Part shown: positions 1 to 64,000 of the stretch, piece by piece
Numbering within the stretch: the stretch's first letter is position 1
Layout of the letters: each line of letters opens with the position of its first letter
Source of the DNA: Spirochaetia bacterium
Lineage (GTDB): Bacteria > Spirochaetota > Spirochaetia > DSM-2461
Assembly (NCBI GenBank): GCA_963666985.2
Contig: CAXXIA010000002.1
Span: forward strand, 1,824,001-1,888,000
Length of the DNA stretch: 64,000 nucleotides
Reading direction: 5' to 3'
Position numbers and translations under genes: made by a program
Notes under the pieces: model-generated
The model's database searches: none
What the model was told of the DNA's origin: nothing
Seen by the model: only the letters and a program-made list of their open reading frames with translations

Positions 1-1
1 A

Positions 2-2548
2 ATTGTTGCCTATTTCCATATAATAGATAAAAATTTACCTCCAACTGATCTATACACAAATTTTGAAATTTCAGAAACGGACTTTTGGGATTCTATTTAT
101 GAACTCTATAATTATGAAATAGTTGACTTATATGAAAATCAAGTTTGTAAAATCAATGATCAAATTATTGCTACTTATTATTTCTATAAAATAGTTTTCG
201 ACGAGAAATTGTTGAAAGTGGAAAGCTTTTTGTTATATTACTTCCCCAAATATTCAGAAAGAATGAGGGAAGCTATATTTCCTTCAGCTAATACTTTTGA
301 TTTTCAAAAAATATTAGATGTATTAAAGATCCCAGTTGAATCTCAATGGGATTTTCTACTTAAATCGGATGAATATGAGACCTTATACGAATTTGCAAAT
401 ACTTTTTACTTTGTAATTCCAAATAAAGTTTTAATCTATATTAATAAGATAATCGACTCAATTGATGGCGATTCAGATAAATTGATTTTTGAAACGAATT
501 ATCATGGTGTAAATGAAAAGCTATATGAACTTTTAAGAAAATTTGCAAGTTTTAATTCAGATAGCGTGAAAATCTCAATTCAGTTAGCATGTCGATATTT
601 TTTGAAATGTAATTCCAAAGCTCACGATTTCTACGAGTATTCTGTATATAGTTTTGGGTTTAATCCAAGTATAATCCATTACTCTACAGATATTCAGAAA
701 ACATTTTTTTATACTCTTTTCGATCAAGCAGAGAAAAATGATCTGCTTAATGATGTAATTGTAGTTATAGCACCACAATTCTTAAAAATGGATCATGAAA
801 ATTCATATACAGAAGGGATGCAGTATACTATTTCATTCTTTGGGCTACCTTTTAATAGAATGGTTCAAGAATTACATGAAATTATACTTAACTATTTAAG
901 TAGCTTATCTGTAGATAGATATATAATCTTTCTTGAAAGATATATAAGAAAAATGCGATCAATACATTTAAAAAATACCAAAGAATTGAAGAAAGCATTA
1001 TTATTTGACTCCGACTTTATTCTTGCCTTTGTTGAAAAAACATTCAATTTCGATGACTTAAAGTATAGTATCATTTTTAATAATTACAAAGATTTACTAG
1101 AGCTATATAAAGTCAGTAATAAAGATCTTGATTCTATTGCCGAAAAAGCATCTACAGAATTATATAAAGTGTATTTGACATTGAACATTGATAGAATTGA
1201 ACGTCGGGAACTTCGGTCCGAAGGTAAATCGTATCAAGAAATCGAAGAAATTCATAAAAATGAAATTGCGTCTGCTATAACTAATTATGAGCTTAAAGAT
1301 TTTAAAATTCTGTTTGAATACATTGAGAAAGAAATATTAAGAAATCCTGAGCAAAACAATTACTTTCTTTCATCATCTGCTGTTAAGATTTTAGAGATTC
1401 TAACAAAAAAGAAGAAACTATTTTTTGAGGTCATAGAATTTATTATGACTCAAGAGAATAATCTCAAAATCTCCTTCCATTCTATACCATATATTTTTAT
1501 TAAGGAAAATCCATCTAACCATCTAGAGTTATATAATTTAATTAAAGATAAGCAGTACTACAACAATCATCAATGGATATATAGCTTTTTCTCAGCACTA
1601 CCAGAATCACAAATTTCTGAGTTCTATTATAATGAATTTGAAACTTTTCTAAATAGTATAGTTGTAAACTGGAATATTTTTTTTGATTGTATTATCAAAT
1701 TTGACAATTTTAAAAAGGGATCATTTATAAAGTTTATGACATTACTATATGAAAACAGGTTAACCAATAATATTAGCTTCTCAATAATTCTAAACCCATA
1801 TTCAGACTATAGAAAAAATATTTTCTCCTTATTTGAAGAAGATGAAAGTTTATTTGAAAGTATATATCTTTATGAAATACAAAGAGATGCATCTGAAGAT
1901 CTTGATGGCTTCTTTATTAAACATTTTCTTATGAAGGATCCCAACTTCATTGTTAAATACTTGGATACCATTTATTCTAAAGATATTCATATTTCAGATT
2001 ATATAAGTCATTCTGATCTATCTAGTGTTTGGGAATTAGATAATTATTATGATATTATGGATATAGCAACTAATTTCATATTATCTAAAGACTCCTTTAT
2101 AATGGATAGTTGCTTTCTTAACGTCTTTTTTGAACCAAAGAATACTAATAATAAAAACATAGAGAATATAAAAAGTAAGCAAATCAATTTCTTAAATATG
2201 TATATAGAATCGAACTATACAAAATTCAAATCTATTAATTTAATATTTAAACCAATCAAAAAGTTCTTTTGGGATATAATGCCTGATTTTGCATTTTCTT
2301 TTTTGGAAAAATCGAACTCTATCGAAGCAATAAAATCAATAAGTTTTAACTATGAGATGTATTCTGGAGGAGATACATTTCTTCCAGTATTCAATAAAAT
2401 GCTTTCTTTTTGGGAAGAATTGCGTTTAAAGCTTGATGATCTTAAGTTTATTGAAATCAGAGAATTTGTCATTGAACAAATTGATAATTGGAGAGAACAA
2501 ATTTCAAGTGAGAAGAAAAAACAATTTATAGGACATTTATATTATTGA
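2..2548 (+). CDS. C-terminal part of a large AT-rich cassette protein, 5' end outside the window; possibly the helical region of a STAND-type NTPase
   Basis: Frame is open from base 2 into the 779-aa ORF; no catalytic motif visible; ends before the first attC. Confidence 0.6.
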   Translation: MVAYFHIIDKNLPPTDLYTNFEISETDFWDSIYELYNYEIVDLYENQVCKINDQIIATYYFYKIVFDEKLLKVESFLLYYFPKYSERMREAIFPSANTFDFQKILDVLKIPVESQWDFLLKSDEYETLYEFANTFYFVIPNKVLIYINKIIDSIDGDSDKLIFETNYHGVNEKLYELLRKFASFNSDSVKISIQLACRYFLKCNSKAHDFYEYSVYSFGFNPSIIHYSTDIQKTFFYTLFDQAEKNDLLNDVIVVIAPQFLKMDHENSYTEGMQYTISFFGLPFNRMVQELHEIILNYLSSLSVDRYIIFLERYIRKMRSIHLKNTKELKKALLFDSDFILAFVEKTFNFDDLKYSIIFNNYKDLLELYKVSNKDLDSIAEKASTELYKVYLTLNIDRIERRELRSEGKSYQEIEEIHKNEIASAITNYELKDFKILFEYIEKEILRNPEQNNYFLSSSAVKILEILTKKKKLFFEVIEFIMTQENNLKISFHSIPYIFIKENPSNHLELYNLIKDKQYYNNHQWIYSFFSALPESQISEFYYNEFETFLNSIVVNWNIFFDCIIKFDNFKKGSFIKFMTLLYENRLTNNISFSIILNPYSDYRKNIFSLFEEDESLFESIYLYEIQRDASEDLDGFFIKHFLMKDPNFIVKYLDTIYSKDIHISDYISHSDLSSVWELDNYYDIMDIATNFILSKDSFIMDSCFLNVFFEPKNTNNKNIENIKSKQINFLNMYIESNYTKFKSINLIFKPIKKFFWDIMPDFAFSFLEKSNSIEAIKSISFNYEMYSGGDTFLPVFNKMLSFWEELRLKLDDLKFIEIREFVIEQIDNWREQISSEKKKQFIGHLYY

Positions 2549-2719
2549 AAAGGTGGGTGTAAATGAAAAACTGCCGTAGAACTAACAAATGAAACTGACA
2601 AAAAATGCAGCTAATGCGGGCTTCAAATCAATTAAAAACGGATATAAAAAGAGAATCAAAGTTTTCAAGCTCGCCATCCGTGGCTCACTTGAAAAGAAAA
2701 AAAGGGGCAGGGCAATTGC

Positions 2720-2929
2720 ACTTAACAGCTGTTGATGCGCTCCGGCGGTAACGAGGTTACCGCCTCCGGGGCTTCGCCCAAATTTCGCTTTGGCGATGGT
2801 TCTTGCGGATGCGTTCCTGCAAGTTGTGTGATAGGCTCAAATACGAACAGGCTTTCTGCTGAAGTGCAAGAACGCATGCCAACCGGCTACGCCGGACGCG
2901 AAACTTCGCATACCAGCGGAACGTTTTAC
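2720..2929 (+). repeat. attC site 1
   Basis: AAC 2724, GTT 2923, conserved arms. Confidence 0.9.
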
Positions 2930-3100
2930 GAAAAAATCCAAAGGCAATTTACCGTGGCGGCGTCCGTGCCGCCACGAATAGTTTGATGTAATTAAAAAAG
3001 AATTATTTAAAGTTAAGAGAATTCGAAAAATAACGCCCGCATAACCTGTTTTTGCGAAGCAAAAAATCTGGTTCATGCGTTTGTTATACAGCACTTTTTC

Positions 3101-6100
3101 CTACATGAAATATCGAAAATCATATGCTTGATCATATATTGCTTCTTCCTGTTTTGCCATTCTGGAAAGGACTTTTGCAAAATCAAGTGTTACTGGCAAA
3201 GTTTTATATAAACTATCCCCGCTATTCCAGTTCATCTTGGATAGCATTAGGATCTCTTTTGCAAGAATATCACCAGATGCTTTACCATAGAATCTCTGTA
3301 TGATAAGGGGAACAGGTATTCCTCTTCCGCCTTTGTAATAATTTAATCTGCCTTTTAATTCATCTTGAATTACACATCCATGTGTCCATAAGAGGAAAGT
3401 GTCTGAAGTTAACGAAATCACCGTCCCTCTTTTAATTGCGAAATTTTCAGGGCCACTTTTGATATTGTTATTAAATCGGATTGCTCGCCACGAACAATAC
3501 TCTTGGATTTGAAGTAATTCTATATCATCGATTCCCTCTAAAGCCTGTGTAAATCCAGTAATTTCTTCACGAGTAAAAGGTGTTGTTTTATGAACAACAA
3601 TACGGTTTAGTTTGGCTGTTGGATCACATTTATAATATTGTTCCCGAAGAGAGCTCATCATGGCACGTGCTTCATCTTTCTTCATGAAAGGGTTTTTCCC
3701 AAAATAGCCCGGATCATCTATTTTTCGTAATAATAAACGTATTCCAGTACCTGTAGAGTCAAAAAGTTGACTACAGCCAATACAAATTCCTTTTGATTTT
3801 GATTGAGCATAACTAACACCAACAAACGCCGTTGAATCATTAAGGGTAACAGGTTGCCAAAGAGAACCGGAAGCTTTTGCATATAAACTTGTGGACAATC
3901 CCCAGCGGACTTTGCATGGGTCATAATATTTTATAGATTTATCCTCAATAAACTGAAGCTTTACAGATTTATCTGTTGCATATAATTTTAATGCGTCATG
4001 CAAATTGAAATCATCGTTAGGATCATCACTTTCACGAAATCCAGAAAAGATTGACGGTATATAAATGACAGCAATATCGAAGTTATGACAAGTTGATATT
4101 TTATCAATAAATGATTTCATCAGATCTAAGAAAGCAGCTATATTCAAGATTTTTGCTTTATCTTGATCGTATGTAATAACATAAGAGGTATCGTCTTCCG
4201 AAGGAATTAATATCCCTCGTTTATATACCTGTTCAAAGCCATTGAATAATTGCAGAAACCCATCTTTCTGATTCTTGGGAGAGTGCTTTTGATTGAGAGA
4301 ATTTAGGTGAGATAGTATTTTAGTAATTTGCTGTTTCGGTGAAATAATCAAAAGTTTAATGGAATCTCGTATTAATTTATCCTTTGAGTATGAGTAATCA
4401 ATTGGTCCAAATTTATTGATTCCGAGAAGTTGATTAATGGCTGTGTGTGTCTTATCTTTTACATCGAAAAGCATTTGTGGTTCATCAAATTGATATGCAT
4501 TCAACGATGGCCATTCAGGTTTTCTGTTTATTCCACCACAACTCATGAAAACACTAATAAAGTTTAGTGTAGATCTATTATAACTGAATGAAATAGTTTG
4601 CTCATTATTCTTTTTTAACTTCTTATTCCAGTATTTTAATTTTTCATCATACTGTTTGTTGTATATGCCAGACATTATTTTATTTATAATTTGTTGCTTT
4701 GTAAGTTTATCAACATCAGTTCCGTTAATATGTTGAAGAAAAACAGTTGGCACAATAGAAAGGTAATAATTTCCATTGTAGACTGATAAAGCAATTTCGA
4801 ATCCATCATTTACGTTGTAATTATTTTCATATACATCTTTTTTACTTGGATCATAATATTTATTTTTTCCAAAAGAGATTAATCCTAATTTATTTACAAG
4901 GTGAGTCTTTATTAGCTCATAAAGCATGCCTGTATAAATAGAATCATGTTTATATAATATTTTGTTTGGAATTACTTCTTCACTTATTTCGGATAAAATA
5001 TGCTTCTTGAATACATCTTGAATCCTTTCTTCAATACCGAAACAATAGATTCTGCTCGAAAAAAGGGCAGCGATTATATCATTCTCACCAATAACTTCTT
5101 TTAATTCCTTCCATGAAGTGATATCGGTATCAAAGACTTTGCACTGTGGAAGGCCCGTAGATAAAAATGTATTTGTTTTTATAAAAGAATCTATTTGCTG
5201 ATTGGAGAATGACAAAGGCATCTTTCTCTTAGGAAAATCTATCCAACGATCTTCTATTTGTGCATTAGGTTTATCCTGCATCTTATAGCATTGATACATA
5301 AACTCATCAAACCCAGGTATTTCAACGACACAAGATGATTCGGAGATTGTGCATGCGCTCTCCATTAAAGTAGAAACTCTATCTGATAGATCACTCCCTA
5401 TTGGAATCATCCATACAAGACCATATTTTAGGAAATCCTCTTCACCAATATGTTCTTCAATGACTTTCATAATTGATTCGTCACAACCGGAATAACCAAT
5501 AAAAACAAGACCTGTTCCATATAAACGGCTTTTAAATTGCATTTGCATAGAATTTTCAAGATCTTTCAGCTCAGTAGAAGTGTTTTTTATTTTGTCATAT
5601 CTATAATCCCCATGTAATTTAAAAATAGAAGGAAACGATCTATCAACACAATTTTGAATCCCGTCTTTATTTGCCGAACTAAAAACAGTAAAGCTATGTT
5701 CAGGGCGAATTGTTTTTATTCCGGATTCTATTAATTCATCAAAATTCGTTGTCCAAATGTTCTGTATCTTTTTACCTATAAACAGTTCGGCCAAGCATAA
5801 ATGACCTAATGACGGTGCGATATCTCTGACTTTATATTGTACAAATTGTTCCCTTGCTACGCTAGTTGTATGGCATAATTCAAAGTAGTGGGAATATTCA
5901 TTTGATTCATAAAGTGAGGGGTGTCTGCCTTGTGAATCAAAATATTTCTGCAATTTCAGCTGTGCTGTTTTTGATTGTAGGTCTCTGAATTCTTCTTTTG
6001 AAGTACCAGTTTCAGTACAATAAATATTTCGTTTGAATTCCCAGGTTAATCCACCACCTGTTGGTATTCCTGCTTGAGCTGATGAGCCTGAACCAAGAAA

Positions 6101-6172
6101 GATATCTATACACCCATCATTCATAACGTTGAAATTGCGTAAAAATGTAGGCATATCATTCTTTCTTATCAT
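3101..6172 (-). CDS. SIR2-like NADase fused to prokaryotic Argonaute (fused SPARSA type, PIWI probably inactive)
   Basis: FLGSGSS, WTTNFD, KLHGDY and FIGYSG SIR2 motifs; C-terminal MID-PIWI motifs (FVGVSY, RIVVHK, LSKMNWNS, LPVTL) with catalytic Asp positions substituted. Confidence 0.9.
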   Translation of the reverse strand: MIRKNDMPTFLRNFNVMNDGCIDIFLGSGSSAQAGIPTGGGLTWEFKRNIYCTETGTSKEEFRDLQSKTAQLKLQKYFDSQGRHPSLYESNEYSHYFELCHTTSVAREQFVQYKVRDIAPSLGHLCLAELFIGKKIQNIWTTNFDELIESGIKTIRPEHSFTVFSSANKDGIQNCVDRSFPSIFKLHGDYRYDKIKNTSTELKDLENSMQMQFKSRLYGTGLVFIGYSGCDESIMKVIEEHIGEEDFLKYGLVWMIPIGSDLSDRVSTLMESACTISESSCVVEIPGFDEFMYQCYKMQDKPNAQIEDRWIDFPKRKMPLSFSNQQIDSFIKTNTFLSTGLPQCKVFDTDITSWKELKEVIGENDIIAALFSSRIYCFGIEERIQDVFKKHILSEISEEVIPNKILYKHDSIYTGMLYELIKTHLVNKLGLISFGKNKYYDPSKKDVYENNYNVNDGFEIALSVYNGNYYLSIVPTVFLQHINGTDVDKLTKQQIINKIMSGIYNKQYDEKLKYWNKKLKKNNEQTISFSYNRSTLNFISVFMSCGGINRKPEWPSLNAYQFDEPQMLFDVKDKTHTAINQLLGINKFGPIDYSYSKDKLIRDSIKLLIISPKQQITKILSHLNSLNQKHSPKNQKDGFLQLFNGFEQVYKRGILIPSEDDTSYVITYDQDKAKILNIAAFLDLMKSFIDKISTCHNFDIAVIYIPSIFSGFRESDDPNDDFNLHDALKLYATDKSVKLQFIEDKSIKYYDPCKVRWGLSTSLYAKASGSLWQPVTLNDSTAFVGVSYAQSKSKGICIGCSQLFDSTGTGIRLLLRKIDDPGYFGKNPFMKKDEARAMMSSLREQYYKCDPTAKLNRIVVHKTTPFTREEITGFTQALEGIDDIELLQIQEYCSWRAIRFNNNIKSGPENFAIKRGTVISLTSDTFLLWTHGCVIQDELKGRLNYYKGGRGIPVPLIIQRFYGKASGDILAKEILMLSKMNWNSGDSLYKTLPVTLDFAKVLSRMAKQEEAIYDQAYDFRYFM

Positions 6173-6189
6173 ATAACAACCCTCTATCC

Positions 6190-6669
6190 TTATAACTCCA
6201 TCAAATCATTCCAATTATTCCGTAGGTACAATTCAATTCCTCTTCCAGGAGCATATTGCGGGTATTTTTCGAGAAAACTGTTCTTGGCATTTATATAACT
6301 GGTATTTGAAATTTCATTTTTTCTTGCAAGATAAACAAGACCGATTGAAGGAGATCGTGAAAAACCTTGATTGCAGTGGATAAGAATCGGTTTCACTGAT
6401 AAGTATTTCTCAATAAAATCAAAGGATGATTTCATAATTGGATGAGTAAATTTAGGAAGAAACTCTCTTTCCATATCTACCATATTTAGATAAAGATGAT
6501 CGGTTGTCACAAAAACAAGATAGTTTGGATGCGTCGAAGACAAATTCCCTCTATAACCAACACCTTTCTGATGACATGTTTTACAAGCATGTATTATTGC
6601 GATATCTGAACGGTTATTTAAACAATCTGAATCATCACCAATATAAATATTGTAATTAATTTTGGTCAT
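6190..6669 (-). CDS. Dual-specificity/PTP-like phosphatase
   Basis: IHCNQGFSRS matches HCxxGxxRS; ends 17 bp upstream of the Argonaute gene. Confidence 0.8.
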   Translation of the reverse strand: MTKINYNIYIGDDSDCLNNRSDIAIIHACKTCHQKGVGYRGNLSSTHPNYLVFVTTDHLYLNMVDMEREFLPKFTHPIMKSSFDFIEKYLSVKPILIHCNQGFSRSPSIGLVYLARKNEISNTSYINAKNSFLEKYPQYAPGRGIELYLRNNWNDLMEL

Positions 6670-6939
6670 ACTCCATCCTTTATTCAATAAACTTATATCT
6701 CTTTCTTTTCCCTCTGAATGAATTTTTCAAAGATTCTGTCCGTATGACATTATATATTATGTACTTTGTCGATAATTCGTAAAATCTGTATAAAATTGTG
6801 CAAAAATGTCATATAAGGAGAATATCAAGTATAAATTATGTAGTAAACTGTTAAGTGAATTAGAGTTCATACTAAGTCCATCAGAATCACGTCCTGTGAT
6901 TCTGATGCATTTTTTATTGGCTCTTGGCTGGATTTCATC

Positions 6940-7076
6940 GTAAAACAGATGTTATGAGGTTCCGGCTGGCTATCGCCAACCTTCACCCAAATTGGCTTTT
7001 GTCATGTTGTTTGCGAGGCAAACAACACGCCAACCCTCCGGGTCAGCCAACTTCTCATAACATCGGGCCGTTAAAT
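6940..7076 (+). repeat. attC site 2 (short divergent variant)
   Basis: AAC-AGATGTTATGAG ... CTCATAACATCGGGCC-GTT, with compensatory changes in both arms. Confidence 0.85.
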
Positions 7077-7205
7077 GACAAAACAAAAATTTAATTCCCC
7101 GCTGCACCGTCCTGGTGCAGCGATTCGAAAGCAAAGAATTAATATCAAATTATTGAGGCCACACGGTTTATCCTAATCGCTTTTGGTTTTTCTAAAGCAG
7201 ATTTC

Positions 7206-7234
7206 TTGTCAATACTATCAAAATGTAGTATTAT
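7206..7234 (+). promoter_or_regulatory. Sigma70-type promoter of TA cassette
   Basis: TTGTCA-17bp-TATTAT upstream of ATG 7247. Confidence 0.6.
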
Positions 7235-7246
7235 ATATGATACCAA

Positions 7247-7669
7247 ATGATTAAAACGATTGTTTTAGATACGAATGTACTTCTCTCTGGTTTGAAATCA
7301 AATCGGGGATACTCGTATAAGCTTCTTGAACAATTACCAACGAGAAGATTTGAAGTCTGTATTTCGGTTCCGTTGATTTTTGAATATGAATCGGTACTTC
7401 TCAATCATCGTAAGACAATTGGGATGACTGAAAGCGATATCAAGTCTGTCATTGATTATTTGTGCCTGATCGGTCGAAAGACGAGTATCTACTATCTTTG
7501 GCGTCCATTTCTCAAGGATCCGTTTGACGACCATGTTTTAGAAGTGGCTGTAAACTCGAAAAGTCAGCATATCGTCACTCATAACACGAAAGATTTTCAG
7601 AATGTTGAACAGTTTGGAATCAGCGTTCTGACACCGAAAGAGTTTCTGGAAAAGGAGAAGATCAAATGA
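7247..7669 (+). CDS. PIN-domain (VapC-like) toxin
   Basis: VLDTNVLLS, DPFDDHVLEVA and IVTHNTKDF motifs. Confidence 0.9.
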   Translation: MIKTIVLDTNVLLSGLKSNRGYSYKLLEQLPTRRFEVCISVPLIFEYESVLLNHRKTIGMTESDIKSVIDYLCLIGRKTSIYYLWRPFLKDPFDDHVLEVAVNSKSQHIVTHNTKDFQNVEQFGISVLTPKEFLEKEKIK

Positions 7670-7899
7670 GTTCATTGAGTGTTCGTCTTCCTGAGTCCCT
7701 TCATAATAGTCTTCGCGAAATTTCAAAGAAGGATCATGTGTCTATAAATCAATTCATCTCAAGCGCAGTTGCAGAGAAGATAACGGCTCTTGAGACAGAG
7801 AAGTATCTTGAGACTCGAGCGAAATCTGGCTCTGTGGATGCTTTCAAGGCTGTTTTGTCTAAGGTTCGAGATATTGAGCCTGATGAAGGTGATAGCTAG
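7666..7899 (+). CDS. Ribbon-helix-helix antitoxin
   Basis: LSVRLPESLH...VSINQFI; overlaps the toxin stop (ATGA). Confidence 0.85.
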   Translation: MSSLSVRLPESLHNSLREISKKDHVSINQFISSAVAEKITALETEKYLETRAKSGSVDAFKAVLSKVRDIEPDEGDS

Positions 7900-7969
7900 G
7901 GATAGGAAAGCACTTGAAGAACATCGTGTTCTCCAAGTGAATGGCAAGGTTCAAGTTCTTTATTTCGTC

Positions 7970-8180
7970 ATTTAACAGCTGTTGATGCGCTCCGGCGTCA
8001 ACTGGCGTTGCCGCCTCCGGGCCTACGGCCAAATTTCGCTTTGGCGATGGTTCTTGCAGATGCGTTCCTGAAAGTGGTGTGATAAGCTGACGAGTGAACA
8101 GGCTTTCTGTTGAAGTGCAAGAACGCATGCCAACCGGCTTCGCCGGACACGAAACTTCGCATACCAGCGGGCCGTTTGAT
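7970..8180 (+). repeat. attC site 3
   Basis: AAC 7974, GTT 8174. Confidence 0.9.
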
Positions 8181-8417
8181 GACAGAATTAATTTAGGAAA
8201 GAGTTTTTCTCATTTTTTAAAAGAAGAGGAGGCAATTTCTCTCACAAATATCAATTTAAATTCGTGAAAAGCTCTGAAAGTTTTTTGAGAAAAATCAAAG
8301 TGCTCCAGTTGTCAAGGTTGATTTTCCTGATATGAGTCTTGTTCAGTTGAATAAGAACAAGAGAGCCTTTTCACGGTGTTTGATCTTTATGGGCTTTGCT
8401 TAATTCCGTCATCAAAC
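8174..8417 (+). other. Short ORF-less cassette, type S, copy 1
   Basis: About 240 bp; ends GTTTGATGAC/GTCATCAAAC; nested inverted repeats; near-identical to 9905-10147. Confidence 0.8.
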
Positions 8418-8679
8418 AGCTGTTGATACGCTCCGGCCGCTAAATCTCTTTAGCGGCCTTCGGGCCGAGAAGAGGGTTTAGTTTTAGTGTTATGACATTT
8501 GCTAAGAGGAAATGAGATTGAAACGGCTCGGCCAAATTTCGCTTTGGCTGCTTTTGTAGAGATGTTTTGGTTCGTAATCTGTGGTAATGTTAAAAGCGAG
8601 CGGAGGTTTTGGTAATTCCGTGGGGCAGCCAACCGGCTACGCCGGACGCGAAACTTCGTATAACAGCGGAACGTTTGAT
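8411..8679 (+). repeat. attC site 4 (long variant)
   Basis: AAC 8415, GTT 8673. Confidence 0.9.
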
Positions 8680-8701
8680 GAACAACACAAAAGGGAATTA
8701 C

Positions 8702-9679
8702 ATGAGAAATATTGCTATCTTAGTCTTCGGTCTTTTAGTTTTTTTTAGTTGCACTACAACTGATTTGGGGAATATATCTAGTCGTAATGAGCAAAGTATA
8801 ACACAAGAAGAAGCAACTGAAATAAATGTTGGTACATATTCTCCTTGTGAAGACTTCTTGATGAAAAATAGAATAGAGGGCTTAAGGATAGATAAAATTG
8901 AACGAGAAATTAACTATAATGGTAGAATTGATAATATTGATATCACATACAACTACAATTCAAATGGTAGAATTGAATCGATCTTTCGTCTGAATACATC
9001 TGGCGAATTGAGTTATTCAGTGAATGCTAATCTTTATTATTATTCCAACACAGATGAATTGGTTGGTTGGACAACTTTTAATATACTTGATGTTGATGAA
9101 AGAAATATAAATTTTGATAGCATATCAGATGAAGAATTACCGGTAAATCTTCAATACATTATTACGGCTATAATAGATAGTAATTCAAGTGATGTAATTT
9201 ACAATTTTAGCAAACTTAATGAGAATCATAACTGGACTAGACCAATTAATAAAAATCAATTTTATCAACTAGACTATCATGTTTATTCAATTGAAGAAAA
9301 TCAGAATGCTATCGAAGAAACAACGTTCTTGTTTAGAGACAATATTTACTCATATTCAATTCCAGTTCTTGCAGGAGAGAATAATTATGTTCCAGCAGAA
9401 ATAGTAGAAATAAATTCTACAAGCAATTCTGAGCAAATAGTCAATATACTTATAGGAGAGCAGTCCTACAACATTGAAAGATTAAGAAATAACGAAAATG
9501 AATTTGTATCAACTTGTAGAAATAGTAAAAACGAAGTTGTAATGATAAGAATAAATGATTTTTTTGAAGAACAAAATATTCAAACAATTCGAACAGAGAC
9601 AGCAGATGGAGTTTTTTCTATTACAGATACAATATTCTGGGACGAAGTTGATTCAAACTACTCGTTCTTTCCCTTCTAG
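8702..9679 (+). CDS. Hypothetical lipoprotein, copy 1
   Basis: MRNIAILVFGLLVFFSC lipobox; same protein as 36756-37733. Confidence 0.8.
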   Translation: MRNIAILVFGLLVFFSCTTTDLGNISSRNEQSITQEEATEINVGTYSPCEDFLMKNRIEGLRIDKIEREINYNGRIDNIDITYNYNSNGRIESIFRLNTSGELSYSVNANLYYYSNTDELVGWTTFNILDVDERNINFDSISDEELPVNLQYIITAIIDSNSSDVIYNFSKLNENHNWTRPINKNQFYQLDYHVYSIEENQNAIEETTFLFRDNIYSYSIPVLAGENNYVPAEIVEINSTSNSEQIVNILIGEQSYNIERLRNNENEFVSTCRNSKNEVVMIRINDFFEEQNIQTIRTETADGVFSITDTIFWDEVDSNYSFFPF

Positions 9680-9700
9680 CAATATAATTGAATGTTGTTC

Positions 9701-9911
9701 ATCAAACAGCTGTTGATGCGCTCCGGCGTCAACTAGCGTTGCCGCCTCCGGGGCTTCGCCCAAATTTCGTTTTGGCCATGGTTCTTGCAGATGCGTTCCT
9801 GGAAGTTGTGTGATAGGCTCAAATACGAACAGGCTTTCTGATGAAGTGCAAGAACACATGCCAACCGGCTGCGCCGGACACGAAACTTCGCATACCAGCG
9901 GAACGTTTGAT
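9701..9911 (+). repeat. attC site 5
   Basis: AAC 9705, GTT 9905; matches attC 19. Confidence 0.9.
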
Positions 9912-10147
9912 GACAGAATTAATTTAGGAAATAGTTTTTCTCATTTTTTAAAAAAAGAGAAGGCAATTCCCCTCACAAATATCAATTTAAATTCGTGAAA
10001 AGCTCTGAAAGTTTTTGAGAAAAATCAAAGTGTTCCAGTTGTCGAGGTTGATTCTCCTGATATGAGTCTTGTTCAGTTGAATAAGAACAAGAGAGCCTTT
10101 TCACGGTGTTTGATCTTTATGGGCTTTGCTTAATTCCGTCATCAAAC
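9905..10147 (+). other. Short ORF-less cassette, type S, copy 2
   Basis: Near-identical to 8174-8417. Confidence 0.8.
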
Positions 10148-10410
10148 AGCTGTTGATACGCTCCGGCCGCTAAATCTCTTTAGCGGCCTTCGGGCCGAGA
10201 AGATGGTTATTAGTTGAGTGTTATGATATTTGCAAAGAGGAAATGAGATTGAAACGGCTCGGCCAAATTTCGCTTTGGCTGCTTTTGTTGAGATGTTTTG
10301 GTTCGTAATCTGTGGTAATGTTAAAAGCGAGCGGAGGTTCTGGTAATTCCGTGGGGCAGCCAACCGGCTCCGCCGGACGCGAAACTTCGCATACCAGCGG
10401 AACGTTAAAG
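10141..10410 (+). repeat. attC site 6 (long variant)
   Basis: AAC 10145, GTT 10404; close to attC 4. Confidence 0.9.
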
Positions 10411-11250
10411 GAAATTCGGACGACGGAATAAAAAGGGTCTCTTTTTTGAAGTGTTTTTCTATGGCAGGCCTTTCCCCTTCATTTGAACAAGTAACAGAAA
10501 CAGAATCCCTTTGAGTGGTCAGATCTTTTTAACAGGCCTTCCTTCTCTTTGAACGAAACAGGTCGTTTTGATGCGGCTTTCTCCTCACCCCCCTGCGCCT
10601 TTGAGATCATCTTCAAGAAAAAAGCCAAAAGCATCGGAATAAAACTCGCTTCGGGATCAGAAGCACTTAGTGATAAGGCGGTCGGTTCGGGAGAACTTGT
10701 GTCGTGAAGGTTTATGGTATTTAACGATAATGGGAATCGCTCATGAGAAAATCCTTATCCGTTGATGGTTATCGCTTCGGGAAATGAGGCGCTTCCGGTT
10801 TGATCGGTTCGCGAGAAAAGGGGTGGTAGCCAGAGAAAAATGAAGGGATGGAGATGAGAAGAATGGAGATTGTTTTCTCCGTGGTTTTGCCTTTGAGAAG
10901 AAGGCTGAATGCTTTAAGAGAATACCGGTGTAGAAGGAGAAGACGAACATTCTGATTTACAGAATCCGTCCTGAGAGAAAGAGGTCGGGAAAGGCGAATT
11001 GCATCGGATGATGGCCTGAGTAAAGTGATGAGGCGATGAAAGGGAGAATCGGGGTCAGTATGAGAGAATGGATAAGAGATTCCGTTAAATGAGTAAAAAG
11101 CGGAAGAGGGAAGTCTGTAAAAGGATGAATGAAGAAAAGATGAGAAGGAGAAGGGCAAGAAGAATCGAAACAAAGTGTCAGGTAAAACGGCGAGGAGGGG
11201 TGAGGAGAAGGAGATGTCTTTATAGATGCGTCGTCCGAACTTCCTTTAAC
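10404..11250 (+). other. Long ORF-less cassette, type L, copy 1 (candidate ncRNA)
   Basis: About 845 bp; roughly 21-bp complementary ends; no ORF conserved among copies. Confidence 0.75.
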
Positions 11251-11455
11251 AGCTGTTGATGCGCTCCGGCCGCTAAAGGTGTTTAGCGGCCTGCGGGGCT
11301 TCGCCCAAATTTCGTTTTGGCAATGGCTCTTGCAGATGCGTTTCTGAAAGTGGTGTGATAGAGTAAAGAGCGAACTGGCTTTCTGCTAAAAGCAAGAGCG
11401 CATGCCAACCGGCTACGCCGGACGCGAAACTTCGCATACCAGCGGACCGTTAAAG
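11244..11455 (+). repeat. attC site 7
   Basis: AAC 11248, GTT 11449. Confidence 0.9.
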
Positions 11456-12291
11456 GAAATTCGGACGACGGAATAAAAAGGTCTTTTTAAGGTGTTTTTT
11501 TCTATGGCAGGCCTTTCCCCTTCATTTGAACAAGTAACAGAAACAGAATTTCTTTGAGTGTTCAGATCTTTTTAACAGGCCTTCCTTCTCTTTGAACAAA
11601 ACAGGTCGTTTTGATACGGCTTTCTCCTCACCCCCCTGCGCCTTTGAGATCATCTTCAAGAAAAAAGCCAAAAGCATCGGAATAAAACTCGCTTCGGGAT
11701 CAGAAGCACTTAGTGATAAGGCGGTCGGTTCGGGAGAACTTGTGTCGTGAAGGTTTATGGTTTTTAACGATTATGGGAATCGCTCATGAGAAAATTCTTA
11801 TCCGTTGATGGTTATCGCTTCGGGAAATGAGGCGCTTCCGGTTTGATAGGTTCGCGAGAAAAGGGGTGGTAGCCTGAGAAGAATGAAGGGATGGAGATGA
11901 GAAGAATGGAGATTGTTTTCTCCGTGGTTTTGCCTTTGAGAATAAGGCTGAATGCTTTGGAGAATACCGGTGTAGAAGGAGAAGACGAACATTCGGATTT
12001 ACAGAATCCGTCCTGAGAGAAAGAGGTCGGGAAAGGCGAATTGCATCGGATGAAGGCCTGAGTAAAGTGATGAGGTGATGAAAGGAAGAATCAGGGTCAG
12101 TATGAGAGAATGGATAGATATTCCGTTAAATGAGTAAAAAGCGGAAGAGGGAAGTCTGTAAAAGGATGAATGAAGAAAAGATGAGAAGGAGAAGGGCAAG
12201 AAGAATCGAAAAAAAGTGTCAGGTAAAACGGCGAGGAGGGGTGAGGGGAAGGAGAGGTTTTTATAGATGCGTCGTCCGAACTTCCTTTAAC
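11449..12291 (+). other. Long ORF-less cassette, type L, copy 2
   Basis: Highly similar tandem copy of 10404-11250 with small indels. Confidence 0.75.
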
Positions 12292-12492
12292 AGCTGTTGA
12301 TGCGCTTCGGCCGCTAAAGGTGTTTAGCGGCCTGCGGGGCTCCGCCCAAATTTGCCTCTGTCATAGATTTTGCTTAAGTCTGTCGCTATGGTAAGATGAG
12401 TTGTAGTTAGCGGTTGAGGCTGTGAAGATTCGCAAAATCTCCGCCAGTCGCTTCGCGAGCGGCAAACTTCGCATACCAGCGGGCCGTTTTGT
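12285..12492 (+). repeat. attC site 8
   Basis: AAC 12289, GTT 12486. Confidence 0.9.
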
Positions 12493-12564
12493 GAACAAAC
12501 CAGAAATTGAACCCAAGTCCTCTTAACGTTTGAGTTTGCTTTTTACATGTGCTATTATTTTCTT

Positions 12565-12697
12565 GTCCTTAGCAAGAAGCCTCGGCTTCATTCGGTTGGT
12601 GTATAGCCGACCTGAGCGAATTGTTAGATATCTTCGCAAGAAGAGTCCTTTTATTGAGAATAAAAGGACTCTTCTTCCTCATGCCCTTAGTAAGGAC
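12565..12697 (+). ncRNA. Retron msr-msd non-coding RNA
   Basis: Flanking inverted repeat GTCCTTAGCAAG/CTTAGTAAGGAC; two short msr hairpins; perfect 18-bp msd stem at 12638-12676; lies upstream of the effector and RT. Confidence 0.8.
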
Positions 12698-12701
12698 TTT
12701 T

Positions 12702-13625
12702 ATGAATTGGAAGAATAATCCCAATTACCTAATAGCCAAAAGGGATTTTACGTTAGCGTTTTCCACGCGATTGTTAACAAATCTATACTATTCAATGCCA
12801 AAAATTGTTTTTATTTGTGGTGGCAAGCCGACAAATTTCGTTAATCGCGAGAAGATCGAGAGATACTTTGAAAAAAATCTAGAGAGATTCTTAACCTTCC
12901 GCGCTGAGAATGCCTGGAATGTAATACAGGAAAATTTAAGAGGTACAAATGCACTAGAATTGGAAGAATGGTTAGCAGATTTTTCAGATGTTGTAATTAT
13001 ACTAGTCGAGAGCTTTGGGACAGTTGCAGAGCTTGGCGCTTTCTCTATGAATTCAATACTAAGAAAAAAGGTTCTTCCAATTTTAGATACAAAATATGAA
13101 GGAGATGATTCTTTTATAAATACTGGACCAATAAAGTGGATCGATAAAGAGTCCAAATATTCTCCTTCGATATATGTTGATTTTAGTCTGATTTTGACGT
13201 GCATGGACGAGGTTGAACAAAGAATATCAAAGCGATATTGGGAGTATCACAACGTATCCAGGACCTATGGAAAATATGGATATACCAAAAAAGTTCTTCT
13301 CTATTTCTTTATTTATGTTTTGGCCTCATTAGGGCCGATTGACATTGATGAGATAGTTGAAATAACAAATAATCTTATCTCGTATCAAGATAAGAAAAAT
13401 ATTCAGTTTATCGTATCTATCGGTGTAGCCCTAAAGATTTTTCAAAAACGTAGTGTAATGGGCAATGTGTACTATACCTGCTCAAACTATCGGAAGCTTT
13501 TCTCAAGTCCAATCACTAAAGACCACCTGAAAAGGATTCAAAATATTCGAGCGAGAAATTTATCGTCACTACTGAAAATTAAGGACTTTGTAAAAGTTAT
13601 GGACTCGGCGAATGTCAATAGTTGA
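12702..13625 (+). CDS. Retron Ec86/St85-type effector (NDT-like)
   Basis: VFICGG and LEEWLADFSDVVIILVESFGTVAELGAF motifs; overlaps RT start; ATG 12702 follows the ncRNA. Confidence 0.85.
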   Translation: MNWKNNPNYLIAKRDFTLAFSTRLLTNLYYSMPKIVFICGGKPTNFVNREKIERYFEKNLERFLTFRAENAWNVIQENLRGTNALELEEWLADFSDVVIILVESFGTVAELGAFSMNSILRKKVLPILDTKYEGDDSFINTGPIKWIDKESKYSPSIYVDFSLILTCMDEVEQRISKRYWEYHNVSRTYGKYGYTKKVLLYFFIYVLASLGPIDIDEIVEITNNLISYQDKKNIQFIVSIGVALKIFQKRSVMGNVYYTCSNYRKLFSSPITKDHLKRIQNIRARNLSSLLKIKDFVKVMDSANVNS

Positions 13626-14538
13626 ATTAATTTCGAAACAAATGTTACTAGAGGAAGATTATCTCCTCACAATATCAAAAAGTTCGTCTGCAAGATACAA
13701 ACGTTTCACTATTAAAAAACGGAATGGCGGTGATCGAGTAATTTACCAACCTTCAAAAGAATTGAAATCAATTCAAAGAGTTCTTCTCGATATGTTTTTG
13801 TCTAAACTTCCTATTCACTCTTATGCATATGCATACAAGAGTGGAACAACCACAAGAGATTGTCTTCAAAATCATTCGGAGAACAAATATTTTCTTAAAC
13901 TTGATATGCAAGACTTTTTTTACAGTATAACAAATAGCGATCTCGACAAATACTTTAAAGATATTAGGAGGGAAGACATTATACACCTCTCATCTTGTGA
14001 TATAACTTTTATCAAAGATATTTGTTGTTTTAACAAAAGACTTGTAATCGGAGCCGTTACATCTCCAACATTATCAAATGCAGTTTGTTTTAATCTAGAT
14101 CAAAAGATATCACTACTCTGTGAAAGTCTGGAGGTTGAATATAGTAGATATGCCGATGATTTAATTTTTTCCACAATGAAAAGAAATGCGTTATCAAAGC
14201 TTCCTATTCAGATTGAAGCTTTACTAAAGAAAATTTCTTATCCAAGCGCGTTACGTTTGAATCATAACAAAACTCGATATTATTCGCATAATAATGCAGT
14301 AAAGATATTAGGTCTTAAAATTACTAACACCGCAGAAATTTCGATTGGCCGACAAAAAAAACGCGAAATTAGAAGTAAAGTGTACAAGTGGAATCACCTC
14401 AATCCCGATGAAAAAAAGCATCTTCAAGGATTTTTGGCTTATTGCAGAAGTGTAGATCCGGTCTTCATTGATGAGTTGTGTCTAAAATATAAAGCAGAGC
14501 GAATTAACGATATAATCCATTATAGTGGAAAAGGCTAA
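13612..14538 (+). CDS. Retron reverse transcriptase
   Basis: IKKRNGGDRVI, LDMQDFF, GAVTSPTLSN, YSRYADD and ILGL motifs; 308 aa with no maturase or endonuclease domain. Confidence 0.93.
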   Translation: MSIVELISKQMLLEEDYLLTISKSSSARYKRFTIKKRNGGDRVIYQPSKELKSIQRVLLDMFLSKLPIHSYAYAYKSGTTTRDCLQNHSENKYFLKLDMQDFFYSITNSDLDKYFKDIRREDIIHLSSCDITFIKDICCFNKRLVIGAVTSPTLSNAVCFNLDQKISLLCESLEVEYSRYADDLIFSTMKRNALSKLPIQIEALLKKISYPSALRLNHNKTRYYSHNNAVKILGLKITNTAEISIGRQKKREIRSKVYKWNHLNPDEKKHLQGFLAYCRSVDPVFIDELCLKYKAERINDIIHYSGKG

Positions 14539-14582
14539 AATTTTTTCTGGGCTTGTTACAAAGGTAATCTAGGCGTTTGTTC

Positions 14583-14799
14583 ACAAAACAGCTGTTGATG
14601 CGCTCCAGCTGATAACGAGGTTATCAGCCTCCGGGCCTTCGGCCAAATTTCGTTTTGGCGATGGCTCTTGCAGATGCGTTTCCGAAAGTGATGTGATACC
14701 ATCAAAGGCGAACAAAGCATTGCAGTAGAAGAGCAAGAGCACATGCCAACCGGCTTTCAGCCGGACACGAAACATTCGCATAACAGCGGAACGTTAAGC
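14583..14799 (+). repeat. attC site 9
   Basis: AAC 14587, GTT 14793. Confidence 0.9.
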
Positions 14800-14817
14800 G
14801 TATTGCCATTTAGTGTT

Positions 14818-16160
14818 TGAGCGACCAGGACATCCTTTACATTTTAGGTTCAGGACATCGTTTACACAAAACAAGCTTAAACGAAGCATTTGAATCCATC
14901 AACTGAAGGGAGAAAGGCATAGGTTTTCAAATCAATTTCTCCCAATCTGAGATTGTCAAACCATACGGTGAAGCTCTCATCCTCATTCTCCCGAAGTCCA
15001 ACTTGGTATCCTGAAAAGACATAACTGACAAAGACTCTATGCCTGTCGATAGTAACGGCTCCCCGATTATTCACCATTCTCACCAGATACCCGGCCGGGT
15101 AGATCACCTGAGGGATTCGAGGAGGGAAAGGCCGATTGGACTTTGTGTAAATACTTCCGGGAGTCTGCATTTTGAGAGCTTCATGCGGACGAACACTGTT
15201 GAATTGATTTCTCCAAACATCAAAGTGTGCCTGATGTTCTGAGAGGTTCCCTTGAATCTGTCCCTGCAATTCGCGTTTGATATCGGCATGCATTCTTTCA
15301 TGCCCTCCGTTTTCACAAGGCCTTCCTGGAGTGATGCGATCAAGTTCAATTCCCAAGGCCAGCCACCAAACACTTAAGCGGGTGAGTCCGAGTAATCCCT
15401 TCATGGAAGCAAAGGGTGGTCCGTTATCGGAGCGGATTACCCGAGGGATTCCATAGAGAGAAAAGAGCTTTTCGAACTCTGTTCTAACTTCTTGTGTGTC
15501 AGCCTTTTGGAGAGCTTTGATGGTGAAGATGTATTTGGAGTATTCATCCCGAACCGTCAGAGGTTCACACTTTTCATTATCGGGAGTGTACCACCATCCT
15601 TTGAAGTCGACCGTCCAGATATCATTAGGGGCTTTGGCCTGCAGATGTGTTTGGATTCGGCTGCCTTTGGTCTGCTGCCGTTTCTTTCGATGATGAACCA
15701 GTCCTGCTTTATCAAGGATGCGTTTGACGGTGGTGAGGCTTGGGGGATTATTATGAGGATGGGTCTTCTGGTAGATCTCGAGAATCTTTTTTGGCCCCCA
15801 GCTGGAGTTGTGCAACGTCTTGATCCGGATAATACCGCATATAACGTCTTCAGGCGTTTGGTTGGGGCTGCTGCGAGGTCTACGGGGTCGTTCCTTCAAC
15901 CCGGCGAGCCCTTCCTGGATAAACCGGTTTTTCCATTTAAGGCCTGTCGGCCGGGAGATCCCGTACTCAGCACAGAGGTCTTTCATACAGACATGGGGAT
16001 CCATGGCCTTGAGGGCGAACTCGAATTTGACGTCCATAATATTGGTCTCCTTCCACGGCATAACCAGCACCTCGATAAGGGAAAGTGCTGATCATTTTAG
16101 TTCTTGTCGTGTAAAGGATGTCCTGGTACTCTCGTGTAAACGATGTCCTGAACCCGTACC
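14818..16160 (-). mobile_element. IS481-family element, isoform A, copy 1
   Basis: Ends TGAGCGACCAGGACATCC.../...GAACCCGTACC; two AGGACATCSTTTACA-like repeats per end; TSD TGTT. Confidence 0.88.
14877..16070 (-). CDS. IS481-family DDE transposase
   Basis: N-terminal HTH; WTVDFKG, IRSDNGPPF and ENGGHERMH motifs. Confidence 0.92.
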   Translation of the reverse strand: MLVMPWKETNIMDVKFEFALKAMDPHVCMKDLCAEYGISRPTGLKWKNRFIQEGLAGLKERPRRPRSSPNQTPEDVICGIIRIKTLHNSSWGPKKILEIYQKTHPHNNPPSLTTVKRILDKAGLVHHRKKRQQTKGSRIQTHLQAKAPNDIWTVDFKGWWYTPDNEKCEPLTVRDEYSKYIFTIKALQKADTQEVRTEFEKLFSLYGIPRVIRSDNGPPFASMKGLLGLTRLSVWWLALGIELDRITPGRPCENGGHERMHADIKRELQGQIQGNLSEHQAHFDVWRNQFNSVRPHEALKMQTPGSIYTKSNRPFPPRIPQVIYPAGYLVRMVNNRGAVTIDRHRVFVSYVFSGYQVGLRENEDESFTVWFDNLRLGEIDLKTYAFLPSVDGFKCFV

Positions 16161-16209
16161 TGTTGAGTGTTTTTACAATTGGCTAATATTTTGAAAGTAC
16201 GAGGAAAAT

Positions 16210-17154
16210 ATGGAAGAAAAAAAGCATCGAGGAACAATCTCTATAAAAAATTTGATGTTATTTTTAGTAGTATTCATTCTAGGACTCGTTACTAATCAAA
16301 TTATATCACAAGTTCTTAGCGGTGAGGTAACTACTTTTACCACTTTAGATCTTATAAATTTTGTTGTAACAATATTGCTTTCAGCGGCATCTATTGTTTT
16401 AGCTGTCACTTCTATTTTGCTGGGAAAAACTGCTGAAGAAGAATTAAATCGAAAGACTACTGAGAGCATTCGTCTTCAAAACGAGGTTTTTATGCGAACG
16501 AATGAAGTTTTAAATAGAATTGAATCTTCCACTGGCGTAACAGAAAAGAGGATAGAAGATATAATTTCAGGTCGAGTTGGAGACATTTCAAGCAGAATTG
16601 CACACATTGCTACAAGTAGGAGTAATAAGTCAAAAAAAGAGATTGAGAATGAAGTTAAACAATCAATTGTCAGTGGTCTGAAAAAGGATAATGAAAAGAC
16701 TGAAGAGGAAAGGGCGATTGAGAAGATTGAGAAGGAAAGAGTAGAGAGATATAAAAATTTTCATCAGTTAATTTTGAGAGCATTTGCAAATCGAGATGAT
16801 ACCTATGTAATAAAAACGTTACACGGAAGTTTTCAATCAGAGAGTGAAGGATTGTTTGATGGTGTGTACAAGGTTGGGGATAAAATTATTGGTGTAAGTG
16901 CAATGCTGATTGAATTAGAAAGACCAGAAACTATATCAGAATACATAATGAAAATTGCTAAAGAAATTATAAACGGGGAAACTAGTCAGGTCTATTTATT
17001 TCTTTACGATGCAAAGGAAGAAGCTTTTACAGAATACTATAAAAAAGAACTAGAAATACTAAAAGGCAATCCCAGCGAAAGAATTCATTTTTATTCTAGT
17101 AATTGCGATCAGGTTGAAAGTCTGATAAGTAAACTTGAAATAGCAAAAGTATAA
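16210..17154 (+). CDS. Hypothetical protein with two N-terminal TM helices and a coiled coil
   Basis: 314-aa ORF; GAGG RBS; fills the cassette. Confidence 0.75.
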   Translation: MEEKKHRGTISIKNLMLFLVVFILGLVTNQIISQVLSGEVTTFTTLDLINFVVTILLSAASIVLAVTSILLGKTAEEELNRKTTESIRLQNEVFMRTNEVLNRIESSTGVTEKRIEDIISGRVGDISSRIAHIATSRSNKSKKEIENEVKQSIVSGLKKDNEKTEEERAIEKIEKERVERYKNFHQLILRAFANRDDTYVIKTLHGSFQSESEGLFDGVYKVGDKIIGVSAMLIELERPETISEYIMKIAKEIINGETSQVYLFLYDAKEEAFTEYYKKELEILKGNPSERIHFYSSNCDQVESLISKLEIAKV

Positions 17155-17165
17155 TGAAGCAATAC

Positions 17166-17374
17166 GCTTAACAGCTGTTGATGCGCTCCGGCCGCTAAAA
17201 GTGTTTAGCGGCCTTCGGGGCTTCGCCCAAATTCGTCTCTGTCATAGATTTTGCGAATGGCTGGCGAGTATGATAGGATGTCTTTCAGTAAACGGTTGCA
17301 ATTGTTCTGAGAGGCAAAATCTTTGCCAGCCGCTTCGCGGACGACGAACTTCGCATAACAGCGGGCCGTTTGGC
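17166..17374 (+). repeat. attC site 10
   Basis: AAC 17170, GTT 17368. Confidence 0.9.
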
Positions 17375-17410
17375 GAAATTTCCAAAAGGCCTTTTTTTAT
17401 CTCTATAACG

Positions 17411-18397
17411 TTAGTCTACAGAGTAAGAAAGAAGGCCACTAGCTAAATCTGCCAGATAGATAAAGTTTCCATCACCCCAAACTCCATAGGCTGAATTGCA
17501 TTGGTCGTCGGAATCAATAAATTTCAGGTTACCCGAAGAATCAGCTTTATAGGAGAGAAGGCCACCGAAGTTATTTGCCAGATAGAGGTAGTCTCCATCA
17601 CCCCAAACTTCCATGGCGTTACCGCCCTGGTCGTCGGAATCGATAAATTCCAAGTTACCCGAAGAATCAACCTTATAGGAGAGAAGGCCACTACGGCTAT
17701 TTGCCAGATAGATGAATTCTCCATCACTCCAAACGCCATAGGCGTAACCGCCTTGATCGTCGGAATCGATAAATTCCAGGTTACCAGAAGAATCAACCTT
17801 ATAGGAGAGAAGGCCACTGCTGTAATTTGCCAGATAGATAAAGTCACCATCACCCCAAACGCCCCAGGCTGAACCGCCTTGGTCGTCAGAATCGATAAAT
17901 TCCAGGTTACCAGAAGAATCCACCATATAAGAGAGGAGACCACTATCGCTATTTGCCAAATAGATGAAGTCACCATCACCCCAAACTCCCACTGCATGAC
18001 CGCCTTGGTCGTCAGAATCGATAAATTCCAAGTTACCTGATGAATCTACATTATAGGAGAGTAGGCCACTTTCACCATCTGCCAGATAGATGTAATCTCC
18101 ATCACCCCAAACTTCAACGGCGGTTCCGCCCTTATCATCGGAATCAATAAATTCTAGATTGCCTGACGAATCTACCTTATAGGAGAGAAGGCCAATTGGG
18201 CCATTTGCAAGATAGATGAAGTCTCCATCACCCCAAACTCCATAGCCAATACCGCCTATGTCGTTGGAATCGATGAAGGTTAGATAACCTGATTTCTCGT
18301 TGTCTACATCGGATGATGGATTGCTACATCCTGCAGCGAAAATAATAAGTACCACAGAAAGAATAACATAAAAGATTTTATGTAAGGGTTGTTTCAT
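17411..18397 (-). CDS. LVIVD-like repeat (beta-propeller) lipoprotein
   Basis: IIFAAGC lipobox; about seven 42-aa repeats of VWGDGDFIYLAN...LLSYxVDSSGNLEFIDSDD. Confidence 0.82.
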   Translation of the reverse strand: MKQPLHKIFYVILSVVLIIFAAGCSNPSSDVDNEKSGYLTFIDSNDIGGIGYGVWGDGDFIYLANGPIGLLSYKVDSSGNLEFIDSDDKGGTAVEVWGDGDYIYLADGESGLLSYNVDSSGNLEFIDSDDQGGHAVGVWGDGDFIYLANSDSGLLSYMVDSSGNLEFIDSDDQGGSAWGVWGDGDFIYLANYSSGLLSYKVDSSGNLEFIDSDDQGGYAYGVWSDGEFIYLANSRSGLLSYKVDSSGNLEFIDSDDQGGNAMEVWGDGDYLYLANNFGGLLSYKADSSGNLKFIDSDDQCNSAYGVWGDGNFIYLADLASGLLSYSVD

Positions 18398-18657
18398 TAC
18401 CCCCTCCATTAACACAGATTAACCCTTAAGGAAATATAAATATATCTAATTATATATGTTGCAATAACGAACATTAACACACCCCTATGAAATAAAACAA
18501 GAGTATTGTCGATAAGGCCTTTATAGGGATAAAAAACGCGTATACGCCGATGGTCTTCCTAAAGAATTATCATCGCTTTTCATCTATATTATATGGAAAT
18601 CAAGAAGCTTTTAGTTTTAGGGCAAAACGATAAGAGGACGTTCAGATCGGAAACTTC

Positions 18658-18867
18658 GCCAAACAGCTGTTGATGCGCTCCGAATACATTTGCATGCAAA
18701 TGTATTCTCCGGGGCTTCGCCCAAATTTGCCTCTGTTACAGATTTTGCGAGAGGCTGCGACCGTGGTAAGATGAGTTGCAGTATGCGGATGAGGTTGTGA
18801 AGAATCGCAAAATCTCCGCCAGTCGCTACGCGAACGGCAAACTTCGCATACCAGCGGCCCGTTTAAT
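18658..18867 (+). repeat. attC site 11
   Basis: AAC 18662, GTT 18861. Confidence 0.9.
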
Positions 18868-18933
18868 GAAAAAGCCAGAAGGCATTTCACCGCCTCGGCA
18901 TCCATGCCTCGGCGAGTAGATTGAATTAGGAGT

Positions 18934-19206
18934 ATGAAAACTATGAATGTAAGAGACATTCTCATTGTCAAAAAAGCAAAGAAAATAGAGAACTTCGATC
19001 CTATTGTCCTTGGAACACAGACGCTCACCAATGTGAGCAAAGAACAAACTGATAAGGATGCTAGTTCCCATAACGGATTTGAGTTAGGTACACAAACTAG
19101 AACATTTACTCAAGAAGAAATGACAGACAGTGATACAGACAGAATACAACTTGGTACTCAGACTGTGACGAAACATATGGCTGAGGGTACAGACGAAGAT
19201 CGATGA
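18934..19206 (+). CDS. Graspetide (ATP-grasp RiPP) precursor with three cores
   Basis: Leader followed by three LGTQTxTxxxxExTDxD repeats; AGGAG RBS; overlaps the ATP-grasp gene. Confidence 0.85.
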   Translation: MKTMNVRDILIVKKAKKIENFDPIVLGTQTLTNVSKEQTDKDASSHNGFELGTQTRTFTQEEMTDSDTDRIQLGTQTVTKHMAEGTDEDR

Positions 19207-20150
19207 TTCTTCTAGTTACAAATACCGAAGATAAAACAGCTGACTACCTAGAGAGAAATACAAAGAATTCCTTCTTACGTTTCAATACTGAGAAATTTCT
19301 GACAGAGTATAAACTCTCGTATTCGAACAGTGGATTCGAACTACAACATGTCTTATCAGGGAAAATTGTCACAAATCAGAATTTAAAAGGAGTGATCTAT
19401 CGTAGACCAACTTATCCTGACGTGTCAGCTGATGACGGATCCACGAAGCTTCAAGAAGAATTGAGGAATGAAGCTCGAATAATATACGAATCAATACTAG
19501 GTAGTATTGATACAAGATGGATCAGTGAACCATATAGCGTGAGGAAAGCAGAAAATAAACTACTACAACTCAAGTATGCAAGAAATGTAGGTCTTTCAAC
19601 ACCAAAAACAATTGTGTCAAATGATAAAAACCAGGTAGAGGAGTTTTTACGAACGGCAAATTCAAGGTTGTGCATTAAGCCTATGCATCTTGGCATATTC
19701 GAGATAAAAGACGAAATCTACATACCATACAATACAATAATTTCTTATGAAGATATTTCTGCAGTTGATAACTATCCAACCTTGATACAAGAATATGTCG
19801 AAAAACAATATGAAGTTAGGGTGGTTATAATCGGAGAAGCCGTTTTTTCTATCAGAATAGATTCTCAAAAGAATGCTGATACGAAATTTGACTGGAGAAC
19901 AAATAACTGTATGGCTGTTGAATACTCAATTACAGAAATACCTTTTGAAATAGAGAATAAATGTAAGCAGTTAATGAGTGAATTTAATGTAAATTTCGCT
20001 TCAATGGATCTTGCCATCAATGAGAACGGAGAATATGTGTTTCTAGACTTGAACCCTAACGGTCAATGGGCTTGGCTAGACGAATTATTGAATTTAAACA
20101 TGACTAACGCCTTCATCGATTTTTTCGACAAAGGAGATAAATATGTTTGA
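19203..20150 (+). CDS. MvdC/MvdD-family ATP-grasp RiPP ligase
   Basis: YRRP, AENKLLQL, IQEYVEKQYEVRV, FDWR and FLDLNPNGQWAWL motifs. Confidence 0.9.
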   Translation: MILLVTNTEDKTADYLERNTKNSFLRFNTEKFLTEYKLSYSNSGFELQHVLSGKIVTNQNLKGVIYRRPTYPDVSADDGSTKLQEELRNEARIIYESILGSIDTRWISEPYSVRKAENKLLQLKYARNVGLSTPKTIVSNDKNQVEEFLRTANSRLCIKPMHLGIFEIKDEIYIPYNTIISYEDISAVDNYPTLIQEYVEKQYEVRVVIIGEAVFSIRIDSQKNADTKFDWRTNNCMAVEYSITEIPFEIENKCKQLMSEFNVNFASMDLAINENGEYVFLDLNPNGQWAWLDELLNLNMTNAFIDFFDKGDKYV

Positions 20151-20676
20151 TCCAGTTCATATCTTGGAAGAAAAAAATAATAGCACCCTAAGTCGATATG
20201 AATCATTTTACTCAAAGCAAAATTCCATTTTCACTTTAATGACGCTACTTGTTACGGTTTTTCTTTTTCTTGCCGGCGAACATTTTCCAGCTGTCAATTC
20301 TTTGTTTACAGTTACTGATAACACTTGTTTCGAAATGGTACTAGCCGTATCTATTACAATTACATTTGTTGTTGTACTTATTTTCTTCTTCAATTTGCTA
20401 TTTCAAATTCTCTCCGGACTCAAGCCAATTGTTTTCTCTGAATTGGACTATGAAGCTATCGATGAATTCAACAAAGGCAAAGAAGAGAAGGCATATAAGA
20501 TATTGATAAAAGACATGAAGAATGTGATTGATAGTAACCAGGAGGCAATAAACGAGAAATATAATGTTTTTCTAAAAGTGAAGTCCAATTTTACAATATT
20601 TCTCTTCGTATATATGTTTTTGGTTGTTCTTGTCTTTGTCGCGACTTTTTATGCAGGAATTAATGCTGGCAGCTGA
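20143..20676 (+). CDS. Three-TM membrane protein, Pycsar-effector-like layout
   Basis: Two N-terminal TM helices, a soluble segment and a C-terminal TM; overlaps the ligase stop. Family assignment is by eye. Confidence 0.6.
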   Translation: MFDPVHILEEKNNSTLSRYESFYSKQNSIFTLMTLLVTVFLFLAGEHFPAVNSLFTVTDNTCFEMVLAVSITITFVVVLIFFFNLLFQILSGLKPIVFSELDYEAIDEFNKGKEEKAYKILIKDMKNVIDSNQEAINEKYNVFLKVKSNFTIFLFVYMFLVVLVFVATFYAGINAGS

Positions 20677-20747
20677 CTATCTCATTAGCATCTGAAGCAC
20701 ATCGTGTGCTTCAGATGAATTTATGAAGTTTTTTAGCTGGCTTCGTC

Positions 20748-20961
20748 ATTAAACAGCTGTTGATGCGCTCCGGCGATAATCGGGGATTATCGCCTCCGGG
20801 GCTCCGCCCAAATTTCGTTTTGTCATGGCTCTTGCAGATGCAGTTCCGTAAGTGATGTGATACAGTCAAAGAAGAACATGGTGTTGCTGTAGAAGAGCAA
20901 GAGCACATGCCAACCGGCTTTGCCGGACACGAAACGTTCGCATAACAGCGGGCCGTTAAAT
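20748..20961 (+). repeat. attC site 12
   Basis: AAC 20752, GTT 20955. Confidence 0.9.
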
Positions 20962-21013
20962 GTAATGCCCAATTTGACTTGTAGCAATATATAATAACTT
21001 ACAGGAGATAATA

Positions 21014-21613
21014 ATGAAGAAGCAGTTAGTTTTATTAATTTCGATTGTAATCATTAATTCATTCCTGCATGCGGAGGAGTTTCAATTTAGAGGATTAGAC
21101 TTTAGTACTTTGTACTCTGATGTAGTTAAACAGGAAGGAGAGCCTGATGAAAAAGTAGATTCCTCTTCAGCAAATATGATGGGTGATTACTACATTTTGT
21201 ATAACAAAAAACAAGTGGCTGAATATGAAGCACAGATGGAAATTGAATTCGAAGATGATGTCATAATAGTTGGCACGTACAAATTTAGTTTTACTCAAAA
21301 TAGATTAAATGGAGGTGCAAGCGATCCTCGTAATTATTTTAACGCATACAACAGCTTGGTTTCTAAACTTCAAAGTAAATATGGTGAGCCAATTATAAGT
21401 GACGTTGTAGAAACATTTGAAAGAGGTACGTCGGAAATGTATATAAATCAACTTATTGATATGTCTCCATATAATACAATTTGGGAAATTTCAGACGGAG
21501 CTATTATGTTAAAAATGAATTATAGTAACAAATGGGATTTATATTTAATATATATTTCTCCAAGAATATACTCCCAAATAAAACAAAGACAAAACAGTAC
21601 AGAAGGATTGTAA
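21014..21613 (+). CDS. Hypothetical secreted protein
   Basis: Signal peptide ending LHA-EE; AGGAG RBS. Confidence 0.75.
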   Translation: MKKQLVLLISIVIINSFLHAEEFQFRGLDFSTLYSDVVKQEGEPDEKVDSSSANMMGDYYILYNKKQVAEYEAQMEIEFEDDVIIVGTYKFSFTQNRLNGGASDPRNYFNAYNSLVSKLQSKYGEPIISDVVETFERGTSEMYINQLIDMSPYNTIWEISDGAIMLKMNYSNKWDLYLIYISPRIYSQIKQRQNSTEGL

Positions 21614-21615
21614 TC

Positions 21616-22293
21616 ATGCCGCAAAAGGCATGGATTTTCGTAAAATTTGGCCAGAGGAAATATTTAGAGGAAATTCAAAAAGGAATTTTGTATATGAACT
21701 CTTGGCAATATTTTAAATATTTAGAGAATGAAGCTCAGAAAGATATTTATGAAGGTTCTTTGATTTGGTTAAATCCAAGTATTAGCACTATTAAAATCGG
21801 CGATCGAGTTCTTACAAGAGAAAATGGTACTTTATGTGCTTCTCTCTCTTTTCCAATGGAATCAATAAAAATATTTTGTATGAGTGTTATTTGTAGAGGC
21901 GATCAGATTCGTTCGGATTTTAAAATATTCGACGATAGAATGAGGAATTTTGGGGATAGTTTTCTAGTAATCTATAATGCAAATAGATTTCTTAAAAGAG
22001 TTGATAAAGCATTGGAAATAAATTTGAAAAAAGAGATCTTTGTTTCAGCTGATTATGGAAAAGTTGAATATTTCAAACCGAATGAATATGATGGAGATGT
22101 TGGACCTTTTAGGAAAATTGATTATTATAAATATCAAAAAGAATTTCGTATAGTTATTTGTAAATCATCAAAAAAGCCATTTAAATTATCAGTGGGATCA
22201 CTAGAAGATATTTCTATTTTAGATTCTGTCTCAAATTTTATAAATGTGGTAAAACAAAAACGGGATTTATCAGGATTTAATTTGTTATTTTAG
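21616..22293 (+). CDS. Hypothetical protein
   Basis: ATG 2 bp after the previous stop; second gene of the cassette. Confidence 0.7.
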   Translation: MPQKAWIFVKFGQRKYLEEIQKGILYMNSWQYFKYLENEAQKDIYEGSLIWLNPSISTIKIGDRVLTRENGTLCASLSFPMESIKIFCMSVICRGDQIRSDFKIFDDRMRNFGDSFLVIYNANRFLKRVDKALEINLKKEIFVSADYGKVEYFKPNEYDGDVGPFRKIDYYKYQKEFRIVICKSSKKPFKLSVGSLEDISILDSVSNFINVVKQKRDLSGFNLLF

Positions 22294-22346
22294 CATCTTT
22301 AGTAATCCCAAAGGGTTAATATATTATTGAAAAAATTGGGCACTAC

Positions 22347-22559
22347 ATTTAACAGCTGTTGATGCGCTCCGGCGTCAACTCGCGTTGCCGCCTCCGGGCC
22401 TTCGGCCAAATTTCGCTTTGGCCATGGCTCTTGCGAATGCAGATCGAGGAGTGATGTGATACAATCAAAGGCGAACACGGCATTGCTGTAGAAGAGCAAG
22501 AGCGCATGCCAACCGGCTCCGCCGGACGCGAAACTTCGCATAACAGCGGAACGTTAAAG
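22347..22559 (+). repeat. attC site 13
   Basis: AAC 22351, GTT 22553. Confidence 0.9.
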
Positions 22560-23245
22560 GAAATTTCGGACGACGGAATAAAAGGGGATTCTTTTTTTAG
22601 AGGTGTTTTTCATGGCAACCTCATTCTTTACATTTGAATAAGTAACAGAAACGGACTTTCTTTGAGTGTTCATATTTTTTTAACAGGCCTTCCTTCTCTT
22701 TGAAAGAAACAGGTCGTTTTGATGCGGCTTTCTCCTCACCCCCCTGCGCCTTTGAGATCATCTTCAACCAAGAAGCTAAAAGCATCGGAACAAAACTCAC
22801 TTCGGGATCAGAAGCACTTAGTGATAAAACGCTCAGTTCGAGAGAAGTTGTGTCGTGAAGGTATATGGTTTTTAACGATTATAGGAATCGCTCATGAGAA
22901 AATACTTATCCGTTGATGGTTGTTGCTTCGGGAAATGAGTCGCTCCTGGTTTGATTGGTTCGCGAGAAATGGGGTGGTAGCCAGAGACGAATGAATGGAT
23001 GGAGGTAAGAGAAATGGAGATTGTTTTCTCCGTGGTTTTGCCTTTGAGAATAATGCTGAATGCTTCGGATAATACTGGTGTAGATGATGAAGGAGAAGAA
23101 GAGGATTTGAAGGAATCCGTCTTGTCAGCACCGGTGATAAATTTCCTGAAAACACCGGAATAAGATTTCCGGTTTTGAGCCAATAAAAACGGGCGAGTAT
23201 CCCTAAGATGGAGTAACCATACACCCATCGAAAAGGACACTGCCC

Positions 23246-24499
23246 GTGAAGCTCCAGGAGAAACGCATGCACCAGGCTCAAGTGCTGGCCAAGGAAGGGT
23301 ACAAGCAGTACCGAATCGCCGAAATACTCGGCGTTACCGACCGAACGGTTCGAAATTACCTCAGCGGACACAGTCCCAAAATGAGCCCCAGGAAGAAACG
23401 GAAGAGCAAGCTCGACCACTTCAAATCCCATATTCGCAGTGTACTTGAGGAGGAACCGCTCTTCAATTGCGAGGTGCTTTATAAGAATCTTTGCGCCATG
23501 GGTTACACCGGAGGAATCACCATCCTCCGTGATTTCGCCAAAGAGACCCGAGATGAGATTCAGAGAGAAGTAGTTCGCCGCTTCGAAACCCAGGCCGGCT
23601 ACCAGGCACAGATGGACTGGAAGATATTGCCGAAGGAACACTGGCGAGGCGTCTACGCCTTCGTCATGGTCCTCGGCTACAGCCGGACTCCCTATGTGAG
23701 ATTCACCACCGATATGACCAGCGGCACACTGCTGGCCTGCCACCAGAAAGCCTTTGAGTATTTTGGCGGTGTTCCTCAGACTGTATTGTACGACAACATG
23801 AAAACAGCATGGGTCCACGACGGAGAAGAGTGGAAGACCAACTCCCGGTTACTGGAGTTCGCTTCCTCCTACGGTTTCTCTCCAAGACGATGCGCCGTCA
23901 GGCGTCCCCAGACCAAAGGAAAAGTAGAGAGGTTCATCGACTACCTTTCGGGTAACTTCCTTTCTCAGGCACGGCGTAGTGGCCTGAAGACGATCGAAGA
24001 ACTCAATGACGCCATTCTGCCCTGGCTGACTGAAGTTCAGCAGAAAGAGCTCCGGGACTACCAGGAAAGTCGTGCCCAGCGATATGAGGTGGAGAAATCC
24101 TTCCTGCAACCGGCACCGCCAGAGGGAGCTTTTGACTACCGTGACAGCATTCAGCTCATTGTCAGTCGAGAAGGCTCAGTCACCTACAAGACTAACAAGT
24201 ACAGCGTGCCGCCTGTATTGGTTGGTAAGAAGCTGACGCTGAAAATCGATGCGCTTTCCATGCAGGGGGAAATCCTCAATGGGAAGGTTTCCATACGGCT
24301 ATTCAATCTCCTTCCAGCTGGCTCCCGGCAGAAGGATATCCGCAATGAAGATCGGGAAGCACTCTTTACCCTGTGGGAGAAGCAGCGTAAGAAGTCGGCG
24401 AAAAAACCAGTCCGGAAGCAACAAGATGAGCAGACCATCGTCGATATCAGAAATCCTGCCTACTATGAGCGCTTTGTCGCTGTGGGAGTCTCGGTATGA
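23246..24499 (+). CDS. istA: IS21 transposase
   Basis: RFET..GYQAQMDW, LYDNMK and TKGKVER motifs. Confidence 0.93.
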   Translation: MKLQEKRMHQAQVLAKEGYKQYRIAEILGVTDRTVRNYLSGHSPKMSPRKKRKSKLDHFKSHIRSVLEEEPLFNCEVLYKNLCAMGYTGGITILRDFAKETRDEIQREVVRRFETQAGYQAQMDWKILPKEHWRGVYAFVMVLGYSRTPYVRFTTDMTSGTLLACHQKAFEYFGGVPQTVLYDNMKTAWVHDGEEWKTNSRLLEFASSYGFSPRRCAVRRPQTKGKVERFIDYLSGNFLSQARRSGLKTIEELNDAILPWLTEVQQKELRDYQESRAQRYEVEKSFLQPAPPEGAFDYRDSIQLIVSREGSVTYKTNKYSVPPVLVGKKLTLKIDALSMQGEILNGKVSIRLFNLLPAGSRQKDIRNEDREALFTLWEKQRKKSAKKPVRKQQDEQTIVDIRNPAYYERFVAVGVSV

Positions 24500-25260
24500 A
24501 TATCAAACTTGAGACCGTCACCGAGAGAATGAATTCGCTGGGTATGAGTTTCATGTCCGCAGGACTGGAATCCTTCCTGGCAGAACCCCGCCGGCAGGAA
24601 CAGACGGTACTGGATATCGTTGCCGACTTGATGGAACTTGAATACATCCCCCGTAAAGAACGGAGCGCCAAGAGCCGCTTGAAGCTTTCAGGAATGCCGG
24701 CAGTGAAAAGGCTGGAAGACTTCGACAGGGGGTGGCTCAAAGGTGGTATCACCAACCGCCAGTTTGACGAGCTCTCCTCTCTGGCCTTCATCGAGCGAAA
24801 GGAGAACGTCATTCTCATGGGTCCCAGCGGCCTGGGAAAATCTCATCTGATGCTGGCCCTGGGGCACAAGGCCTGCATGGAGGGATTCACCACCTACCAT
24901 ACCACCTGCATCGACCTCATTGAGAACCTGGTTCTTGCCCGAGAGAACAACCGGCTCAAGCGTCGGCTGGTATGGCTCCGAAAACCGCACCTGCTTCTCA
25001 TCGATGAAGTCGGTTACGAGAAGCTGACACCCGAACAGGCTAATCTTTTCTTCCAGGTTGTGAATGCCCGGTATGAACAGGGGAGTATGATCATTACGAC
25101 GAACAAGCCATTTGGCAGATGGGCGGAGATAATGAGTGATGAGGCTGTTGCCAGTGCAACCCTGGACCGTCTGCTTCACCATGCTCATATCCTGAGTCTT
25201 CAAGGAGACTCGTACCGAATGAAGGATCGGTTGAAAGCGGGAGTCGTTGACTTCCTTTGA
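24496..25260 (+). CDS. istB: IS21 helper ATPase
   Basis: GPSGLGKS, LLLIDEVGY and LDRLLHH motifs. Confidence 0.93.
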   Translation: MNIKLETVTERMNSLGMSFMSAGLESFLAEPRRQEQTVLDIVADLMELEYIPRKERSAKSRLKLSGMPAVKRLEDFDRGWLKGGITNRQFDELSSLAFIERKENVILMGPSGLGKSHLMLALGHKACMEGFTTYHTTCIDLIENLVLARENNRLKRRLVWLRKPHLLLIDEVGYEKLTPEQANLFFQVVNARYEQGSMIITTNKPFGRWAEIMSDEAVASATLDRLLHHAHILSLQGDSYRMKDRLKAGVVDFL

Positions 25261-25596
25261 CGCCCAAAACCGGAAAAACTAAATCGGTGAAATCCGGAAA
25301 TGTTTCGTCGGTGTTGACACGTCTTGAGAGAAAGTGGTCGGAAGAGGCGAATTGCATCGGATGATGGCCTGAATAAAGTGATAAGGCGATGAAAGGGAGA
25401 ATAGCGTTGAGTATGAGAGAATGGAGAGATGTTCGGATGAATTGGTCAAAAACGAAAGAGGGAAGTCTGTAAAAGGGTGAATGAAGAAAAGATGAAAAGG
25501 AGAAGGCCAAGAGGAATCCGATTAAGGGGTTCAGGTAAAAAACGGCGAGGAGGGGTGAGGAGAAGGAGGTTATTATAGATGTGTCGTCCGAACTTC

Positions 25597-25868
25597 CTTT
25601 AACAGCTGTTGATGCGCTCCGGCCGCTAAAGGTGTTTAGCGGCCTTGGGCCGAGCGATGGGAAACTATGAGTTTTATGATTTTTGTAAAAGGGAAAAATC
25701 AAATTGGTTTGGCTCGGCCAAATTTCGCTTTGGCAATGGCTCTTGCAGATGCGTTCTTGGAAGTTGTGTGATAGGCTGAAGAGCGAACGGGTTTTCTGCT
25801 AAAAGCAAGAGCACATGCCAACCGGCTACGCCGGCCGCGAAACTTCGCATACCAGCGGGCCGTTTCCT
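25597..25868 (+). repeat. attC site 14 (long variant)
   Basis: AAC 25601, GTT 25862. Confidence 0.9.
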
Positions 25869-25934
25869 GAAATCTGTTTGAATTCATGAGTTTCTAGCCA
25901 CGCCATCATGGCGCGCTGTAGTTAGCTAGGTTGT

Positions 25935-25963
25935 TTGACTTGTGATATCATATTTGATATTAT
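25935..25963 (+). promoter_or_regulatory. Sigma70-type promoter of hicAB cassette
   Basis: TTGACT-17bp-TATTAT. Confidence 0.6.
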
Positions 25964-25983
25964 TCTATAGTGAGAGTCACTTC

Positions 25984-26235
25984 ATGCCGAATATCGAATC
26001 ATTAGACCTGAGTAATCCCAGGAATGTTAAGTTCAAGGACCTGAAGAGACTCTGTGAGTATCATTTCGGCGAAGGTCGAAACACAGGTGGTAGCCACTTA
26101 GTCTTTCCAACTCCGTGGAAAGGGGATCCATTTATCAATATTCAACCTAGTAAGCGGGATAAGAAGATGGCGGTGCCGTATCAAGTTAAAAATGTTAGAG
26201 ACGCTATAGAAAAGAAAAAGGAATTAGGTCTTTAA
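25984..26235 (+). CDS. hicA: HicA-family toxin
   Basis: NPRNVKFKDL, GGSHLVF and AVPYQVK motifs. Confidence 0.85.
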   Translation: MPNIESLDLSNPRNVKFKDLKRLCEYHFGEGRNTGGSHLVFPTPWKGDPFINIQPSKRDKKMAVPYQVKNVRDAIEKKKELGL

Positions 26236-26236
26236 A

Positions 26237-26839
26237 ATGAATGTTGCAGACAAGTATTCTATTCGCTCGTTCTGGTCGGACGATGATGAAAGCTTCATTT
26301 CTGTATGTTCTGAGTTTCCATCTCTTTCGGCTGTAGGAGATACGAGAGAAGAAGCCACAGATGAAATGTTGACTCTTTTAGAGTTTGTAATCGGTGAGTT
26401 GGAGAAAGAAGGAAAAGAATTACCTAAACCTATCGCATCAAGAGAATTGAAGGGAAACATCCTTCTAAGGGTAGATCCTTTTCAACACCGTAGAGTGCTT
26501 AATATAGCAGAAGAGTCAAAAAGATCCATGAATCAGACACTTAATCTTCTCATTTCTCTTGGGATTGAGAAGTACAATGGTGAAATTGCAGATGGTAAAA
26601 CACAATCAGCGATTGAAGAGCTTCGAGCAGATCTTAAGGTTCACGATTTTCAAATGACATCTGCACTTGCACGTAATAAAGCAGAAGATGATCGCGTTCC
26701 CGATAAAACTAATTTTATTCCAATTGCAAAATTCACTCGCTCCTCAAAAGATTTCTACAATTATAATTTTCCTTTCTTAAATCAGAATTTGCCAAGAGGA
26801 AATAATGATATCGATACTGACGAACGATTGGAGATGTGA
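26237..26839 (+). CDS. hicB: HicB-family antitoxin with long C-terminal extension
   Basis: WSDDDESF...EFPSLSAVGDTREEA...KGNILLRV...SMNQ, then about 85 extra residues. Confidence 0.85.
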   Translation: MNVADKYSIRSFWSDDDESFISVCSEFPSLSAVGDTREEATDEMLTLLEFVIGELEKEGKELPKPIASRELKGNILLRVDPFQHRRVLNIAEESKRSMNQTLNLLISLGIEKYNGEIADGKTQSAIEELRADLKVHDFQMTSALARNKAEDDRVPDKTNFIPIAKFTRSSKDFYNYNFPFLNQNLPRGNNDIDTDERLEM

Positions 26840-27537
26840 GAATGGCTGAGATAAGATCGGTACAATGTACAGATATTTTACTGTATTACCCGGATGAATT
26901 TCAAACCAACTCGCTTGTATCGCAGAATTTCTTGGTAGAAGTTCAAGAGAAGTTTTCTCTCACTTTGGGCGTTCCTCCAATAGCAGTTCAAACAAATCAA
27001 AGCCCAGTTGTCTTTACAGGGGGAATCTACAAATACGAAGATAAAGAGTATCCCATCGAGAATCTTCAAATAGAAAATCGAAAAGTTACAATTGCGGGGC
27101 AGTGCGAGACGTCAATTTTAAACTCATTTTACTCAGAGTTTCTTGTTGTTGTGGACAAATACGATCCTAGGCAAACACCTTCCCAACATAAGAGCCTAGT
27201 TCATACCAATGAGACTGTAGCGGTTTGTAAATTCGACAAACCCTTTTCTGCATTTCTTAGTACTGGACTAGTCTCAGAAATTCCCGAAGCCTTGCATACT
27301 AAAATTAACAACCATGGTGGAATAGTCATTGTGGAACCTTACTCAGTAAAATATAAAATCAAATATCGAGATGTACCTGAAAAAATAGTTGATAATAAAA
27401 TCCAATTAGTAGACAAGTTTCTTACATTTGAAGTTCGTGAGAAAACGTCAATTACTGAGTGTATTATTTTTACTGTATCTCCGTGTGATTTTGACACACA
27501 CATGAAGTTGATAGAAACCGTAGAAAAAATGCTCTAG
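26836..27537 (+). CDS. Hypothetical protein coupled to hicAB
   Basis: Start overlaps or abuts the hicB stop. Confidence 0.75.
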   Translation: MRMAEIRSVQCTDILLYYPDEFQTNSLVSQNFLVEVQEKFSLTLGVPPIAVQTNQSPVVFTGGIYKYEDKEYPIENLQIENRKVTIAGQCETSILNSFYSEFLVVVDKYDPRQTPSQHKSLVHTNETVAVCKFDKPFSAFLSTGLVSEIPEALHTKINNHGGIVIVEPYSVKYKIKYRDVPEKIVDNKIQLVDKFLTFEVREKTSITECIIFTVSPCDFDTHMKLIETVEKML

Positions 27538-27623
27538 GCTGGCTTGGTTTTCAAGATTGATTTTTATGATTCATCCGCTACCTTCATGTACTGGGTGAAG
27601 AGGTCTCTCCACAAACAGACTTC

Positions 27624-27838
27624 AGGAAACAGCTGTTGATGCGCTCCGAATACATTTGCAAGCAAATGTATTCTCCGGGGCTCCGCCCAAATTTCGCTTT
27701 GGACATGGTTCTTGCAGATGCGTCTCTGGAAGAGATGTGATACATTCAAATGCGAACAGGCTTTCTGTTGAAGTGCAAGAACGCATGCCAACCGGCTTCG
27801 CCGGACGCGAAACTTCGTATACCAGCGGAACGTTTTAC
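27624..27838 (+). repeat. attC site 15
   Basis: AAC 27628, GTT 27832. Confidence 0.9.
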
Positions 27839-27987
27839 GAAAAAATCCAAAGGCATTTTACCGTGGCGGCGTCCGTGCCGCCCCGAATAGTTTCATATAA
27901 TGGAAATAGAAATATTTAAAGTTAATCTAATACAACGTCTCCATAACGAGCCGACTCGGTCTCTGTTCATGGCATTGTTATATGGTA

Positions 27988-30219
27988 TTAATTCCGTACA
28001 CGTGCTCTATCTGAAATTCTTAGATCACTTCTATTCCATCCAAGAGAATTCATTTCCTTTACCATCTCATTAAATATAGGTATGTTTTTTTCATGATCTC
28101 TTACACTAACTAATAAAGCAAACTTTTGAGGCTCTAATTGCATATTATGTGTTTCAAATCTTCTCTGAAGATTCAACTTCAGCCTCCAGATGTCACCACT
28201 ACACCCCCGAGGAAAAATTCTTCTATATACTTTCACTGGGGACCATTTAAATCCGTGTTCGATTTGTTCTGATTCATATAATTTATTGATATCTTTAGGA
28301 TCAATTGGAACTTTCTTTGAATGTTTTCCATTTTTAAAAATTCCTAATGAGACTTCAATATTTGATCGGCAATACTCTGCTAGAAATGACGAGTCAGTAG
28401 GTGGTGAATATACCAAAGTCATTAATAATTCTCCATGGAACTTACCGTCAGCTCGTAATGATTCGGGTAGAGGAAAAGGTTGGCGGCTAAATTCTAAAGA
28501 ATCATATAATTCTCCCTCAAAAATCATAGTGCAAGTAAATGGATCACCAGTTAAGAATTTAATTGGTTCAAGCGGTTTTCCAAAACCATAGTATTTTACT
28601 TCTTCTGCAGTTCGTATTGGTGAATCTAGTACCGCACTATGAATGACCAAAGCCTTTATTAATTCTTTTGAAATATCACCAGATATTAATTTTGTGTACT
28701 GTGAAGCTATACTTGAAACTATAGGTGTAGAGAAACTAGTCCCAATATTTTCAGAATGCTTTGAGTCTGCAGAAACCGAAAGAACACCTGTTTGAGAATA
28801 GTTACCATTTTTATCACAATTTCCACCATAATGAATAATTTCTGGTTTTGGAATGAAACTCGGTCCGGGGCCTCTTCTAGAAAAAGGGGAAGGCTCTTCA
28901 TTTCGAACTAAAGTAATTGGTGTAAATTTATGTGTTATTGAACCAACAGATAACGCCCGAGATGAATCACCAGGTGTAGAAATTCTATCATCAATACTTA
29001 TATCACTAGGTGGCCAGTTTCGGAGAGGTATATTTGTGTAATTACCTGCTGATATTACAAATAATACATTATAAGTATCTTGTAATTCATCAAAATAACT
29101 TGCTAGTGAAGAATATGAGAACGAATCAGTAGGCGTTGAGGCTCCTAAAGAAAGATTCCAAATACGTACATAAGGAAATGATTTTATAGAATCTTCAATG
29201 GTCTCTTTGAGATCCTCTTCTGAAATTCCATTTTTGGGAGATAAAGCGCGGATGTCAATGATTTTAGCATGTACATTAGGGAAACGTGGATCGGAGTGGT
29301 TTAAACTATGATTATTAGCTATTAATCCTCCGACAAAAGAACCATGCTCAAAATCCGTTTCTTTATCTATAATCCTTTTTTTCCTAGCAACAACCCAATC
29401 CGATAGAGCTTTATTGTCATCATGAATACCTGTATCAATAATTCCAACTATTGGGTAATCGACTGATTTATCAGGTTTTGGAAAGAGTTGCTCATGCAAA
29501 TCTCCAATTGTTATATTAGTCGTTTTTAATGTTTCATATTGAGGGAACAAAGACACAGTTCTAACAGGAGGGAAAATGCATAATTTTGGAATTGTTTGAT
29601 TGTCATTAATTTCTGCCTTATATACAATTTGGTTTTTCCCATAGTTAATTTTTTTATATTTTAGAATGCCAATTTCTTCAAATACAGATAATAAACATTT
29701 ATTAATTTTATTATTTAACTCAGTATCCTTAAAATCGAATAAACTAATTTTTATCTCTCTGAAATTTTCAATAGAAATACTTGAATCAATACGATCAAAT
29801 TGAGAATAATCTAAAAAGCTTTCAAGTGATGAGATATTTGCGATATTTTCTTTTGTAGTCCCTTCCTCTATAATTCTATTCAGTTTTTCAAGACCGATCT
29901 CATTTACTCTTATTAGAAGCTTTCCAAATCCATAATCACCAATAATTGGACATGTAGAGTTATTTAATAGCGATGATGGACGATGACTTTTTGCAATAGC
30001 CTCTTTCTTTAATTCAACTCGTGCAATATTAGGTATGTTTGGCCATTTATGAAATGTTTTTTTATATTTCTGGTTAATGCTTGAAATTTGATTTGAATAT
30101 AATGAGCGCAATGACGGTGTAACATTTGAAAAAACTTTTTTAGGACCGCCAGATGAATAGGGCTTATGGTGATCTCGTTCAGAAATCGTAATTACCTGAA
30201 GGGGATATTCATCTGACAT
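27988..30219 (-). CDS. ietS: S8 subtilase-family peptidase, IetS-like
   Basis: Catalytic triad motifs IIDTG, EHGSFV and GTSFSTP; downstream of an AAA ATPase. Confidence 0.85.
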   Translation of the reverse strand: MSDEYPLQVITISERDHHKPYSSGGPKKVFSNVTPSLRSLYSNQISSINQKYKKTFHKWPNIPNIARVELKKEAIAKSHRPSSLLNNSTCPIIGDYGFGKLLIRVNEIGLEKLNRIIEEGTTKENIANISSLESFLDYSQFDRIDSSISIENFREIKISLFDFKDTELNNKINKCLLSVFEEIGILKYKKINYGKNQIVYKAEINDNQTIPKLCIFPPVRTVSLFPQYETLKTTNITIGDLHEQLFPKPDKSVDYPIVGIIDTGIHDDNKALSDWVVARKKRIIDKETDFEHGSFVGGLIANNHSLNHSDPRFPNVHAKIIDIRALSPKNGISEEDLKETIEDSIKSFPYVRIWNLSLGASTPTDSFSYSSLASYFDELQDTYNVLFVISAGNYTNIPLRNWPPSDISIDDRISTPGDSSRALSVGSITHKFTPITLVRNEEPSPFSRRGPGPSFIPKPEIIHYGGNCDKNGNYSQTGVLSVSADSKHSENIGTSFSTPIVSSIASQYTKLISGDISKELIKALVIHSAVLDSPIRTAEEVKYYGFGKPLEPIKFLTGDPFTCTMIFEGELYDSLEFSRQPFPLPESLRADGKFHGELLMTLVYSPPTDSSFLAEYCRSNIEVSLGIFKNGKHSKKVPIDPKDINKLYESEQIEHGFKWSPVKVYRRIFPRGCSGDIWRLKLNLQRRFETHNMQLEPQKFALLVSVRDHEKNIPIFNEMVKEMNSLGWNRSDLRISDRARVRN

Positions 30220-30229
30220 AATAATGCTC

Positions 30230-31321
30230 CTATTTTAATAGATTTGATATTTTCCCAACTGAATAATTAAATATCTCACTAATTACTTCATAAGTAAAAT
30301 ATTTGGGGTTAACAGCTCTAAGATGCTTAATAACTGAAATCTCACTAGTATCAATTTGATTGTTGGAAGCCTTAAATAAATCTATGATTGTGTCGCGTAA
30401 ATTGATTTTCTCATAATTATTTACAATTTTATTTCTAATATTATTCTCAATAATATTTTTAATCTCCGATCCGGATAATCCATCTGACGCAATCGAAAGA
30501 AGGATATTATTTTTTTCATCAATAAATCCGTGAGAATATTTGTTTATTATTTTACTTCTAGTTTCGTCATTTGGTAATGTAATATTTAATTTAAAGTTAA
30601 ATCTTCTCCAGACAGCGGGATCAAGTAAATGTTCATGATTTGTCGCTGCTAATAGAATAGTATACGAATCCAAAGCATCGATATTTTGTAATAAACTAAC
30701 TACAACCCTTTTTAATTCACCTAATTCGTTGTGATCATCCCTGACTTTAGCAAGAGAATCGAACTCATCTAGAAAAAGAATGCAAGGACGTGAGTTAACA
30801 TATTCAAATAATTGTCTAATATTTTTAGCAGTACTTCCTAAATATGAAGAAATTAGTGTATCACTTCTGGATACTATGAGCGGTAATTTTAGTTGGGAAG
30901 CGATATAGTGTGCTAATTCAGTTTTACCACACCCTGGAGGGCCATATATTAGCATTGACGGTGAAATACCAACACCATCTTTAAGAAGTTGATCTGATGC
31001 TTTTACATATTTTATAAAATTTTGTATGTCTATTGTAATATGATCGTCTAAATACACCTCAACATTTTGTGTGAAATATTTCTCATCAGCTAATGAGGAT
31101 TTTGATTCTTGATCTATTGGAATAGGTTTAATACTAAGATCTTGGGTAAATAAATTATTGGTTTTGATATTGTTTATTTTATTAATAATTCGCGTAGATG
31201 ACCCTGTATCACCTTGAATAGCTAAATTTTCTGAAAGTAATTTACTATATGATATGATTTTATCTTTATCTAATTGAAGACCGCCTTCAATTATCTTTAG
31301 AACTTCTGATAAATATTGCAT
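30230..31321 (-). CDS. ietA: AAA ATPase, IetA-like
   Basis: GPPGCGKT, LFLDEFD, GELKRVV and LDPAVWRRF motifs; start MQYLSE after GAGGGA. Confidence 0.85.
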   Translation of the reverse strand: MQYLSEVLKIIEGGLQLDKDKIISYSKLLSENLAIQGDTGSSTRIINKINNIKTNNLFTQDLSIKPIPIDQESKSSLADEKYFTQNVEVYLDDHITIDIQNFIKYVKASDQLLKDGVGISPSMLIYGPPGCGKTELAHYIASQLKLPLIVSRSDTLISSYLGSTAKNIRQLFEYVNSRPCILFLDEFDSLAKVRDDHNELGELKRVVVSLLQNIDALDSYTILLAATNHEHLLDPAVWRRFNFKLNITLPNDETRSKIINKYSHGFIDEKNNILLSIASDGLSGSEIKNIIENNIRNKIVNNYEKINLRDTIIDLFKASNNQIDTSEISVIKHLRAVNPKYFTYEVISEIFNYSVGKISNLLK

Positions 31322-31624
31322 TATTCCCTCTTGTGAAAATATATACCAATTCGTGAAAAAATGCAATATATAATGAAAATGTATCATAATATGTGAAAAA
31401 AATAAGCTATATATGAAATATCCTTCTCGATATAACATTATAGATTATCTACTTTGTCGGTAATTCGTAAAATCTGTATAAATTATACAAAAATGTCTTT
31501 TAAGCAGCATAGCAAGTATAAATTATGTAGAAAACATTAAAAGAATTAACGTTTACATTAGTCCATCAGAATCATGTCCTGTGATTCTGATGGTGTTTTT
31601 ATTGGCTCTTTTCTGGATTTCATC

Positions 31625-31895
31625 GTAAAACAGCTGTTGATGCGCTGCGGACGCTAACGAGGTTTGCGTCCTTGGGCCGAGCGATGGGAAACTATGAGTT
31701 TTATGATTTCTGTAAAAGGGAAAAATCAAATTGGTTCGGCTCGGCCAAATTTCGCTTTGGCGATGGCTCTTGCAGATGCGTTCCTGGAAGTTGTGTGATA
31801 GTCTGAAGAGAGAACAGGCTTTCTGCTAAAAGCAAGAGCGCATGCCAACCGGCTACGCCGGTCGCGAAACTTCGCATACCAGCGGAACGTTAATT
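31625..31895 (+). repeat. attC site 16 (long variant)
   Basis: AAC 31629, GTT 31889. Confidence 0.9.
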
Positions 31896-31913
31896 GAAAT
31901 ACGGAATGGAGGT

Positions 31914-33253
31914 TGAGCGACCAGGACATCCTTTACATTTTAGGTTCAGGACATCGTTTACACTAAACAAGTTTAAACGAAGCATTTGAACCCATCAACA
32001 GAGGGTATAAATGCAAATGTTTTCCGATCAATTTCTCCTAATCTTAAATTGTCAAACCAGACGGTAAAAGTCTCATCTTCATTTTCTCGAAGACCAACTT
32101 GGTATCCAACAAAGACATAACTGACGAAAATCCTGTGTCGGTCTATGGTCACCGCCCCACGATTATTTATCATTCTCACCTCATATCCGGATGGATAAAT
32201 CACCTGTGGAATCTGAGAAGGGAAGGGCCGTTTGGACTTTGTGTAAACACTTCCGGGAGTCTGCATTTTAAGAGCTTCATGAGGTCGAACACTGTTGAAC
32301 TGATTTCTCCAGACATCAAAATGCGCCTGATGTTCAGAGAGGTTACCCTGAATCTGTCCCTGTAATTCCCGTTTGATATCGGCATGCATTCTCTCATGCC
32401 CCCCGTTCTCACAAGGTCGTCCCGGAGTGATGCGATCAAGTTCGATTCCCAAGGCCAACCACCAAACACTTAAGCGTGTGAGCCCCAGCAGTCCCTTCAT
32501 GGAGGCAAAGGGAGGTCCGTTGTCGGACCTAATGACTCTGGGCATTCCATAGATGGAAAAGAGCTTCTCAAACTCGGTTCTAACTTCTTGTGTGTCAGCC
32601 TTTTGGAGTGCTTTGATGGTAAAGATGTATTTGGAAAACTCATCCCGAACGGTCAAAGGTTCACATCGTTCTCCCTCGGGAGTATACCACCAGCCTTTGA
32701 AATCCACGGTCCAGATGTCATTCGGCTGCTTGGCTTGAAGACGGCTCTGGATTCGCTGAGATTTATTCTGCCGGCGTTTCTTTCGGTGCACTACCAGACC
32801 TGCTTTATCCAGGATGCGTTTCACGGTGGTCAGACTTGGACTCTCCTGGTGGGGATGTGTCTTCTGGTAGATATCGAGGATTTTCTTTGGCCCCCATTTG
32901 GTGTGTCGTGATTTGATTCGGACGATGTCGCAGATGACATTCTCCGGTGTCTGGTGAGGGCAGATACGAGGTTTCCTGGTTCTTTCATTCAGGCCGGCGA
33001 GCCCTTCCTGAATAAACCGGTTTTTCCATTTAAGGCCTGTCGGCCGGGAGATCCCGTACTCAGCACAGAGGTCTTTCATACAGACATGGGGATCCATGGC
33101 CTTGAGGGCGAACTCGAATTTGACGTCCATAATATTGGTCTCCTTCCACGGCATAATCAGCACCTCGATAAGGGAAAGTACTGATCATTTTAGTCCTTGT
33201 CGTGTAAAGGATGTCCTGGTACTCTCGTGTAAACGATGTCGTGGACCCGTACC
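31914..33253 (-). mobile_element. IS481-family element, isoform B, copy 2
   Basis: Nearly the same ends as isoform A; TSD AGGT. Confidence 0.88.
31973..33163 (-). CDS. IS481-family DDE transposase, isoform B
   Basis: 396 aa; close paralogue of 14877-16070. Confidence 0.92.
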   Translation of the reverse strand: MLIMPWKETNIMDVKFEFALKAMDPHVCMKDLCAEYGISRPTGLKWKNRFIQEGLAGLNERTRKPRICPHQTPENVICDIVRIKSRHTKWGPKKILDIYQKTHPHQESPSLTTVKRILDKAGLVVHRKKRRQNKSQRIQSRLQAKQPNDIWTVDFKGWWYTPEGERCEPLTVRDEFSKYIFTIKALQKADTQEVRTEFEKLFSIYGMPRVIRSDNGPPFASMKGLLGLTRLSVWWLALGIELDRITPGRPCENGGHERMHADIKRELQGQIQGNLSEHQAHFDVWRNQFNSVRPHEALKMQTPGSVYTKSKRPFPSQIPQVIYPSGYEVRMINNRGAVTIDRHRIFVSYVFVGYQVGLRENEDETFTVWFDNLRLGEIDRKTFAFIPSVDGFKCFV

Positions 33254-33263
33254 AGGTTCAATA

Positions 33264-35039
33264 GTGAAAGAAGTAGTAGCCACGGCCGCAATAACGAAAA
33301 TCCTTCAGAATCTTGAAAGAATTTATAAAGAAGTCAGCGAAGAATGGAAAGCACAAACAGGTGAAAAAATAAATAATTACTTAACTACGTTTCTTCAGAA
33401 GAACAGTGAAGTAAAAACAATTCTACATGGAAATCAACCCAAACCATTTTACGATGTATACTTCCCTCTGCGACTATCGTGTAAAGATAGAATAGTCCCA
33501 GATAAAAATGTTGAGAACATTTTCAAGATACGAAATACACTTATCGTTTCGGCTGAAGCTGGAAGTGGAAAAAGTATGCTTGCAAAGCATCTCTTCATAG
33601 ATGTAATTGAACGATGTTATGGAATTCCTTTTATTATTGAACTTCGATATTTAAACGAAACAGAAACAAAGTTAGAAGATTATATATTTGAACAGGTCTC
33701 AAAGCATGTAACAAGTTCAGAAAGAGTATATAAAAGATTGCTTGATAGGGGAGAATTCATTTTCTTTCTTGATGGATATGATGAAGTGAAAAAAGAGTTA
33801 AAGCAAAAAACAATAATGGGAATAAAAAACATAAATGAATTATACCCAAATATAAAATTGTTTATATCTTCACGACCATATACAAATATCGACATGCTTC
33901 AAAATTTTCAAACACTTGAAATTTGCCCTCTGGATGAAGAAGAAATAGTCGGATTTATAAAAAAACAAATTGACGATGAACAGCTAGCTTCTCAAATGTG
34001 CTCTTCAGTCAATGTTGCAAGAAAGTCGAAGATATCCAGCTTTTTACAAAATCCTTTATTATTAACTCTATATATACTGACATATCAAAACAGTTCAGAA
34101 ATCCCAGGTCAAGCATCTCTGTTTTATCGAAGAGTTATAAATGCTCTTTTTATCGAGCACGATAGCAAGACGAAATTTGGCTATCAAAGGGAAAGAGTCA
34201 GCAAAGTATCATATGATAGATTTGAAGACGTTATGAAGAAATTTTCAATCGTTTCTTTTTTTGACGACAAAATATCCTTTGACTATGAATATGCCCGTAA
34301 ATTAATAGGGCAAATAATCGACAATGATGAAAACTGTAATTTTACTTCTGAAGAATTGATAGAGGATCTTAAACTTGCTTTTTCTCTTTGGGTTGAAGAT
34401 TCGGGCTTTTATTCATTTGCTCATCGTTCAATCCAAGAGTATTTTGCTGCTTTATATATTCGCGATTTAGATGAAGAAAGCAAGCAATCTTTATATAGTC
34501 AGATAGTTGAAAAAATGGACAAATTCACAACCGACATGTACAATCTGTTGTCGATATTGAATGAAATTGATAATATTGCATATTTAAAATATTACCTTGT
34601 ACCAGTTATAAGTGAATATCATAGTTTTTTGACCGACAATCCTGATAATACCTCTTTTCTCTTTTCGATGTTTTCCTTTCATGACTATAAAAAGGAATCA
34701 GTAATTAGAACCTCAATTTCTCTGGCAGGATTCAAGTACTATTTTTTATTAGACAAAGAGAGATTTACTGGTCAAATATTTAAAATCATTGATGAAGAGG
34801 TTATAAAAAAGAATGGCTTTGGAGATTTAGTAAAAAACTCGCATAGAAAGAAACACTACTTGTCAGCTACGAATGTTAGTGAGAAAGGCAAAAAGTACTT
34901 GAATGAATTAGACACACTTTTTTCTGTTCGAAACGAGGTTGTAGCTTATTTGGATAATCTCAAGAAAACCTCAAATGAAGCAATTAGATTTGCTGAGAAG
35001 AAAAAGAGCCAAATTCTGAATCTAATAAAACCAGTGTAA
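33264..35039 (+). CDS. NACHT-domain NTPase
   Basis: AEAGSGKS, FFLDGYDE, ISSRP, NPLLL and FAHRSIQEYFAA motifs; likely GTG start at 33264. Confidence 0.88.
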   Translation: MKEVVATAAITKILQNLERIYKEVSEEWKAQTGEKINNYLTTFLQKNSEVKTILHGNQPKPFYDVYFPLRLSCKDRIVPDKNVENIFKIRNTLIVSAEAGSGKSMLAKHLFIDVIERCYGIPFIIELRYLNETETKLEDYIFEQVSKHVTSSERVYKRLLDRGEFIFFLDGYDEVKKELKQKTIMGIKNINELYPNIKLFISSRPYTNIDMLQNFQTLEICPLDEEEIVGFIKKQIDDEQLASQMCSSVNVARKSKISSFLQNPLLLTLYILTYQNSSEIPGQASLFYRRVINALFIEHDSKTKFGYQRERVSKVSYDRFEDVMKKFSIVSFFDDKISFDYEYARKLIGQIIDNDENCNFTSEELIEDLKLAFSLWVEDSGFYSFAHRSIQEYFAALYIRDLDEESKQSLYSQIVEKMDKFTTDMYNLLSILNEIDNIAYLKYYLVPVISEYHSFLTDNPDNTSFLFSMFSFHDYKKESVIRTSISLAGFKYYFLLDKERFTGQIFKIIDEEVIKKNGFGDLVKNSHRKKHYLSATNVSEKGKKYLNELDTLFSVRNEVVAYLDNLKKTSNEAIRFAEKKKSQILNLIKPV

Positions 35040-35051
35040 TAACCGTACTTC

Positions 35052-35325
35052 AATTAACAGCTGTTGATGCGCAGCGGCCGCTAATGAGATTAGCGGCCTT
35101 GGGCCGAGCGATGGTAGTCATATGAGAGTAGTTGGTTTTCGAAAAGATAAAATCAGATTGATACGGCTCGGCCAAATTTCGCTTTGGCAATGGCTCTTGC
35201 AGATGCAGTTCTCCAAGTGATGTGATACCATCAAAGGCAAACAAGGTATTGCTGTAAAACAGCAAGAGCACATGCCAACCGGCTACGCCGGCCGCGAAAC
35301 TTCGCATACCAGCGGAACGTTTAGC
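35052..35325 (+). repeat. attC site 17 (long variant)
   Basis: AAC 35056, GTT 35319. Confidence 0.9.
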
Positions 35326-35560
35326 GAAAAAATCCAGAAAGCCTTCTACCGCTTCGGCATCCCGGGGCGAATTTTGACAATATATTCTTATAGCGAAGTA
35401 ATTCCGGAGATCCATTTATTTCCATATTGTGCGGTGCTTAAAAATTTCAATTTGCTTGAGAAAAATAATTCTTTAATAGTCGATTTATTGGTTAACCACT
35501 TACTCAGAATGACTTGAGTAACAAAATCTGGGTGCTAGTACGGTTTCTCTGCGGAAGGGC

Positions 35561-36289
35561 TTAGTGAACTAATTTCTTTCGTCGTTCATCAAGGTCAGTT
35601 AAGGCTTTAGCTGAGATATACTTACTAAGTATTCGAATAATTCTTTTTTTCTTTGCACGAGGTAAATCTAGAATTAACAAAAATATGCTGTCGTATGCAT
35701 CTCGTCCATATTCAAAATCAAAAAGAATTTTCCGTGTATTGCGAATCGCTCGTCTTCTTGTTTTTCGCTTGTTTAGAAACGATAAGAGACCATATTTCCC
35801 GATATCATACAGGCCTGCGGCCAGGATTCCCATAGCAATCGTATTGAGAATTGAGAAGTAAGATCCATCATCACCACCACCCCAGCCAAATGGTGTTTTT
35901 CTTTGGAGATTAATCAGAGCTTGATAGTCACGCTCTTTCCCCTTTATAATTTCTTCACGAGCAGCCTCGAATCGTTGATCATAAAGCAGATGTTCAACGA
36001 TGTCGTCCTGTGGCATAAAGAACTGAGTTGTTACTCCAATTCTTTTTGAGAATTCCAAGAGCAAGAAACGCTTAGGTAATTCCCATACGGCTGCAGCGAA
36101 TTGTTCATATTCGGAATCCTGCTGATTTAGTGTTAGTTCGGATGGCTTATCACGATCAACCCGAATCTTGTATCTATTTCCATCGTACTTATAAACGTCA
36201 ACACGTTCTTTCATTGCAAGGTTGAAAAGGCTTTCTTTCCAATCATCTCCCAAAAGGTTTTGGAGCCTATATACTCTAGATTGATTCAT
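35561..36289 (-). CDS. Hypothetical protein, inverted in its cassette
   Basis: 242-aa ORF; GAGGTG RBS; one hydrophobic segment. Confidence 0.7.
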   Translation of the reverse strand: MNQSRVYRLQNLLGDDWKESLFNLAMKERVDVYKYDGNRYKIRVDRDKPSELTLNQQDSEYEQFAAAVWELPKRFLLLEFSKRIGVTTQFFMPQDDIVEHLLYDQRFEAAREEIIKGKERDYQALINLQRKTPFGWGGGDDGSYFSILNTIAMGILAAGLYDIGKYGLLSFLNKRKTRRRAIRNTRKILFDFEYGRDAYDSIFLLILDLPRAKKKRIIRILSKYISAKALTDLDERRKKLVH

Positions 36290-36517
36290 GATTCACACCT
36301 CGTATCTTGCATTATGCTTAAATAGTAAACATCGCTAAAGAATTTCATAGCCCTTCATCAAATCAAATGCGTAGCAAAATATGATTCGTCCATTACAGGA
36401 TATAAAGAAACATGGAAAAGTTGTATGCAGTCTCGCAAGCTTCTAGGATTTCTTTAGCACCTGAAGCACGTCGTGCATCAGATGAAAGTTTTGATAGGGA
36501 TTTTGCTGGATTTTATC

Positions 36518-36733
36518 GCTAAACAGCTGTTGATGCGCTCCGGCCGCTAAAGGTGTTTAGCGGCCTCCGGGGCTCCGCCCAAATTTCGTTTTGGCATGGC
36601 GTCTTGCAGATGCGTTTCCGAAAGTGATGTGATACAGTCAAAGAGAAACACGGTTTTGCAGAAGAAGAGCAAGAGCGCATGCCAACCGGCTACGCCGGAC
36701 ACGAAACATTCGCATAACAGCGGACCGTTTGAT
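36518..36733 (+). repeat. attC site 18
   Basis: AAC 36522, GTT 36727. Confidence 0.9.
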
Positions 36734-36755
36734 GAACAACACAAAAGGGAATTAC

Positions 36756-37733
36756 ATGAGAAATATTGCTATCTTAGTCTTCGGTCTTTTAGTTTTTTTT
36801 AGTTGCACTACAACTGATTTGGGGAATATATCTAGTCGTAATGAGCAAAGTATAACACAAGAAGAAGCAACTGAAATAAATGTTGGTACATATTCTCCTT
36901 GTGAAGACTTCTTGATGAAAAATAGAATAGAGGGCTTAAGGATAGATAAAATTGAACGAGAAATTAACTATAATGGTAGAATTGATAATATTGATATCAC
37001 ATACAACTACAATTCAAATGGTAGAATTGAATCGATCTTTCGTCTGAATACATCTGGCGAATTGAGTTATTCAGTGAATGCTAATCTTTATTATTATTCC
37101 AACACAGATGAATTGGTTGGTTGGACAACTTTTAATATACTTGATGTTGATGAAAGAAATATAAATTTTGATAGCATATCAGATGAAGAATTACCGGTAA
37201 ATCTTCAATACATTATTACGGCTATAATAGATAGTAATTCAAGTGATGTAATTTACAATTTTAGCAAACTTAATGAGAATCATAACTGGACTAGACCAAT
37301 TAATAAAAATCAATTTTATCAACTAGACTATCATGTTTATTCAATTGAAGAAAATCAGAATGCTATCGAAGAAACAACGTTCTTGTTTAGAGACAATATT
37401 TACTCATATTCAATTCCAGTTCTTGCAGGAGAGAATAATTATGTTCCAGCAGAAATAGTAGAAATAAATTCTACAAGCAATTCTGAGCAAATAGTCAATA
37501 TACTTATAGGAGAGCAGTCCTACAACATTGAAAGATTAAGAAATAACGAAAATGAATTTGTATCAACTTGTAGAAATAGTAAAAACGAAGTTGTAATGAT
37601 AAGAATAAATGATTTTTTTGAAGAACAAAATATTCAAACAATTCGAACAGAGACAGCAGATGGAGTTTTTTCTATTACAGATACAATATTCTGGGACGAA
37701 GTTGATTCAAACTACTCGTTCTTTCCCTTCTAG
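36756..37733 (+). CDS. Hypothetical lipoprotein, copy 2
   Basis: Translation identical to 8702-9679. Confidence 0.8.
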   Translation: MRNIAILVFGLLVFFSCTTTDLGNISSRNEQSITQEEATEINVGTYSPCEDFLMKNRIEGLRIDKIEREINYNGRIDNIDITYNYNSNGRIESIFRLNTSGELSYSVNANLYYYSNTDELVGWTTFNILDVDERNINFDSISDEELPVNLQYIITAIIDSNSSDVIYNFSKLNENHNWTRPINKNQFYQLDYHVYSIEENQNAIEETTFLFRDNIYSYSIPVLAGENNYVPAEIVEINSTSNSEQIVNILIGEQSYNIERLRNNENEFVSTCRNSKNEVVMIRINDFFEEQNIQTIRTETADGVFSITDTIFWDEVDSNYSFFPF

Positions 37734-37754
37734 CAATATAATTGAATGTTGTTC

Positions 37755-37965
37755 ATCAAACAGCTGTTGATGCGCTCCGGCGTCAACTAGCGTTGCCGCC
37801 TCCGGGGCTTCGCCCAAATTTCGTTTTGGCCATGGTTCTTGCAGATGCGTTCCTGGAAGTTGTGTGATAGGCTCAAATACGAACAGGCTTTCTGATGAAG
37901 TGCAAGAACACATGCCAACCGGCTGCGCCGGACACGAAACTTCGCATACCAGCGGAACGTTATTC
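37755..37965 (+). repeat. attC site 19
   Basis: AAC 37759, GTT 37959. Confidence 0.9.
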
Positions 37966-38039
37966 GTAATTTCGAATTTTTTTAGAATCAGGCATCTAGC
38001 GACATGCTCAATATTTTTTATGCATAGTATACTTTACAC

Positions 38040-39101
38040 ATGGCAGACGCTCTTCAATTAAGAGAAATAACATCAGTTGATTATCACGATTATCCGTTAA
38101 TTCGCTATATGGGAAGTAAATACAAACTTTTAGATTGGATTTTTCAAGAAGTTACAGGAATAGACTATCTTTCAGTCCTAGATGCATTCTCTGGTTCTGG
38201 TGCAGTAGCTTATATGTTTAAGTCTTTGGGGAAAGCTGTTTATACAAATGATTTCCTTCATTTCCCGTATGTATTAGCTAAGGCAACGATTGAGAATGAA
38301 GATATATTTCTTTCGAACAGTGACGTATCGAATCTTCTGCAAAAGAACCCAGACGCAAGGTCTTTCATTCAAGATACTTTCACAGGTATTTTCTTTCAGA
38401 ATGAAGATTTGCAATTTTTAGATAACATTTTGGCAAACATTGAAAGACTCGATAACGATTATAAGAAAGCTGTAGCCAAAGCAAGCCTCATTCGATCTTG
38501 TGCGAAGAAGCAACCAAGAGGTGTTTTTACAATTTCTGGAAATCTAGATAATTATAACGACGGTCGTCGAGATTTAAAGCTATCTGTTCGAGAACATTTC
38601 ATTGAGCAAGTGGAAGTATACAATTCCGTTATTTTTGATAATGGGTTCCAGAACAAAGCATTTACAGGAGATATTTTCAGTTTTGATACGGATAAATATC
38701 CTGTAGACCTTGTGTATATGGACCCACCTTATATTCCTCGATCTGATGATAATTGTTACGTGAAGCGTTATCACTTTTTAGAAGGATTGTCGAAATATTG
38801 GGAAAATGAAGAAATCTTATTCAATACGAAAGTAAAAAAGATAAAGAAGAAATACACTCCATTCTCATACCGCAAAAAGGCTGTAGATGCGTTTGATCAG
38901 CTATTTAGCAAATTCCGTGATTCAAAGCTTGTTTTATCGTACTCTTCGAATGGGTATCCTGAACTTGAAGTCCTTACTGATTTAATGTCTAAGTACAAAA
39001 GAAGAGTAAGAGTTTCACAGAAAGAACATCGGTACCATTTCGGCAATCATGATAAAGTAAAGAGATCAGTTGTACAGGAATATTTAGTAATTGGCGAGTA
39101 G
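38040..39101 (+). CDS. DNA adenine methyltransferase (D12/Dam-like class)
   Basis: RYMGSK, LDAFSGSG and YMDPPY motifs. Confidence 0.92.
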   Translation: MADALQLREITSVDYHDYPLIRYMGSKYKLLDWIFQEVTGIDYLSVLDAFSGSGAVAYMFKSLGKAVYTNDFLHFPYVLAKATIENEDIFLSNSDVSNLLQKNPDARSFIQDTFTGIFFQNEDLQFLDNILANIERLDNDYKKAVAKASLIRSCAKKQPRGVFTISGNLDNYNDGRRDLKLSVREHFIEQVEVYNSVIFDNGFQNKAFTGDIFSFDTDKYPVDLVYMDPPYIPRSDDNCYVKRYHFLEGLSKYWENEEILFNTKVKKIKKKYTPFSYRKKAVDAFDQLFSKFRDSKLVLSYSSNGYPELEVLTDLMSKYKRRVRVSQKEHRYHFGNHDKVKRSVVQEYLVIGE

Positions 39102-39941
39102 ATGAAAAGAACAACACAATCTGTCGAATCATTACTTTCAAGTCTCTCTCATTTGGAAACTAGCTGGAAAGATGATGTCGCAGTAAAGACAATTGAGTTT
39201 CTTAATCGGATTCCCGAAAAAAGCGAGTTAAATAAGGATGAAATAATTCGTTTGTTGGATGAAGACTATGAAACAAGTATTACTGTTTTTCGACTTTTTC
39301 TGGAAATGTCCAAAGACGAGTTTACGTCACGGTTCAAAGAAGAAATTGGAGAAGCATTTAGGTTCGGTAAAACGGGATATATAGCGAACAAAGAACTTTT
39401 TGTATCAAAACTAGATCATTTTTTATTGCGAGAAAAAATTGTACAAACAGTTAATCGATCATACACCTGGAAAGATATTATAGAAGAACGGCTTAAATCA
39501 GGTAGAGGTAGTGCCATAAAAGGTCAAAAACGCGGACGAGATCTTGAGGATTTCTTTGAGAATATCGTGAGTTCAATTTTTACTGAATATGATTCTCGAT
39601 GTAGCTTTCGGGGTAAGAGCGGTAATACAACTGAAAAGGCCGACTTTGCTATACCAAATAAAAAAGATCCACATATCGTAATAGAAGTAAAAGGATATGG
39701 CGCAACAGGAAGCAAGCAGACAGACGTTATAGGCGATGTGACAAGGATTATAAATGAGAAGCGCCCAGATACAGTATTTCTGTTATTTACAGATGGAAAT
39801 ACATGGAAAGAACGGGTTAGCGATTTCAGAAAGCTAGTTGAGTTCCAGAATAATGGTGAGATCCAAAAGATATATACCAAATCTATGCAAGATGAGCTGA
39901 AGGTTGATTTAGCACAGCTAAAGATAGAATTGGGTCTCTGA
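39102..39941 (+). CDS. PD-(D/E)xK type II restriction endonuclease, DpnII-like
   Basis: RGRDLE, ADFAIP..IVIEVKGY..TGSKQ and FTDG..W motifs; abuts the methyltransferase. Confidence 0.8.
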   Translation: MKRTTQSVESLLSSLSHLETSWKDDVAVKTIEFLNRIPEKSELNKDEIIRLLDEDYETSITVFRLFLEMSKDEFTSRFKEEIGEAFRFGKTGYIANKELFVSKLDHFLLREKIVQTVNRSYTWKDIIEERLKSGRGSAIKGQKRGRDLEDFFENIVSSIFTEYDSRCSFRGKSGNTTEKADFAIPNKKDPHIVIEVKGYGATGSKQTDVIGDVTRIINEKRPDTVFLLFTDGNTWKERVSDFRKLVEFQNNGEIQKIYTKSMQDELKVDLAQLKIELGL

Positions 39942-39952
39942 GACGAAACTAC

Positions 39953-40163
39953 GAATAACAGCTGTTGATGCGCTCCGGCGATAAGCGAGGCTTATCGCCT
40001 CCGGGCCTCCGGCCAAATTTCGTTTTGGCAATGGCTCTTGCAGATGCGTTTATGAAAGTTGTGTGATAGGCTCAAATGCGAACAGGCTTTCTGCTAAAAG
40101 CAAGAGCGCATGCCAACCGGCTTCGCCGGACACGAAACTTCGCATACCAGCGGACCGTTTCTT
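39953..40163 (+). repeat. attC site 20
   Basis: AAC 39957, GTT 40157. Confidence 0.9.
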
Positions 40164-40251
40164 GAAATAGTATTGTAGAAAGGCGGGTCTTTTTGTCTCG
40201 GCATCCATGCCTCGACGTTGGTCTTCCAGAAGGCCTAAAAACAGTTAAAGT

Positions 40252-40485
40252 CTAAAGGCAATCTCCGCGTTCTCGGCCTTCTCTGATGATTTCAAGTATT
40301 TCCGAAGTGCTGACTGAAGCTTCAATTCCAGGAATATCAAAAGGAGATTTGGTGTCTTTCTCTGTCATTGGCACAATCTTGAACTTGCTACCATCCCTAC
40401 GTTTAATAACGACATCTTCCTTCAAAGCTGTATTCAGCATAGTGGAGAAATTTTGCCTTGCTTCCGAATAGTTGAAGACTTTCAT
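40252..40485 (-). CDS. Phd/YefM antitoxin
   Basis: YSEARQNFSTML...VVIKRRDG. Confidence 0.88.
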   Translation of the reverse strand: MKVFNYSEARQNFSTMLNTALKEDVVIKRRDGSKFKIVPMTEKDTKSPFDIPGIEASVSTSEILEIIREGRERGDCL

Positions 40486-40877
40486 GACACCTCCAAAATC
40501 TTCAGACCCAATTCCGCAGCGGCACCTCGCATTCGGGAATCAAGTGTCATCAACGGTTTTCCTAGCCGCATGGCGATATCGAGATAGTAAGCATCGTAGG
40601 CGTAGATGTTATTCTCAAGAGCGATGGAAAGCGCATTTTCAAGATTAATCTTTACCAGTCTGACAGGGATTCTGAGAAATTGTTCTAAGACCTCGTTGCA
40701 TTGAGAAAGTTCTAATCTTTTCCGTTTGTGCATAGCCGAGAGTGCATTACCAATTTCGAAAGGTAATACTTCCGGGGAAAGAAGTTCAGCATCGGAGGTC
40801 AAACTAATGATACGTTTCTTCTCGGGTTCATTCAGTAGAACAGAGAGGAATAAATTAGCATCAGCAACAATATTCAC
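40482..40877 (-). CDS. vapC: VapC PIN toxin
   Basis: VADAN, FEIGNAL, YAYDAYY and LMTLD motifs. Confidence 0.9.
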   Translation of the reverse strand: MNIVADANLFLSVLLNEPEKKRIISLTSDAELLSPEVLPFEIGNALSAMHKRKRLELSQCNEVLEQFLRIPVRLVKINLENALSIALENNIYAYDAYYLDIAMRLGKPLMTLDSRMRGAAAELGLKILEVS

Positions 40878-41001
40878 AAGTACAATGTACTACAATTAAA
40901 AATTGAAATCAAGAGATCGGGAAAAAAGGCTATCGCCTATACGGTCACGAAAGAACCTCATGTTCTTTCGTGAGAGGCCGGTCTACTAACAAAACAACTT
41001 C

Positions 41002-41272
41002 AAGAAACAGCTGTTGATGCGCGGCGGCCGCTAATGTGATTAGCGGCCTTGGGCCGAGCGATGGGTATTGGTTGAGAGTTAATGATTTCTGTAAAAGGGA
41101 AAAATCAAATTGAATCGGCTCGGCCAAATTTCGCTTTGGCTGCTTGTGTAGAGATGTTTTGGTTCGGAGTCTGTGGTAAGGTTAAAAAGCGAGCGGAGGT
41201 TCTGGGAATTGTGTTGGGCAGCCAACCGGCTTTGCCGGACGCGAAACTTCGCATAACAGCGGAACGTTTGAT
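41002..41272 (+). repeat. attC site 21 (long variant)
   Basis: AAC 41006, GTT 41266. Confidence 0.9.
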
Positions 41273-41291
41273 GACAGAATTAATTTAGGAT

Positions 41292-42634
41292 TGAGCGACC
41301 AGGACATCCTTTACATTTTAGGTTCAGGACATCGTTTACACAAAACAAGCTTAAACGAAGCATTTGAATCCATCAACTGAAGGGAGAAAGGCATAGGTTT
41401 TCAAATCAATTTCTCCCAATCTGAGATTGTCAAACCATACGGTGAAGCTCTCATCCTCATTCTCCCGAAGTCCAACTTGGTATCCTGAAAAGACATAACT
41501 GACAAAGACTCTATGCCTGTCGATAGTAACGGCTCCCCGATTATTCACCATTCTCACCAGATACCCGGCCGGGTAGATCACCTGAGGGATTCGAGGAGGG
41601 AAAGGCCGATTGGACTTTGTGTAAATACTTCCGGGAGTCTGCATTTTGAGAGCTTCATGCGGACGAACACTGTTGAATTGATTTCTCCAAACATCAAAGT
41701 GTGCCTGATGTTCTGAGAGGTTCCCTTGAATCTGTCCCTGCAATTCGCGTTTGATATCGGCATGCATTCTTTCATGCCCTCCGTTTTCACAAGGCCTTCC
41801 TGGAGTGATGCGATCAAGTTCAATTCCCAAGGCCAGCCACCAAACACTTAAGCGGGTGAGTCCGAGTAATCCCTTCATGGAAGCAAAGGGTGGTCCGTTA
41901 TCGGAGCGGATTACCCGAGGGATTCCATAGAGAGAAAAGAGCTTTTCGAACTCTGTTCTAACTTCTTGTGTGTCAGCCTTTTGGAGAGCTTTGATGGTGA
42001 AGATGTATTTGGAGTATTCATCCCGAACCGTCAGAGGTTCACACTTTTCATTATCGGGAGTGTACCACCATCCTTTGAAGTCGACCGTCCAGATATCATT
42101 AGGGGCTTTGGCCTGCAGATGTGTTTGGATTCGGCTGCCTTTGGTCTGCTGCCGTTTCTTTCGATGATGAACCAGTCCTGCTTTATCAAGGATGCGTTTG
42201 ACGGTGGTGAGGCTTGGGGGATTATTATGAGGATGGGTCTTCTGGTAGATCTCGAGAATCTTTTTTGGCCCCCAGCTGGAGTTGTGCAACGTCTTGATCC
42301 GGATAATACCGCATATAACGTCTTCAGGCGTTTGGTTGGGGCTGCTGCGAGGTCTACGGGGTCGTTCCTTCAACCCGGCGAGCCCTTCCTGGATAAACCG
42401 GTTTTTCCATTTAAGGCCTGTCGGCCGGGAGATCCCGTACTCAGCACAGAGGTCTTTCATACAGACATGGGGATCCATGGCCTTGAGGGCGAACTCGAAT
42501 TTGACGTCCATAATATTGGTCTCCTTCCACGGCATAACCAGCACCTCGATAAGGGAAAGTGCTGATCATTTTAGTTCTTGTCGTGTAAAGGATGTCCTGG
42601 TACTCTCGTGTAAACGATGTCCTGAACCCGTACC
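41292..42634 (-). mobile_element. IS481-family element, isoform A, copy 3 (non-matching flanks)
   Basis: Same ends and transposase as copy 1; flanks AGGAT and GAATT do not match. Confidence 0.88.
41351..42544 (-). CDS. IS481-family DDE transposase
   Basis: Translation identical to 14877-16070. Confidence 0.92.
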   Translation of the reverse strand: MLVMPWKETNIMDVKFEFALKAMDPHVCMKDLCAEYGISRPTGLKWKNRFIQEGLAGLKERPRRPRSSPNQTPEDVICGIIRIKTLHNSSWGPKKILEIYQKTHPHNNPPSLTTVKRILDKAGLVHHRKKRQQTKGSRIQTHLQAKAPNDIWTVDFKGWWYTPDNEKCEPLTVRDEYSKYIFTIKALQKADTQEVRTEFEKLFSLYGIPRVIRSDNGPPFASMKGLLGLTRLSVWWLALGIELDRITPGRPCENGGHERMHADIKRELQGQIQGNLSEHQAHFDVWRNQFNSVRPHEALKMQTPGSIYTKSNRPFPPRIPQVIYPAGYLVRMVNNRGAVTIDRHRVFVSYVFSGYQVGLRENEDESFTVWFDNLRLGEIDLKTYAFLPSVDGFKCFV

Positions 42635-42696
42635 GAATTTAGGCCTTAAGAGGATACTGAAGACATAATGCAAGGAGAAAGAATAGTATATTCCAT

Positions 42697-43260
42697 TTAT
42701 TTTTTGGCAAACGCCGATAATCCATTACGTACAACTCTGATCATATTAACATTTTCTTCAAAACGATCAAGAATTTCAGCATAAATTTCGATACATTGCT
42801 GATCTGGACGTGTTACAGTTTTCTGAAGAAGGTGATAGACGTCTTTTTCATGAAGCCCTTTTTCTGCTAATTTAATCTGTAACTCTCGTTTTGTCTCATT
42901 AAGTTGAATATGACCTAGTGCTGTTTCCTTTAGTATAGAAAGCATTCGATCAAATTCATTCTGTAGACCTTTCTTTTGCTTTTCAAATTGTCTTTTTTCT
43001 GTCATTAACCGAACTACAATTGCTACACCAACACCCGCTACTACACCGACAAGCAATGTCACAATTCCGAGAGTGAGGGTTAGTACATTTAAAGAAAAAG
43101 AAAAGAAATTATTTGAATCATCAGGAGATAGTAATCTCTCACCTGGACTAGTCATTGAGGATTGAGAGGAATGGTCAGCACCAATCTCAGCATGCATATC
43201 TTGAGTTTGAGCAGAAAGACAAGCACTAAATAATAATATAAAAATGGCTAATCTTTTCAT
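42697..43260 (-). CDS. Hypothetical membrane protein (signal peptide plus TM)
   Basis: Start overlaps the response-regulator stop. Confidence 0.7.
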   Translation of the reverse strand: MKRLAIFILLFSACLSAQTQDMHAEIGADHSSQSSMTSPGERLLSPDDSNNFFSFSLNVLTLTLGIVTLLVGVVAGVGVAIVVRLMTEKRQFEKQKKGLQNEFDRMLSILKETALGHIQLNETKRELQIKLAEKGLHEKDVYHLLQKTVTRPDQQCIEIYAEILDRFEENVNMIRVVRNGLSAFAKK

Positions 43261-43628
43261 ATAGCTATTGATCTTCTCAGTGTTTCAAGGTCAATTGGTT
43301 TTTCAACAATATTCAACTTAGTATCTTTTGGAAAAGCTTGAAGAAGCTCACTTCGTGATCTTGCTGATATTACGAGTATGGGTACTTTTTTATTTTTGGC
43401 CCGAATTCGTTGATATAACGCAATGCCTGTTTCTTTTGCTTCTTCAGGATCCATAGAATCCGCGAGTTCCATCATTATGTCTAAAATTATTATATCCTTT
43501 TTCACAACTTCATTTAAATCAGTAATTACTCCTTCAGCATCTGTATATATACTAACTGAATGATGTTTCTTTAGCAGTCTATAGTTTTCAACAGCATCCG
43601 GGTCATCTTCGATAATGACTATTTTCAT
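43257..43628 (-). CDS. Single-domain response regulator
   Basis: IIEDD, IILDIMM, ISAR and EKP motifs. Confidence 0.9.
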   Translation of the reverse strand: MKIVIIEDDPDAVENYRLLKKHHSVSIYTDAEGVITDLNEVVKKDIIILDIMMELADSMDPEEAKETGIALYQRIRAKNKKVPILVISARSRSELLQAFPKDTKLNIVEKPIDLETLRRSIAI

Positions 43629-45750
43629 ATCTATCCTCCTGATCATATCTCACTGGTAAAGAAAACGAAAACACTATAATTGAACCATTCTGTTCAACGG
43701 AAACTTTACCACCATGAAGTTCAACAATTCTTTTAACAAGAAATAAACCAATTCCAGTCCCCTCCATTTTACGAAGCATCGGTGCTTTGCCCCTAACATA
43801 TTTCTCGAATATTATAGACTTTTCTTCCTCTGTAATATGATATTTTGAAGTTTTATTTAAAACTCGAACCCACAAATAGCTATCAATAACTTCACCATAA
43901 ATTTCAATATAAGAGTCTTTATCAGAATATTTAATTGCGTTTTCAATTAACGCATGAAAAGCCATAGATATCGCAATAGAATCACTATATGCGCTGTTTA
44001 AAAGAGAGTTCTTATTCTCGTGTATAATTCTTCTTCGTCTTCTTGCATAAGGCTTTGCAAAGGCTAATACCGGTGCTATGGATTCCAAATAAATGTTTCT
44101 ATATTTTTTCTCTTTTACTACTTCTTCTGGATTTAACGTAAGAGATTTCACTATCCATTCTAGGCGGGCTGCTGTTGATCGAAAATCTCTAAAATAATTA
44201 GAAAATTCTTTTGGTAAGGTATCTTCTTCAATCATACCGTGGGTATGCATTAATTCTATTATTCTATCAGGAGCAAATAGGAAAGAACTGATTGGAGTTC
44301 GTACCTCGTGGCGAAATGTCCGCATATAATCAGTAGCTTGCTCAAGTTCCACTTTTCTTTTTTCTGCAAGCTCTTGTCTTTGTTTATAAGTTTGCTTCTG
44401 ATCAATAAGATTCGCTGTTTGCTCAGCAACACCTATAAGATTATGTATATCAATACTACAGAACTGCGAAGGCTGGTTCCCATCTGTTTCAACCTTATTT
44501 TTACATCTAATAACTCCAAGAAATTCGCCTGTGTGATTTCGAATCGGTACTGCCAACCAGTTCCTTGGTTTTGTAATTGTTGGATCATTAACAATGCGCG
44601 AATTTCTTGGATCATTTTCAATGTCATAAGAGCATTCAAATCTCAATTTGGGTTGATTTATAAAATTGGTTGTAAGAGCCTTAGAATCGATTTGATAGTA
44701 CTCATTATGTTCTGATGTATTAACATTCATGCCTAGTGTACCCAATGAAATTCTTGTTATTCGACGTAGCTGTTTTTCATAAATGAACATTGCACAAGAT
44801 TCCCAGCCAAGAAATTTGCATACAGATTGCGTTATTTTGTTACCGGAGATCTTAATGCTCCATTCTAACTCAATCGCACTTATCTCTCTCTTAACGCTAT
44901 TTAAATCTATAAAACGATCAAAAAACCGTCCAGCTAGATCTCTCTCCAGAATCGAACGCAATAGATTTACCGTCTCAGTTTGGATAATTAAACCGGTATG
45001 CTTGGAGTAGAAAAGAATCAACAGTTTAAGACTCTCTTCTCTTTTATTGTCTGGAGCGCTTACCCAAACTACATTTGCAAATCTCAGATTTGCATTCATA
45101 ATATCAGGTGTTATGCCTGCTTCTATTCTATAATTGCTATGTAGTTCCATACGTTCTACAGCGTTTTGGAAAATTGGAGATAGATCAAGATCGGCATACT
45201 CCTGTAAACATTTTATACTGCCACATAATCGAGTAAAAGCCTGAGTCATGCTGTTATAAATCCAAGCTGAGTACTCGTCGCAAAACATATATTTTGTAAA
45301 TGACATAAGTATTTTATTGGATGATCGACCGTTATCTACGGTAGAAAGTTCATGCAACAAAATATCTTTAGTTTTTGATTTAAATTGATCTACAAGCCTC
45401 ATTGCTTTCTTGTAAAGACTGTTTTGATATATTGCTGAATATAAAAATAGAACTGAAAAATTAGGTTTTATTATAACTATAGTATTCCCAAAGACAAAGG
45501 CTAAGAATAAGCCAATGCCTTTATCGATAAAATTTCTTCTCCGTGCATTTCTGGCAGTCATTAATCTGAACCGATTAATTCCTTTCGTATATAGTCGAAC
45601 AACTTCATAGGAAGAGTTTTTTCTTATTCGAAACCAATATCTATCCTCGTATTTATGGAATACACAAACCATTTTAGATGACCAGTTGGTATCGTAAGTT
45701 GTGTGTGTTTCCAAATTGAATTCCTTTGCTTGGACAGAATAAAAAATCAT
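43603..45750 (-). CDS. GAF-containing sensor histidine kinase
   Basis: FRHEVRTP, LIENAIKYS and GTGIGL motifs; WLAVPI GAF-like segment. Confidence 0.9.
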   Translation of the reverse strand: MIFYSVQAKEFNLETHTTYDTNWSSKMVCVFHKYEDRYWFRIRKNSSYEVVRLYTKGINRFRLMTARNARRRNFIDKGIGLFLAFVFGNTIVIIKPNFSVLFLYSAIYQNSLYKKAMRLVDQFKSKTKDILLHELSTVDNGRSSNKILMSFTKYMFCDEYSAWIYNSMTQAFTRLCGSIKCLQEYADLDLSPIFQNAVERMELHSNYRIEAGITPDIMNANLRFANVVWVSAPDNKREESLKLLILFYSKHTGLIIQTETVNLLRSILERDLAGRFFDRFIDLNSVKREISAIELEWSIKISGNKITQSVCKFLGWESCAMFIYEKQLRRITRISLGTLGMNVNTSEHNEYYQIDSKALTTNFINQPKLRFECSYDIENDPRNSRIVNDPTITKPRNWLAVPIRNHTGEFLGVIRCKNKVETDGNQPSQFCSIDIHNLIGVAEQTANLIDQKQTYKQRQELAEKRKVELEQATDYMRTFRHEVRTPISSFLFAPDRIIELMHTHGMIEEDTLPKEFSNYFRDFRSTAARLEWIVKSLTLNPEEVVKEKKYRNIYLESIAPVLAFAKPYARRRRRIIHENKNSLLNSAYSDSIAISMAFHALIENAIKYSDKDSYIEIYGEVIDSYLWVRVLNKTSKYHITEEEKSIIFEKYVRGKAPMLRKMEGTGIGLFLVKRIVELHGGKVSVEQNGSIIVFSFSLPVRYDQEDRYENSHYRR

Positions 45751-46031
45751 ATATCAAAAAATTTGATTTAGCAATAAAAAAATAAGCAACTATAAATTAA
45801 ACGAATAAAATTAATTGTATAAAGAAATTAGGCATAAAGGGAATTAGCTGCTTAATCTAAGGAGGGTCTAATTACAGACTTCTTGGGGCGAATGTTAAAT
45901 GACAATTATGATATTCCGTCGCTTACGGCAGGGCAGTTCATTTTAATGAATTGTAACAAGAGTAATGGTGAGTCTTTCCTAAGTATAATTAATGTAGTTT
46001 TTTTGGGAAAGCGGCTAAATACACAGTTTAG

Positions 46032-46161
46032 CAGGCTGTTGAAGAAGAAAGATTTGGTTCGGAGGCAAGGCCGCCGGAGCGCAGAAAGCGCAGTGTAGTA
46101 GAGCTACATGAGCATTTCGAGCACCGCATACGGCCTATAAGATTCTTTTTTCAACAGCCTG
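46032..46161. mobile_element. MITE, 130 bp
   Basis: Terminal inverted repeats CAGGCTGTTGAA/TTCAACAGCCTG; TTAG duplicated on both sides; GC-rich within AT-rich DNA. Confidence 0.8.
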
Positions 46162-46433
46162 TTAGAAATCAAAATAGTTTATAAGCGAGTTAAAATTGTC
46201 TATAATTGATCCAGAATAGTCAAAAAAATTAGAGTAATATTGATGTTGTTTTATGTCTGAAATTGTAGTGTCAATAGTTAATTTGGATATAGTCAATTTA
46301 AAATATAATACTCAGATAATATGAGTAATTTCTTATAGAGGTATTTATATTCTTGATTATGTCATTACTATATGAATTTGTTAATGACAGGTAAGATATA
46401 CTTCTTTGATGGAAGGCTACTAGCACAAGTGAC

Positions 46434-46646
46434 AGATAACAGCTGTTGATGCGCTCCGGCGCCAACTCTCGTTGTCGCCTCCGGGGCTCCGCCCAAATTT
46501 CGTTTTGTCATGACTCTTGCAGATGCGTTTCCGAAAGTGATGTGATACCATCATCAGAGAACAAGGCATTGCTGTAAAATGGCAAGAGCACATGCCAACC
46601 GGCTACGCCGGACACGAAACGTTCGCATAACAGCGGGCCGTTAAAG
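46434..46646 (+). repeat. attC site 22
   Basis: AAC 46438, GTT 46640. Confidence 0.9.
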
Positions 46647-47484
46647 GAAATTCGGACGACGGAATAAAATGGGTCTCTTTTTTGAAGTGTTTTTCTATGG
46701 CAGGCCTTTCCCCTTCATTTGAACAAGTAACAGAAACAGAATTTCTTTGAGTGTTCAGATCTTTTTAACAAGCCTTCCTTTTCTTTGAACGAAACAGGCC
46801 GTTTTGAAGCGGCTTTCTCCTCACCCCCCTCGCCTTTGAGATCATCTTCAAGAAAAAAACCAAAAGCATCGGAATAAAACTCGCTTCGGGATCAGAAGCA
46901 CTTAGTGATAAGGCGGTCGGTTCGGGAGAACTTGTGTCGTGAAGGTTTATGGTTTTTAACGATTATGGGAATCGCTCATGAGAAAATCCTTATCCGTTGA
47001 TGGCTATCGCTTCGGGAAATGAGGCGCTTCCGGTTTGATCGGTTCGCGAGAAAAGGGGTGGTAGCCTGAGAAGAATGAAGGGATGGAGATGAGAAGAATG
47101 GAGATTGTTTTCTCCGTGGTTTTGCCTTTGAGAATAAGGCTGAATGCTTTAAGAGAATACCGGTGTAGAAGGAGAAGACGAACATTCGGATTTACAGAAT
47201 CCGTCCTGAGAGAAAGAGGTCGGGAAAGGCGAATTGCATCGGATGAAGGCCTGAGTAAAGTGATGAGGCGATGAAAGGGAGAATAGGGGTCAGTACGAGA
47301 GAATGGATAGATATTCCGTTAAATGAGTAAAAAGCGGAAGAGGGAAGTCTGTAAAAGGATGAATGAAGAAAAGATGAGAAGGAGAAGGGCAAGAAGAATC
47401 GAAACAAAGGGTCCGGCAAAATGGCGAGGAGGGGTGAGGAGAAGGAGAGGTCTTTATAGATGCGTCGTCCGAACTTCCTTTAAC
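46640..47484 (+). other. Long ORF-less cassette, type L, copy 4
   Basis: Highly similar to copies 1 and 2. Confidence 0.75.
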
Positions 47485-47682
47485 AGCTGTTGATGCGCTC
47501 CGGCGGTAACGATGTTACCGCCTTCGGGGCTTCGCCCAAATTTGCCTCTGTCATAGATTTTGCTTAAGTCTGTCGCTATGGTAAGATGAGTTGTAGTTAG
47601 CGGTTGATGCTGTGAAGATTCGCAAAATCTCCGCCAGTCGCTACGCGAACGGCAAACTTCGCATACCAGCGGGCCGTTTGGT
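47478..47682 (+). repeat. attC site 23
   Basis: AAC 47482, GTT 47676. Confidence 0.9.
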
Positions 47683-47793
47683 GCAATATTAGAAAATGTC
47701 ATAAATTATATCTTTCGGGGATATTGGTACAAGTTTCATTATGTCGGCAAAGTCGTATTGAATTATAGTTATACTTAAGTTATACTTGGCGGT

Positions 47794-48036
47794 ATGAAAA
47801 CGGCAATCTCAATTCCAGATCAATTGTTCAATGACGCTGAGATAACAGCAAAACAATTAGGACTGGCAAGAAGTCAGTTATATGTTAAGGCAATAAAAGA
47901 ATATATAGACAATCATAATAAAGACAAAATACGAGAGAAACTTAACTCAATTTATTCCACAAACACTAACATCACCGAAATTGATAATATCGGAGTTGAT
48001 TCACTTCGCCAGGCAACATTAAATGATACGTGGTGA
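47794..48036 (+). CDS. RHH antitoxin (ChpI-like)
   Basis: MKTAISIPDQLF...ARSQLY. Confidence 0.85.
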   Translation: MKTAISIPDQLFNDAEITAKQLGLARSQLYVKAIKEYIDNHNKDKIREKLNSIYSTNTNITEIDNIGVDSLRQATLNDTW

Positions 48037-48364
48037 AATTTGGTGGGCTGATTTAGGGCTTCCATTCGGAAGTGAGCCTGGATTTAAGCGGCCAGTCGTT
48101 ATAATACAAGACGATTCGTTCAACAAAAGTAAAATTCAAACGGTAATTGTCGCGTCAATAACAACAAATTTAAATTTAGCCGATGCCCCTGGAAATGTTT
48201 ACATAGAATCAGAAGAATCTGGATTATCCAAAGTTGGAGTAATAAACATTTCACAGATATCAACTATAGATAAAAGGCGATTAATAGAAAGGGTAAAGAT
48301 ACTACCGTCTAGTATCATGGAAGAGCTAGATTTTGGAATAAAAATTATTTTGAATATCAGATAG
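48023..48364 (+). CDS. mazF: PemK/MazF-family toxin
   Basis: RGEIWWADL..PFGSEPGFKRPVVIIQ. Confidence 0.92.
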   Translation: MIRGEIWWADLGLPFGSEPGFKRPVVIIQDDSFNKSKIQTVIVASITTNLNLADAPGNVYIESEESGLSKVGVINISQISTIDKRRLIERVKILPSSIMEELDFGIKIILNIR

Positions 48365-48379
48365 ATTTTCTGATACTGC

Positions 48380-48594
48380 ACCAAACAGCTGTTGATGCGC
48401 TCCGAATACATTTGCAAGCAAATGTATTCTCCGGGGCTCCGCCCAAATTTCGCTTTGTCCATGTTTCTTGCAGATGCGTTCCTGGAAGTGGTGTGATAAG
48501 GTGAACAGCGAACAGGCTTTCTGGCGAAGTGCAAGAACGCATGCCAACCGGCTTCGCCGGACGCGAAACTTCGCATACCAGCGGGCCGTTAAAT
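48380..48594 (+). repeat. attC site 24
   Basis: AAC 48384, GTT 48588. Confidence 0.9.
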
Positions 48595-48633
48595 GAACTA
48601 TGAGAATTCTTTATAGCTTGAAGGAGTCGATTT

Positions 48634-51021
48634 ATGGAAAAAATAATAGTTAAAATCGATGCCTGTGGATCAAAAGAGCATGTATCTAAATCAAAAGAAG
48701 AAAACCAAGCAAGAGAAAAACTCCTCCAACAGATTACAAACATTGCGAAAGAAAACTATCCAAAAACTGAAAAAATATACCCAGATGGCACAATATATTC
48801 CGCTCAAGGTGATTGTCTCAATTTAATCCTTGATCGCCCAAACGTTGCACTACGCTCTACGGTCAATTTCATGAAAGCTTGGTACGCTCACCTTGGAACA
48901 TATCCTGATTGCAGAGCTATTATCACAAAAGCTGACGTCGTTGAAAATAATTCCATTGGGAAGATGGAACTCCTATCGCGGGGATTCGAAGAAATATCAA
49001 AGATCGAAAAGCACGCAGATGCTGGAGAAATTCTTATTACAGATCCAATAAGACACGTGGCAGAAAAAGGCACCTTTACTTATACTGGACCTATACCACA
49101 CAGAATCTCTTCCTCTCATACGATAAACTCCTACAAAGTAAATTATCTAAATCCTAGAACGGCTAGTGATAGCAGTTTAGTTCATGCTTTGTTTATTGCA
49201 AATCCGGTATCGGATGCAGTAAGAGTGCGTACATATGAAGTCGTTACGATTGAATTCTTGCTAAATAACACCGGAAAACAATCGGTCGACATCCTAATTG
49301 AGTATTTAAAAAGCAAAGACTTCCCTCAAATTGATAAAAAGACATTGCTAGAAATACTTGGAAGTTCAGAGTATATCCAATCAGTTAACACTGAAATTTC
49401 ACTTAGATCAGGAATTGAGGACAAGCTTCGCGGTTTTCGTGACGTCTACAATACTGAAAGGAAAGAAACTACAGAGTCAATTGCAGAGGAATTAGGTAAA
49501 GCACTAGGCTTAGATTCAGAATATATCCAAGAGAATATTAGCCTCGATAAGTTAATCGAAGAATATATAAGTGCAGTTTTTTTGGAAATCAGAATGATGG
49601 CTAATTTCTATAGGTTAGAAGAGAAGTTTTTTGAACAGCTTGCTATCAATAAATCATATGATCATATTTTTCACCGTCATTTTCAGAAACTCAACCTAAA
49701 GGACGAGGAGATTGACGAATTTAAGAGAATTTTCCTAACAGTTTTAAATAGACACAGTATAGAAGAAAACAAATATTTCGCAGCGATTTTTCATAATGTA
49801 TTGCTAGTCTATTATATGAATAGAAATGATAAGTACATTGTTGAACAAATTGATAATCTTCGAAACAAATATATATTACTGGATACCAATGTACTATACG
49901 CACTTCAATGTAAGGCGAGTGAATATAATTCGTTTATTTCTCATGCAGTTAGTAAACTAAAATCTATCGGCGTAACAATAAATGTTTTTGACCGAAGCGT
50001 TTATGAATACAATGAATCACTTCTAAGTGCGGACCATCAGTATAAAAAGCATGGTGAGATAGCTTTTCGTTTCGACGGATACAATCCCTGGATCTGGAAT
50101 GAATTTAAAACAAATAGGGATGCCTATATGAATGATTTTAGCTATTGCATACAGTTGCACACAATACCTAAGAATCTTGGAAAGACAATTCTTATAGACA
50201 CTGATAATCCTCCAGACGAACTTAATGAAATTAATTTGAATGTTGTTAAGTTAGAACCGTTTTATGAAAAGGAAGATTTAGGAGATTATTACAGTAAGAC
50301 AGCAGAGGCGAAGCGAAAGTGGTTCGATTCAGAGCATACAGTATATTGGCTTGAAAATAGCCAGGAATACGAAGAAAAAGTATTGCACGATGCTAACTGC
50401 ATTAAACATTTGGAATGTGTTGGCGATACACCGTACGAAACGTCGAATATTTTCATTACCTGTGATTTCAGATTTGCAAAGATTCGTAAAATGTTTGATC
50501 CGCATATTAATTACATAACAACAATTAAAGAGTTTCAAGAATTTATGATGCCATATTTACTCCTTGATGTTACTGAAACTGATACGAAAATTGCTACGCC
50601 CAACTTGTTATTAGCATCGGCTATCGGGTCTGAGCTTGCACATACAAAGGAACTTGAAACAGTTGTAGGGGGCTTTCTTAGACACGAACATAAGTCTGCA
50701 TCAGAATTCGAAATATTGAGACGTGTAAAAAGTAAGAAAAGATTTGAAAACATAGAAGAAAAATGTTCATTTGAAAAGCTAAATACAGAGAATAGTAATG
50801 ATTTCATAAATGACGCTTCTGCTTTTGCAGATGATTATCAGTCAACATTAAGAGAAAATCTCTCAAGATCATTTGCACAGAAATCGATCGAAAGAATTAT
50901 GAAAGAAAATGCAGAGCTTAAAGCTCAACTTAAAGAAAAAAATCGTGTGGTTGATGTAGTAGAAAAAAAACAACGGGGCCGGGAAAAATACCAAAGAGCA
51001 CAAAAACGTCGAGTGCCATAG
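48634..51021 (+). CDS. Class III nucleotide-cyclase-like domain fused to a PIN-like domain
   Basis: VKIDACGS, QGDC and KIEKHADAGEILIT in the N-terminus; ILLDTNVL, LHDA and FITCD in the C-terminal half. Domain calls are by eye. Confidence 0.65.
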   Translation: MEKIIVKIDACGSKEHVSKSKEENQAREKLLQQITNIAKENYPKTEKIYPDGTIYSAQGDCLNLILDRPNVALRSTVNFMKAWYAHLGTYPDCRAIITKADVVENNSIGKMELLSRGFEEISKIEKHADAGEILITDPIRHVAEKGTFTYTGPIPHRISSSHTINSYKVNYLNPRTASDSSLVHALFIANPVSDAVRVRTYEVVTIEFLLNNTGKQSVDILIEYLKSKDFPQIDKKTLLEILGSSEYIQSVNTEISLRSGIEDKLRGFRDVYNTERKETTESIAEELGKALGLDSEYIQENISLDKLIEEYISAVFLEIRMMANFYRLEEKFFEQLAINKSYDHIFHRHFQKLNLKDEEIDEFKRIFLTVLNRHSIEENKYFAAIFHNVLLVYYMNRNDKYIVEQIDNLRNKYILLDTNVLYALQCKASEYNSFISHAVSKLKSIGVTINVFDRSVYEYNESLLSADHQYKKHGEIAFRFDGYNPWIWNEFKTNRDAYMNDFSYCIQLHTIPKNLGKTILIDTDNPPDELNEINLNVVKLEPFYEKEDLGDYYSKTAEAKRKWFDSEHTVYWLENSQEYEEKVLHDANCIKHLECVGDTPYETSNIFITCDFRFAKIRKMFDPHINYITTIKEFQEFMMPYLLLDVTETDTKIATPNLLLASAIGSELAHTKELETVVGGFLRHEHKSASEFEILRRVKSKKRFENIEEKCSFEKLNTENSNDFINDASAFADDYQSTLRENLSRSFAQKSIERIMKENAELKAQLKEKNRVVDVVEKKQRGREKYQRAQKRRVP

Positions 51022-51024
51022 TTC

Positions 51025-51295
51025 ATTTAACAGCTGTTGATGCGCGGCGGCCGCTAATGGGATTAGCGGCCTTGGGCCGAGCGATGGAAAACAATGAGTT
51101 TTATGATTTATGTAAAAGGGAGAAATGAAATTGGTTCGGCTCGGCCAAATTTCGCTTTGGCGATGGCTCTTGCAGATGCGTTCTTGAAAGTTGTGTGATA
51201 CTCTGAAGAGCGAACGAGCTTTCTGCTAAGAGCAAGAGCACATGCCAACCGGCTTCGCCGGCCGCGAAACTTCGCATACCAGCGGAACGTTATTC
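51025..51295 (+). repeat. attC site 25 (long variant)
   Basis: AAC 51029, GTT 51289. Confidence 0.9.
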
Positions 51296-51359
51296 GAAAT
51301 GCCTTTTTAAATAAATTTATCCCTCGGCATCCGTGCCTCGGGTATTGGAGACAGTAATA

Positions 51360-52262
51360 ATGAAGATTCCAACATATAAGAAATTTGTTGCTCCAGTTCT
51401 TAAATATTTAGCAAGTGATGGAAAGGCTCATAAAGCTGCAGATGTCTACGAAGGCGTTGCAAATTTAGTGGGTTTAACTGAAGAAGATAAATCTGAACTT
51501 TTACCAAGTGGGGTTCAAGCTGTTTATAAAAATCGTATTGGATGGGCGCAAGATGCAACAAAAAGAAATGAACTAACTTGGAGCCCTTCTCGCGGTGTTT
51601 GGCAAATAACCGAAGCGGGTAATGATTTATTAAGAAAATATAACGGTGAAATTCCTGCTGACATCGAATATACAATTGCTTCAACTAAACGGAATATACG
51701 TTTGTCTGAAATCCAGGAAAATGAAGTTAATTTTGAGAATGAAGAGGAATCTGAGTCAAGTCCAGAAGAAAAAATATACAAAGGGTTGCGTGAAATCAAT
51801 GAAAGTGTCGTTGTCGAACTATTAGAAAGAATATCAGAAATTACCCCACAAGAATTTGAGAAATTAGTTTTAGACGTCCTGCATGCTATGGGTTATGGAA
51901 CTGATAGATCTGACTTACAGAATGTAGGAAAAAGTCATGATGAAGGAATTGATGGGATAATTTCTTTAGATAAACTTGGTCTTGAAAAAGTTTATGTTCA
52001 AGCTAAAAGATGGAAGAATCAAGTTGGAAGCCCTGAAGTTCAAACATTTATGGGAGCACTTCAGCTTAAGGGCGCGAATAAAGGTGTTCTAATATCTTCT
52101 GGACCCATAACAACACCAGCATACGATTTAGCAAAACAAGCACATGGAAATCTTGTTTTAATTAATGGAACCAGACTTGCAGGTCTAATGATTGAATATG
52201 GTATTGGTGTACAACATCGTGTAATTAAAATTGCTAAAGTCGATCAGGATTATTTTGATTAA
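51360..52262 (+). CDS. mrr: Mrr type IV restriction endonuclease
   Basis: NRIGWA, RGVWQIT and DEGIDG...VYVQAKRW motifs. Confidence 0.93.
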   Translation: MKIPTYKKFVAPVLKYLASDGKAHKAADVYEGVANLVGLTEEDKSELLPSGVQAVYKNRIGWAQDATKRNELTWSPSRGVWQITEAGNDLLRKYNGEIPADIEYTIASTKRNIRLSEIQENEVNFENEEESESSPEEKIYKGLREINESVVVELLERISEITPQEFEKLVLDVLHAMGYGTDRSDLQNVGKSHDEGIDGIISLDKLGLEKVYVQAKRWKNQVGSPEVQTFMGALQLKGANKGVLISSGPITTPAYDLAKQAHGNLVLINGTRLAGLMIEYGIGVQHRVIKIAKVDQDYFD

Positions 52263-52334
52263 AAAGATGTTGATTGGTTTCCAAAGTACATCCATGTACT
52301 TTGGAAAAAGGCTTTGAAGTAGTCAAGGCACTTC

Positions 52335-52539
52335 GAATAACAGATGTTGATGCGCTCCGGCTGAAAATGGGATTTTCAGCCTTCGGGCTCTGCCACAGTT
52401 TGCTTTGTCATATCATTTGCGATTTTGAATAAGAAACATGTGTGGTATAATTGGAGTAGTTGAGGGTGCAAAGTTATACGGCAAATGATACGCCAAGCCT
52501 GCGGCGCGCAAACCGTCGCATAACATCGGGCCGTTATCG
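52335..52539 (+). repeat. attC site 26 (divergent)
   Basis: AAC-AGATGTTGATGCG ... CGCATAACATCGGGCC-GTT. Confidence 0.85.
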
Positions 52540-52588
52540 GCTAGAATATTTAAATATAAGAAATTGATAATATTAGAAGGAGAGCTAA

Positions 52589-53089
52589 ATGAAAATCAGG
52601 ACGATTATAGCTTTATTATTATGTTTTCCAATATTTAGTTTGTTTTCTGAAGACATGCCTGTTCTCTATTATAAATTTGGAACAGAAAGAAATCAAATTA
52701 TTTTTGAATTGGGTGAACCTGAATATTTCTTACCGGGTGGTCATCTTCAATATACCTTTTATTCCGGTGCCTCATCTTATGAAAAGATAATATTTCTTAT
52801 TGATGAAAATAACAAATTATTTGCAACCACAATAGACATAGGACTTGATTATTCAACTCCGATTCCCATAGAAGAATTACAAAATAGAGTATTTAAATAC
52901 TATAAAGATTATTTTGAAGGTATATTTGGAGTGCCATATATATCGAATGAAATGGGTCTCTTGTGGAAATTTGATGATGCATTTTGCTTTTTTCAACCAT
53001 ACGTTAAAGATACTTTTTTACGTTTTAAATATATATCAATGCCGAAAGAATATGCTGAAGAGGTAGGATATGGAGAGATTTATCAATAA
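52589..53089 (+). CDS. Hypothetical secreted protein
   Basis: Signal peptide; AGGAG RBS. Confidence 0.72.
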   Translation: MKIRTIIALLLCFPIFSLFSEDMPVLYYKFGTERNQIIFELGEPEYFLPGGHLQYTFYSGASSYEKIIFLIDENNKLFATTIDIGLDYSTPIPIEELQNRVFKYYKDYFEGIFGVPYISNEMGLLWKFDDAFCFFQPYVKDTFLRFKYISMPKEYAEEVGYGEIYQ

Positions 53090-53139
53090 AGTATATTTTT
53101 GCAACAATATAAATAAAACAACAGAGGAAATAGTCGATA

Positions 53140-53697
53140 ATGAATAATAAAAGATCCTTCTTTTTAATTGTCATTTCAATCGTCGTTATTTCATTGCCAC
53201 CAATTTTCTATATTTTAAATTTTTGGGGAACTCCTCTTTCTTCAGAAAATATTGACTGGGGTGAATTTGGTTCTTATATTGGAGGAATCCTTACTCCAAT
53301 TCTATCTGTTATTACAATTCTAATACTAATTTTCCAGCAAATTAATTATCGAAAAGAAAATGAAAAATACAAAAAAGAGAAAATAGTTAATACCTACATT
53401 GATCTTTTATTTAAGGCTGAAGAAAAGTTAAGTAATACTGAAGAAGAAACAAAAAAGTTCCTTCCTCCAAGATATCAAAGAGTTAGCAAATCAGAGAATC
53501 CTAAAAATACTGGAGATTATCAGATAATTTGGGATTTTGTTGATGATTGGATATTATATAAAAAAATACAAGATAAAATTGCACTGATAGATCCAGAAAA
53601 TCCTGTAATTTCATATGCAAAAAATAAGTACAAAGATATTTTAATAACTCTTGAATCGCTAAAATATATAAAATTGAATAAGATTTATACGTTGTAG
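53140..53697 (+). CDS. Hypothetical two-TM membrane protein
   Basis: DWGEFGSYIGGILTPILS segment between two hydrophobic helices. Confidence 0.7.
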   Translation: MNNKRSFFLIVISIVVISLPPIFYILNFWGTPLSSENIDWGEFGSYIGGILTPILSVITILILIFQQINYRKENEKYKKEKIVNTYIDLLFKAEEKLSNTEEETKKFLPPRYQRVSKSENPKNTGDYQIIWDFVDDWILYKKIQDKIALIDPENPVISYAKNKYKDILITLESLKYIKLNKIYTL

Positions 53698-53745
53698 TAT
53701 TTCTTTGTCGAATAAAGAAAATTGTTTCCCATTAAATATTCCAGC

Positions 53746-53954
53746 CGATAACAGCTGTTGATGCGCTCCGGCTGATAACGGGGTTATCAGCCTTCGGGGC
53801 TTCGCCCAAATTTGCCTCTGTCATAGATTTTGCGTAAGTCTGACGTTGTGGTAAGATGAGTTGCAGTATGCGGTTGATATTGTGAAGAAACGCAAAATCT
53901 CCGCCAGTCGCCTTCGGCGAACGGCAAACTTCGCATAACAGCGGAACGTTAAAG
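53746..53954 (+). repeat. attC site 27
   Basis: AAC 53750, GTT 53948. Confidence 0.9.
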
Positions 53955-54285
53955 GAAATTCGGACGACGACAATGAGCGACCAGGACATCCTTTACATTT
54001 TAGGTTCAGGACATCGTTTACACTAAACAAGTTTAAACGAAGCATTTGAACCCATCAACAGAGGGTATAAATGCAAATGTTTTCCGATCAATTTCTCCTA
54101 ATCTTAAATTGTCAAACCAGACGGTAAAAGTCTCATCTTCATTTTCTCGAAGACCAACTTGGTATCCAACAAAGACATAACTGACGAAAATCCTGTGTCG
54201 GTCTATGGTCACCGCCCCACGATTATTTATCATTCTCACCTCATATCCGGATGGATATGGAATTCCCAGACTTCTATAGACACCT

Positions 54286-55104
54286 CTAGCTTGCAATAGA
54301 ACCCTTTTCAAATTCAACCGGAGAGATCCCGCCAAGATGCTTGTGGCGACGCTTCCGGTTGTAAAATGCTTCAATATAATCGAACACATCAGACCGTGCT
54401 TCATCCCTTGTTCGATATGTCTTCCGGCGAATCCGTTCCTTCTTCAAACTACCAAAGAATGATTCCATGGCTGCATTGTCCCAGCAGTTTCCACGACGGC
54501 TCATACTTCTCTTCAGTCCGTTGTCACGACAGAATCTAATCCAGTCACCGCTGTCAAATTGGCCGCCCTGATCGGAATGGATAAGGACTTTGTTTTTCGG
54601 GCGTCTCTTCCAAACAGCTGTCAGTAAGGCCTGGATAACCAGATCACGATGAAGCGTGTTCTGCATGGACCAGCCGATGATTCTCCTGGAATAAAGATCC
54701 ATGACAACTGCGAGATACAGCCAACCTTCATGAGTTCGAATATAGGTAATATCCGTTGTCCACGCAGTATCGGGTTCTTCTACATTAAAGTCCTGCTGGA
54801 GATGGTTCGGGGCAGCCTGGGACGGTTTTCCATACTTGAATCGACGCATCTTGAAGCCGACCATCGCCCTGATACCATGCTCTCGCATGATTCTGGCTAC
54901 TCGATGGACGCTGCAGGATTCTCCGTCTTCCATCAAATCCTCATGGATTCGTGGACTTCCGTAGACCTGATCGCTTTCTTCGTAGAAGTGGCGAATCTTC
55001 TTCAACAACCGAATGTCTTCAATCTTTCTCTCTGATTGAGGTTTTCTCAACCATGCATAGAATCCGCTTCGATTGACATCGAGAACCCGGCACATAGTCT
55101 TCAC
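54286..55104 (-). CDS. IS3 transposase OrfB
   Basis: WTTDITY, HSDQG and CWDNAAMESFF motifs. Confidence 0.92.
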   Translation of the reverse strand: MKTMCRVLDVNRSGFYAWLRKPQSERKIEDIRLLKKIRHFYEESDQVYGSPRIHEDLMEDGESCSVHRVARIMREHGIRAMVGFKMRRFKYGKPSQAAPNHLQQDFNVEEPDTAWTTDITYIRTHEGWLYLAVVMDLYSRRIIGWSMQNTLHRDLVIQALLTAVWKRRPKNKVLIHSDQGGQFDSGDWIRFCRDNGLKRSMSRRGNCWDNAAMESFFGSLKKERIRRKTYRTRDEARSDVFDYIEAFYNRKRRHKHLGGISPVEFEKGSIAS

Positions 55105-55142
55105 TCTGAATTCAGCCCTGTAGTTTTTGATGAAGGCATATC

Positions 55143-55430
55143 TTACTCGGACTGACTCGCGAAGTATGCCGCGGCTTTTTTTAAGATATCTCGCTCTTCC
55201 TGCACCCGCCGCAGCTCTGCTTTCAGCCTGGCATTCTCGACTTCAAGCTCCTTATTTGCTTTTGCCGATTCTGGTGCTTTTGGATTTCGAGAATCGGCCT
55301 TCAGCCACTTATAGAGGCTATGGGTTGAGACTCCTATACGCTCAGAGACTTCCTTGATGGAGTAGCCCCGCTCAACAACCTGGCCGACTGCTTCTGCCTT
55401 GAATTCGTCCGAATATCGCGGACTTCCCAT
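55143..55430 (-). CDS. IS3 transposase OrfA
   Basis: RYSDEFKAEAV...ERDILKKAAAYF. Confidence 0.9.
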   Translation of the reverse strand: MGSPRYSDEFKAEAVGQVVERGYSIKEVSERIGVSTHSLYKWLKADSRNPKAPESAKANKELEVENARLKAELRRVQEERDILKKAAAYFASQSE

Positions 55431-56548
55431 GATGTACACTCCTTCCTCATTTTGAGTTTAGCAGTGTCTATCAAAAGCTGGGAATTCCAATAAATCACCT
55501 GTGGAATCTGAGAAGGGAAGGGCCGTTTGGACTTTGTGTAAACACTTCCGGGAGTCTGCATTTTAAGAGCTTCATGAGGTCGAACACTGTTGAACTGATT
55601 TCTCCAGACATCAAAATGCGCCTGATGTTCAGAGAGGTTACCCTGAATCTGTCCCTGTAATTCCCGTTTGATATCGGCATGCATTCTCTCATGCCCCCCG
55701 TTCTCACAAGGTCGTCCCGGAGTGATGCGATCAAGTTCGATTCCCAAGGCCAACCACCAAACACTTAAGCGTGTGAGCCCCAGCAGTCCCTTCATGGAGG
55801 CAAAGGGAGGTCCGTTGTCGGACCTAATGACTCTGGGCATTCCATAGATGGAAAAGAGCTTCTCAAACTCGGTTCTAACTTCTTGTGTGTCAGCCTTTTG
55901 GAGTGCTTTGATGGTAAAGATGTATTTGGAAAACTCATCCCGAACGGTCAAAGGTTCACATCGTTCTCCCTCGGGAGTATACCACCAGCCTTTGAAATCC
56001 ACGGTCCAGATGTCATTCGGCTGCTTGGCTTGAAGACGGCTCTGGATTCGCTGAGATTTATTCTGCCGGCGTTTCTTTCGGTGCACTACCAGACCTGCTT
56101 TATCCAGGATGCGTTTCACGGTGGTCAGACTTGGACTCTCCTGGTGGGGATGTGTCTTCTGGTAGATATCGAGGATTTTCTTTGGCCCCCATTTGGTGTG
56201 TCGTGATTTGATTCGGACGATGTCGCAGATGACATTCTCCGGTGTCTGGTGAGGGCAGATACGAGGTTTCCTGGTTCTTTCATTCAGGCCGGCGAGCCCT
56301 TCCTGAATAAACCGGTTTTTCCATTTAAGGCCTGTCGGCCGGGAGATCCCGTACTCAGCACAGAGGTCTTTCATACAGACATGGGGATCCATGGCCTTGA
56401 GGGCGAACTCGAATTTGACGTCCATAATATTGGTCTCCTTCCACGGCATAATCAGCACCTCGATAAGGGAAAGTACTGATCATTTTAGTCCTTGTCGTGT
56501 AAAGGATGTCCTGGTACTCTCGTGTAAACGATGTCGTGGACCCGTACC

Positions 56549-57281
56549 GACAAGAAAGGGGCTTCTTTTTTTGAGGTGTTTTTCTATGGCAACTCTTTCC
56601 CTTTTATTTGGCTAAGTACGTGAACCTAAACCCCTTCAAGTGTGAATTTCTTTTTTGAGGCCTTCCACCTCTGTAAAAGATAAAGGTCAATTTAATCCGG
56701 CTTTCTCCTCACCCCAACACCATAACAAACATCTTTATATGAGAATCCAGAACGCATCGGAACATTTCTCGCTTCATTCTTAGATACTTTTAGTGCGAAG
56801 GCGGTCAGTTCCAGAGAAGTTGTCAGAGAGACTTTTATGGTTATTAAAAAGAATGGGAGTTGCTCATAGTTGAATCCTTCGCAGTTAATAAATCTCGCAT
56901 CGAAAAAGGATACGCTTATGAATTATTGGGTTCAAGAAGATTGGGTGGTAGCCTAAGAGTATGAATTAATGAATTTACTGTTCATGGAGATTGTTATGGC
57001 CGTGGTTCGCTATTAATGGTTTAGGCAGAACGCTTTAAGAGCATGCCTGTGTATATGGAGAAGATGAACAAAAGGTTTTATAGAATCCGTTCTGATAGAA
57101 GAGTGGTCTTGGAAGGCTAATCGCATCAGAAGATGTCCTTGTAAAGTGAAGAGGCGGGGAAAGTGTAAATACTGGTCAGTATGCTGAGAATAAAAAATGT
57201 TCCGATGAAAGAATCAAAACGGAAGAGGGGGTGAGGAGCAAGAGAGGTTGGTAAGGGCTCGTCGTCCGAACTTCCTTTAAC
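56549..57281 (+). other. Long ORF-less cassette, type L, divergent copy 5 (5' end at 53948-53973)
   Basis: Colinear but diverged; keeps the terminal and internal complementary motifs; lacks about 80 bp near the 3' end. Confidence 0.72.
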
Positions 57282-57506
57282 AGCTGTTGATGCGCGGCGG
57301 CCGCTAATGGAATTAGCGGCCTTGGGCCGAGGAGATGTGTATTATTTAAGAATTATGCCATTTGCCAAAGAGATCATTCACATTGATTCGGCTCGGCCAA
57401 ATTGGCCCTTTGACCAAACCCTGCGAAAATTGTGATACAATTTCCTTGAGTTTGTTCAAGCCCGCAAGGGGCCGGGCCAACTTCGCATACCAGCGGAACG
57501 TTTGAC
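57275..57506 (+). repeat. attC site 28
   Basis: AAC 57279, GTT 57500. Confidence 0.88.
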
Positions 57507-57576
57507 GATAAAATCTGAAATATCTTTTTGAGTCATCTATGCATCAATAAATTGCGATTAATTTACCATAAATAAA

Positions 57577-58424
57577 TTATTCAACTTTGTAGACATGAAG
57601 TCCATTCATCTGATTAGCCAGATAGATGAAGTTTCCATCACCCCATACGTCATAGGCAATTCCTCCTTGGTCATCTGAATCAATAGAGGTCAGATTTCCC
57701 GAAGAGTCAACCGAATAACTGTAAATACCATTTCCACCACGAGCAACATATAAGAAATTTCCATCACCACATACACTATAGGCAGTTGTTCCCAAAGCCT
57801 CGGAATCGATATGGGTTAAGTTTCCTGAAGAGTCAACTGAATAACTGTAAATACCACTTCCACCACGAGCAACATATATAAAGTTTCCATCACCCCATAC
57901 AGCATAGGCATCCTGACCGGGATCATCGCAATCGATATGGGTTAGATTTCCTGAAGAATCAACCGAATAGCTGTGAAGTCCTCCTTCTCCATTAGCTAAA
58001 TAGATAAAATCATCATCACCCCACACACCACGTGCAATTTCTCCCGGATCATCGGAATCGATGAGGGTTAGATTTCCTGAAGAATCAACAGAAAAACTGT
58101 AAATCCCACTTGTTCCATTAGCTAAATATATGAAGTCTTCATCACCCCATACATCAAATGCAAATCCTCCATGGTCATCAGAATCGATCTTGTTTAGAAT
58201 CCCTGAAGAGTCAACCGAATAGCTAAGGAGTCCTCTATATCCATTAGCTAGATATATAAAGTTTCCATCACCCCATACACCCAAGGCCAATTCTCCCGGA
58301 TCATCGGAATCGATGTGGGATAGAATCCCGGAAGAATCAACCGAATAGGTTTTAAAACTTCCAGAAAAGTTTGCAATATAAACGAAGTCACCATCACTCC
58401 AAACACCATTTGCTTGACTACCTG
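57577..58424 (-). pseudogene. 5'-truncated LVIVD-like repeat protein, paralogue of 17411-18397
   Basis: Same 42-aa repeats; N-terminus replaced by the IS3 end. Confidence 0.8.
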
Positions 58425-58454
58425 TGAACCACACCGGGATTCCCGGAGGCTGTT

Positions 58455-59366
58455 TTAGTTGAGTCCGGCAGCTACTGCCGAACATTCTTCCTGTTCATAA
58501 TACATCGATTCAAACTTCGCCGGGGGGATATCTCCAAGCGGCTCCATGATTCGGCGGTTGTTGTACCAGTCCACCCAGTCCAGGGTTTCCAATTCAACCT
58601 GTTCTATTCTCTGCCATGAGCTCCTCCGGTGGATGACTTCGGCTTTGTAGAGACCGTTGATAGTCTCAGCCATTGCGTTATCGTACGAGTCTCCTTTGCT
58701 CCCAACCGAAGGCTCGATACCGGCCTCTGTCAATCGATCCGAATATCGAAACGAAAGATACTGCCTTCCACGATCACTGTGATGAATCAGACCGTCGACT
58801 ACTTCCCTGGCCCAAAGCGCCTGATTGAGCGCATCAAGAGTAAAGTCGGTTTTCATCGACCGGCTAGCTCGCCAACCGACGATCATCCGGGAGAAGACAT
58901 CAATGATGAAGGCAACATAGACGAAGCCCTGCCAGGTGGAAACGTAGGTGAAATCCGCAACCCAAAGCCGATTCGGCTTGGAAGCTGTGAAATCTCTGTT
59001 AACCAGATCCTCGGGTCTTTCATCTTTCGGTGACGGGAAGGTGGTCTTGGTTCCCTTGCCCCGAATGACGCCTCTGAGACCCATAGAACGCATAAGACGT
59101 TCGACGGTACACCTGGCTACATGGAGATGCTTCTCATTTCTAAGAACCTTCCAGACTTTCCTGGCGCCGTAGACTCTACGGTTCTCATCCCATATCTCCT
59201 GAATCTCATTTTTAAGAAACCGGTCTCGACGTGTTCGATCAGGTTCGAGTTCAGGATCAGCTTCTCTTGCTTTTTGTAGATGATAGGTCGACGGAGCAAT
59301 CGGCAGTGATTTGCAGATAGGCTCGACTCCATATTCTTCCCGGTTCTCATTGATAAAACCGACCAT
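58455..59366 (-). CDS. IS3 transposase OrfB
   Basis: WVADFTYV, HHSDRG and SYDNAMAETING motifs. Confidence 0.92.
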   Translation of the reverse strand: MVGFINENREEYGVEPICKSLPIAPSTYHLQKAREADPELEPDRTRRDRFLKNEIQEIWDENRRVYGARKVWKVLRNEKHLHVARCTVERLMRSMGLRGVIRGKGTKTTFPSPKDERPEDLVNRDFTASKPNRLWVADFTYVSTWQGFVYVAFIIDVFSRMIVGWRASRSMKTDFTLDALNQALWAREVVDGLIHHSDRGRQYLSFRYSDRLTEAGIEPSVGSKGDSYDNAMAETINGLYKAEVIHRRSSWQRIEQVELETLDWVDWYNNRRIMEPLGDIPPAKFESMYYEQEECSAVAAGLN

Positions 59367-59686
59367 CAGTTCTTTCGGCGGTCGAGCTCCGCCTGGGCAA
59401 AATACGCTGAGGCCTTTCGAAGAATTTCGTTGGCAGTACGAAGTTCTCGATTCTCCTTTTCCAGCTCTTTAAGACGCTTACGCTCTTCACTGGTTAGACC
59501 ATCCCGCTGCCCTTCATCGATTTCTGCCTGCCGAACCCATTTCCGGAGTGTTTCGGGTGTACAGCCGATCTTAGCGGATATTGAACAAATCGCCGACCAC
59601 TGAGATTCGCTGTCCTTCTGCTTCTCAAACACCATCCGGACAGATTGTTCCCGGACTTCCTTGGGGTACCTTGTTTGCTTTCCCAT
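59366..59686 (-). CDS. IS3 transposase OrfA
   Basis: RYPKEVRE...ANEILRKASAYFAQAELDR. Confidence 0.92.
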   Translation of the reverse strand: MGKQTRYPKEVREQSVRMVFEKQKDSESQWSAICSISAKIGCTPETLRKWVRQAEIDEGQRDGLTSEERKRLKELEKENRELRTANEILRKASAYFAQAELDRRKN

Positions 59687-59736
59687 GACACAATCCTCTC
59701 AAGTAATTGTGCCTCCGGTAAAGCCGGGGTGGTTCA

Positions 59737-60401
59737 CTACTCATTCAAATGATGCGTTAGTACCTCTACCCGACAAAGCTATCTGGGCTGCAACAAATAA
59801 GAATCTTTATCAAGGCCGACTTGATGTTCGATCACTTAGAGCAATTACTGGAACTATAGAATCAGAACTTGCTGTCTTTACAGAAGACCTTTTTGCAAAA
59901 GAATGGATAGAAAGTATCCTTCGACACAACGCTATTGAAAATTTCGACAGAATTGAGGTGCATGCTCTTTCAGGTGATGGTACTGCAGTTAAACTTCACA
60001 AGAATCACAACGCAGATCCAGCTGTGAAAGTACCGTCAATATGTTTCATTGATGGAGATTCCAAGCAGGAAGAATCTGAGGACCTAATGATCTATCGACT
60101 GCCAGGAGAATGCCCTGAGTCTTATATCTGTAACAAAGTTAATGATAAAATCGATGAGTTTATGGCAGAACTTGCTATTTCGTTGCATCTTGCTTATGAA
60201 AAACAAGAAAGAGTTAAAGAGGTTATTGGCTCAATTCTAACAACGAACTACGATCCTCATTTATTATTTTCACAGATTGGTAAGAAAATCGCATTTGTAT
60301 CTGAAACCATAGTACGAAACGCATTCCTTTCGATTTGGAATAAATCCTATAGCAGTGAATCTGGAGAGATCTATAGAACAATTAGTTCACATCTAACTTA
60401 A
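59737..60401 (+). pseudogene. 5'-truncated ABC-ATPase/TOPRIM (OLD-like) protein
   Basis: Begins at the TTHS H-loop; VFTED and FIDGD TOPRIM-like motifs; no native start. Confidence 0.65.
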
Positions 60402-60447
60402 TGATCGCTATATTTATAAGAAAATCATGTGCTGAAATGTTCTGTTC

Positions 60448-60653
60448 GTTTAACAGCTGTTGATGCGCTCCGGCGGTAACGAGGTTACCGCCTCCGGGGC
60501 TCTGCCCAAATTTGCCTCTGTCATAGATTTTGCGGAAGGCTTTCGCTGTGATAAAATGAGTTGCGGTTAGCGGTTGAAGTTGTGAAGAAGCGCAAAATCT
60601 CCGCCAGTCGCTTGAGCGAACGGCAAACTTCGCATAACAGCGGAACGTTAGAC
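60448..60653 (+). repeat. attC site 29
   Basis: AAC 60452, GTT 60647. Confidence 0.9.
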
Positions 60654-60817
60654 GGCGTTCTCGTTTAAATCCATATATAGAAAAAAATAGTTATAGATTA
60701 AGGTTAATTCAATATAGGCAAAGTATGTACATGATCCGGTTTATGCGTGCAAGAAAACAAAATAAATGCACATAATAGTGTTGATAAGTTCCTAAAACCT
60801 CCTAATATGTACATAAG

Positions 60818-61903
60818 ATGACGAGCGCATACAACGATTTACCACTACTACCACCTACAGCAGATTTGCAGACGAAAGAACTCCTCAAAGCAGCAATAAG
60901 CGCTAACGTAGAGCTTGCCCGGTTAAAGGGATACTGTACTCTTCTTCCCAACGATTCAATTCTACTAAGCTCTCTCGTCTTAAAAGAGGCGAGGGCTAGT
61001 TCTAATATTGAAAATATCATCACAACGCACGATGCACTTTATCAGGCAGCGGCCAGTAAGAGTCCGGTTACAGATCCTCAGACTAAAGAGGTTTTGAATT
61101 ACCGAGCAGCGCTGTATCGAGGTAATGCTTTCATTCGAGAAAAAGGTATTTTAACGGTTAATACAATCCTTGGGATTCAAGAAGAACTTGAAAAAAACTC
61201 TGCCGGCATCAGACGTCTTCCAGGAACGAGTCTGGTAAATGATTCCACTGGAGAGGTTATCTATACGCCACCGGACAATCCTGATTCGATACAAGCACTT
61301 CTTAAGAATTTAGAGGTTTATATCAATACCGATGATGATATGGATGCACTGATAAAAATGGCGGTCATTCATTATCAGTTTGAATCAATTCATCCTTTTT
61401 ATGATGGTAACGGGAGAACCGGAAGAATCCTCAACGTTCTTTTTCTAGTGCTTAAAGGGTTGCTGGATAGTCCTATTCTTTATTTGAGCTCTTATATCAA
61501 TAGAAACCGATCAGAATATTATAAACGGCTTCAATCGGTTCGAACAAATGAAGGATGGGAAAGTTGGATTGGATTTATGCTCAAAGCGGTTGAGGTGACA
61601 TCGAAAGAAACGTTGCTGCTTATCACTTCCATCACAGCACTTATGGAAAGTACAACGGAAAAGGCGAAGTTGGGTTTACCATCAACCAGTTATTCAAAAG
61701 AGTTAATCGAGTTGATATTTGAAAATCCGTATACGAAAATCGAGCATGTTGTAAATCGTGGTTTGGCGGAACGCCGAACAGCGAGTAAGTATCTCAAGCA
61801 GTTGGAGGGAATAGGGATTCTCCAATCATACAAGGCGGGTAAAGAGATTCTGTTTATCAATAAAGGCCTTTATGAAGTATTAAAGAGAGAGAACGCCGTC
61901 TAA
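60818..61903 (+). CDS. fic: Fic-family AMPylase (class II, SoFic-like)
   Basis: HPFYDGNGRTGR active site; N-terminal SSNIEN inhibitory motif; C-terminal HTH. Confidence 0.93.
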   Translation: MTSAYNDLPLLPPTADLQTKELLKAAISANVELARLKGYCTLLPNDSILLSSLVLKEARASSNIENIITTHDALYQAAASKSPVTDPQTKEVLNYRAALYRGNAFIREKGILTVNTILGIQEELEKNSAGIRRLPGTSLVNDSTGEVIYTPPDNPDSIQALLKNLEVYINTDDDMDALIKMAVIHYQFESIHPFYDGNGRTGRILNVLFLVLKGLLDSPILYLSSYINRNRSEYYKRLQSVRTNEGWESWIGFMLKAVEVTSKETLLLITSITALMESTTEKAKLGLPSTSYSKELIELIFENPYTKIEHVVNRGLAERRTASKYLKQLEGIGILQSYKAGKEILFINKGLYEVLKRENAV

Positions 61904-62110
61904 CAGCTGTTGATGCGCTCCGAATACATTTGCAAGCAAATGTATTCTCCGGGGCTCCGCCCAAATTTCGCTTTGTCATGGCTCTTGCAGATGCGTTTCT
62001 GTAAGTTGTGTGATAATCTGAAGAGCGAACGGGCTTTCTGTTAAAGGCAAGAGCACATGCCAACCGGCTGCGCCGGCCGCGAAACTTCGCATACCAGCGG
62101 AACGTTAAAT
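61898..62110 (+). repeat. attC site 30
   Basis: AAC 61902 overlaps the fic stop; GTT 62104. Confidence 0.9.
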
Positions 62111-62128
62111 GAAAACACAAAATAAATT

Positions 62129-63471
62129 TGAGCGACCAGGACATCCTTTACATTTTAGGTTCAGGACATCGTTTACACAAAACAAGCTTAAACGAAGCAT
62201 TTGAATCCATCAACTGAAGGGAGAAAGGCATAGGTTTTCAAATCAATTTCTCCCAATCTGAGATTGTCAAACCATACGGTGAAGCTCTCATCCTCATTCT
62301 CCCGAAGTCCAACTTGGTATCCTGAAAAGACATAACTGACAAAGACTCTATGCCTGTCGATAGTAACGGCTCCCCGATTATTCACCATTCTCACCAGATA
62401 CCCGGCCGGGTAGATCACCTGAGGGATTCGAGGAGGGAAAGGCCGATTGGACTTTGTGTAAATACTTCCGGGAGTCTGCATTTTGAGAGCTTCATGCGGA
62501 CGAACACTGTTGAATTGATTTCTCCAAACATCAAAGTGTGCCTGATGTTCTGAGAGGTTCCCTTGAATCTGTCCCTGCAATTCGCGTTTGATATCGGCAT
62601 GCATTCTTTCATGCCCTCCGTTTTCACAAGGCCTTCCTGGAGTGATGCGATCAAGTTCAATTCCCAAGGCCAGCCACCAAACACTTAAGCGGGTGAGTCC
62701 GAGTAATCCCTTCATGGAAGCAAAGGGTGGTCCGTTATCGGAGCGGATTACCCGAGGGATTCCATAGAGAGAAAAGAGCTTTTCGAACTCTGTTCTAACT
62801 TCTTGTGTGTCAGCCTTTTGGAGAGCTTTGATGGTGAAGATGTATTTGGAGTATTCATCCCGAACCGTCAGAGGTTCACACTTTTCATTATCGGGAGTGT
62901 ACCACCATCCTTTGAAGTCGACCGTCCAGATATCATTAGGGGCTTTGGCCTGCAGATGTGTTTGGATTCGGCTGCCTTTGGTCTGCTGCCGTTTCTTTCG
63001 ATGATGAACCAGTCCTGCTTTATCAAGGATGCGTTTGACGGTGGTGAGGCTTGGGGGATTATTATGAGGATGGGTCTTCTGGTAGATCTCGAGAATCTTT
63101 TTTGGCCCCCAGCTGGAGTTGTGCAACGTCTTGATCCGGATAATACCGCATATAACGTCTTCAGGCGTTTGGTTGGGGCTGCTGCGAGGTCTACGGGGTC
63201 GTTCCTTCAACCCGGCGAGCCCTTCCTGGATAAACCGGTTTTTCCATTTAAGGCCTGTCGGCCGGGAGATCCCGTACTCAGCACAGAGGTCTTTCATACA
63301 GACATGGGGATCCATGGCCTTGAGGGCGAACTCGAATTTGACGTCCATAATATTGGTCTCCTTCCACGGCATAACCAGCACCTCGATAAGGGAAAGTGCT
63401 GATCATTTTAGTTCTTGTCGTGTAAAGGATGTCCTGGTACTCTCGTGTAAACGATGTCCTGAACCCGTACC
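62129..63471 (-). mobile_element. IS481-family element, isoform A, copy 5
   Basis: Same ends as copy 1; TSD AATT. Confidence 0.88.
62188..63381 (-). CDS. IS481-family DDE transposase
   Basis: Translation identical to 14877-16070. Confidence 0.92.
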   Translation of the reverse strand: MLVMPWKETNIMDVKFEFALKAMDPHVCMKDLCAEYGISRPTGLKWKNRFIQEGLAGLKERPRRPRSSPNQTPEDVICGIIRIKTLHNSSWGPKKILEIYQKTHPHNNPPSLTTVKRILDKAGLVHHRKKRQQTKGSRIQTHLQAKAPNDIWTVDFKGWWYTPDNEKCEPLTVRDEYSKYIFTIKALQKADTQEVRTEFEKLFSLYGIPRVIRSDNGPPFASMKGLLGLTRLSVWWLALGIELDRITPGRPCENGGHERMHADIKRELQGQIQGNLSEHQAHFDVWRNQFNSVRPHEALKMQTPGSIYTKSNRPFPPRIPQVIYPAGYLVRMVNNRGAVTIDRHRVFVSYVFSGYQVGLRENEDESFTVWFDNLRLGEIDLKTYAFLPSVDGFKCFV

Positions 63472-63522
63472 AATTTATTAAGTTATAATTATATAAATCC
63501 TGTAGAAATAGAGGAGTAAAAC

Positions 63523-64000
63523 TTGAAAATTCGAATAGCACCTATTATTGCATTGGCATTCCTTTTATTATCCTGTGCAACTATTGATAATGAACCTCTC
63601 GAAAAAGAATCCATACCAAATGTAGTCTTCACGAATAGTTTTTCTGATATTAGGTCACCAGTAAATGGCAATGTAATTCAAGTCGAGAAAACCGATTCAG
63701 GTGGATTCAATGTTGCAATAGAAACTTCAATTTCATATTGGTATCAGGATTCAGAAAGAGAAGAAAGGATTGGATACAATTTGTTTATATTCAATTTAAG
63801 CGAGGTAGAAGTTTTTGAAGGAGAAATAAGATACGGTGATGTAATCGGTATATCTTCAGATTCAACTTGGCTTTCCGCGTGCGCCGAAAAAATTGATCCT
63901 GCACTAATTCGATACACAAAGAATGAACCTCAAAAAGTAAATGATGTATGGTGGTACTCCCCAGACTGGATTATATCGACAACATTTAAGCCATTTTCCT
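63523..64000 (+). CDS. Hypothetical lipoprotein, runs off the window
   Basis: GAGGAG RBS; TTG start; ALAFLLLSC lipobox; frame open to the window end. Confidence 0.72.
   Translation, partial: MKIRIAPIIALAFLLLSCATIDNEPLEKESIPNVVFTNSFSDIRSPVNGNVIQVEKTDSGGFNVAIETSISYWYQDSEREERIGYNLFIFNLSEVEVFEGEIRYGDVIGISSDSTWLSACAEKIDPALIRYTKNEPQKVNDVWWYSPDWIISTTFKPFS

Follow-up and report, generated by a model that had tools for sequence, protein, structure and literature searches.

A multicopy gene-less cassette family with one conserved inner inverted repeat in an integron-like array of a Spirochaetia bacterium

The elements of ~845 nt that recur in this DNA carry no gene and are best read as a new addition to the multicopy non-coding integron cassettes, a class already described. 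The genome holds eight copies, every one within a single 87-attC cassette array, and five of them lie in the window, by which we mean the whole stretch of 64,000 nucleotides analysed. On balance, and with moderate confidence, we favour the reading that the resident integrase maintains and amplifies the family, which rides in the array largely as a selfish passenger. The earlier note had offered a selfish cassette as one alternative to a large structured non-coding RNA, and this alternative fits best, since all eight copies lie in the array and neither a coding signal nor excess covariation was found. The copies, their attC boundaries and the arms of an inner repeat (P2, below) support an ORF-less, amplified integron cassette with one constrained inner inverted repeat. 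What counts in favour of the selfish reading is that gene-less families are the most repeated ones, that the ends are generic, that a coding signal is missing and that copies have been hit by insertion sequences.

The five repeats of the window (n = 5), reported earlier with starts at 10404, 11449, 22553, 46640 and 53948, are real:

10404..11250, + strand: copy 1, gene-less cassette, intact (847 nt, GTT to AAC)
11449..12291, + strand: copy 2 (843 nt), 96% identical, in tandem with copy 1
22553..25603, + strand: copy 3, 86% identical to copy 1, split by an IS21
46640..47484, + strand: copy 4 (845 nt), intact, 97% identical to copy 1
53948..57281, + strand: copy 5, 70% identical, with an 89-nt deletion, broken after its 26th base

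Copies 1, 2 and 4 are intact, copy 3 measures 849 nt without its 2.2-kb IS21, and the deleted copy 5 measures 754 nt without an IS481-like element and a nested IS3. The same array contains three further copies beyond the limits of the window. The eight fall into at least three lineages with identities of 69-97%, and are colinear over their full length with indels mostly of single bases. Conserved positions clump (125 runs versus 154 expected, matched by 0 of 5000 shuffles), and 12 islands of at least 7 nt are invariant across all three lineages. That this is the most abundant cassette, as the earlier note had it, holds in the window, whereas array-wide a 243-bp gene-less family, with eight full copies, is equally abundant; the two top-repeated families, with eight full copies each, are the two without a gene. 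Two sequencing runs of one sample gave contigs that span the cassette in full, some of them copy-3-type variants, and the IS21 junction of copy 3 is present in one of these runs. Two other runs contributed one 151-nt contig each, matching part of the cassette, and such small shares were not taken as evidence of habitat. Among the runs listed as containing the cassette none is of RNA, which carries no information on its expression.

The array comprises 87 left and 87 right attC ends, all on one strand, and the family is found in this same-oriented array beside a tyrosine integrase, the gene of which lies near 1.777 Mb of the contig and is divergent from the array. Its members are bounded like integron gene cassettes, with a GTT core at the start and an attC of their own (AAC ... 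GTT, an imperfect hairpin) at the end; in the last family copy of the array the attC is reduced to its left part. Integron integrases are recognised by an IntI-specific additional domain (PMC9668308, available part), which the integrase of this array lacks: over the IntI-specific region it has 22 residues where its best solved match, VchIntIA (2A3V), has 65 (~43 shorter), and its profile score of 220 bits is below the TIGR02249 cut-off of 265. Because this domain is missing, the array would at the level of its platform be called integron-like, and because the integrase is short over the IntI region and scores below the cut-off, single-strand recombination is here an assumption.

11244..11455, + strand: attC of copy 1, ~205 nt, R'' to R'

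The stem of this attC is extended as in an excised circle because copy 2 follows.

The two ends of the cassette are complementary to each other and form a terminal stem:

10404..10425, + strand: 5' arm of P1, common to nearly all array cassettes
11229..11250, + strand: 3' arm of P1, complementary at 21 of 22 positions, with a mismatch at position 11

The end pairing of about 21 bp described for the family is present, but it is no family trait, since it is shared by almost all cassettes of the array. The 21-mer end motif occurs nine times in the window against none in 100 shuffles, and in 93-100% of 59 distinct cassettes start positions 1-10 and 12-14 complement the end, compared with 26-46% at positions 12-14 in a control with mismatched ends. 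In all cassette types the match runs over 14-16 bp and tolerates the position-11 mismatch, and the complementarity of the family is at the top of this general range. Five protein-coding cassettes in three related genomes show end complementarity at 12-15 of 16 positions, and a sixth row (11 of 16) was apparently mis-delimited. The terminal helix belongs to cassette ends generally throughout the array and is an ordinary recombination signal. In the canonical attC R box the cassette start GTT... likewise complements its own ...AAC end, but over 7 bp (PMC5027507, available part) and not over the length observed here.

For the R box the predicted pairing is 0.98 in a circle versus 0.12-0.30 next to a foreign cassette, and the circle form is computed to be favoured by 20-23 kcal/mol in all four non-tandem family copies, a gain reached by five of 66 other cassettes (the 66 include copy 3). 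The 243-bp gene-less family has an ordinary stem (median 7.8 kcal/mol) yet is equally amplified, so copy number is not set by stem strength alone. In these computations the family's ends complete the attC stem of a circular or tandem cassette, and the stem is stronger than in most cassettes. By analogy with established integron biology, the integrase would then excise one strand and the well-folded attC of the circle would be reinserted at attI. Replicative resolution could keep the original in place, so that copies pile up, and old copies would decay through IS insertion and deletion. Excision and integration of the family are read from the dispersed and tandem copies only.

The earlier observation that no ORF is shared needs correcting, since one short frame is open in six of the eight copies:

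11089..11259, + strand: 56-codon Arg/Lys-rich frame in the purine-rich end, ending in the attC, judged spurious

In copy 3 this frame is broken, though partly retained, and in copy 5 it is deleted. It was judged spurious because purifying selection has left no trace in it and searches gave no homologue. It is very doubtful that the family is the remnant of a protein gene or a cassette coding for a small basic peptide. Such an origin would be in line with the open frame, with an uneven distribution of substitutions over codon positions (28/12/17) in a 466-nt block between copies 1 and 3, and with a complementary minus-strand frame in the last 160 nt (one of six frames tested) in which seven of 10 close-copy changes are synonymous; some gene-less Vibrio cassettes are also pseudogenes (PMC11014356, available part). 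However, none of 10 single-base changes among close copies is synonymous in the 56-codon frame, substitutions relative to copy 5 are flat over codon positions, and each of the eight copies has at least four stops per frame. Nor did the 134-aa and 56-aa frames, the two searched, have a homologue in a large protein collection; none of seven translated frames occurs in the protein collection, and matches to the genome's other ORFs did not reach a meaningful E-value. Codon periodicity is lacking (p 0.98, 0.93 and 0.16). The ORFs of copy 1, up to 134 codons and on the pyrimidine-rich strand, are chance-like, and its long frames, which exceed the limit of Boucher 2006 (no ORF longer than 150 bp), are not common to the lineages; within the body of copy 5 no ORF exceeds 42 codons. 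The absence of a protein match, full-length colinearity and the absence of a synonymous-site pattern are among the features by which non-coding paralogous cassettes are recognised, and the family has all three. A pseudogene of an LVIVD-repeat gene or of another gene of the genome was rejected for want of a translated match, and an internal tandem duplication of ~125 nt was rejected with a score of 12.0 versus a null 95th percentile of 13.0.

Inside the cassette two further inverted repeats are nested within the terminal stem:

10579..10599, + strand: 5' arm of P2, 13-bp core at 10579-10591, reaching ~20 bp with a bulge
11189..11209, + strand: 3' arm of P2, core at 11197-11209
56755..56767, + strand: 5' arm of P3, a nested 13-bp helix, in copy 5
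57195..57207, + strand: 3' arm of P3 in copy 5

The 13-bp inner pair had been noticed before and is confirmed, and its retention in copy 5 (12 of 13 core pairs) bears out the claim that the pairing is largely kept there. In that copy the P2 arms differ at one of 26 positions (two 13-nt arms) against a background identity of 68%, and the chance of two random windows being so conserved is 0.0004-0.0008. P2 is beyond chance by helix length (p 0.003-0.017), and its score tops all 38 comparable cassettes in six of the eight copies, the best-scoring repeat of copy 5 being P3. Because both arms are conserved beyond chance and the score is above that of comparable cassettes, the inner inverted repeat is under some constraint that pure drift leaves unexplained. 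This repeat of 13-20 bases is the only special feature specific to the family, and it is too little for a structured RNA. P3 is perfect in copy 5 only, and its equivalent in copy 1 (10632-10644) is partly broken. The three helices lie on different diagonals, which rules out a single degenerate palindrome. The A>G change in the P2 core of copy 2 is present as described, but as an argument for the + strand through a G-U pair it is one change; two other core changes (in copy 5 and in the copy at window-equivalent 110890) break a pair on both strands, and strand assignment from G-U pairs was dropped with this single informative change.

The principal proposal of the earlier note, a large structured non-coding RNA, is not supported: P1 is generic, covariation is as in shuffles, the lineages have no stable local fold in common and mosaics do equally well. 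We consider it quite improbable that the family is a long structured RNA closed by the nested long-range helices P1, P2 and P3. P2 is conserved beyond chance, and copy 5 combines it with a perfect 13-bp P3, both with predicted pair probabilities of 0.95-1.0 as RNA; in P3, one both-sided change from T-A to C-G occurs in copies 3 and 5. On both strands the consensus fold energy is better than that of every shuffle (12 of 12), but it includes the invariant helices P1 and P2. Small RNAs from ORF-less cassettes are also on record (review PMC8876359, available part). Against this, P1 is generic to array cassettes, no compensatory change occurs in the P2 core in any of the eight copies, its predicted pairing in copies 1 and B is 0.00-0.02 whichever strand is folded, and P3 has two broken pairs in four of the eight copies. 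The check for covariation on the aligned copies gave both-sided changes within the range of shuffles, with 17 on the + strand compared with 7-22 in 12 shuffles and 10 on the - strand compared with 5-14, and with three lineages these covariation and fold tests have low power. Mosaics folded as well as native copies or better in 28, 42, 17 and 15 of 48 trials. None of the 120-nt windows has a stable fold in all three lineages; one stable window has z = -2.7 in copy 1 and -3.1 in copy 3, but -0.2 in copy 5. Fold z-scores on the + strand are -1.3 for copy 1 and +0.8 for copy 5, and the ncRNA-like fold of a retron in the next cassette gives, for comparison, z = -5.0. An Rfam search, which the earlier note had named as a check, matched no described family (Rfam 15, gathering score and E up to 10).

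Without an Rfam match the idea of a group II intron remnant was rejected. Identity with a retron msr-msd was also rejected, since the retron beside copy 2 comes with an msr-msd-like fold of its own (12565-12697); an attC separates the family from that retron, and no reverse transcriptase was noted beside the other window copies. GOLLD, ROOL, OLE and HEARO are RNAs of several hundred bases, tied to mobile DNA and with purine-rich stretches, and they display dense covariation and many stable local helices. The family resembles them in size, mobile-DNA association and purine-rich stretches, but lacks the dense covariation, the stable local helices and an Rfam match.

Our guess is that P2 belongs to a DNA-level element and not to a large folded RNA; it may provide paired binding sites, or a single-strand clamp joining two attC sites. 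As single-stranded DNA, P2 is predicted at 0.00-0.03 in copies 1, A and B, which counts against the favoured reading. One may speculate that the cassette is a scaffold of ~800 nt of RNA or ssDNA in which the extended attC stem, P2 and P3 are nested, bring two attC sites together and promote excision and re-insertion of the element by structure alone. We regard this as rather improbable. Were it true, it would concern an integron-like system with an integrase lacking the IntI insert and with 14-16-bp end stems in all cassettes.

A purine-rich 3' half had also been described. The bias is strong in the last ~200 nt (77-78% A+G in seven family rows versus 42-64% in 68 cassettes outside the family with 600 nt or more), but over the whole 3' half it is ~69%, and 61% in copy 5. 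It is possible, though unlikely, that the family is a regulatory cassette in which an internal promoter, antisense or terminating activity tunes the neighbours and the islands are promoter or protein-binding elements. Most gene-less Vibrio cassettes tested show promoter activity (PMC11014356, available part), as do ORF-less cassettes of Treponema (PMC6557892, available part), and the 12 invariant islands would suit such a role, only P1 and P2 having a Watson-Crick partner in a scan of shared helices of at least 7 bp. However, a consensus scan for sigma-70-like sites, other sigma factors lying outside it, found none in copy 1 where 0.7 were expected; the body of copy 5 has none either, its sole site falling in the attC, and with ~845 nt the family exceeds the Vibrio examples in length (491-666 bp; PMC11014356, available part). 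A regulatory role is compatible with the selfish reading.

Three of the eight copies carry IS insertions, two of which are in the window:

23123..25319, + strand: IS21 in copy 3; istA 23246-24499, istB 24496-25260; 5-bp target duplication
53974..56548, - strand: IS481-like element and nested IS3 in copy 5

That the family itself descends from a non-autonomous transposon (a MITE or IS remnant), with P2 as terminal inverted repeats and an old insertion into a small cassette, is scarcely probable. P2 is an imperfect inverted repeat of ~20 bp, invariant and not covarying, which is the look of transposase-binding ends. Against this, the inner segment is absent from the genome outside the cassette, all eight copies being at cassette positions; a reading of the flanking sequence brought no target duplication to light, the parts on either side match the inner segment in conservation, and none of 84 parsed cassettes represents an empty site.

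The closest parallel to a selfish gene-less cassette is found in the non-coding paralogous cassettes of Vibrio superintegrons, which likewise have no ORF and no protein match, occur as many paralogues per array, are homologous over their whole length, are lineage-restricted and are not pseudogenes (PMC1382264, available part). Boucher et al. 2006, in the same available part, already set a selfish element against a promoter or an RNA. The present family differs in its phylum (a spirochaete-like host), its length of ~845 nt and its paralogues down to 67-70%, and the available part of PMC1382264 makes no mention of a conserved inner inverted repeat like that of this family. The promoter-bearing cassettes of Vibrionaceae and Treponema are also gene-less and in large chromosomal arrays, but the family is longer and no sigma-70 consensus was found in it (PMC11014356 and PMC6557892, available parts). 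The Xanthomonas integron-cassette RNA sRNA-Xcc1 is a precedent for an RNA from an ORF-less cassette (cited in the available parts of PMC6557892 and PMC8876359), from which the family, known from sequence alone, differs in having neither an Rfam match nor a conserved local fold.

Homologues were sought in genome samples and with exact patterns, and the outcome is 'not found' rather than 'absent'. With copy 1 as query a BLAST-type search matched none of 60 relatives, and among 400 genomes of the class 21 had only matches of 21-58 nt (E 0.0016-0.01); a family profile gave nothing better than E 0.01 at 19 loci from those 21 genomes, and nothing in 23 loci, mostly around related integrases or attC-like sites. 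Copy 5 matched two of 400 phylum genomes over 35-39 nt (E 3e-4 to 5e-4). Exact-pattern scans gave no match in either of two metagenome scans and one non-homologous match each in a genome collection and in viral contigs; plasmids (copy 1 query) and phages (copy 5 query) gave none. In the literature (titles and abstract openings, supplements and most subscription journals being outside the scope) we found no description of the family, of cassette-end stems of 14-16 bp or of an IS481-like element at a fixed distance from attC.

Why gene-less cassettes top the repeat counts in large arrays has been debated since 2006, with selfish, promoter and RNA explanations. With this family the question could be tested in a lineage other than Vibrio, on natural variants whose identities span 97% to 67% and on a single defined inner repeat open to mutation. 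Features of the array as a whole may matter more, namely the end matches of 14-16 bp next to an integrase that lacks the IntI insert. The landing of insertion sequences at a fixed attC distance may likewise matter more than the cassette family itself: the IS481-like element lies 25-27 nt from the attC (crossover) in all 10 of its array copies, that is in copy 5 and in nine other cassettes.

All five window copies of the ~845-nt gene-less cassette were confirmed at the starts proposed in the earlier note (10404, 11449, 22553, 46640 and 53948), and three more (copies A, B and C) lie elsewhere in the same array, with none elsewhere in the genome. Six copies share 94-97% identity, while copy 3 stands at 86% and copy 5 at 67-70%. 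Copy 3 is interrupted by an IS21, and copy 5, which has lost 89 nt, by an IS481-like element containing a nested IS3; the same IS481-like element has removed the 5′ end of the last copy of the array. The purine richness described for the 3′ half holds for the last 200 nt, which are 77-78% purine versus 42-64% in 68 other cassettes. The family is a new sequence family in the known class of non-coding integron cassettes, since the genomes and collections searched (sampled relatives, exact-pattern scans) yielded no homologue. In Vibrio, Boucher et al. 2006 reported cassettes that are non-coding, paralogous and restricted to a lineage, with up to 45 copies, and discussed the alternatives that are weighed here. 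Our family probably works alike and agrees with their tests as described there, save for the strict ORF-length rule, which is exceeded by chance frames on the pyrimidine-rich strand.

The array occupies ~157 kb of contig CAXXIA010000002.1 (about 1.779-1.936 Mb), including the whole window. Its attC-like ends, 87 left and 87 right, all lie on one strand and yielded 84 parsed cassettes. Its other cassettes include toxin-antitoxin pairs, restriction enzymes, a SIR2-pAgo fusion, IetAS and a type II-A retron.

Features of the array (window coordinates unless stated)
1204-2037 of the integrase locus L001, contig near 1.777 Mb, minus strand: tyrosine recombinase (array integrase) gene, 277 aa, at the array head, divergent
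3101-6172, minus strand: defence cassette, SIR2-pAgo fusion, 1023 aa
8174-8417, 9905-10147 and a stub at 41266: second gene-less family, 243 nt; 8 full array copies, 94-100% identity
8673-9707 and 36727-37761: coding cassette present twice, 334-356 aa, without Pfam match
12486-14589: type II-A retron cassette (NDT plus RT, St85-like), msr-msd-like fold at 12565-12697
14818, 31914, 41292, 53974, 62129 and five more array sites, one orientation: left ends of the IS481-like element
17411-18415 and 57577-58485 (minus strand): two LVIVD beta-propeller cassettes with 126-bp (42-residue) repeats
27988-31438, minus strand: defence cassette, IetA/IetS pair
59292-59408, minus strand: ALIL frameshift pseudoknot adjoining an IS3-type transposase gene

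The array integrase finds its best match among solved structures in VchIntIA, but at 220 bits it stays below the integron-integrase threshold (TIGR02249 cut-off 265). Where VchIntIA has 65 residues it has 22, about 43 fewer over the IntI-specific region, and thereby lacks the additional insert presented in PMC9668308 as the defining feature of IntI. Homologues occur in 8 of the 37 family genomes. The host is, judging by its genes, spirochaete-like, with three FlaA matches over the cut-off and none in 14 control genomes. The attC sites are long (e.g. window 11244-11455), falling into classes of ~200 nt and ~265 nt besides a few shorter sites (126-145 nt), and their right end may resemble dif-type Xer arms.

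Both the end motif and the 13-bp pair inside the cassette lie where they had first been placed, far above chance. Terminal pairing is, however, no special trait of the family. After removal of five cassettes with broken or mis-called ends and collapse of repeats, 59 distinct end pairs remained. In 93-100% of these, start positions 1-10 and 12-14 are complementary to the cassette end; the share is 44% at position 11, and 83% and 73% at positions 15 and 16. With mismatched ends it is 26-46% at positions 12-14. Nearly all cassettes, coding or not, show 14-16 bp of such complementarity, tolerating the mismatch at position 11 and differing in sequence from one another. Five protein-coding cassettes of three related genomes have 12-15 of 16 end positions complementary. 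Because the same pairing recurs across the array and in related genomes, the terminal stem is the cassette's recombination end. It is longer than the canonical R box, given as 7 bp in PMC5027507. In the family 21 of 22 positions pair against an array median of 17; 8 of the 59 reach 20, and in one protein-coding cassette pairing runs to 29. Folding of the bottom strand with DNA parameters predicted an R-box pairing probability of 0.98 in the circular form for all cassette groups and of about 0.3 in the array context. The predicted gain on circularization was 20-23 kcal/mol in all four non-tandem family copies, a level found in 5 of 66 other cassettes (copy 3 being among the 66). Such long stems may bear on cassette formation and recognition in this array.

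Among perfect helices in the bodies of copies 1 and 3, the inner repeat (10579-10591/11197-11209) is the longest (p 0.003-0.017, from three window sizes with 300 shuffles each; 0/300 in one setting). If a bulge is allowed, it extends to ~20 bp. In six of the eight copies, all but copies 2 and C, the top score for a long-range inverted repeat exceeds those of all 38 comparable cassettes, and the arms of copy 5 have changed at 1 of 26 positions (empirical chance 0.0004-0.0008). The repeat is thus real and was kept in copy 5, but it is not enough to argue for an RNA: the three changes seen in the core comprise one G-U pair and two mismatches, none compensatory. Predicted pairing of the repeat is near zero on both strands in copies 1 and B. 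Copies A and 3 reach 0.2 on the plus and 0.96-0.97 on the minus strand, and copy 5 reaches 1.0. A further nested helix pairs perfectly along 13 bp in copy 5. Copies 3, B and C form 9 pairs of it, and the remaining four copies each have two pairs disrupted. The one both-sided change in this helix is the best evidence for the RNA idea, yet a single event.

For the element as a whole, tests for the large structured ncRNA first suggested were negative. The five-copy consensus fold has 17 both-sided changes (7-22 in 12 shuffles) and 101 broken cells (78-115) on the plus strand, and 10 both-sided changes (5-14) on the minus strand. Its energy beats 12/12 shuffles, but the fold contains the invariant terminal stem and inner repeat. 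Whole-copy folding (20 shuffles each) gave z of -1.3 for copy 1 and +0.8 for the copy 5 body on the plus strand, and -2.8 for copy 1 on the minus strand, terminal stem included; in contrast, the ncRNA-like fold of the retron in the next cassette, with 12-nt outer arms and an 18-bp hairpin, reached z = -5.0. No 120-nt window was stable in all three lineages, native copy pairs folded no better than composition-matched mosaics (28, 42, 17 and 15 of 48 equal or better), and Rfam had zero matches within the cassette. Conserved positions are clustered, but the longest run of 18 is unexceptional (p 0.19), and the clustering can be explained by the alignment itself or by recombination between copies, which is visible as shared patches. 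With three lineages, and hence low power, a structured RNA is unsupported by these tests.

Coding signal was absent: substitutions against copy 5 are flat over codon positions, indels among copies are mostly single-base, and every frame has several stops. The claim that no ORF is shared overlooked a 56-codon basic frame open in six of the eight copies. Among close copies this frame shows ten single-base changes, every one of them non-synonymous, and protein searches found no homologue. Two weak hints toward coding concern frames without an intact gene: the unevenness of one 466-nt block when copies 1 and 3 are compared (overall p 0.16), and a minus-strand frame, one of six, in which 7 of 10 changes are synonymous.

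The family has cassette anatomy, is multicopy only in the array, is non-coding and has a strong predicted attC stem in the circle. Its most likely working is that of the selfish cassette, offered originally as the alternative. The integrase would excise and reinsert it, and replication would resolve the junction, as described in PMC5027507, so that copies accumulate without host benefit, older ones presumably decaying. The inner repeat might act at the DNA level, as a pair of binding sites or as a clamp within single-stranded DNA. Counting against this mechanism, the 243-bp gene-less family is equally repeated with an ordinary stem, DNA folding predicts no pairing of the inner repeat in copies 1, A and B, and the IntI-defining insert is missing from the integrase. 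The main rival would be a promoter role, for which other gene-less cassettes offer precedent, although sigma-70-type consensus scans of copy 1 and the copy 5 body, not in themselves decisive, were negative. That the cassette is a self-folding scaffold appears improbable.

The IS481-like element encodes a 397-aa transposase just below the NCBIfam cut-off and has 4-5-bp duplications where present. Ten of the 13 left ends found lie in the array, all ten in the same orientation, 25-27 nt past the attC crossover on its downstream side, and with no common target sequence. This is reminiscent of the IS1202-family subgroup reported to insert 5 bp from Xer sites (bioRxiv 10.1101/2022.12.17.520857). The 243-nt family carries a terminator-like hairpin on the minus strand. 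Finally, a contig of run X4 matches window 10655-10771 but is preceded on the 5′ side by 34 bases that differ, and may represent a variant or chimeric family copy.

Follow-up and report, generated by a model that had tools for sequence, protein, structure and literature searches.

An IS481-like element inserts in one orientation at a near-constant distance from the attC-like sites of a long cassette array in a Spirochaetia bacterium

In the cassette array of a Spirochaetia bacterium several copies of one insertion sequence follow attC-like sites with the same orientation and almost the same spacing, which raises the question of how an element with a single gene comes to be placed so precisely. 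The window (the whole 64-kb stretch of DNA analyzed) holds five copies of a ~1.34-kb IS481-like element, all on the same strand and in two isoforms: isoform A (copies 1, 3 and 5) is 100% identical among its copies, and isoform B (copies 2 and 4) shares ~85% DNA and 89% protein identity with isoform A. The G of the attC GTT lies at 14793, 31889, 41266, 53948 and 62104 for copies 1 to 5, respectively, and the element starts 25, 25, 26, 26 and 25 nt after that G. The original prediction of five like-oriented copies in two isoforms, starting 25–26 nt after the G, is borne out. It had also placed the target duplication exactly 21 nt after the G; this holds for all four window copies with intact duplications (TGTT, AGGT, GACAA and AATT, starting at 14814, 31910, 53969 and 62125), but genome-wide the value is either +21 or +22.

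The attC-like 3' block before copy 1 occupies 14728–14796 on the + strand (nhmmer match C2:1838728-1838796) and is followed by the isoform A element itself (14818–16160, + strand, 1343 bp), flanked by TGTT at 14814–14817 and 16161–16164. Its attC-proximal end (14818–14867) consists of the tip TGAGCGAC and two direct repeats, and its distal end (16109–16160) of two inverted repeats and the tip ACCCGTACC; the element thus reads TGAGCG...CCGTACC, and the predicted TGA...ACC ends with two repeats each are confirmed, the repeats measuring 16–18 nt. The 397-aa transposase is encoded on the opposite strand (14877–16070, – strand) and comprises two HTH domains, an rve DDE core and a C-terminal beta domain. 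A promoter and terminator scan of copy 1 gave three promoter-like sites (1.5 expected), with none at the ends.

Copy 2 (isoform B, 1340 bp, 31914–33253, + strand; transposase 31973–33163, – strand) follows the attC 3' block at 31824–31892 (+ strand) and is flanked by AGGT at 31910–31913 and 33254–33257. Copy 4, also isoform B (53974–56548, + strand), follows the block at 53883–53951 (+ strand), is flanked by GACAA at 53969–53973 and 56549–56553, and is interrupted at about 54258–55489 by an IS3-like element on the – strand (54258–55489), whose ORF at 54286–55104 carries rve, rve_2 and HTH_21 domains. Copy 5 (isoform A, 62129–63471, + strand; transposase 62188–63381, – strand) follows the block at 62039–62107 (+ strand), with AATT at 62125–62128 and 63472–63475. 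Copy 3 (isoform A, 41292–42634, + strand), downstream of the block at 41221–41269 (+ strand), lacks a duplication and is followed on its right by sequence of another cassette; flanks have therefore been exchanged between IS copies.

The element is a single ORF with no TnsC- or TnsD-like gene. Its 397-aa product shows rve, rve_3, HTH_32 and LZ_Tnp_IS481 domains (the last at 28.3 bits against a cut-off of 22.2) and no programmed frameshift. The NF033577 score of 203.1 bits is below the cut-off of 224, yet this is by far the best-scoring IS family (IS3, 97); ISNCY_2, a model that we assume to cover IS1202, gives 33.8 bits against a cut-off of 250. Relatives on plasmids, at ~40% identity, carry an IS481 family annotation. 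The fold consists of two HTH domains, an RNase H core and a beta domain, and its best Foldseek matches are to TnsB of ShCAST. Members of the IS481 family have terminal inverted repeats, tips of the TGT...ACA type and short duplications. In common with ordinary members, the present element has a single uninterrupted DDE ORF, rve and LZ_Tnp_IS481 domains and short duplications; it differs from them in scoring under the NCBIfam cut-off, in its unequal, atypical tips and in its strict choice of target.

The array that serves as target is itself unusual. Its attC sites are 180–280 nt long with arms extended by 14–24 nt, far longer than the usual 57–141 nt. All 86 of the 3' ends have GTT and are on the + strand, in one orientation downstream of the integrase, and 83 of the 86 have an AAC-AGCTGTTGATGCG-type 5' end 180–280 nt upstream; in 79 of 82 cassettes the cassette start is complementary to the 5' core of its own attC over 12–29 nt (mode 18). 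The adjoining integrase (277 aa) is Xer-like and aligns to IntI4 (2a3v) in two pieces, with ~22 residues in place of residues 181–245 of IntI4, so that the IntI-specific insertion is missing. It scores 220 with TIGR02249 (cut-off 265) and 224.6 with NF040815 (XerA/integron integrase; cut-off 220). No other integrase candidate was found in the genome with the TIGR02249 profile, and a search of four relatives returned an integrase match in one. The array has the attC cores and the cassette pairing of an integron; the extra domain of IntI is absent.

Thirteen copies are present in the genome, ten inside the 155-kb array and three outside it. All ten array copies lie on one strand and obey the same spacing, six at +25, three at +26 and one, a fragment, at +27. 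The duplications are 3–5 bp long, with ten different ones flanking ten copies and two copies having none, and comparison of one target with its empty paralogue (1911589 versus 1819818) reveals a clean 3-bp duplication. The transposases of eight copies are reported to be 100% identical over residues 2–397; judging from this identity, the IS481-like element is probably active. Insertion takes place in the leader of the following cassette, immediately beyond the arm by which attC is extended (14–24 nt). Which way round an element lies goes with its two unequal tips, the TGA-type tip being on the attC side and the GGTNC-type tip on the far side, and is not tied to the direction in which the transposase gene reads.

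Could such an arrangement arise with no targeting at all, either by copies spreading together with attC through shuffling, gene conversion or duplication, or by random insertions surviving only in cassette leaders? Recombination does occur among the attC repeats and among the cassette families, both of which are highly similar, and the two copies without duplications would fit such a history. However, the 21–25 nt between GTT and element differ from copy to copy and match the R'' arm of each copy's own cassette, the ten copies carry ten different duplications, and selection cannot yield single-nucleotide spacing together with one orientation. By a hand estimate, a random insertion would fall in a 3-nt slot beside one of at least 86 sites in 155 kb with a probability of ~8e-4; chance placement of the ten array copies is ruled out. 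With the off-array copies and the unrelated hosts described below, which respectively keep the motif in register and follow the same rule, an origin without targeting becomes highly improbable.

Many copies at sites free of the motif would have spoken against targeting. At all three off-array copies the best match to the attC 3' end falls in register, at d = 25, 25 and 26 (18-nt matrix, 63 offsets). The combined p for these matches is 2e-6 to 4e-4 against 100,000 random genome sites (windows of 11–26 nt), a value that refers to three sites only and to window sizes picked after looking. An earlier 33-nt matrix, since superseded by the scan over window sizes and offsets, had given p = 0.007, 0.27 and 0.23, two of the three being unremarkable. 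At the off-array targets the match is better to the L'-spacer part than to the R' box; no attC, attC fold or comparable palindrome is evident at these three sites, and no tRNA gene was found within 1.5 kb of them.

Relatives in other genomes follow the same rule. In a Spirochaetota MAG whose transposase is 55% identical, all five copies lie at +20 to +22, and about 18 further contigs conform at about +21, with a G-to-anchor distance of 31–34 (mode 32). Flanks were classified by counting anchored offsets and reading by eye, a regex classifier having been dropped for false matches and misses. All 21 rule-following transposases fall within one clade of 27 in the tree. The sequence of the attC 3' end varies between hosts while the spacing is kept, which could equally well be due to a recombinase bound there or to a DNA structure. 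In two genomes of the same family, G022 and G016, distant relatives (36–38% identity, in a distant clade of the tree) lie 13–14 nt from an AAC/GTT triplet of a different, ~110-nt attC type (2/4 and 2/2 copies, respectively).

The mapping of genomic copies and homologues against attC, which had been proposed as a check, thus found the offset rule to hold throughout the array and in independent relatives. Since the copies lie in one orientation ~25 bases past attC, and do so likewise in relatives, the element reads attC and measures from it; the prediction of a single-gene DDE element that keeps a fixed distance from some feature of attC and leaves attC itself untouched is supported by ten of ten array copies and by those relatives. 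A further part of it had all five window copies following the GGAAC variant, and its count of 16 of 30 attC sites for this variant is correct: GGAACGTT occurs 16 times in the window, always on the + strand (1.5 expected), at 16/30 attC sites. Preference for this variant by the transposase is no more than suggestive. When occupied and empty attC sites are compared position by position, only position –2 stands out (8/9 versus 28/77; p = 0.0035, uncorrected over 66 positions), and not significantly after correction. Mimicry by the target of the repeats at the element's own ends (CAG-N5-CGTT) was considered and set aside as unsupported, as the agreement counted by eye (~9/13 in this genome, ~4/12 in the MAG element) is within chance.

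What is it that the element reads? We favor, at a probability of roughly 0.55, an active IS481-like insertion sequence with a single DDE transposase and 3–5 bp duplications that picks its target by reading the attC-like 3' end directly. Its N-terminal HTH domains are the probable means by which the transposase itself would bind a duplex motif of ~14–17 bp composed of the L' box, a spacer and GTT (here roughly ATAMCAGCGGRMCGT), and the bound protein would fix the site of strand transfer about two and a half helical turns downstream, in a manner resembling TnsD of Tn7 at attTn7 but with no helper protein. The insertion site may represent a safe haven in which both attC sites of a cassette stay intact, and the element could therefore also travel within the mobile cassette.

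An unlikely but serious alternative is recruitment of the transposase by the tyrosine recombinase of the array: the recombinase would occupy the R' (and L') box, and the transposase would insert beside its footprint, as has been put forward for ISAjo2-type elements and XerC at dif sites. An interaction with Xer has been suggested, in the accounts of both groups that describe them, for dif-site hunters of the IS1202 family (PMC10132070; 10.1101/2022.12.17.520857), and the array integrase is Xer-like; the conserved R' box reaches to ~+10, with the duplication beginning 7–11 nt beyond it, and the rule is kept in hosts with differing attC sequences. Against recruitment stand the off-array targets, with their better match to the L'-spacer part than to the R' box and no evident attC fold. 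Recognition of a DNA structure, be it attC exposed as a single strand at a replication fork or the base of the hairpin or cruciform into which attC folds, is considerably less probable again. In its favor, each attC site forms a long, imperfect palindrome whose arms are extended, seven of the eight occupied cassettes with a readable arm have the insertion 1–11 nt past it, and the presence of all copies on one strand is compatible with a strand-specific structure. However, the arm beside an attC is part of the next cassette and has no pairing partner in that attC, the off-array sites lack such a palindrome, and DDE enzymes of this fold are known to act on duplex targets. Moreover, the insertion point is constant relative to GTT even though the arms range from 14 to 24 nt, on which ground the end of the extended arm was also rejected as the point that defines insertion.

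If direct reading is right, a broader proposal can be put forward tentatively: a whole clade of one-protein DDE transposases may have a built-in reader and ruler for tyrosine-recombinase sites, binding the attC 3' end directly, inserting 17–25 bp away, carrying their polarity in tips of 6–9 nt and spreading inside the cassettes of an integron-like system with very long attC and an integrase without the IntI domain. With polarity set by the tips, the transposase gene could flip inside the element and leave targeting unchanged. With a single protein, defined ends, a short motif and a fixed offset, the system is simple; it also offers many natural variants (+21 versus +25, swapped gene orientation), and the reading of a distant cue by a lone transposase is therefore directly testable; the enzyme is also of interest as a compact tool for site-directed insertion. 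The elements also bear on integron biology: they mark the boundaries of cassettes, give rise to rearrangements (as in the exchanged flanks of two copies) and may be carried along when cassettes move, and the array calls into question how strictly a cassette system needs the extra domain of IntI.

Among known systems the read-then-insert-downstream logic is that of Tn7, in which TnsABC with TnsD reads a sequence at attTn7 and inserts at a fixed distance downstream of it, always the same way round, leaving the recognized gene intact. The transposase fold is similar (TnsB of ShCAST); Tn7, however, needs four proteins, whereas here one ORF is present. The IS1111-attC group, with a DEDD enzyme guided by RNA as described in PMC11187229, and the group IIC-attC introns, which retrohome according to PMC3001079, are likewise specialists for integron attC with one orientation (PMC3971601 cites Tetu & Holmes 2008 and Post & Hall 2009 on this topic). 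Both insert inside attC, whereas the present element lies outside it and uses an rve DDE enzyme; with no DEDD transposase and no insertion within attC, it does not belong to IS1111-attC.

The closest known case, absent from the original prediction, is the ISAjo2/ISAba32 group of the IS1202 family, the dif/pdif site hunters (Harmer, Pong & Hall 2023, PMC10132070; Siguier et al. preprint, 10.1101/2022.12.17.520857). As these accounts describe them, such elements share with ours a single DDE gene, extra transposase-binding sites near each end, short duplications, one orientation, and a fixed short distance from a tyrosine-recombinase site that is kept intact; copies without duplications are ascribed there to recombination between IS copies. 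Their TnsB-related transposases are given as 441–457 aa, with TGT/ACA ends and insertion 5 bp from the XerC arm. The present element, in contrast, has a 397-aa IS481-like transposase (203 bits; ISNCY_2, 34 bits) and TGA/ACC tips, lies 17–25 nt past the crossover of an attC-like site instead of dif, and takes its orientation from the tip and not from the transposase-proximal end; it acts like the IS1202/ISAjo2 family, yet is not a member. A literature search found no paper describing homing to the attC flank or linking IS481 to attC. Insertion beside attC, and not inside it, is a third way for mobile elements to make use of cassette arrays, and the element is a second and unrelated example of homing to a tyrosine-recombinase site by a single-protein DDE element.

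Insertion of the ~1.34-kb IS481-like element, which has a single ORF, is site- and orientation-specific and occurs at a fixed offset from the GTT of attC-like sites. The window, with a G+C content of 39% against 51% for the genome, is the middle part of a direct-repeat array of ~155 kb (G000:C2:1777100-1933600, C2 being the contig of genome G000 that holds the window). An nhmmer profile of the genome gave at least 86 repeat 3' ends, all on the + strand, in C2:1779354-1933531, with none elsewhere in the genome; 30 of the 86 fall in the window. Every repeat terminates in GTT, where conservation ends, and in 83/86 a 5' core, xxxxAAC-AGCTGTTGATGCG, is found 180-280 nt upstream, making these attC-like repeats long (180-280 nt). 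As read from the sequence, the L'' box GTTGATGCG is one base longer than its partner L' CGCATAAC. In 79/82 cassettes a stretch of 12-29 nt (mode 18) directly past the G complements the cassette's own 5'-core flank, the signature of cutting and joining at G|TT. The sites also contain internal covarying hairpins, and their R arms are extended to 14-24 nt; by eye, a mismatch recurs at position 11 of the extended arm, cassette-start A facing 5'-flank C (e.g. window 10404-10425), and since this would form a G-T pair in the bottom strand alone, it fits bottom-strand folding. Taking the longest ORF of each cassette, with IS genes and short ORFs counted in, gives a crude tally of 42 on the + strand against 43 on the - strand; classical integrons have far fewer reverse-oriented cassette ORFs. 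Tandem repeats of 126 bp (window 17424-18353 and 57590-58393) lie within two - strand ORFs (17411-18415 and 57577-58485), which are repeat proteins carried in cassettes.

Directly upstream of the array, on the opposite strand (~C2:1777.1-1778.0 kb), is the gene of a 277-aa tyrosine recombinase, Xer-like and without the insertion specific to IntI, whose closest solved structure is IntI4 (2a3v), matched in two pieces, with ~22 residues in place of IntI4 residues 181-245; ~20 close homologues, 59-97% identical, are equally short. This integrase fails TIGR02249 (220 bits, cut-off 265) and narrowly passes NF040815 'XerA/integron integrase' (224.6 bits, cut-off 220). Because it is short, with the IntI4 region reduced, and because of these profile scores, the system is named integron-like and its sites attC-like; an integron finder might overlook the array if it demands the IntI-specific domain or sets an upper limit on the length of attC.

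Thirteen copies of the element were found in the genome by BLAST, five of them in the window. Those in the array, nine full or interrupted and one 130-bp remnant, are all on the + strand, and the distance from the attC G to the start of the element is 25 nt (six copies), 26 nt (three) or 27 nt (the remnant). On re-reading the sequence, all coordinates of the original prediction were correct; the start of the target duplication, which it had placed at a fixed 21 bp, is at +21 in five array copies and at +22 in two (the seven duplications being GTCT, AAAC, AAG, TGTT, AGGT, GACAA and AATT). Two array copies have no duplication: window copy 3 (41292-42634), where cassette start and downstream arm no longer match, and the copy at C2:1933553-1934892, whose right flank is a different cassette family continuing from +22. 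Recombination between IS copies is the best explanation for both, and the flank of the latter records a further insertion at the same offset. Copies lacking duplications, and flanks from different cassettes, also mark rearrangements or deletions that the element drove within the array. Window copy 4 is itself interrupted by an IS3-like element (window 54258-55489; 272-aa rve/HTH_21 ORF, - strand), and the array copy at C2:1810887-1814431 is split by an insert of ~2.2 kb.

The 21-25-nt spacer that separates GTT from the element varies by copy and agrees with the arm of its own cassette, and one target also has an empty paralogue (1911589 vs 1819818); the array copies are therefore independent transpositions, and a non-targeting origin of the copies is contradicted. 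Eight occupied cassettes have a readable arm, of 14-16 nt in seven cases and 23 nt in the eighth; the insertion lies past it in 7/8, leaving both attC sites of the cassette whole, and the offset is fixed relative to GTT, independent of arm length. The proposed preference for the GGAAC attC variant is suggestive only: occupancy is 7/30 for GGAAC, 1/6 for AGAAC and 1/34 for GGGCC, the comparison of AAC with other variants (Fisher p = 0.0035) is one among 66 positions tested, and outside the window only 2/4 occupied sites are GGAAC.

Three copies lie off the array, at C1:1274631 (on a second contig), C2:730735 and C2:3078803, with duplications ATTA, GCAT and GGGC; near them there is no attC detectable with the genome nhmmer profile, and no tRNA gene. 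An 18-nt matrix built from attC 3' ends, run over their 80-nt flanks (63 possible offsets), gave its best match at d = 25, 25 and 26 nt, counted from the G of GTT, and at one site the exact 9-mer TAACAGCGG is in register. Compared with 100,000 genome positions drawn at random, the three sites together reach p = 2e-6 to 4e-4 in windows of 11-26 nt and p = 0.008 in a 33-nt window, the window size having been chosen after looking at the data. With the initial 33-nt matrix the three sites separately gave p = 0.007, 0.27 and 0.23, a weak result which implies that the attC-like signal at these sites is short. Targeting, against which the original prediction had set copies at motif-free sites, is not refuted by these copies, which carry an attC 3'-like motif in register.

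Isoforms A (1343 bp) and B (1340 bp) are ~85% identical in DNA and 89% in protein, and their sole ORF (396-397 aa) contains HTH, LZ_Tnp_IS481 and rve domains; the top NCBIfam model, IS481, scores 203 bits, below its cut-off of 224. The AlphaFold model (mean pLDDT 89.7; 53 sequences) predicts two helical domains at the N-terminus, an RNase H core and, at 328-388, a C-terminal domain that is all beta, and ShCAST TnsB, IS21 IstA, foamy-virus integrase and MuA rank high in Foldseek. The predicted fold is the general architecture of the superfamily, and no dedicated targeting domain stands out in the model or by Foldseek. The ends of the element are unequal: the attC-proximal end consists of tip TGAGCGAC, CAGGACATCCTTTACA, an 8-nt gap and TCAGGACATCGTTTACAC, and the distal end has both proximal repeats inverted and in swapped order, then tip ACCCGTACC.

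A short motif is enough for rare off-array events; those copies point to a sequence cue that is effective without a full attC. Guidance of insertion by a structural cue in the DNA is improbable. The favoured mechanism, with a probability of roughly 0.55, is direct reading of a duplex motif by the transposase, which would bind the L'-spacer-GTT motif and, once bound, would set strand transfer 17-25 bp away. Recruitment of the transposase by a recombinase bound at R', as suggested for the dif hunters (IS1202/ISAjo2-type elements homing beside dif sites), would account for the persistence of the rule despite changes of attC sequence between hosts, and is held as a doubtful but serious alternative to direct reading.

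Among 40 related genomes, six match at E <= 1e-30, with 34-52% identity except for one 79% fragment; in a profile scan of genome contigs the closest relatives are Spirochaetota MAGs. In MAG MFD03726.bin.1.50, whose transposase is 55% identical, an attC-like ...AAACGTCGTATAGCCGCACC|GTT precedes 5/5 copies, which lie 20-22 nt past its G; 4-bp duplications flank two of these copies. Spirochaetota contigs L038 and L040 show the same pattern at +21, and a metagenome scan, with flanks read by eye, gave a further 16 contigs with attC-type flanks, including L120. Over 220 ends with flanks of at least 55 nt, GTT peaks 32-33 nt from an anchor inside the first end repeat (14 ends at each offset), other offsets having mostly a few ends each; the G-to-anchor distance is 31-34 (mode 32) in curated relatives, computed for 18 loci and by hand for the rest, and 38-39 in the genome of the window. 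In a FastTree phylogeny of 115 transposases, with rows containing partial ORFs or N removed and attC-flank labels taken from our flank reading, 21/21 attC-flank rows fall in one clade of 27 (support 88 with the window included, 99 for the inner 25 rows). The remaining six clade rows are not classifiable (five flanks of at most 15 nt, one truncated end), and no attC-type flank was seen outside the clade in this tree. Plasmid relatives, annotated as IS481 family, are at most 42% identical.

In 19/21 rows, by the count made here, the transposase gene begins at the end next to attC; it starts at the far end in both window isoforms and in contig L130. The TGA-/TGT-type tip is always attC-proximal and the GGT(A/C)C-type tip always distal, and orientation thus tracks the tips rather than the direction of the transposase gene; we infer that interior inversion between the ~50-bp inverted ends would yield the swapped gene direction.

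Other flank patterns were seen among more distant elements. Genomes G022 and G016 (L029-L032; same family) have low-GC arrays with a different, ~110-nt attC type, and in 2/4 and 2/2 copies of the distant IS481-like elements there (36-38% identity) 13-14 nt separate the GGTA tip from the terminal AAC/GTT triplet. This could represent a separate instance of homing to attC flanks. In G012, of the same genus, 4/5 copies of a 47%-identical element (L010, L017, L021, L024, L027) share a left flank of at least 80 nt, which means either that this element extends beyond the limits set for it or that it lies within a repeat. Relatives outside the attC clade (L041-L046, L084, L085, L127, L143, L161, L166, L176, L181, L189 and others), from Verrucomicrobiota, Opitutales, Acidobacteriota and others and 41-53% identical in the scan tables, have one end adjoining tandem arrays of 6-8 nt units that vary by contig (e.g. 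CCCTGAA, TCACTAC, AAATCCA), perhaps a further target preference within the family.

In the accessible parts of the open literature on IS481 with attC and integrons, attC targeting by IS, spirochaete integrons and chromosomal integrons with IS, no description of attC-flank homing by an IS was found. The available part of the Treponema integron paper has just 'a few transposases' within one array, and that of the IntegronFinder paper counts IS within integrons, their positions not being analysed. The insertion habit is real, has overwhelming statistical support and extends beyond this genome to a clade. The element belongs with the known IS that hunt a recombination site, but differs from them in its transposase family, in its target, the attC flank, in its longer offset and in a polarity encoded by its tips.

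Follow-up and report, generated by a model that had tools for sequence, protein, structure and literature searches.

Hundreds of graspetide clusters are found in the branch considered here, and their chemistry is known or predictable, whereas their natural role is not. The closest described clusters are the group-6 graspetides (within precursor cluster 13 of PMC8939145; the gr_06 precursor of Flavobacterium frigidarium, for example, is the sequence of locus L016), which resemble the present locus in having TxTxTxxxxExxDxD-type repeats, a single ligase, and an adjacent membrane gene. OEP6-1 is the characterized group-6 example and carries three nested cross-links (PMC12291112). The thuringinin locus (group 3) is also similar: it lacks a transporter and pairs a single ligase and a single membrane gene with a multicore Thr/Glu/Asp precursor. 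The membrane protein linked to thuringinin (cluster 18) was proposed in 2022 to be a peptide transporter because it was found where known transporters were missing, and all graspetides characterized by that year were protease inhibitors (PMC8939145). The graspetide-linked membrane partner was set aside as a probable transporter.

Among anti-phage systems, Pycsar likewise combines an enzyme, the pyrimidine cyclase PycC, with a membrane effector, and its PycTM is described as a pore-forming effector of abortive infection (PMC11224242). Lanthiphages are class I lanthipeptide anti-phage RiPPs, intracellular and transporter-poor (10.1101/2024.06.26.600839), and BRiCs are phage-resistance integron cassettes (10.1101/2024.07.02.601719). 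The literature listings and passages surveyed, which did not extend to bioRxiv supplements and most subscription papers, describe no graspetide-based defence, and a term look-up of "grasp" gave nothing in PMC13069673, 10.1101/2025.01.08.631966, PMC12360287, 10.64898/2026.03.17.712381, or 10.1101/2024.06.26.600839. The locus described here lies in a 64-kb stretch of DNA, hereafter the window.

A graspetide cassette in a chromosomal integron

The gene cassette (18862-20955, plus strand) follows attC site 38 of 87 in a chromosomal integron. Its left boundary is the R' core GTTTAAT (18861-18867) of the preceding cassette's attC-like site (18658-18867, plus strand), and it carries its own attC-like site at 20748-20961 on the plus strand (R'' ATTAAAC, 20748-20754; R' GTTAAAT, 20955-20961). 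In these attC-like repeats bounding the cassette, GTTTAATGA at 18861 is the exact reverse complement of TCATTAAAC at 20746-20754 over 9 nt. Folded with DNA parameters, the bottom strand of the cassette's own attC forms a long hairpin (-45.6 kcal/mol, a value without shuffle control). All 87 attC sites of the array are co-oriented, and an exact 7-nt R'/R'' complement was present in 79 of the 86 intervals. The integron integrase (G000:C2:1777136-1777984, minus strand) is a tyrosine recombinase located ~65 kb upstream of the cassette, outside the window; its 283-residue open frame matched TIGR02249 at E 3e-36, below the cut-off, and it is divergent from the array, 1.4 kb ahead of the first attC. 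One public-run contig was identical over 18828-20819 (0 differences); it probably came from the source sample and is therefore not independent confirmation. Contig joints fell within repeats and are no evidence of excision of a circle by the integrase.

The cassette contains only a precursor gene, a ligase gene, and a membrane gene, all on the plus strand, with overlaps of 4 nt (precursor/ligase) and 8 nt (ligase/membrane gene), and thus no protease or exporter. A perfect 13-bp hairpin 3' of the membrane gene (20689-20717, plus strand) is a possible terminator, although the terminator scan did not call it. The cassette scan found no promoter-like site upstream of the precursor, and this, together with the distance from the integrase, suggests that the cassette may be silent here.

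The precursor gene (18934-19206, plus strand) encodes 90 aa, or 87 aa from a second ATG at 18943, for which the AGGAG at 18928-18932 is spaced better than for the first. A short basic leader of ~25 aa precedes three TxTxTxxxxExxDxD cores (residues 28-42, 53-67, and 75-89), each with LG before it, and the precursor contains no GG dipeptide. These three were the sole matches to the pattern in a six-frame scan of the 4.86-Mb genome, and at least two cores arose in 0 of 100,000 shuffled precursors. In an alignment, the precursor shares its Thr, Glu, and Asp columns with L016 and 19 other precursors that had been picked for the same pattern, and the pattern agrees with the published gr_06 precursors. 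The leader reads RDILIV and, having no Pro, does not contain the Phhx(1,2)h motif, which only about 50% of precursors are reported to have and which is therefore not class-defining.

The initial annotation, made from the DNA alone, had described three overlapping genes for a three-core precursor, an MvdC/D-type ligase, and a 177-aa three-TM protein, with no protease or exporter, and this was borne out by the ORF calls, the motif scan, PF21068, and the attC-like boundaries. Its likening of the precursor to thuringinin and plesiocin was not, as the cores match the published group-6 graspetide instead. The core motif of plesiocin (group 2), TTxxxxEE, had 0 matches in the precursor, and membership of that group was rejected accordingly. 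Membership of the thuringinin group was also rejected because the TxxTxxxExxDxD spacing, judged by eye against Fig. S2B of PMC8939145, is absent. By sequence, the cores are group-6-like and neither thuringinin- nor plesiocin-like.

The ligase gene (19203-20150, plus strand) encodes a 315-aa ATP-grasp protein of the MvdC/MvdD type that scored 29.1 bits against Pfam PF21068 (MvdD pre-ATP-grasp; cut-off 27) and matched TIGR04187, TIGR04185, and TIGR04184 at E 3e-57 to 2e-48, each below the curated cut-off. Its closest PDB matches were the graspetide ligases 5ig8, 7m4s, 5ig9, and 7mgv (E about 1e-31). K119, K159, DWR230-232, D269, and NPNGQW, which presumably serve in the active site, were invariant in a 14-sequence alignment. 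The ligase retains D282-L-N-P-N-G-Q-W, in which Asp282 occupies the position where Glu is usual before L/I-N-P-N-G, and this Asp was invariant across the 18-member ligase subfamily. Thr donors and Asp/Glu acceptors are encoded next to the ligase gene, as a graspetide cluster requires. The assignment of the cassette to the graspetides, with predicted cross-links, is thus supported by the ligase branch, the sequence motifs, and the adjacent multicore precursor.

In comparison with its group-6 relatives, the precursor has a shorter, basic leader (~25 vs. ~45 aa) without the Pro of the Phhx(1,2)h motif, the ligase is only ~35% identical, and the membrane protein is smaller (177 aa, against a median of 245 among the best 150 hits). 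The trio also differs in being packaged as an integron cassette, and it falls in a separate subfamily with L001, L187-L190, L199, and L200.

The membrane protein and its remote kinship to PycTM

The third gene (20143-20676, plus strand) encodes a 177-aa protein whose hydrophobic segments begin near residues 27, 65, and 150, giving two N-terminal TM helices, a 59-aa charged stretch, and a third TM helix. The family residues R18, K24, N133, N138, and K140 are kept. A word-seeded homologue search returned the protein itself alone, and relatives of the family were reached via ligase homologues. When the resulting deep family profile was compared with 12 PF18967-search hits in hhalign, the probability was 96% and the alignment was global over 150 columns, whereas the reversed sequences gave 0.9-5%, and 12 of 12 forward comparisons ranked above 12 of 12 reversed ones; this profile replaced a shallower alignment that had given 89.6% over 25 columns. 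The PADLOC PycTM model PDLC02364 matched 10 of 48 family members (best E 2.8e-6) and the window's own protein weakly (E 0.0023). A genome scan with the family profile recovered an HD-PycTM protein, and ESM Atlas neighbours included clusters with 10-15% PF18967.

Other searches returned little. The window's protein matched nothing in Pfam at E<=0.1, a Pfam scan of the 48 members gave no consistent family (best 5/48), a PF18967 search of the source genome (G000) gave 0 matches, and a PDB sequence search with the family profile gave nothing below E 0.088. With the structural model (pLDDT 92.7), Foldseek found no match at E<=0.001, and VIA-align against the PDB yielded nothing but generic helical bundles (167 aligned at rmsd 3.6 for the best Z, 11.8), with no PycTM among the entries listed. 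Prediction of a complex between the membrane protein and the precursor without cross-links gave a score of 0.00 and a mark of 0.32, a result that speaks neither for nor against binding.

These sequence comparisons indicate that the membrane family is a real but remote, full-length homologue of the Pycsar effector PycTM, beyond hydrophobic bias, and this kinship of a graspetide-linked family is new here. The initial annotation had called the protein Pycsar-effector-like and had proposed an HMM or structure search against Pycsar TM effectors; remote homology was found at the profile level, but the protein lies below the PF18967 and PycTM cut-offs. The protein shares the three-helix plan of PycTM but lacks the NPLFFG that is common in PF18967 hits, and it is below every PycTM cut-off. 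The enzyme of the cassette is a peptide ligase rather than a nucleotide cyclase, and Pycsar membership was rejected because the three genes gave no cyclase-family match and no PF18967 match above the cut-off. Cyclase-free members of PF18967 in a conserved neighbourhood made up 15 of 20 hits, and HD fusions also occur; kinship to PycTM is thus no proof of toxicity.

In 63 of the 79 related GTDB ligase loci, ligase and membrane gene were direct neighbours, in agreement with the three-gene synteny that had been suggested as a check. Among the 16 loci without a linked membrane gene, 14 were actinobacterial or CPR and appear, by inspection of the loci displayed, to be other graspetide types; one was at a contig edge and one had a truncated membrane gene. 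Close but distinct metagenome relatives (ligases 38-47% identical) carried the membrane gene in five of five cases, and a precursor was seen in four of them. Ligase and membrane-protein identities were correlated (Spearman 0.57 over 71 loci, which include non-independent kin; 0/2000 permutations). Membrane-family genes also occurred without a ligase, in 3 of 8 real hits in a sample around G406 and, within the phylum of the window, in 8 of 12 hits at E<=1e-5. The three genes form one cassette here and are co-inherited across many phyla.

The deep profile also weakly matched the membrane gene of a thuringinin-type plasmid locus, L266 (E 1.7e-5, Z=100), which differs from the cassette in its gene order (ligase-membrane-precursor) and in its membrane protein of ~360 aa. 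Cluster 18 of PMC8939145 and the membrane family of the window are probably the same family.

Genomic context and possible functions

The absence of export genes that had been noted for the cassette extends to its relatives: C39 peptidase, ABC transporter/exporter, and HlyD genes made up 0 of the 118 immediate neighbours of the 63 loci, and these included one MFS gene, on the opposite strand. Many neighbours were plain mobile or housekeeping genes. The trio was found on an integron cassette, on prophages, on plasmids, and adjoining integrases; in a viral (IMG/VR) scan that was queried with the ligase, it was present in 5 of 10 ligase loci, two of which adjoin tail or baseplate genes. Its carriage on prophages and plasmids is new here. 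Integron cassettes were rejected as the usual setting of the trio, as direct repeats on both flanks occurred in only 5 of 58 loci, one being an artefact of overlapping windows.

Cassettes of the window's array also include retron II-A, IetAS, SIR2-pAgo, Mrr, and R-M, and integron arrays carry non-defence cassettes too. Defence neighbours of the related loci included CBASS, Wadjet, Olokun, AbiE, Septu-like, and R-M genes. Of the neighbours within 6 kb, 44 of 416 proteins matched PADLOC at E<=1e-25; in regions drawn at random from these genomes, 15 of 287 did (Fisher p 0.013, which overstates the difference because genes of the same system are not independent). These counts cover 53 of the 63 loci, leaving aside nine with 62 neighbouring proteins and a tenth that lacked a neighbour of sufficient length; the controls cover 28 of 34 regions, one more pick having been dropped because it overlapped another. 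Counted per locus, a defence match was found in 26/53 vs. 12/28 controls (raw, not significant), in 22/53 vs. 7/28 with a coverage filter (p 0.15), and in 15/53 vs. 4/28 for named defence systems (p 0.18). Defence enrichment near the trio is therefore modest, two- to threefold per protein and not significant per locus; the defence-rich setting previously claimed is supported for the window's array.

A peptide, a predicted stapling enzyme, and a distant relative of an anti-phage effector lie on one mobile cassette, and this makes the cassette a plausible candidate for a peptide-controlled anti-phage system. From family chemistry, the ligase would join Thr hydroxyls to Asp/Glu carboxyls through omega-esters in each core. 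The product would remain cytoplasmic and probably keep its leader, given that no peptidase, exporter, or GG site is present. The acidic cross-linked peptide would then replace cCMP/cUMP as the ligand of the membrane protein; two conserved lysines in the charged helices of this protein align with PycTM lysines. Infection might alter the peptide pool, upon which the membrane protein would damage the membrane. Either the effector would be kept closed by the peptide, which would then be lost through translation shut-off or to a phage protease or binder, or cross-linking set off by infection would turn the effector on; the former is slightly preferred. In this main reading, which is given a probability of about 35%, the trio is a mobile three-gene module for abortive infection, with a cross-linked peptide inside the cell gating an effector that damages the membrane. 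An anti-phage role of any kind has a nearly even chance. That these loci form a widespread, undescribed anti-phage class, with an ester-stapled ribosomal peptide gating a PycTM-type pore in place of the Pycsar cyclic nucleotide, is proposed tentatively.

The kinship to PycTM and the carriage on prophages, plasmids, and integrons make the 2.1-kb trio sharply testable. If the gated-effector reading is true, it would provide the first biological function for group 5/6 and related graspetides and a peptide natural-product pathway wired to abortive infection, and, if protection is found, the molecules known to gate immune effectors, such as cyclic nucleotides and DNA products, would come to include peptide macrocycles.

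A somewhat less likely role, and the main alternative, is export or display, with the membrane protein as a minimal exporter or anchor and the peptide inhibiting proteases or serving in competition once outside the cell, in line with the transport proposal and the protease inhibition by characterized graspetides (PMC8939145). The co-divergence of ligase and membrane protein suits a substrate-matched transporter equally well. However, the protein has three TM helices only, its detectable relatives all belong to the PycTM family and not to transporters, and some of them exist without a peptide pathway; furthermore, genes for an ATPase, an outer-membrane factor, or a leader peptidase are absent from the immediate neighbours, although many hosts are two-membraned. 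Should export be found instead, the PycTM-like protein would represent a minimal peptide exporter of a new kind.

It is improbable that the peptide is itself the anti-phage agent, for example by inhibiting a phage maturation protease inside the cell, with the membrane protein as a mere scaffold for ligase and precursor. The defence and prophage context would fit this as it fits a gated effector, and a membrane scaffold is reportedly used in microviridin biosynthesis; that scaffold, however, is an ABC transporter, and the partner's membership of an effector-type family would be left unexplained. Intracellular action without host toxicity has a precedent in lanthiphages (10.1101/2024.06.26.600839). 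An addiction module without any anti-phage role, in which a toxin and a post-translationally matured peptide antitoxin stabilize integron arrays, prophages, and plasmids, would suit the presence of the trio on such elements and beside integrases, the truncated membrane genes next to intact ligases in L001 and L053 (both near contig ends), and the single frameshifted ligase (L011, possibly a sequencing error in view of its near-identical intact counterpart L179), but it too is improbable because a cross-linked peptide should be stable and thus poor at post-segregational killing, and because standalone membrane genes exist.

Lanthiphages and BRiCs are also among the closest known systems. Lanthiphages are likewise enriched near defence systems, with a reported 26.6% versus 4.7% in the background, and carried on prophages and plasmids, but they have thioether instead of the predicted ester links, are reported to be non-toxic, and target phage transcription (10.1101/2024.06.26.600839), whereas the third gene of the cassette encodes an effector-like membrane protein. 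BRiCs similarly carry defence genes as integron cassettes, but they come from mobile integrons (10.1101/2024.07.02.601719), whereas the window's array is chromosomal. Pairs of PycTM and a cyclase also occur in the window's phylum, with L128 directly beside an integron-type integrase.

The graspetide cassette and its integron

The initial annotation had described three overlapping genes, and these were recovered as ORFs for a precursor (18934-19206, 90 aa), an MvdC/MvdD-type ATP-grasp ligase (19203-20150, 315 aa), and a membrane protein (20143-20676, 177 aa), with overlaps of 4 nt (precursor/ligase) and 8 nt (ligase/membrane gene). For the precursor, an ATG at 18943 is better placed relative to the ribosome-binding site. 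The precursor harbored a TxTxTxxxxExxDxD core three times (residues 28, 53, and 75); these were the only matches to this pattern in a six-frame search of the genome, and two core matches occurred in 0 of 100,000 shuffled precursors. The ligase scored above the Pfam cut-off of PF21068 and matched TIGR04187, TIGR04185, and TIGR04184 strongly, yet under their curated cut-offs. Its motifs were intact in an alignment with relatives, its closest solved structures were graspetide ligases, and its nearest named relative among the best 80 of 543 relatives in a GTDB scan was a Treponema ligase (44% identity), which makes a spirochaete host probable. The cores, the PF21068 match, the intact motifs, and the structures bear out a graspetide precursor and ligase; the cassette is real, and the chemistry it encodes is predictable. 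The membrane protein contained three hydrophobic segments, and its structural model (pLDDT 92.7) consists of three long helices.

A chromosomal integron (G000:C2:1777136-1933530 in the window's genome) encloses window positions 1-64000, and contained 87 attC sites of ~210 bp on a single strand, spanning 154 kb, with several IS insertions; 30 attC-like repeats lay inside the window. A divergent tyrosine recombinase was located 1.4 kb from the start of the array. The cassette-start core was the exact complement of its own attC inverse core in 79 of 86 intervals. Because this complement matches 9 nt here, 18862-20955, after the 38th attC, is one cassette with only the three genes inside, in agreement with the packaging claimed earlier. 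No promoter-like site was found upstream of the precursor (6 sites in the region vs. 6.7 expected).

Linkage of the membrane gene to the ligase

The three-gene synteny was conserved: the membrane gene adjoined the ligase in 63 of 79 loci, drawn from the top 80 among 543 ligase relatives after setting aside one whose ligase was frameshifted and which had the membrane gene too. These 63 comprised 53 loci with a downstream membrane gene, the source of a family profile, and 10 recovered by that profile. The other 16 comprised 14 actinobacterial or CPR loci, apparently of different graspetide types, one locus cut off by a contig edge, and one whose membrane gene was truncated. A profile made without the window's membrane protein recovered it at E 9.6e-9 (single comparison). 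In all five distinct closest metagenome loci the membrane protein was 182-188 aa long and shared 27-30% identity with that of the window, and four of these loci had a short-leader precursor; several core types occurred alongside the membrane gene. Ligase and membrane-protein identities were correlated over 71 loci (Spearman 0.57; 0 of 2000 permutations), with the ligase's nearest neighbor within the membrane protein's top three at 53 of the 71, and shared ancestry of the hosts contributes to this correlation.

The membrane family is large (5,593 representatives at E<=0.001). The reverse linkage was looser. Among 401 genomes around genome G406, five of eight real matches were ligase-linked, the center genome included, and three were standalone; in the window's phylum, 401 genomes yielded 12 places at E<=1e-5, four of them, the window's own among these, linked to a ligase. 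A short acidic low-complexity ORF (65-71 aa; L094:2227-2424 and L095:1264-1479) followed each of two standalone family genes and is possibly an unmodified peptide partner. Other standalone genes (L099:1474-2196 and L100:1459-2232) had no enzyme partner and lay in arrays resembling repeat-separated cassettes. One branch (L093, L058, L062, L066, L168, and L180) combined the membrane gene with single-core precursors ending APGDDDPD...CY, two of them in L093. A family protein with a C-terminal extension and an HExxH motif (AHEYMH; L068:6941-8236) is possibly a metalloprotease fusion.

Kinship with PycTM

The membrane protein had been called Pycsar-effector-like, which stood as remote homology to PycTM, the Pycsar membrane effector (PF18967), and not as Pycsar membership, which was rejected on the basis of no cyclase, no Pfam match, and a PADLOC PycTM match of E 0.0023 only. 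PADLOC PycTM models were the commonest matches among 48 family members (10, 7, and 5 members; best E 1.6e-6). A deep family profile aligned globally over 150 columns with 12 proteins from PF18967 searches at an hhalign probability of 96%, against 0.9-5% for reversed controls, each forward sequence scoring above each reversed one; this comparison set was limited in size, came predominantly from one family, and for the most part had no adjacent cyclase. Conserved lysines of helix 1 (E-x-K) and helix 3 (N-x-K) aligned with invariant lysines of the PycTM set. The family profile also retrieved an HD-PycTM fusion in a whole-genome scan, and ESM Atlas neighbors included clusters with PF18967 in 10-15% of members. 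These sequence comparisons argue for a real but remote kinship. Within a single family of the window's phylum, PF18967 genes without a cyclase occupied a conserved position (L113-L127), which points to a role outside Pycsar for some PycTM-family members. Elsewhere, a pair at L129:157-1944, made up of a PycTM gene and the gene for a 428-aa AGS_C sensor-domain protein, lay directly adjacent to an integron-type integrase.

Surroundings and putative role of the trio

The claim that the cassette has no protease or exporter held for its three genes, and export machinery was lacking beside related loci too: among the 118 immediate neighbor genes of the 63 loci (Pfam, long proteins cut to 700 aa, 60 genes with a match), no C39 peptidase, ABC transporter, or HlyD was found. 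These genes included one MFS (opposite strand), one CHAT, and one S8 protease, and by our own classification ~22 had defence- or TA-type domains and 12 were mobile-element genes, with no control set.

The trio was present in 5 of 10 IMG/VR loci, once flanked by a repressor-like gene on one side and GpD/GpU/tape-measure genes on the other, and once adjoining baseplate J. It also occurred in four examined plasmids, a named Leptospira phage, and a phage record that is unverified. One precursor was common to L167, L271, L069, and L089 and another to L169 and L090, each set counting once.

A PADLOC scan (E<=1e-25) of neighbors within 6 kb at 53 of the 63 loci matched 44 of 416 proteins (26 loci), compared with 15 of 287 proteins (12 regions) in 28 random 11-kb control regions from trio-bearing contigs >170 kb, >50 kb away from the trio (p 0.013 per protein); ~7 kb from the control region of L146 (Shedu), that genome has another, weaker match to the membrane family. 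A hand-applied 70% profile-coverage filter gave ~38/416 vs. 9/287 proteins (p 0.002) and 22/53 vs. 7/28 loci (p 0.15), and named systems occurred at 15/53 loci vs. 4/28 controls (p 0.18). Per protein, the enrichment amounts to two- to threefold; per locus, it does not reach significance. The defence-rich setting noted initially is seen in the window, with its cassettes for retron II-A, IetAS, a SIR2-pAgo fusion, Mrr, and a type II R-M-like pair; around the relatives' loci it is modest. Among the more striking cases were Wadjet at L026, Olokun at L051, a Septu-like pair at L039, and STAND NTPases at L005, L057, and L064. In L038 (2230-7700), CBASS cyclase, E1-E2, and JAB genes directly upstream led into the trio; this locus showed no effector for CBASS at E<=1e-25, so the membrane protein might be shared by the two.

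This arrangement of three genes had probably been catalogued before, with a different guess on its role. In the available text of PMC8939145 (Makarova et al., 2022), precursors of this type fall in cluster 13, and L016 and L069 carry its gr_06 and gr_05 examples, respectively. Its cluster 18, which we infer to be the window's membrane family, is an uncharacterised membrane protein (198 occurrences) specific to transporter-less thuringinin loci, for which transport was proposed; the words "defense" and "mobile" are absent from the main text as available. The accessible part of PMC13097080 (Carter et al., 2026) discusses co-occurring proteins without mention of phage or defence. No report of a graspetide defence system was found in the literature searched; lanthiphages are described as a precedent for RiPP defence, and PMC11118758, as far as available, links RiPPs and phage by co-expression alone. 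The controlled remote PycTM homology, the branch-wide lack of export genes, the co-divergence, and the integron, prophage, and plasmid carriage are new. Because of these four features, a putative peptide-gated membrane effector is the preferred reading (probability roughly 0.35), and some anti-phage role, by whatever route, would have slightly less than even odds. Peptide export, as proposed for cluster 18, ranks next at a somewhat lower probability; a directly acting peptide and addiction are both improbable.

Further cassettes in the window encoded a HicB-like protein or held lipoprotein-like genes and genes of no known kind. As many cassettes of the integron have no known function, it is likely a reservoir of further defence genes. 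The retron II-A cassette (12489-14590), of St85-like type, contained the effector and the reverse transcriptase. The SIR2-pAgo fusion (1023 aa) matched the PADLOC Aga_SIR2 model over its full length and, like its 165-aa neighbor of no family (the two together at 3101-6687, minus strand), was inverted relative to the array, and the complete IetA-IetS pair (27988-31438, minus) lay in an inverted cassette. A 647-aa ORF (33096-35039), directly preceded by an IS copy, had weak NACHT-type anti-phage matches (EruA, E 5.7e-9). A tandem repeat of 126 bp (42 aa) was shared by two beta-propeller-like paralogs, one at 17411-18415, with a lipoprotein-like N-terminus, and the other at 57577-58485 (minus), abutting an IS.

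Follow-up and report, generated by a model that had tools for sequence, protein, structure and literature searches.

Cyclases and PIN domains occur in conflict systems as separate effectors, to judge from the available part of PMC7159879. In Pycsar, a class III cyclase (PycC) is found with an adjacent PycTM or PycTIR effector, and an N-terminal helix is given as the hallmark of PycC in the accessible portion of PMC11224242. Loci with several cyclases are noted in the available text of the Pucsar survey (bioRxiv 10.64898/2026.08.12.744502). Among PIN systems, DS-3 and DS-5 are described in the accessible part of PMC13092281, where defence by a single PIN gene is established for DS-3.

We analysed a stretch of 64,000 nucleotides from a Spirochaetia bacterium (the window) and followed up one gene in it, P0001, whose product is predicted to carry a class III cyclase fold and a PIN fold in the same chain. 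A defence role of some kind for this protein is highly probable. In the reading that we put forward, it is an anti-phage protein whose two outputs are separate: one is a PIN ribonuclease that restrains itself, the other an atypical cyclase that is probably active. We hold this reading tentatively, as somewhat short of probable.

The P0001 cassette and its array

P0001 is an intact ORF, and its ATG is preceded at 8 bases by GAAGGAG. The features of the locus, in window positions, are the following.

48380..48594, + strand: upstream attC-like repeat, whose GTTAAAT core (48588–48594) opens the P0001 cassette
48589..51289, + strand: whole single-gene cassette, 2701 bp (core/inverse-core match)
48620..48626, + strand: ribosome-binding site GAAGGAG (sequence)
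48634..51021, + strand: ORF P0001, 795 aa, with cyclase-fold, winged-helix, helical and PIN parts and C-terminal helices
48634..49152, + strand: predicted class III nucleotide-cyclase fold, aa 1–173 (profile, Foldseek, model), with K7, D9, S13, K14, G59-D60, R94, E112, E119, E125 and K126 conserved
49201..49458, + strand: predicted winged-helix domain, about aa 190–275 (PadR Z 7.1, LOTUS Z 6.9; modest scores)
49459..49863, + strand: helical region, in which the motifs FxEIRxMANYF and FHNVLxxYYLNR are conserved
49864..50559, + strand: predicted PIN fold that contains an extra segment of about 90 aa (model and conservation)
50581..51018, + strand: C-terminal helices ending in a 45-residue helix (749–793), a predicted coiled coil, and a basic tail (model)
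51025..51295, + strand: the cassette's own attC-like repeat, from ATTTAAC (51025–51031) to GTTATTC (51289–51295), about 270 bp

GTTAAAT at 48588 and ATTTAAC at 51025 sit within a perfect 15-bp inverted repeat, and they are the complementary core and inverse core of attC-type sites by which an integron gene cassette is recognised. The single-gene cassette proposed in the initial annotation is thus confirmed. P0001 is its sole gene; no antitoxin gene lies inside, so that the cognate antitoxin of a VapBC pair is absent from it. A promoter scan of the cassette scored at the chance level (12 versus 9.1 ± 2.9).

The cassette belongs to an integron-like array on contig C2 with 78 attC-like repeats across 154 kb, and the core/inverse-core rule holds in 66 of the 77 intervals. 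This array (window 2700–62110; G000:C2:1777136–1933511) has attC-like repeats of about 200–270 bp; the usual attC sites are shorter. The recombinase at the array head scored below the TIGR02249 cut-off with profile positions 178–239 missing, and it is without the specific insertion of IntI that marks a canonical integron. Encoded in the cassettes next to P0001 are a toxin of the MazF type, together with its small partner, and an Mrr nuclease; toxin–antitoxin cassettes flank P0001.

Also inside the array, the minus strand carries a pair made up of histidine kinase and response regulator (43603–45750 and 43257–43646), which runs against the usual cassette orientation. The only product of another cassette (G000:C2:1817053–1818306) is a TIR protein of the CAP12 type, whose N-terminal part has no assigned family. 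It was considered as a possible receiver of a signal from P0001 and was rejected, being without a CNBD on inspection.

Predicted folds and the cyclase pocket

No usable match for P0001 was found in Pfam, PADLOC or NCBIfam; with PADLOC 2.0 (2023 library) it had no system match, and no family matched more than one of 38 relatives. A single-sequence search of the PDB returned G-alpha noise only. The full-length predicted model has a pLDDT of 89.3 and a pTM of 0.88. A second model, of residues 180–672 with the cyclase domain and the tail omitted, has a pLDDT of 79.6 and a pTM of 0.58, and the difference in pTM between the two suggests that the domains pack together.

All the motifs quoted in the initial annotation are present (IDACGS at aa 8, QGDC at 58, GEILIT at 131, LLDTNVL at 415, HDA at 585 and FITCD at 607). 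The class III cyclase that it placed at the N-terminus was borne out by a profile of 79 relatives, which matches the adenylyl cyclase Ma1120 (E=2e-7), and by the model, in which residues 1–173 match Rv1264 best among class III cyclases (Z 19.4, rmsd 2.5, 154 aligned) and the PycC structure 7r65 with Z 15.3. The top structural matches are all cNMP cyclases, and GGDEF and Cas10 palms score far lower. The profile and the model thus predict a class III catalytic-domain fold. In the model the domain begins at the first strand (2–10), and the N-terminal PycC helix is absent.

What had been called a helical linker is a helical region that also contains the predicted winged-helix domain. The coiled-coil tail of the earlier reading is a single helix in the monomer model, and the coiled coil is therefore only predicted.

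The PIN-like domain was likewise recovered, from the 180–672 model: residues 412–631 match VapC with Z 8.8 (rmsd 3.2, 133/137 aligned), and VapC or VapBC titles account for 7 of the best 14 structural matches. Foldseek with the PIN part gave nothing at E≤0.001 (E=0.11 only), and the match is for this reason weaker than that of the cyclase; Pfam PIN matches in the relatives stay below cut-off. The acidic tetrad is conserved (D417 in 58/58, E458 in 61/61, D586 in 62/65 and D611 in 60/60), and from their motifs we take these four to correspond to the VapC catalytic residues. N419, H585 and T609 are likewise invariant or nearly so. With a PIN fold and an acidic catalytic tetrad in the model, P0001 is predicted to be an RNase.

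Pocket residues were counted in 84 non-redundant unfused cyclase domains. Both metal Asp residues (D9 and D60) are kept together in 82 of these, with D9 and D60 each present in 82 and the phosphate-binding Arg (R94) in 79. K14 and K126 are found in 79 domains each, K7 in 80 and E125 in 82. The base-reading site 112 is E or D in 74, and the first base-reading site, 56, is K or R in 37.

In alignments to Ma1120 and four PycC proteins, the Asn site is taken by E119 and the Arg site by K123, so that the register in which the initial annotation had read a change from N/R to E/K is right. However, K123 is not a family trait: site 123 is V in 39, I in 14 and K in 13 of the 84 domains, and non-basic in about 70. 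The transition-state pair of Asn and Arg/Lys is therefore missing, with E at 119 in 74 domains and V or I at 123 in 53. The four neighbouring PycC proteins have Asn at the first site and Lys, not Arg, at the second. Ma1120 is reported, in the accessible part of PMC4215837, to be active with Ala (A164) at the Asn site and its Arg kept.

Judged from these counts, the pocket is under strong selection yet non-canonical. Catalysis by the P0001 cyclase domain is plausible, and K126 may substitute for the Arg. The conserved pocket residues are also those required merely to bind NTP-Mg.

Relatives of P0001 and alternative readings

An exhaustive search of 1.84 billion representatives at 50% identity gave 95 relatives, most of them with a constant architecture. 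The named loci are distributed over Desulfobacterota, Zixibacteria, Spirochaetota, Actinomycetota, Acidobacteriota and Gammaproteobacteria. The family is rare, being present in 2 of 301 genomes of Spirochaetota; L007 is a relative in a same-phylum genome, G216. No family relative was found among 251 pattern matches on viral contigs, in 50,697 phage records or, with residues 180–672 as the query, in 72,556 plasmids. Searches with the body alone and for the cyclase domain in longer proteins returned family members only. As the method is limited to shared words, cyclase-less relatives rest on an Atlas lead, namely clusters of 537–628 aa without a common Pfam family that score 0.90–0.94 to residues 180–795. 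A wider cyclase-less winged-helix/PIN family may exist.

In two proteins, P0073 and P0076, a FliG_C-like domain takes the place of the PIN body behind the same cyclase subtype, whose pocket residues are intact; the cyclase domain can therefore move on its own. Many relatives are interrupted by IS, stops or frameshifts (L007, L010, L013, L017, L046, L047 and L050), some of which may be assembly errors. Defence genes that carry a cost are often interrupted in this way.

In some relatives a further enzyme is fused at the N-terminus: a nucleoside phosphorylase (P0023), a metallophosphoesterase (P0086), a GT4 glycosyltransferase (P0096, too short and left out of the Asp count below) or an alpha/beta hydrolase, which is Pfam-supported for P0037/L028 and P0040 and assigned by resemblance only for L029, L031, L034, L043, L045 and P0144. 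Ten domains have more than 60 residues in front, one of which (P0137) has a short extension, no enzyme and an intact pocket. None of the remaining nine, the fused forms, has both Asp residues in register, each having lost at least one; in two of them an Asp is one place off, but the E119–K126 helix is missing. In seven fused proteins, 17 of 77 cells at pocket positions agree with the consensus of the unfused domains, against 79 of 84 at the other conserved cyclase-domain positions and 47 of 49 at the PIN residues; the corresponding unfused figures are high by construction. In a tree built on residues 180–670, fused forms are nested within each of the two main clades, and the nine represent about three to four independent events. 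P0043 is unfused, yet its pocket has decayed.

Since the pocket decays while the PIN residues are kept, it is probably not the obligatory trigger of the PIN domain. From these sequences, the PIN body may work without the pocket, which would be dispensable once another enzyme arrives, as fits a second output.

The second comparative signal comes from gene neighbourhoods, for which 60 loci collapse to 45 at 90% identity. The adjacent PycTM or PycTIR effector of a Pycsar system is absent from the P0001 cassette and genome; a PycTM lies within 2.3 kb in six of the 45 related loci (L011, L013, L015, L016, L023 and L032) and none was seen in the other 39, many loci having short flanks. Of the 16 loci whose flanks both reach 2.5 kb or more, 4 have one. 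As background, one PycTM copy is present in 20 of 301 Spirochaetota genomes, a figure per genome and not per defence island. The PycTM gene is directly upstream of the family gene in L013, where the two overlap by 8 bases, and in L032, where 30 bases separate them; neither locus has a PycC in 14 kb. The L013 family gene has an in-frame TAA at codon 326, and the Pseudomonadota genome of this locus has 23 other class III cyclases.

The L013 and L032 effectors form one PycTM subfamily, with six further members from plasmids and 1,203 genomes; a search in 401 genomes of one phylum gave no members. PycC directly follows PycTM in five of these six (two nearly identical, one with a split PycC), and the sixth, L065, has no cyclase at all. 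In a small PycTM tree, L032 groups with L067 and L013 with L064, and the partner family genes of L032 and L013 belong to different clades. The PycTM of L067, which is paired with PycC, is 44% identical to that of L032. As the two loci are in different branches of both gene trees, replacement of PycC seems to have happened twice, an argument that comes from two loci.

Other neighbours of family loci are defence and mobility genes (type I RM, DruE-like helicase, PDC-S11, TIR, integrases). The L015 locus (L015:2165–7453) encodes three cyclase-fold proteins in one same-strand run, consisting of PycTM, two different PycC (one with AGS-C) and the family gene; its 434-aa gene was considered as a CBASS enzyme and rejected, as it is the PycC with AGS-C. 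In the P0001 genome (93% complete), we found no PycTM, PycC-like stand-alone cyclase or CNBD-TIR, and the cassette therefore acts alone there. The Pycsar-effector link and the enzyme-fused forms favour the cyclase domain as a separate output.

These data bear on a different reading, in which the cyclase fold is a non-catalytic sensor: it would gate the PIN domain by binding NTP-Mg or a cNMP, the latter supplied by cyclases of the host or by a Pycsar system nearby. The pocket agrees with it in that the Asn site is Glu, the Arg site is mostly Val or Ile and the kept residues are metal and phosphate binders. So do the loci, as a PycC of their own is present in four of the six with PycTM, and at L005 a membrane cyclase is found 130 bases upstream. 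In other conflict systems, inactive cNMP cyclases have been proposed as nucleotide binders (available part of PMC7159879). However, a sole gate should not allow pocket loss that spares the PIN residues, and the two operons of PycTM and family gene without PycC are left unexplained. The domains that replace the pocket, such as nucleoside phosphorylase and hydrolase, are moreover typical effector enzymes. We consider the sensor unlikely; the nucleotide-sensing version of the initial interpretation keeps some probability, because most members are without a basic residue at the Arg site.

The other version of that interpretation, a self-contained signal-plus-RNase, has the P0001 cyclase make a cNMP by which the PIN domain in its own chain is activated. 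Both folds and the defence setting are supported. The constant architecture of most relatives, usually as a lone gene, and the joint packing suggested by the pTM values are also consistent with such a relay. Yet its self-contained part is weakened, as the models have no recognisable cNMP-binding domain, the PIN residues outlast pocket loss, and the Atlas lead points to cyclase-less look-alikes of the body. It now appears distinctly improbable.

We give similarly little credence to ordinary co-location, by which a PIN defence or addiction gene would come to lie near Pycsar through shared islands, or would cooperate with it without a common signal, and would perhaps be a stabilising toxin cassette in this array. 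Operons that combine Pycsar with type IV Thoeris show synergy but no cross-activation between the two, according to the available part of PMC13069673, most family loci are without Pycsar, and P0001 has its flanking toxin–antitoxin cassettes. Against this, the tight junctions of PycTM with the family gene are in the PycC slot, twice independently; the strong selection on the pocket would be left without a function to account for it, and the cassette has no antitoxin gene. Finally, other chemistry of a palm-like domain coupled to the PIN cut, such as nucleotide transfer to RNA ends or protein, or NTP hydrolysis, would agree with the presence about a two-Asp site of K7, E119 and K126, which are invariant and specific to the family, with the loss of the residues that stabilise ring closure and with a similar role proposed for PAACC cyclase-like effectors (10.64898/2026.10.19.760177, available part), but it is very improbable given that cNMP cyclases take all the top structural matches, far above GGDEF and Cas10 palms, and that the PycTM link indicates a cyclic mononucleotide.

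Proposed mechanism and comparison with known systems

In the two-output reading that we prefer, P0001 would dimerise via its C-terminal helix, by which both the cyclase sites and the PIN sites would form. An infection cue would be sensed by the body (winged helix or helical region) and not by the cyclase pocket, and the activated PIN domain would cut RNA and thereby stop the infected cell. The cyclase domain would convert an NTP to a cyclic or otherwise altered nucleotide, with the metal held by D9/D60, the phosphates by R94/K14, and E119/K126 standing in for the customary Asn/Arg. At loci with PycTM beside the family gene, the product would open this membrane effector; in the P0001 cassette, without such a partner, the nucleotide would be a toxic or accessory product.

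A broader claim is possible, though we regard it as doubtful: the family may be a new branch of cNMP immunity, in which a Glu/Lys cyclase carried on its own PIN ribonuclease can replace PycC to fire PycTM. One protein would then both cut RNA and send an alarm, possibly with a nucleotide new to Pycsar, and the front slot would be exchangeable for other toxic enzymes. If this is true, current Pycsar profiles miss a cyclase lineage, catalysis has a route without the textbook Asn/Arg pair, some 'orphan' PycTM genes are explained, and there is a defence chassis encoded by one gene (winged helix, helical region, PIN) in which the enzyme slot can be exchanged and no NTPase is present. The two comparative signals, front-slot exchange and the Pycsar link, make the mechanism testable. 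With the L032 pair and the intact lone P0001 cassette, the models of a signal-maker, a sensor and a self-relay can be tested directly, and two point mutants separate them.

No cyclase–PIN fusion was found in the full-text literature, a search whose coverage mostly excludes subscription journals, and figures or supplements of two preprints could show one. 'PIN' does not occur in the main text of the Pucsar survey (10.64898/2026.08.12.744502). Within the literature searched, the P0001 architecture is undescribed and is assembled from known parts.

With Pycsar (PycC with PycTM or PycTIR) and Pucsar, P0001 has in common the class III fold with two metal Asp residues and the defence context; its relatives adjoin PycTM, twice in the place of PycC. 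Unlike PycC, it has Glu in place of Asn and in the model is without the N-terminal helix, and it is fused to a winged helix, a helical region and a PIN domain, usually without a separate effector. It had no match to the PADLOC PycC profiles at E≤1; our own four-sequence PycC profile gave 2.4 bits and a profile–profile comparison 89.7%, which indicates distant homology only.

The compact class III adenylyl cyclases (Ma1120, Rv1264, Rv1900c, CyaB) are the best matches (E=2e-7, Z 16–19), and the xQGD motif and the tolerance of residues other than Asn are common to both. They have only 12–20% identity to P0001, however, and are housekeeping signalling enzymes, not nuclease fusions. Unlike them, the P0001 family has a mostly hydrophobic Arg site, and K7, E119 and K126 are specific to it.

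With VapC toxins and with DS-3 and DS-5 (DefensePredictor), P0001 shares the PIN fold with four acidic residues and, as in DS-3, there is no antitoxin gene. In P0001, by contrast, the PIN domain carries an insertion of 90 aa and lies inside a chain of 795 aa. DS-3, as described in the accessible part of its source, has a PIN domain split between the termini and no cyclase, and it is set apart from P0001 by this description.

PAACC, compared by description (10.64898/2026.10.19.760177), has neither PIN nor PycTM in the contexts given in the available part of that text. In the STAND-fused 'immune clade 1', the VMAP systems and PAACC, the cyclase slot is exchangeable with nucleoside phosphorylase, hydrolase and other enzymes, as in the P0001 family. 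The P0001 family differs from these conflict-system cyclases in having no NTPase, and the constant part is instead its winged-helix/PIN body.
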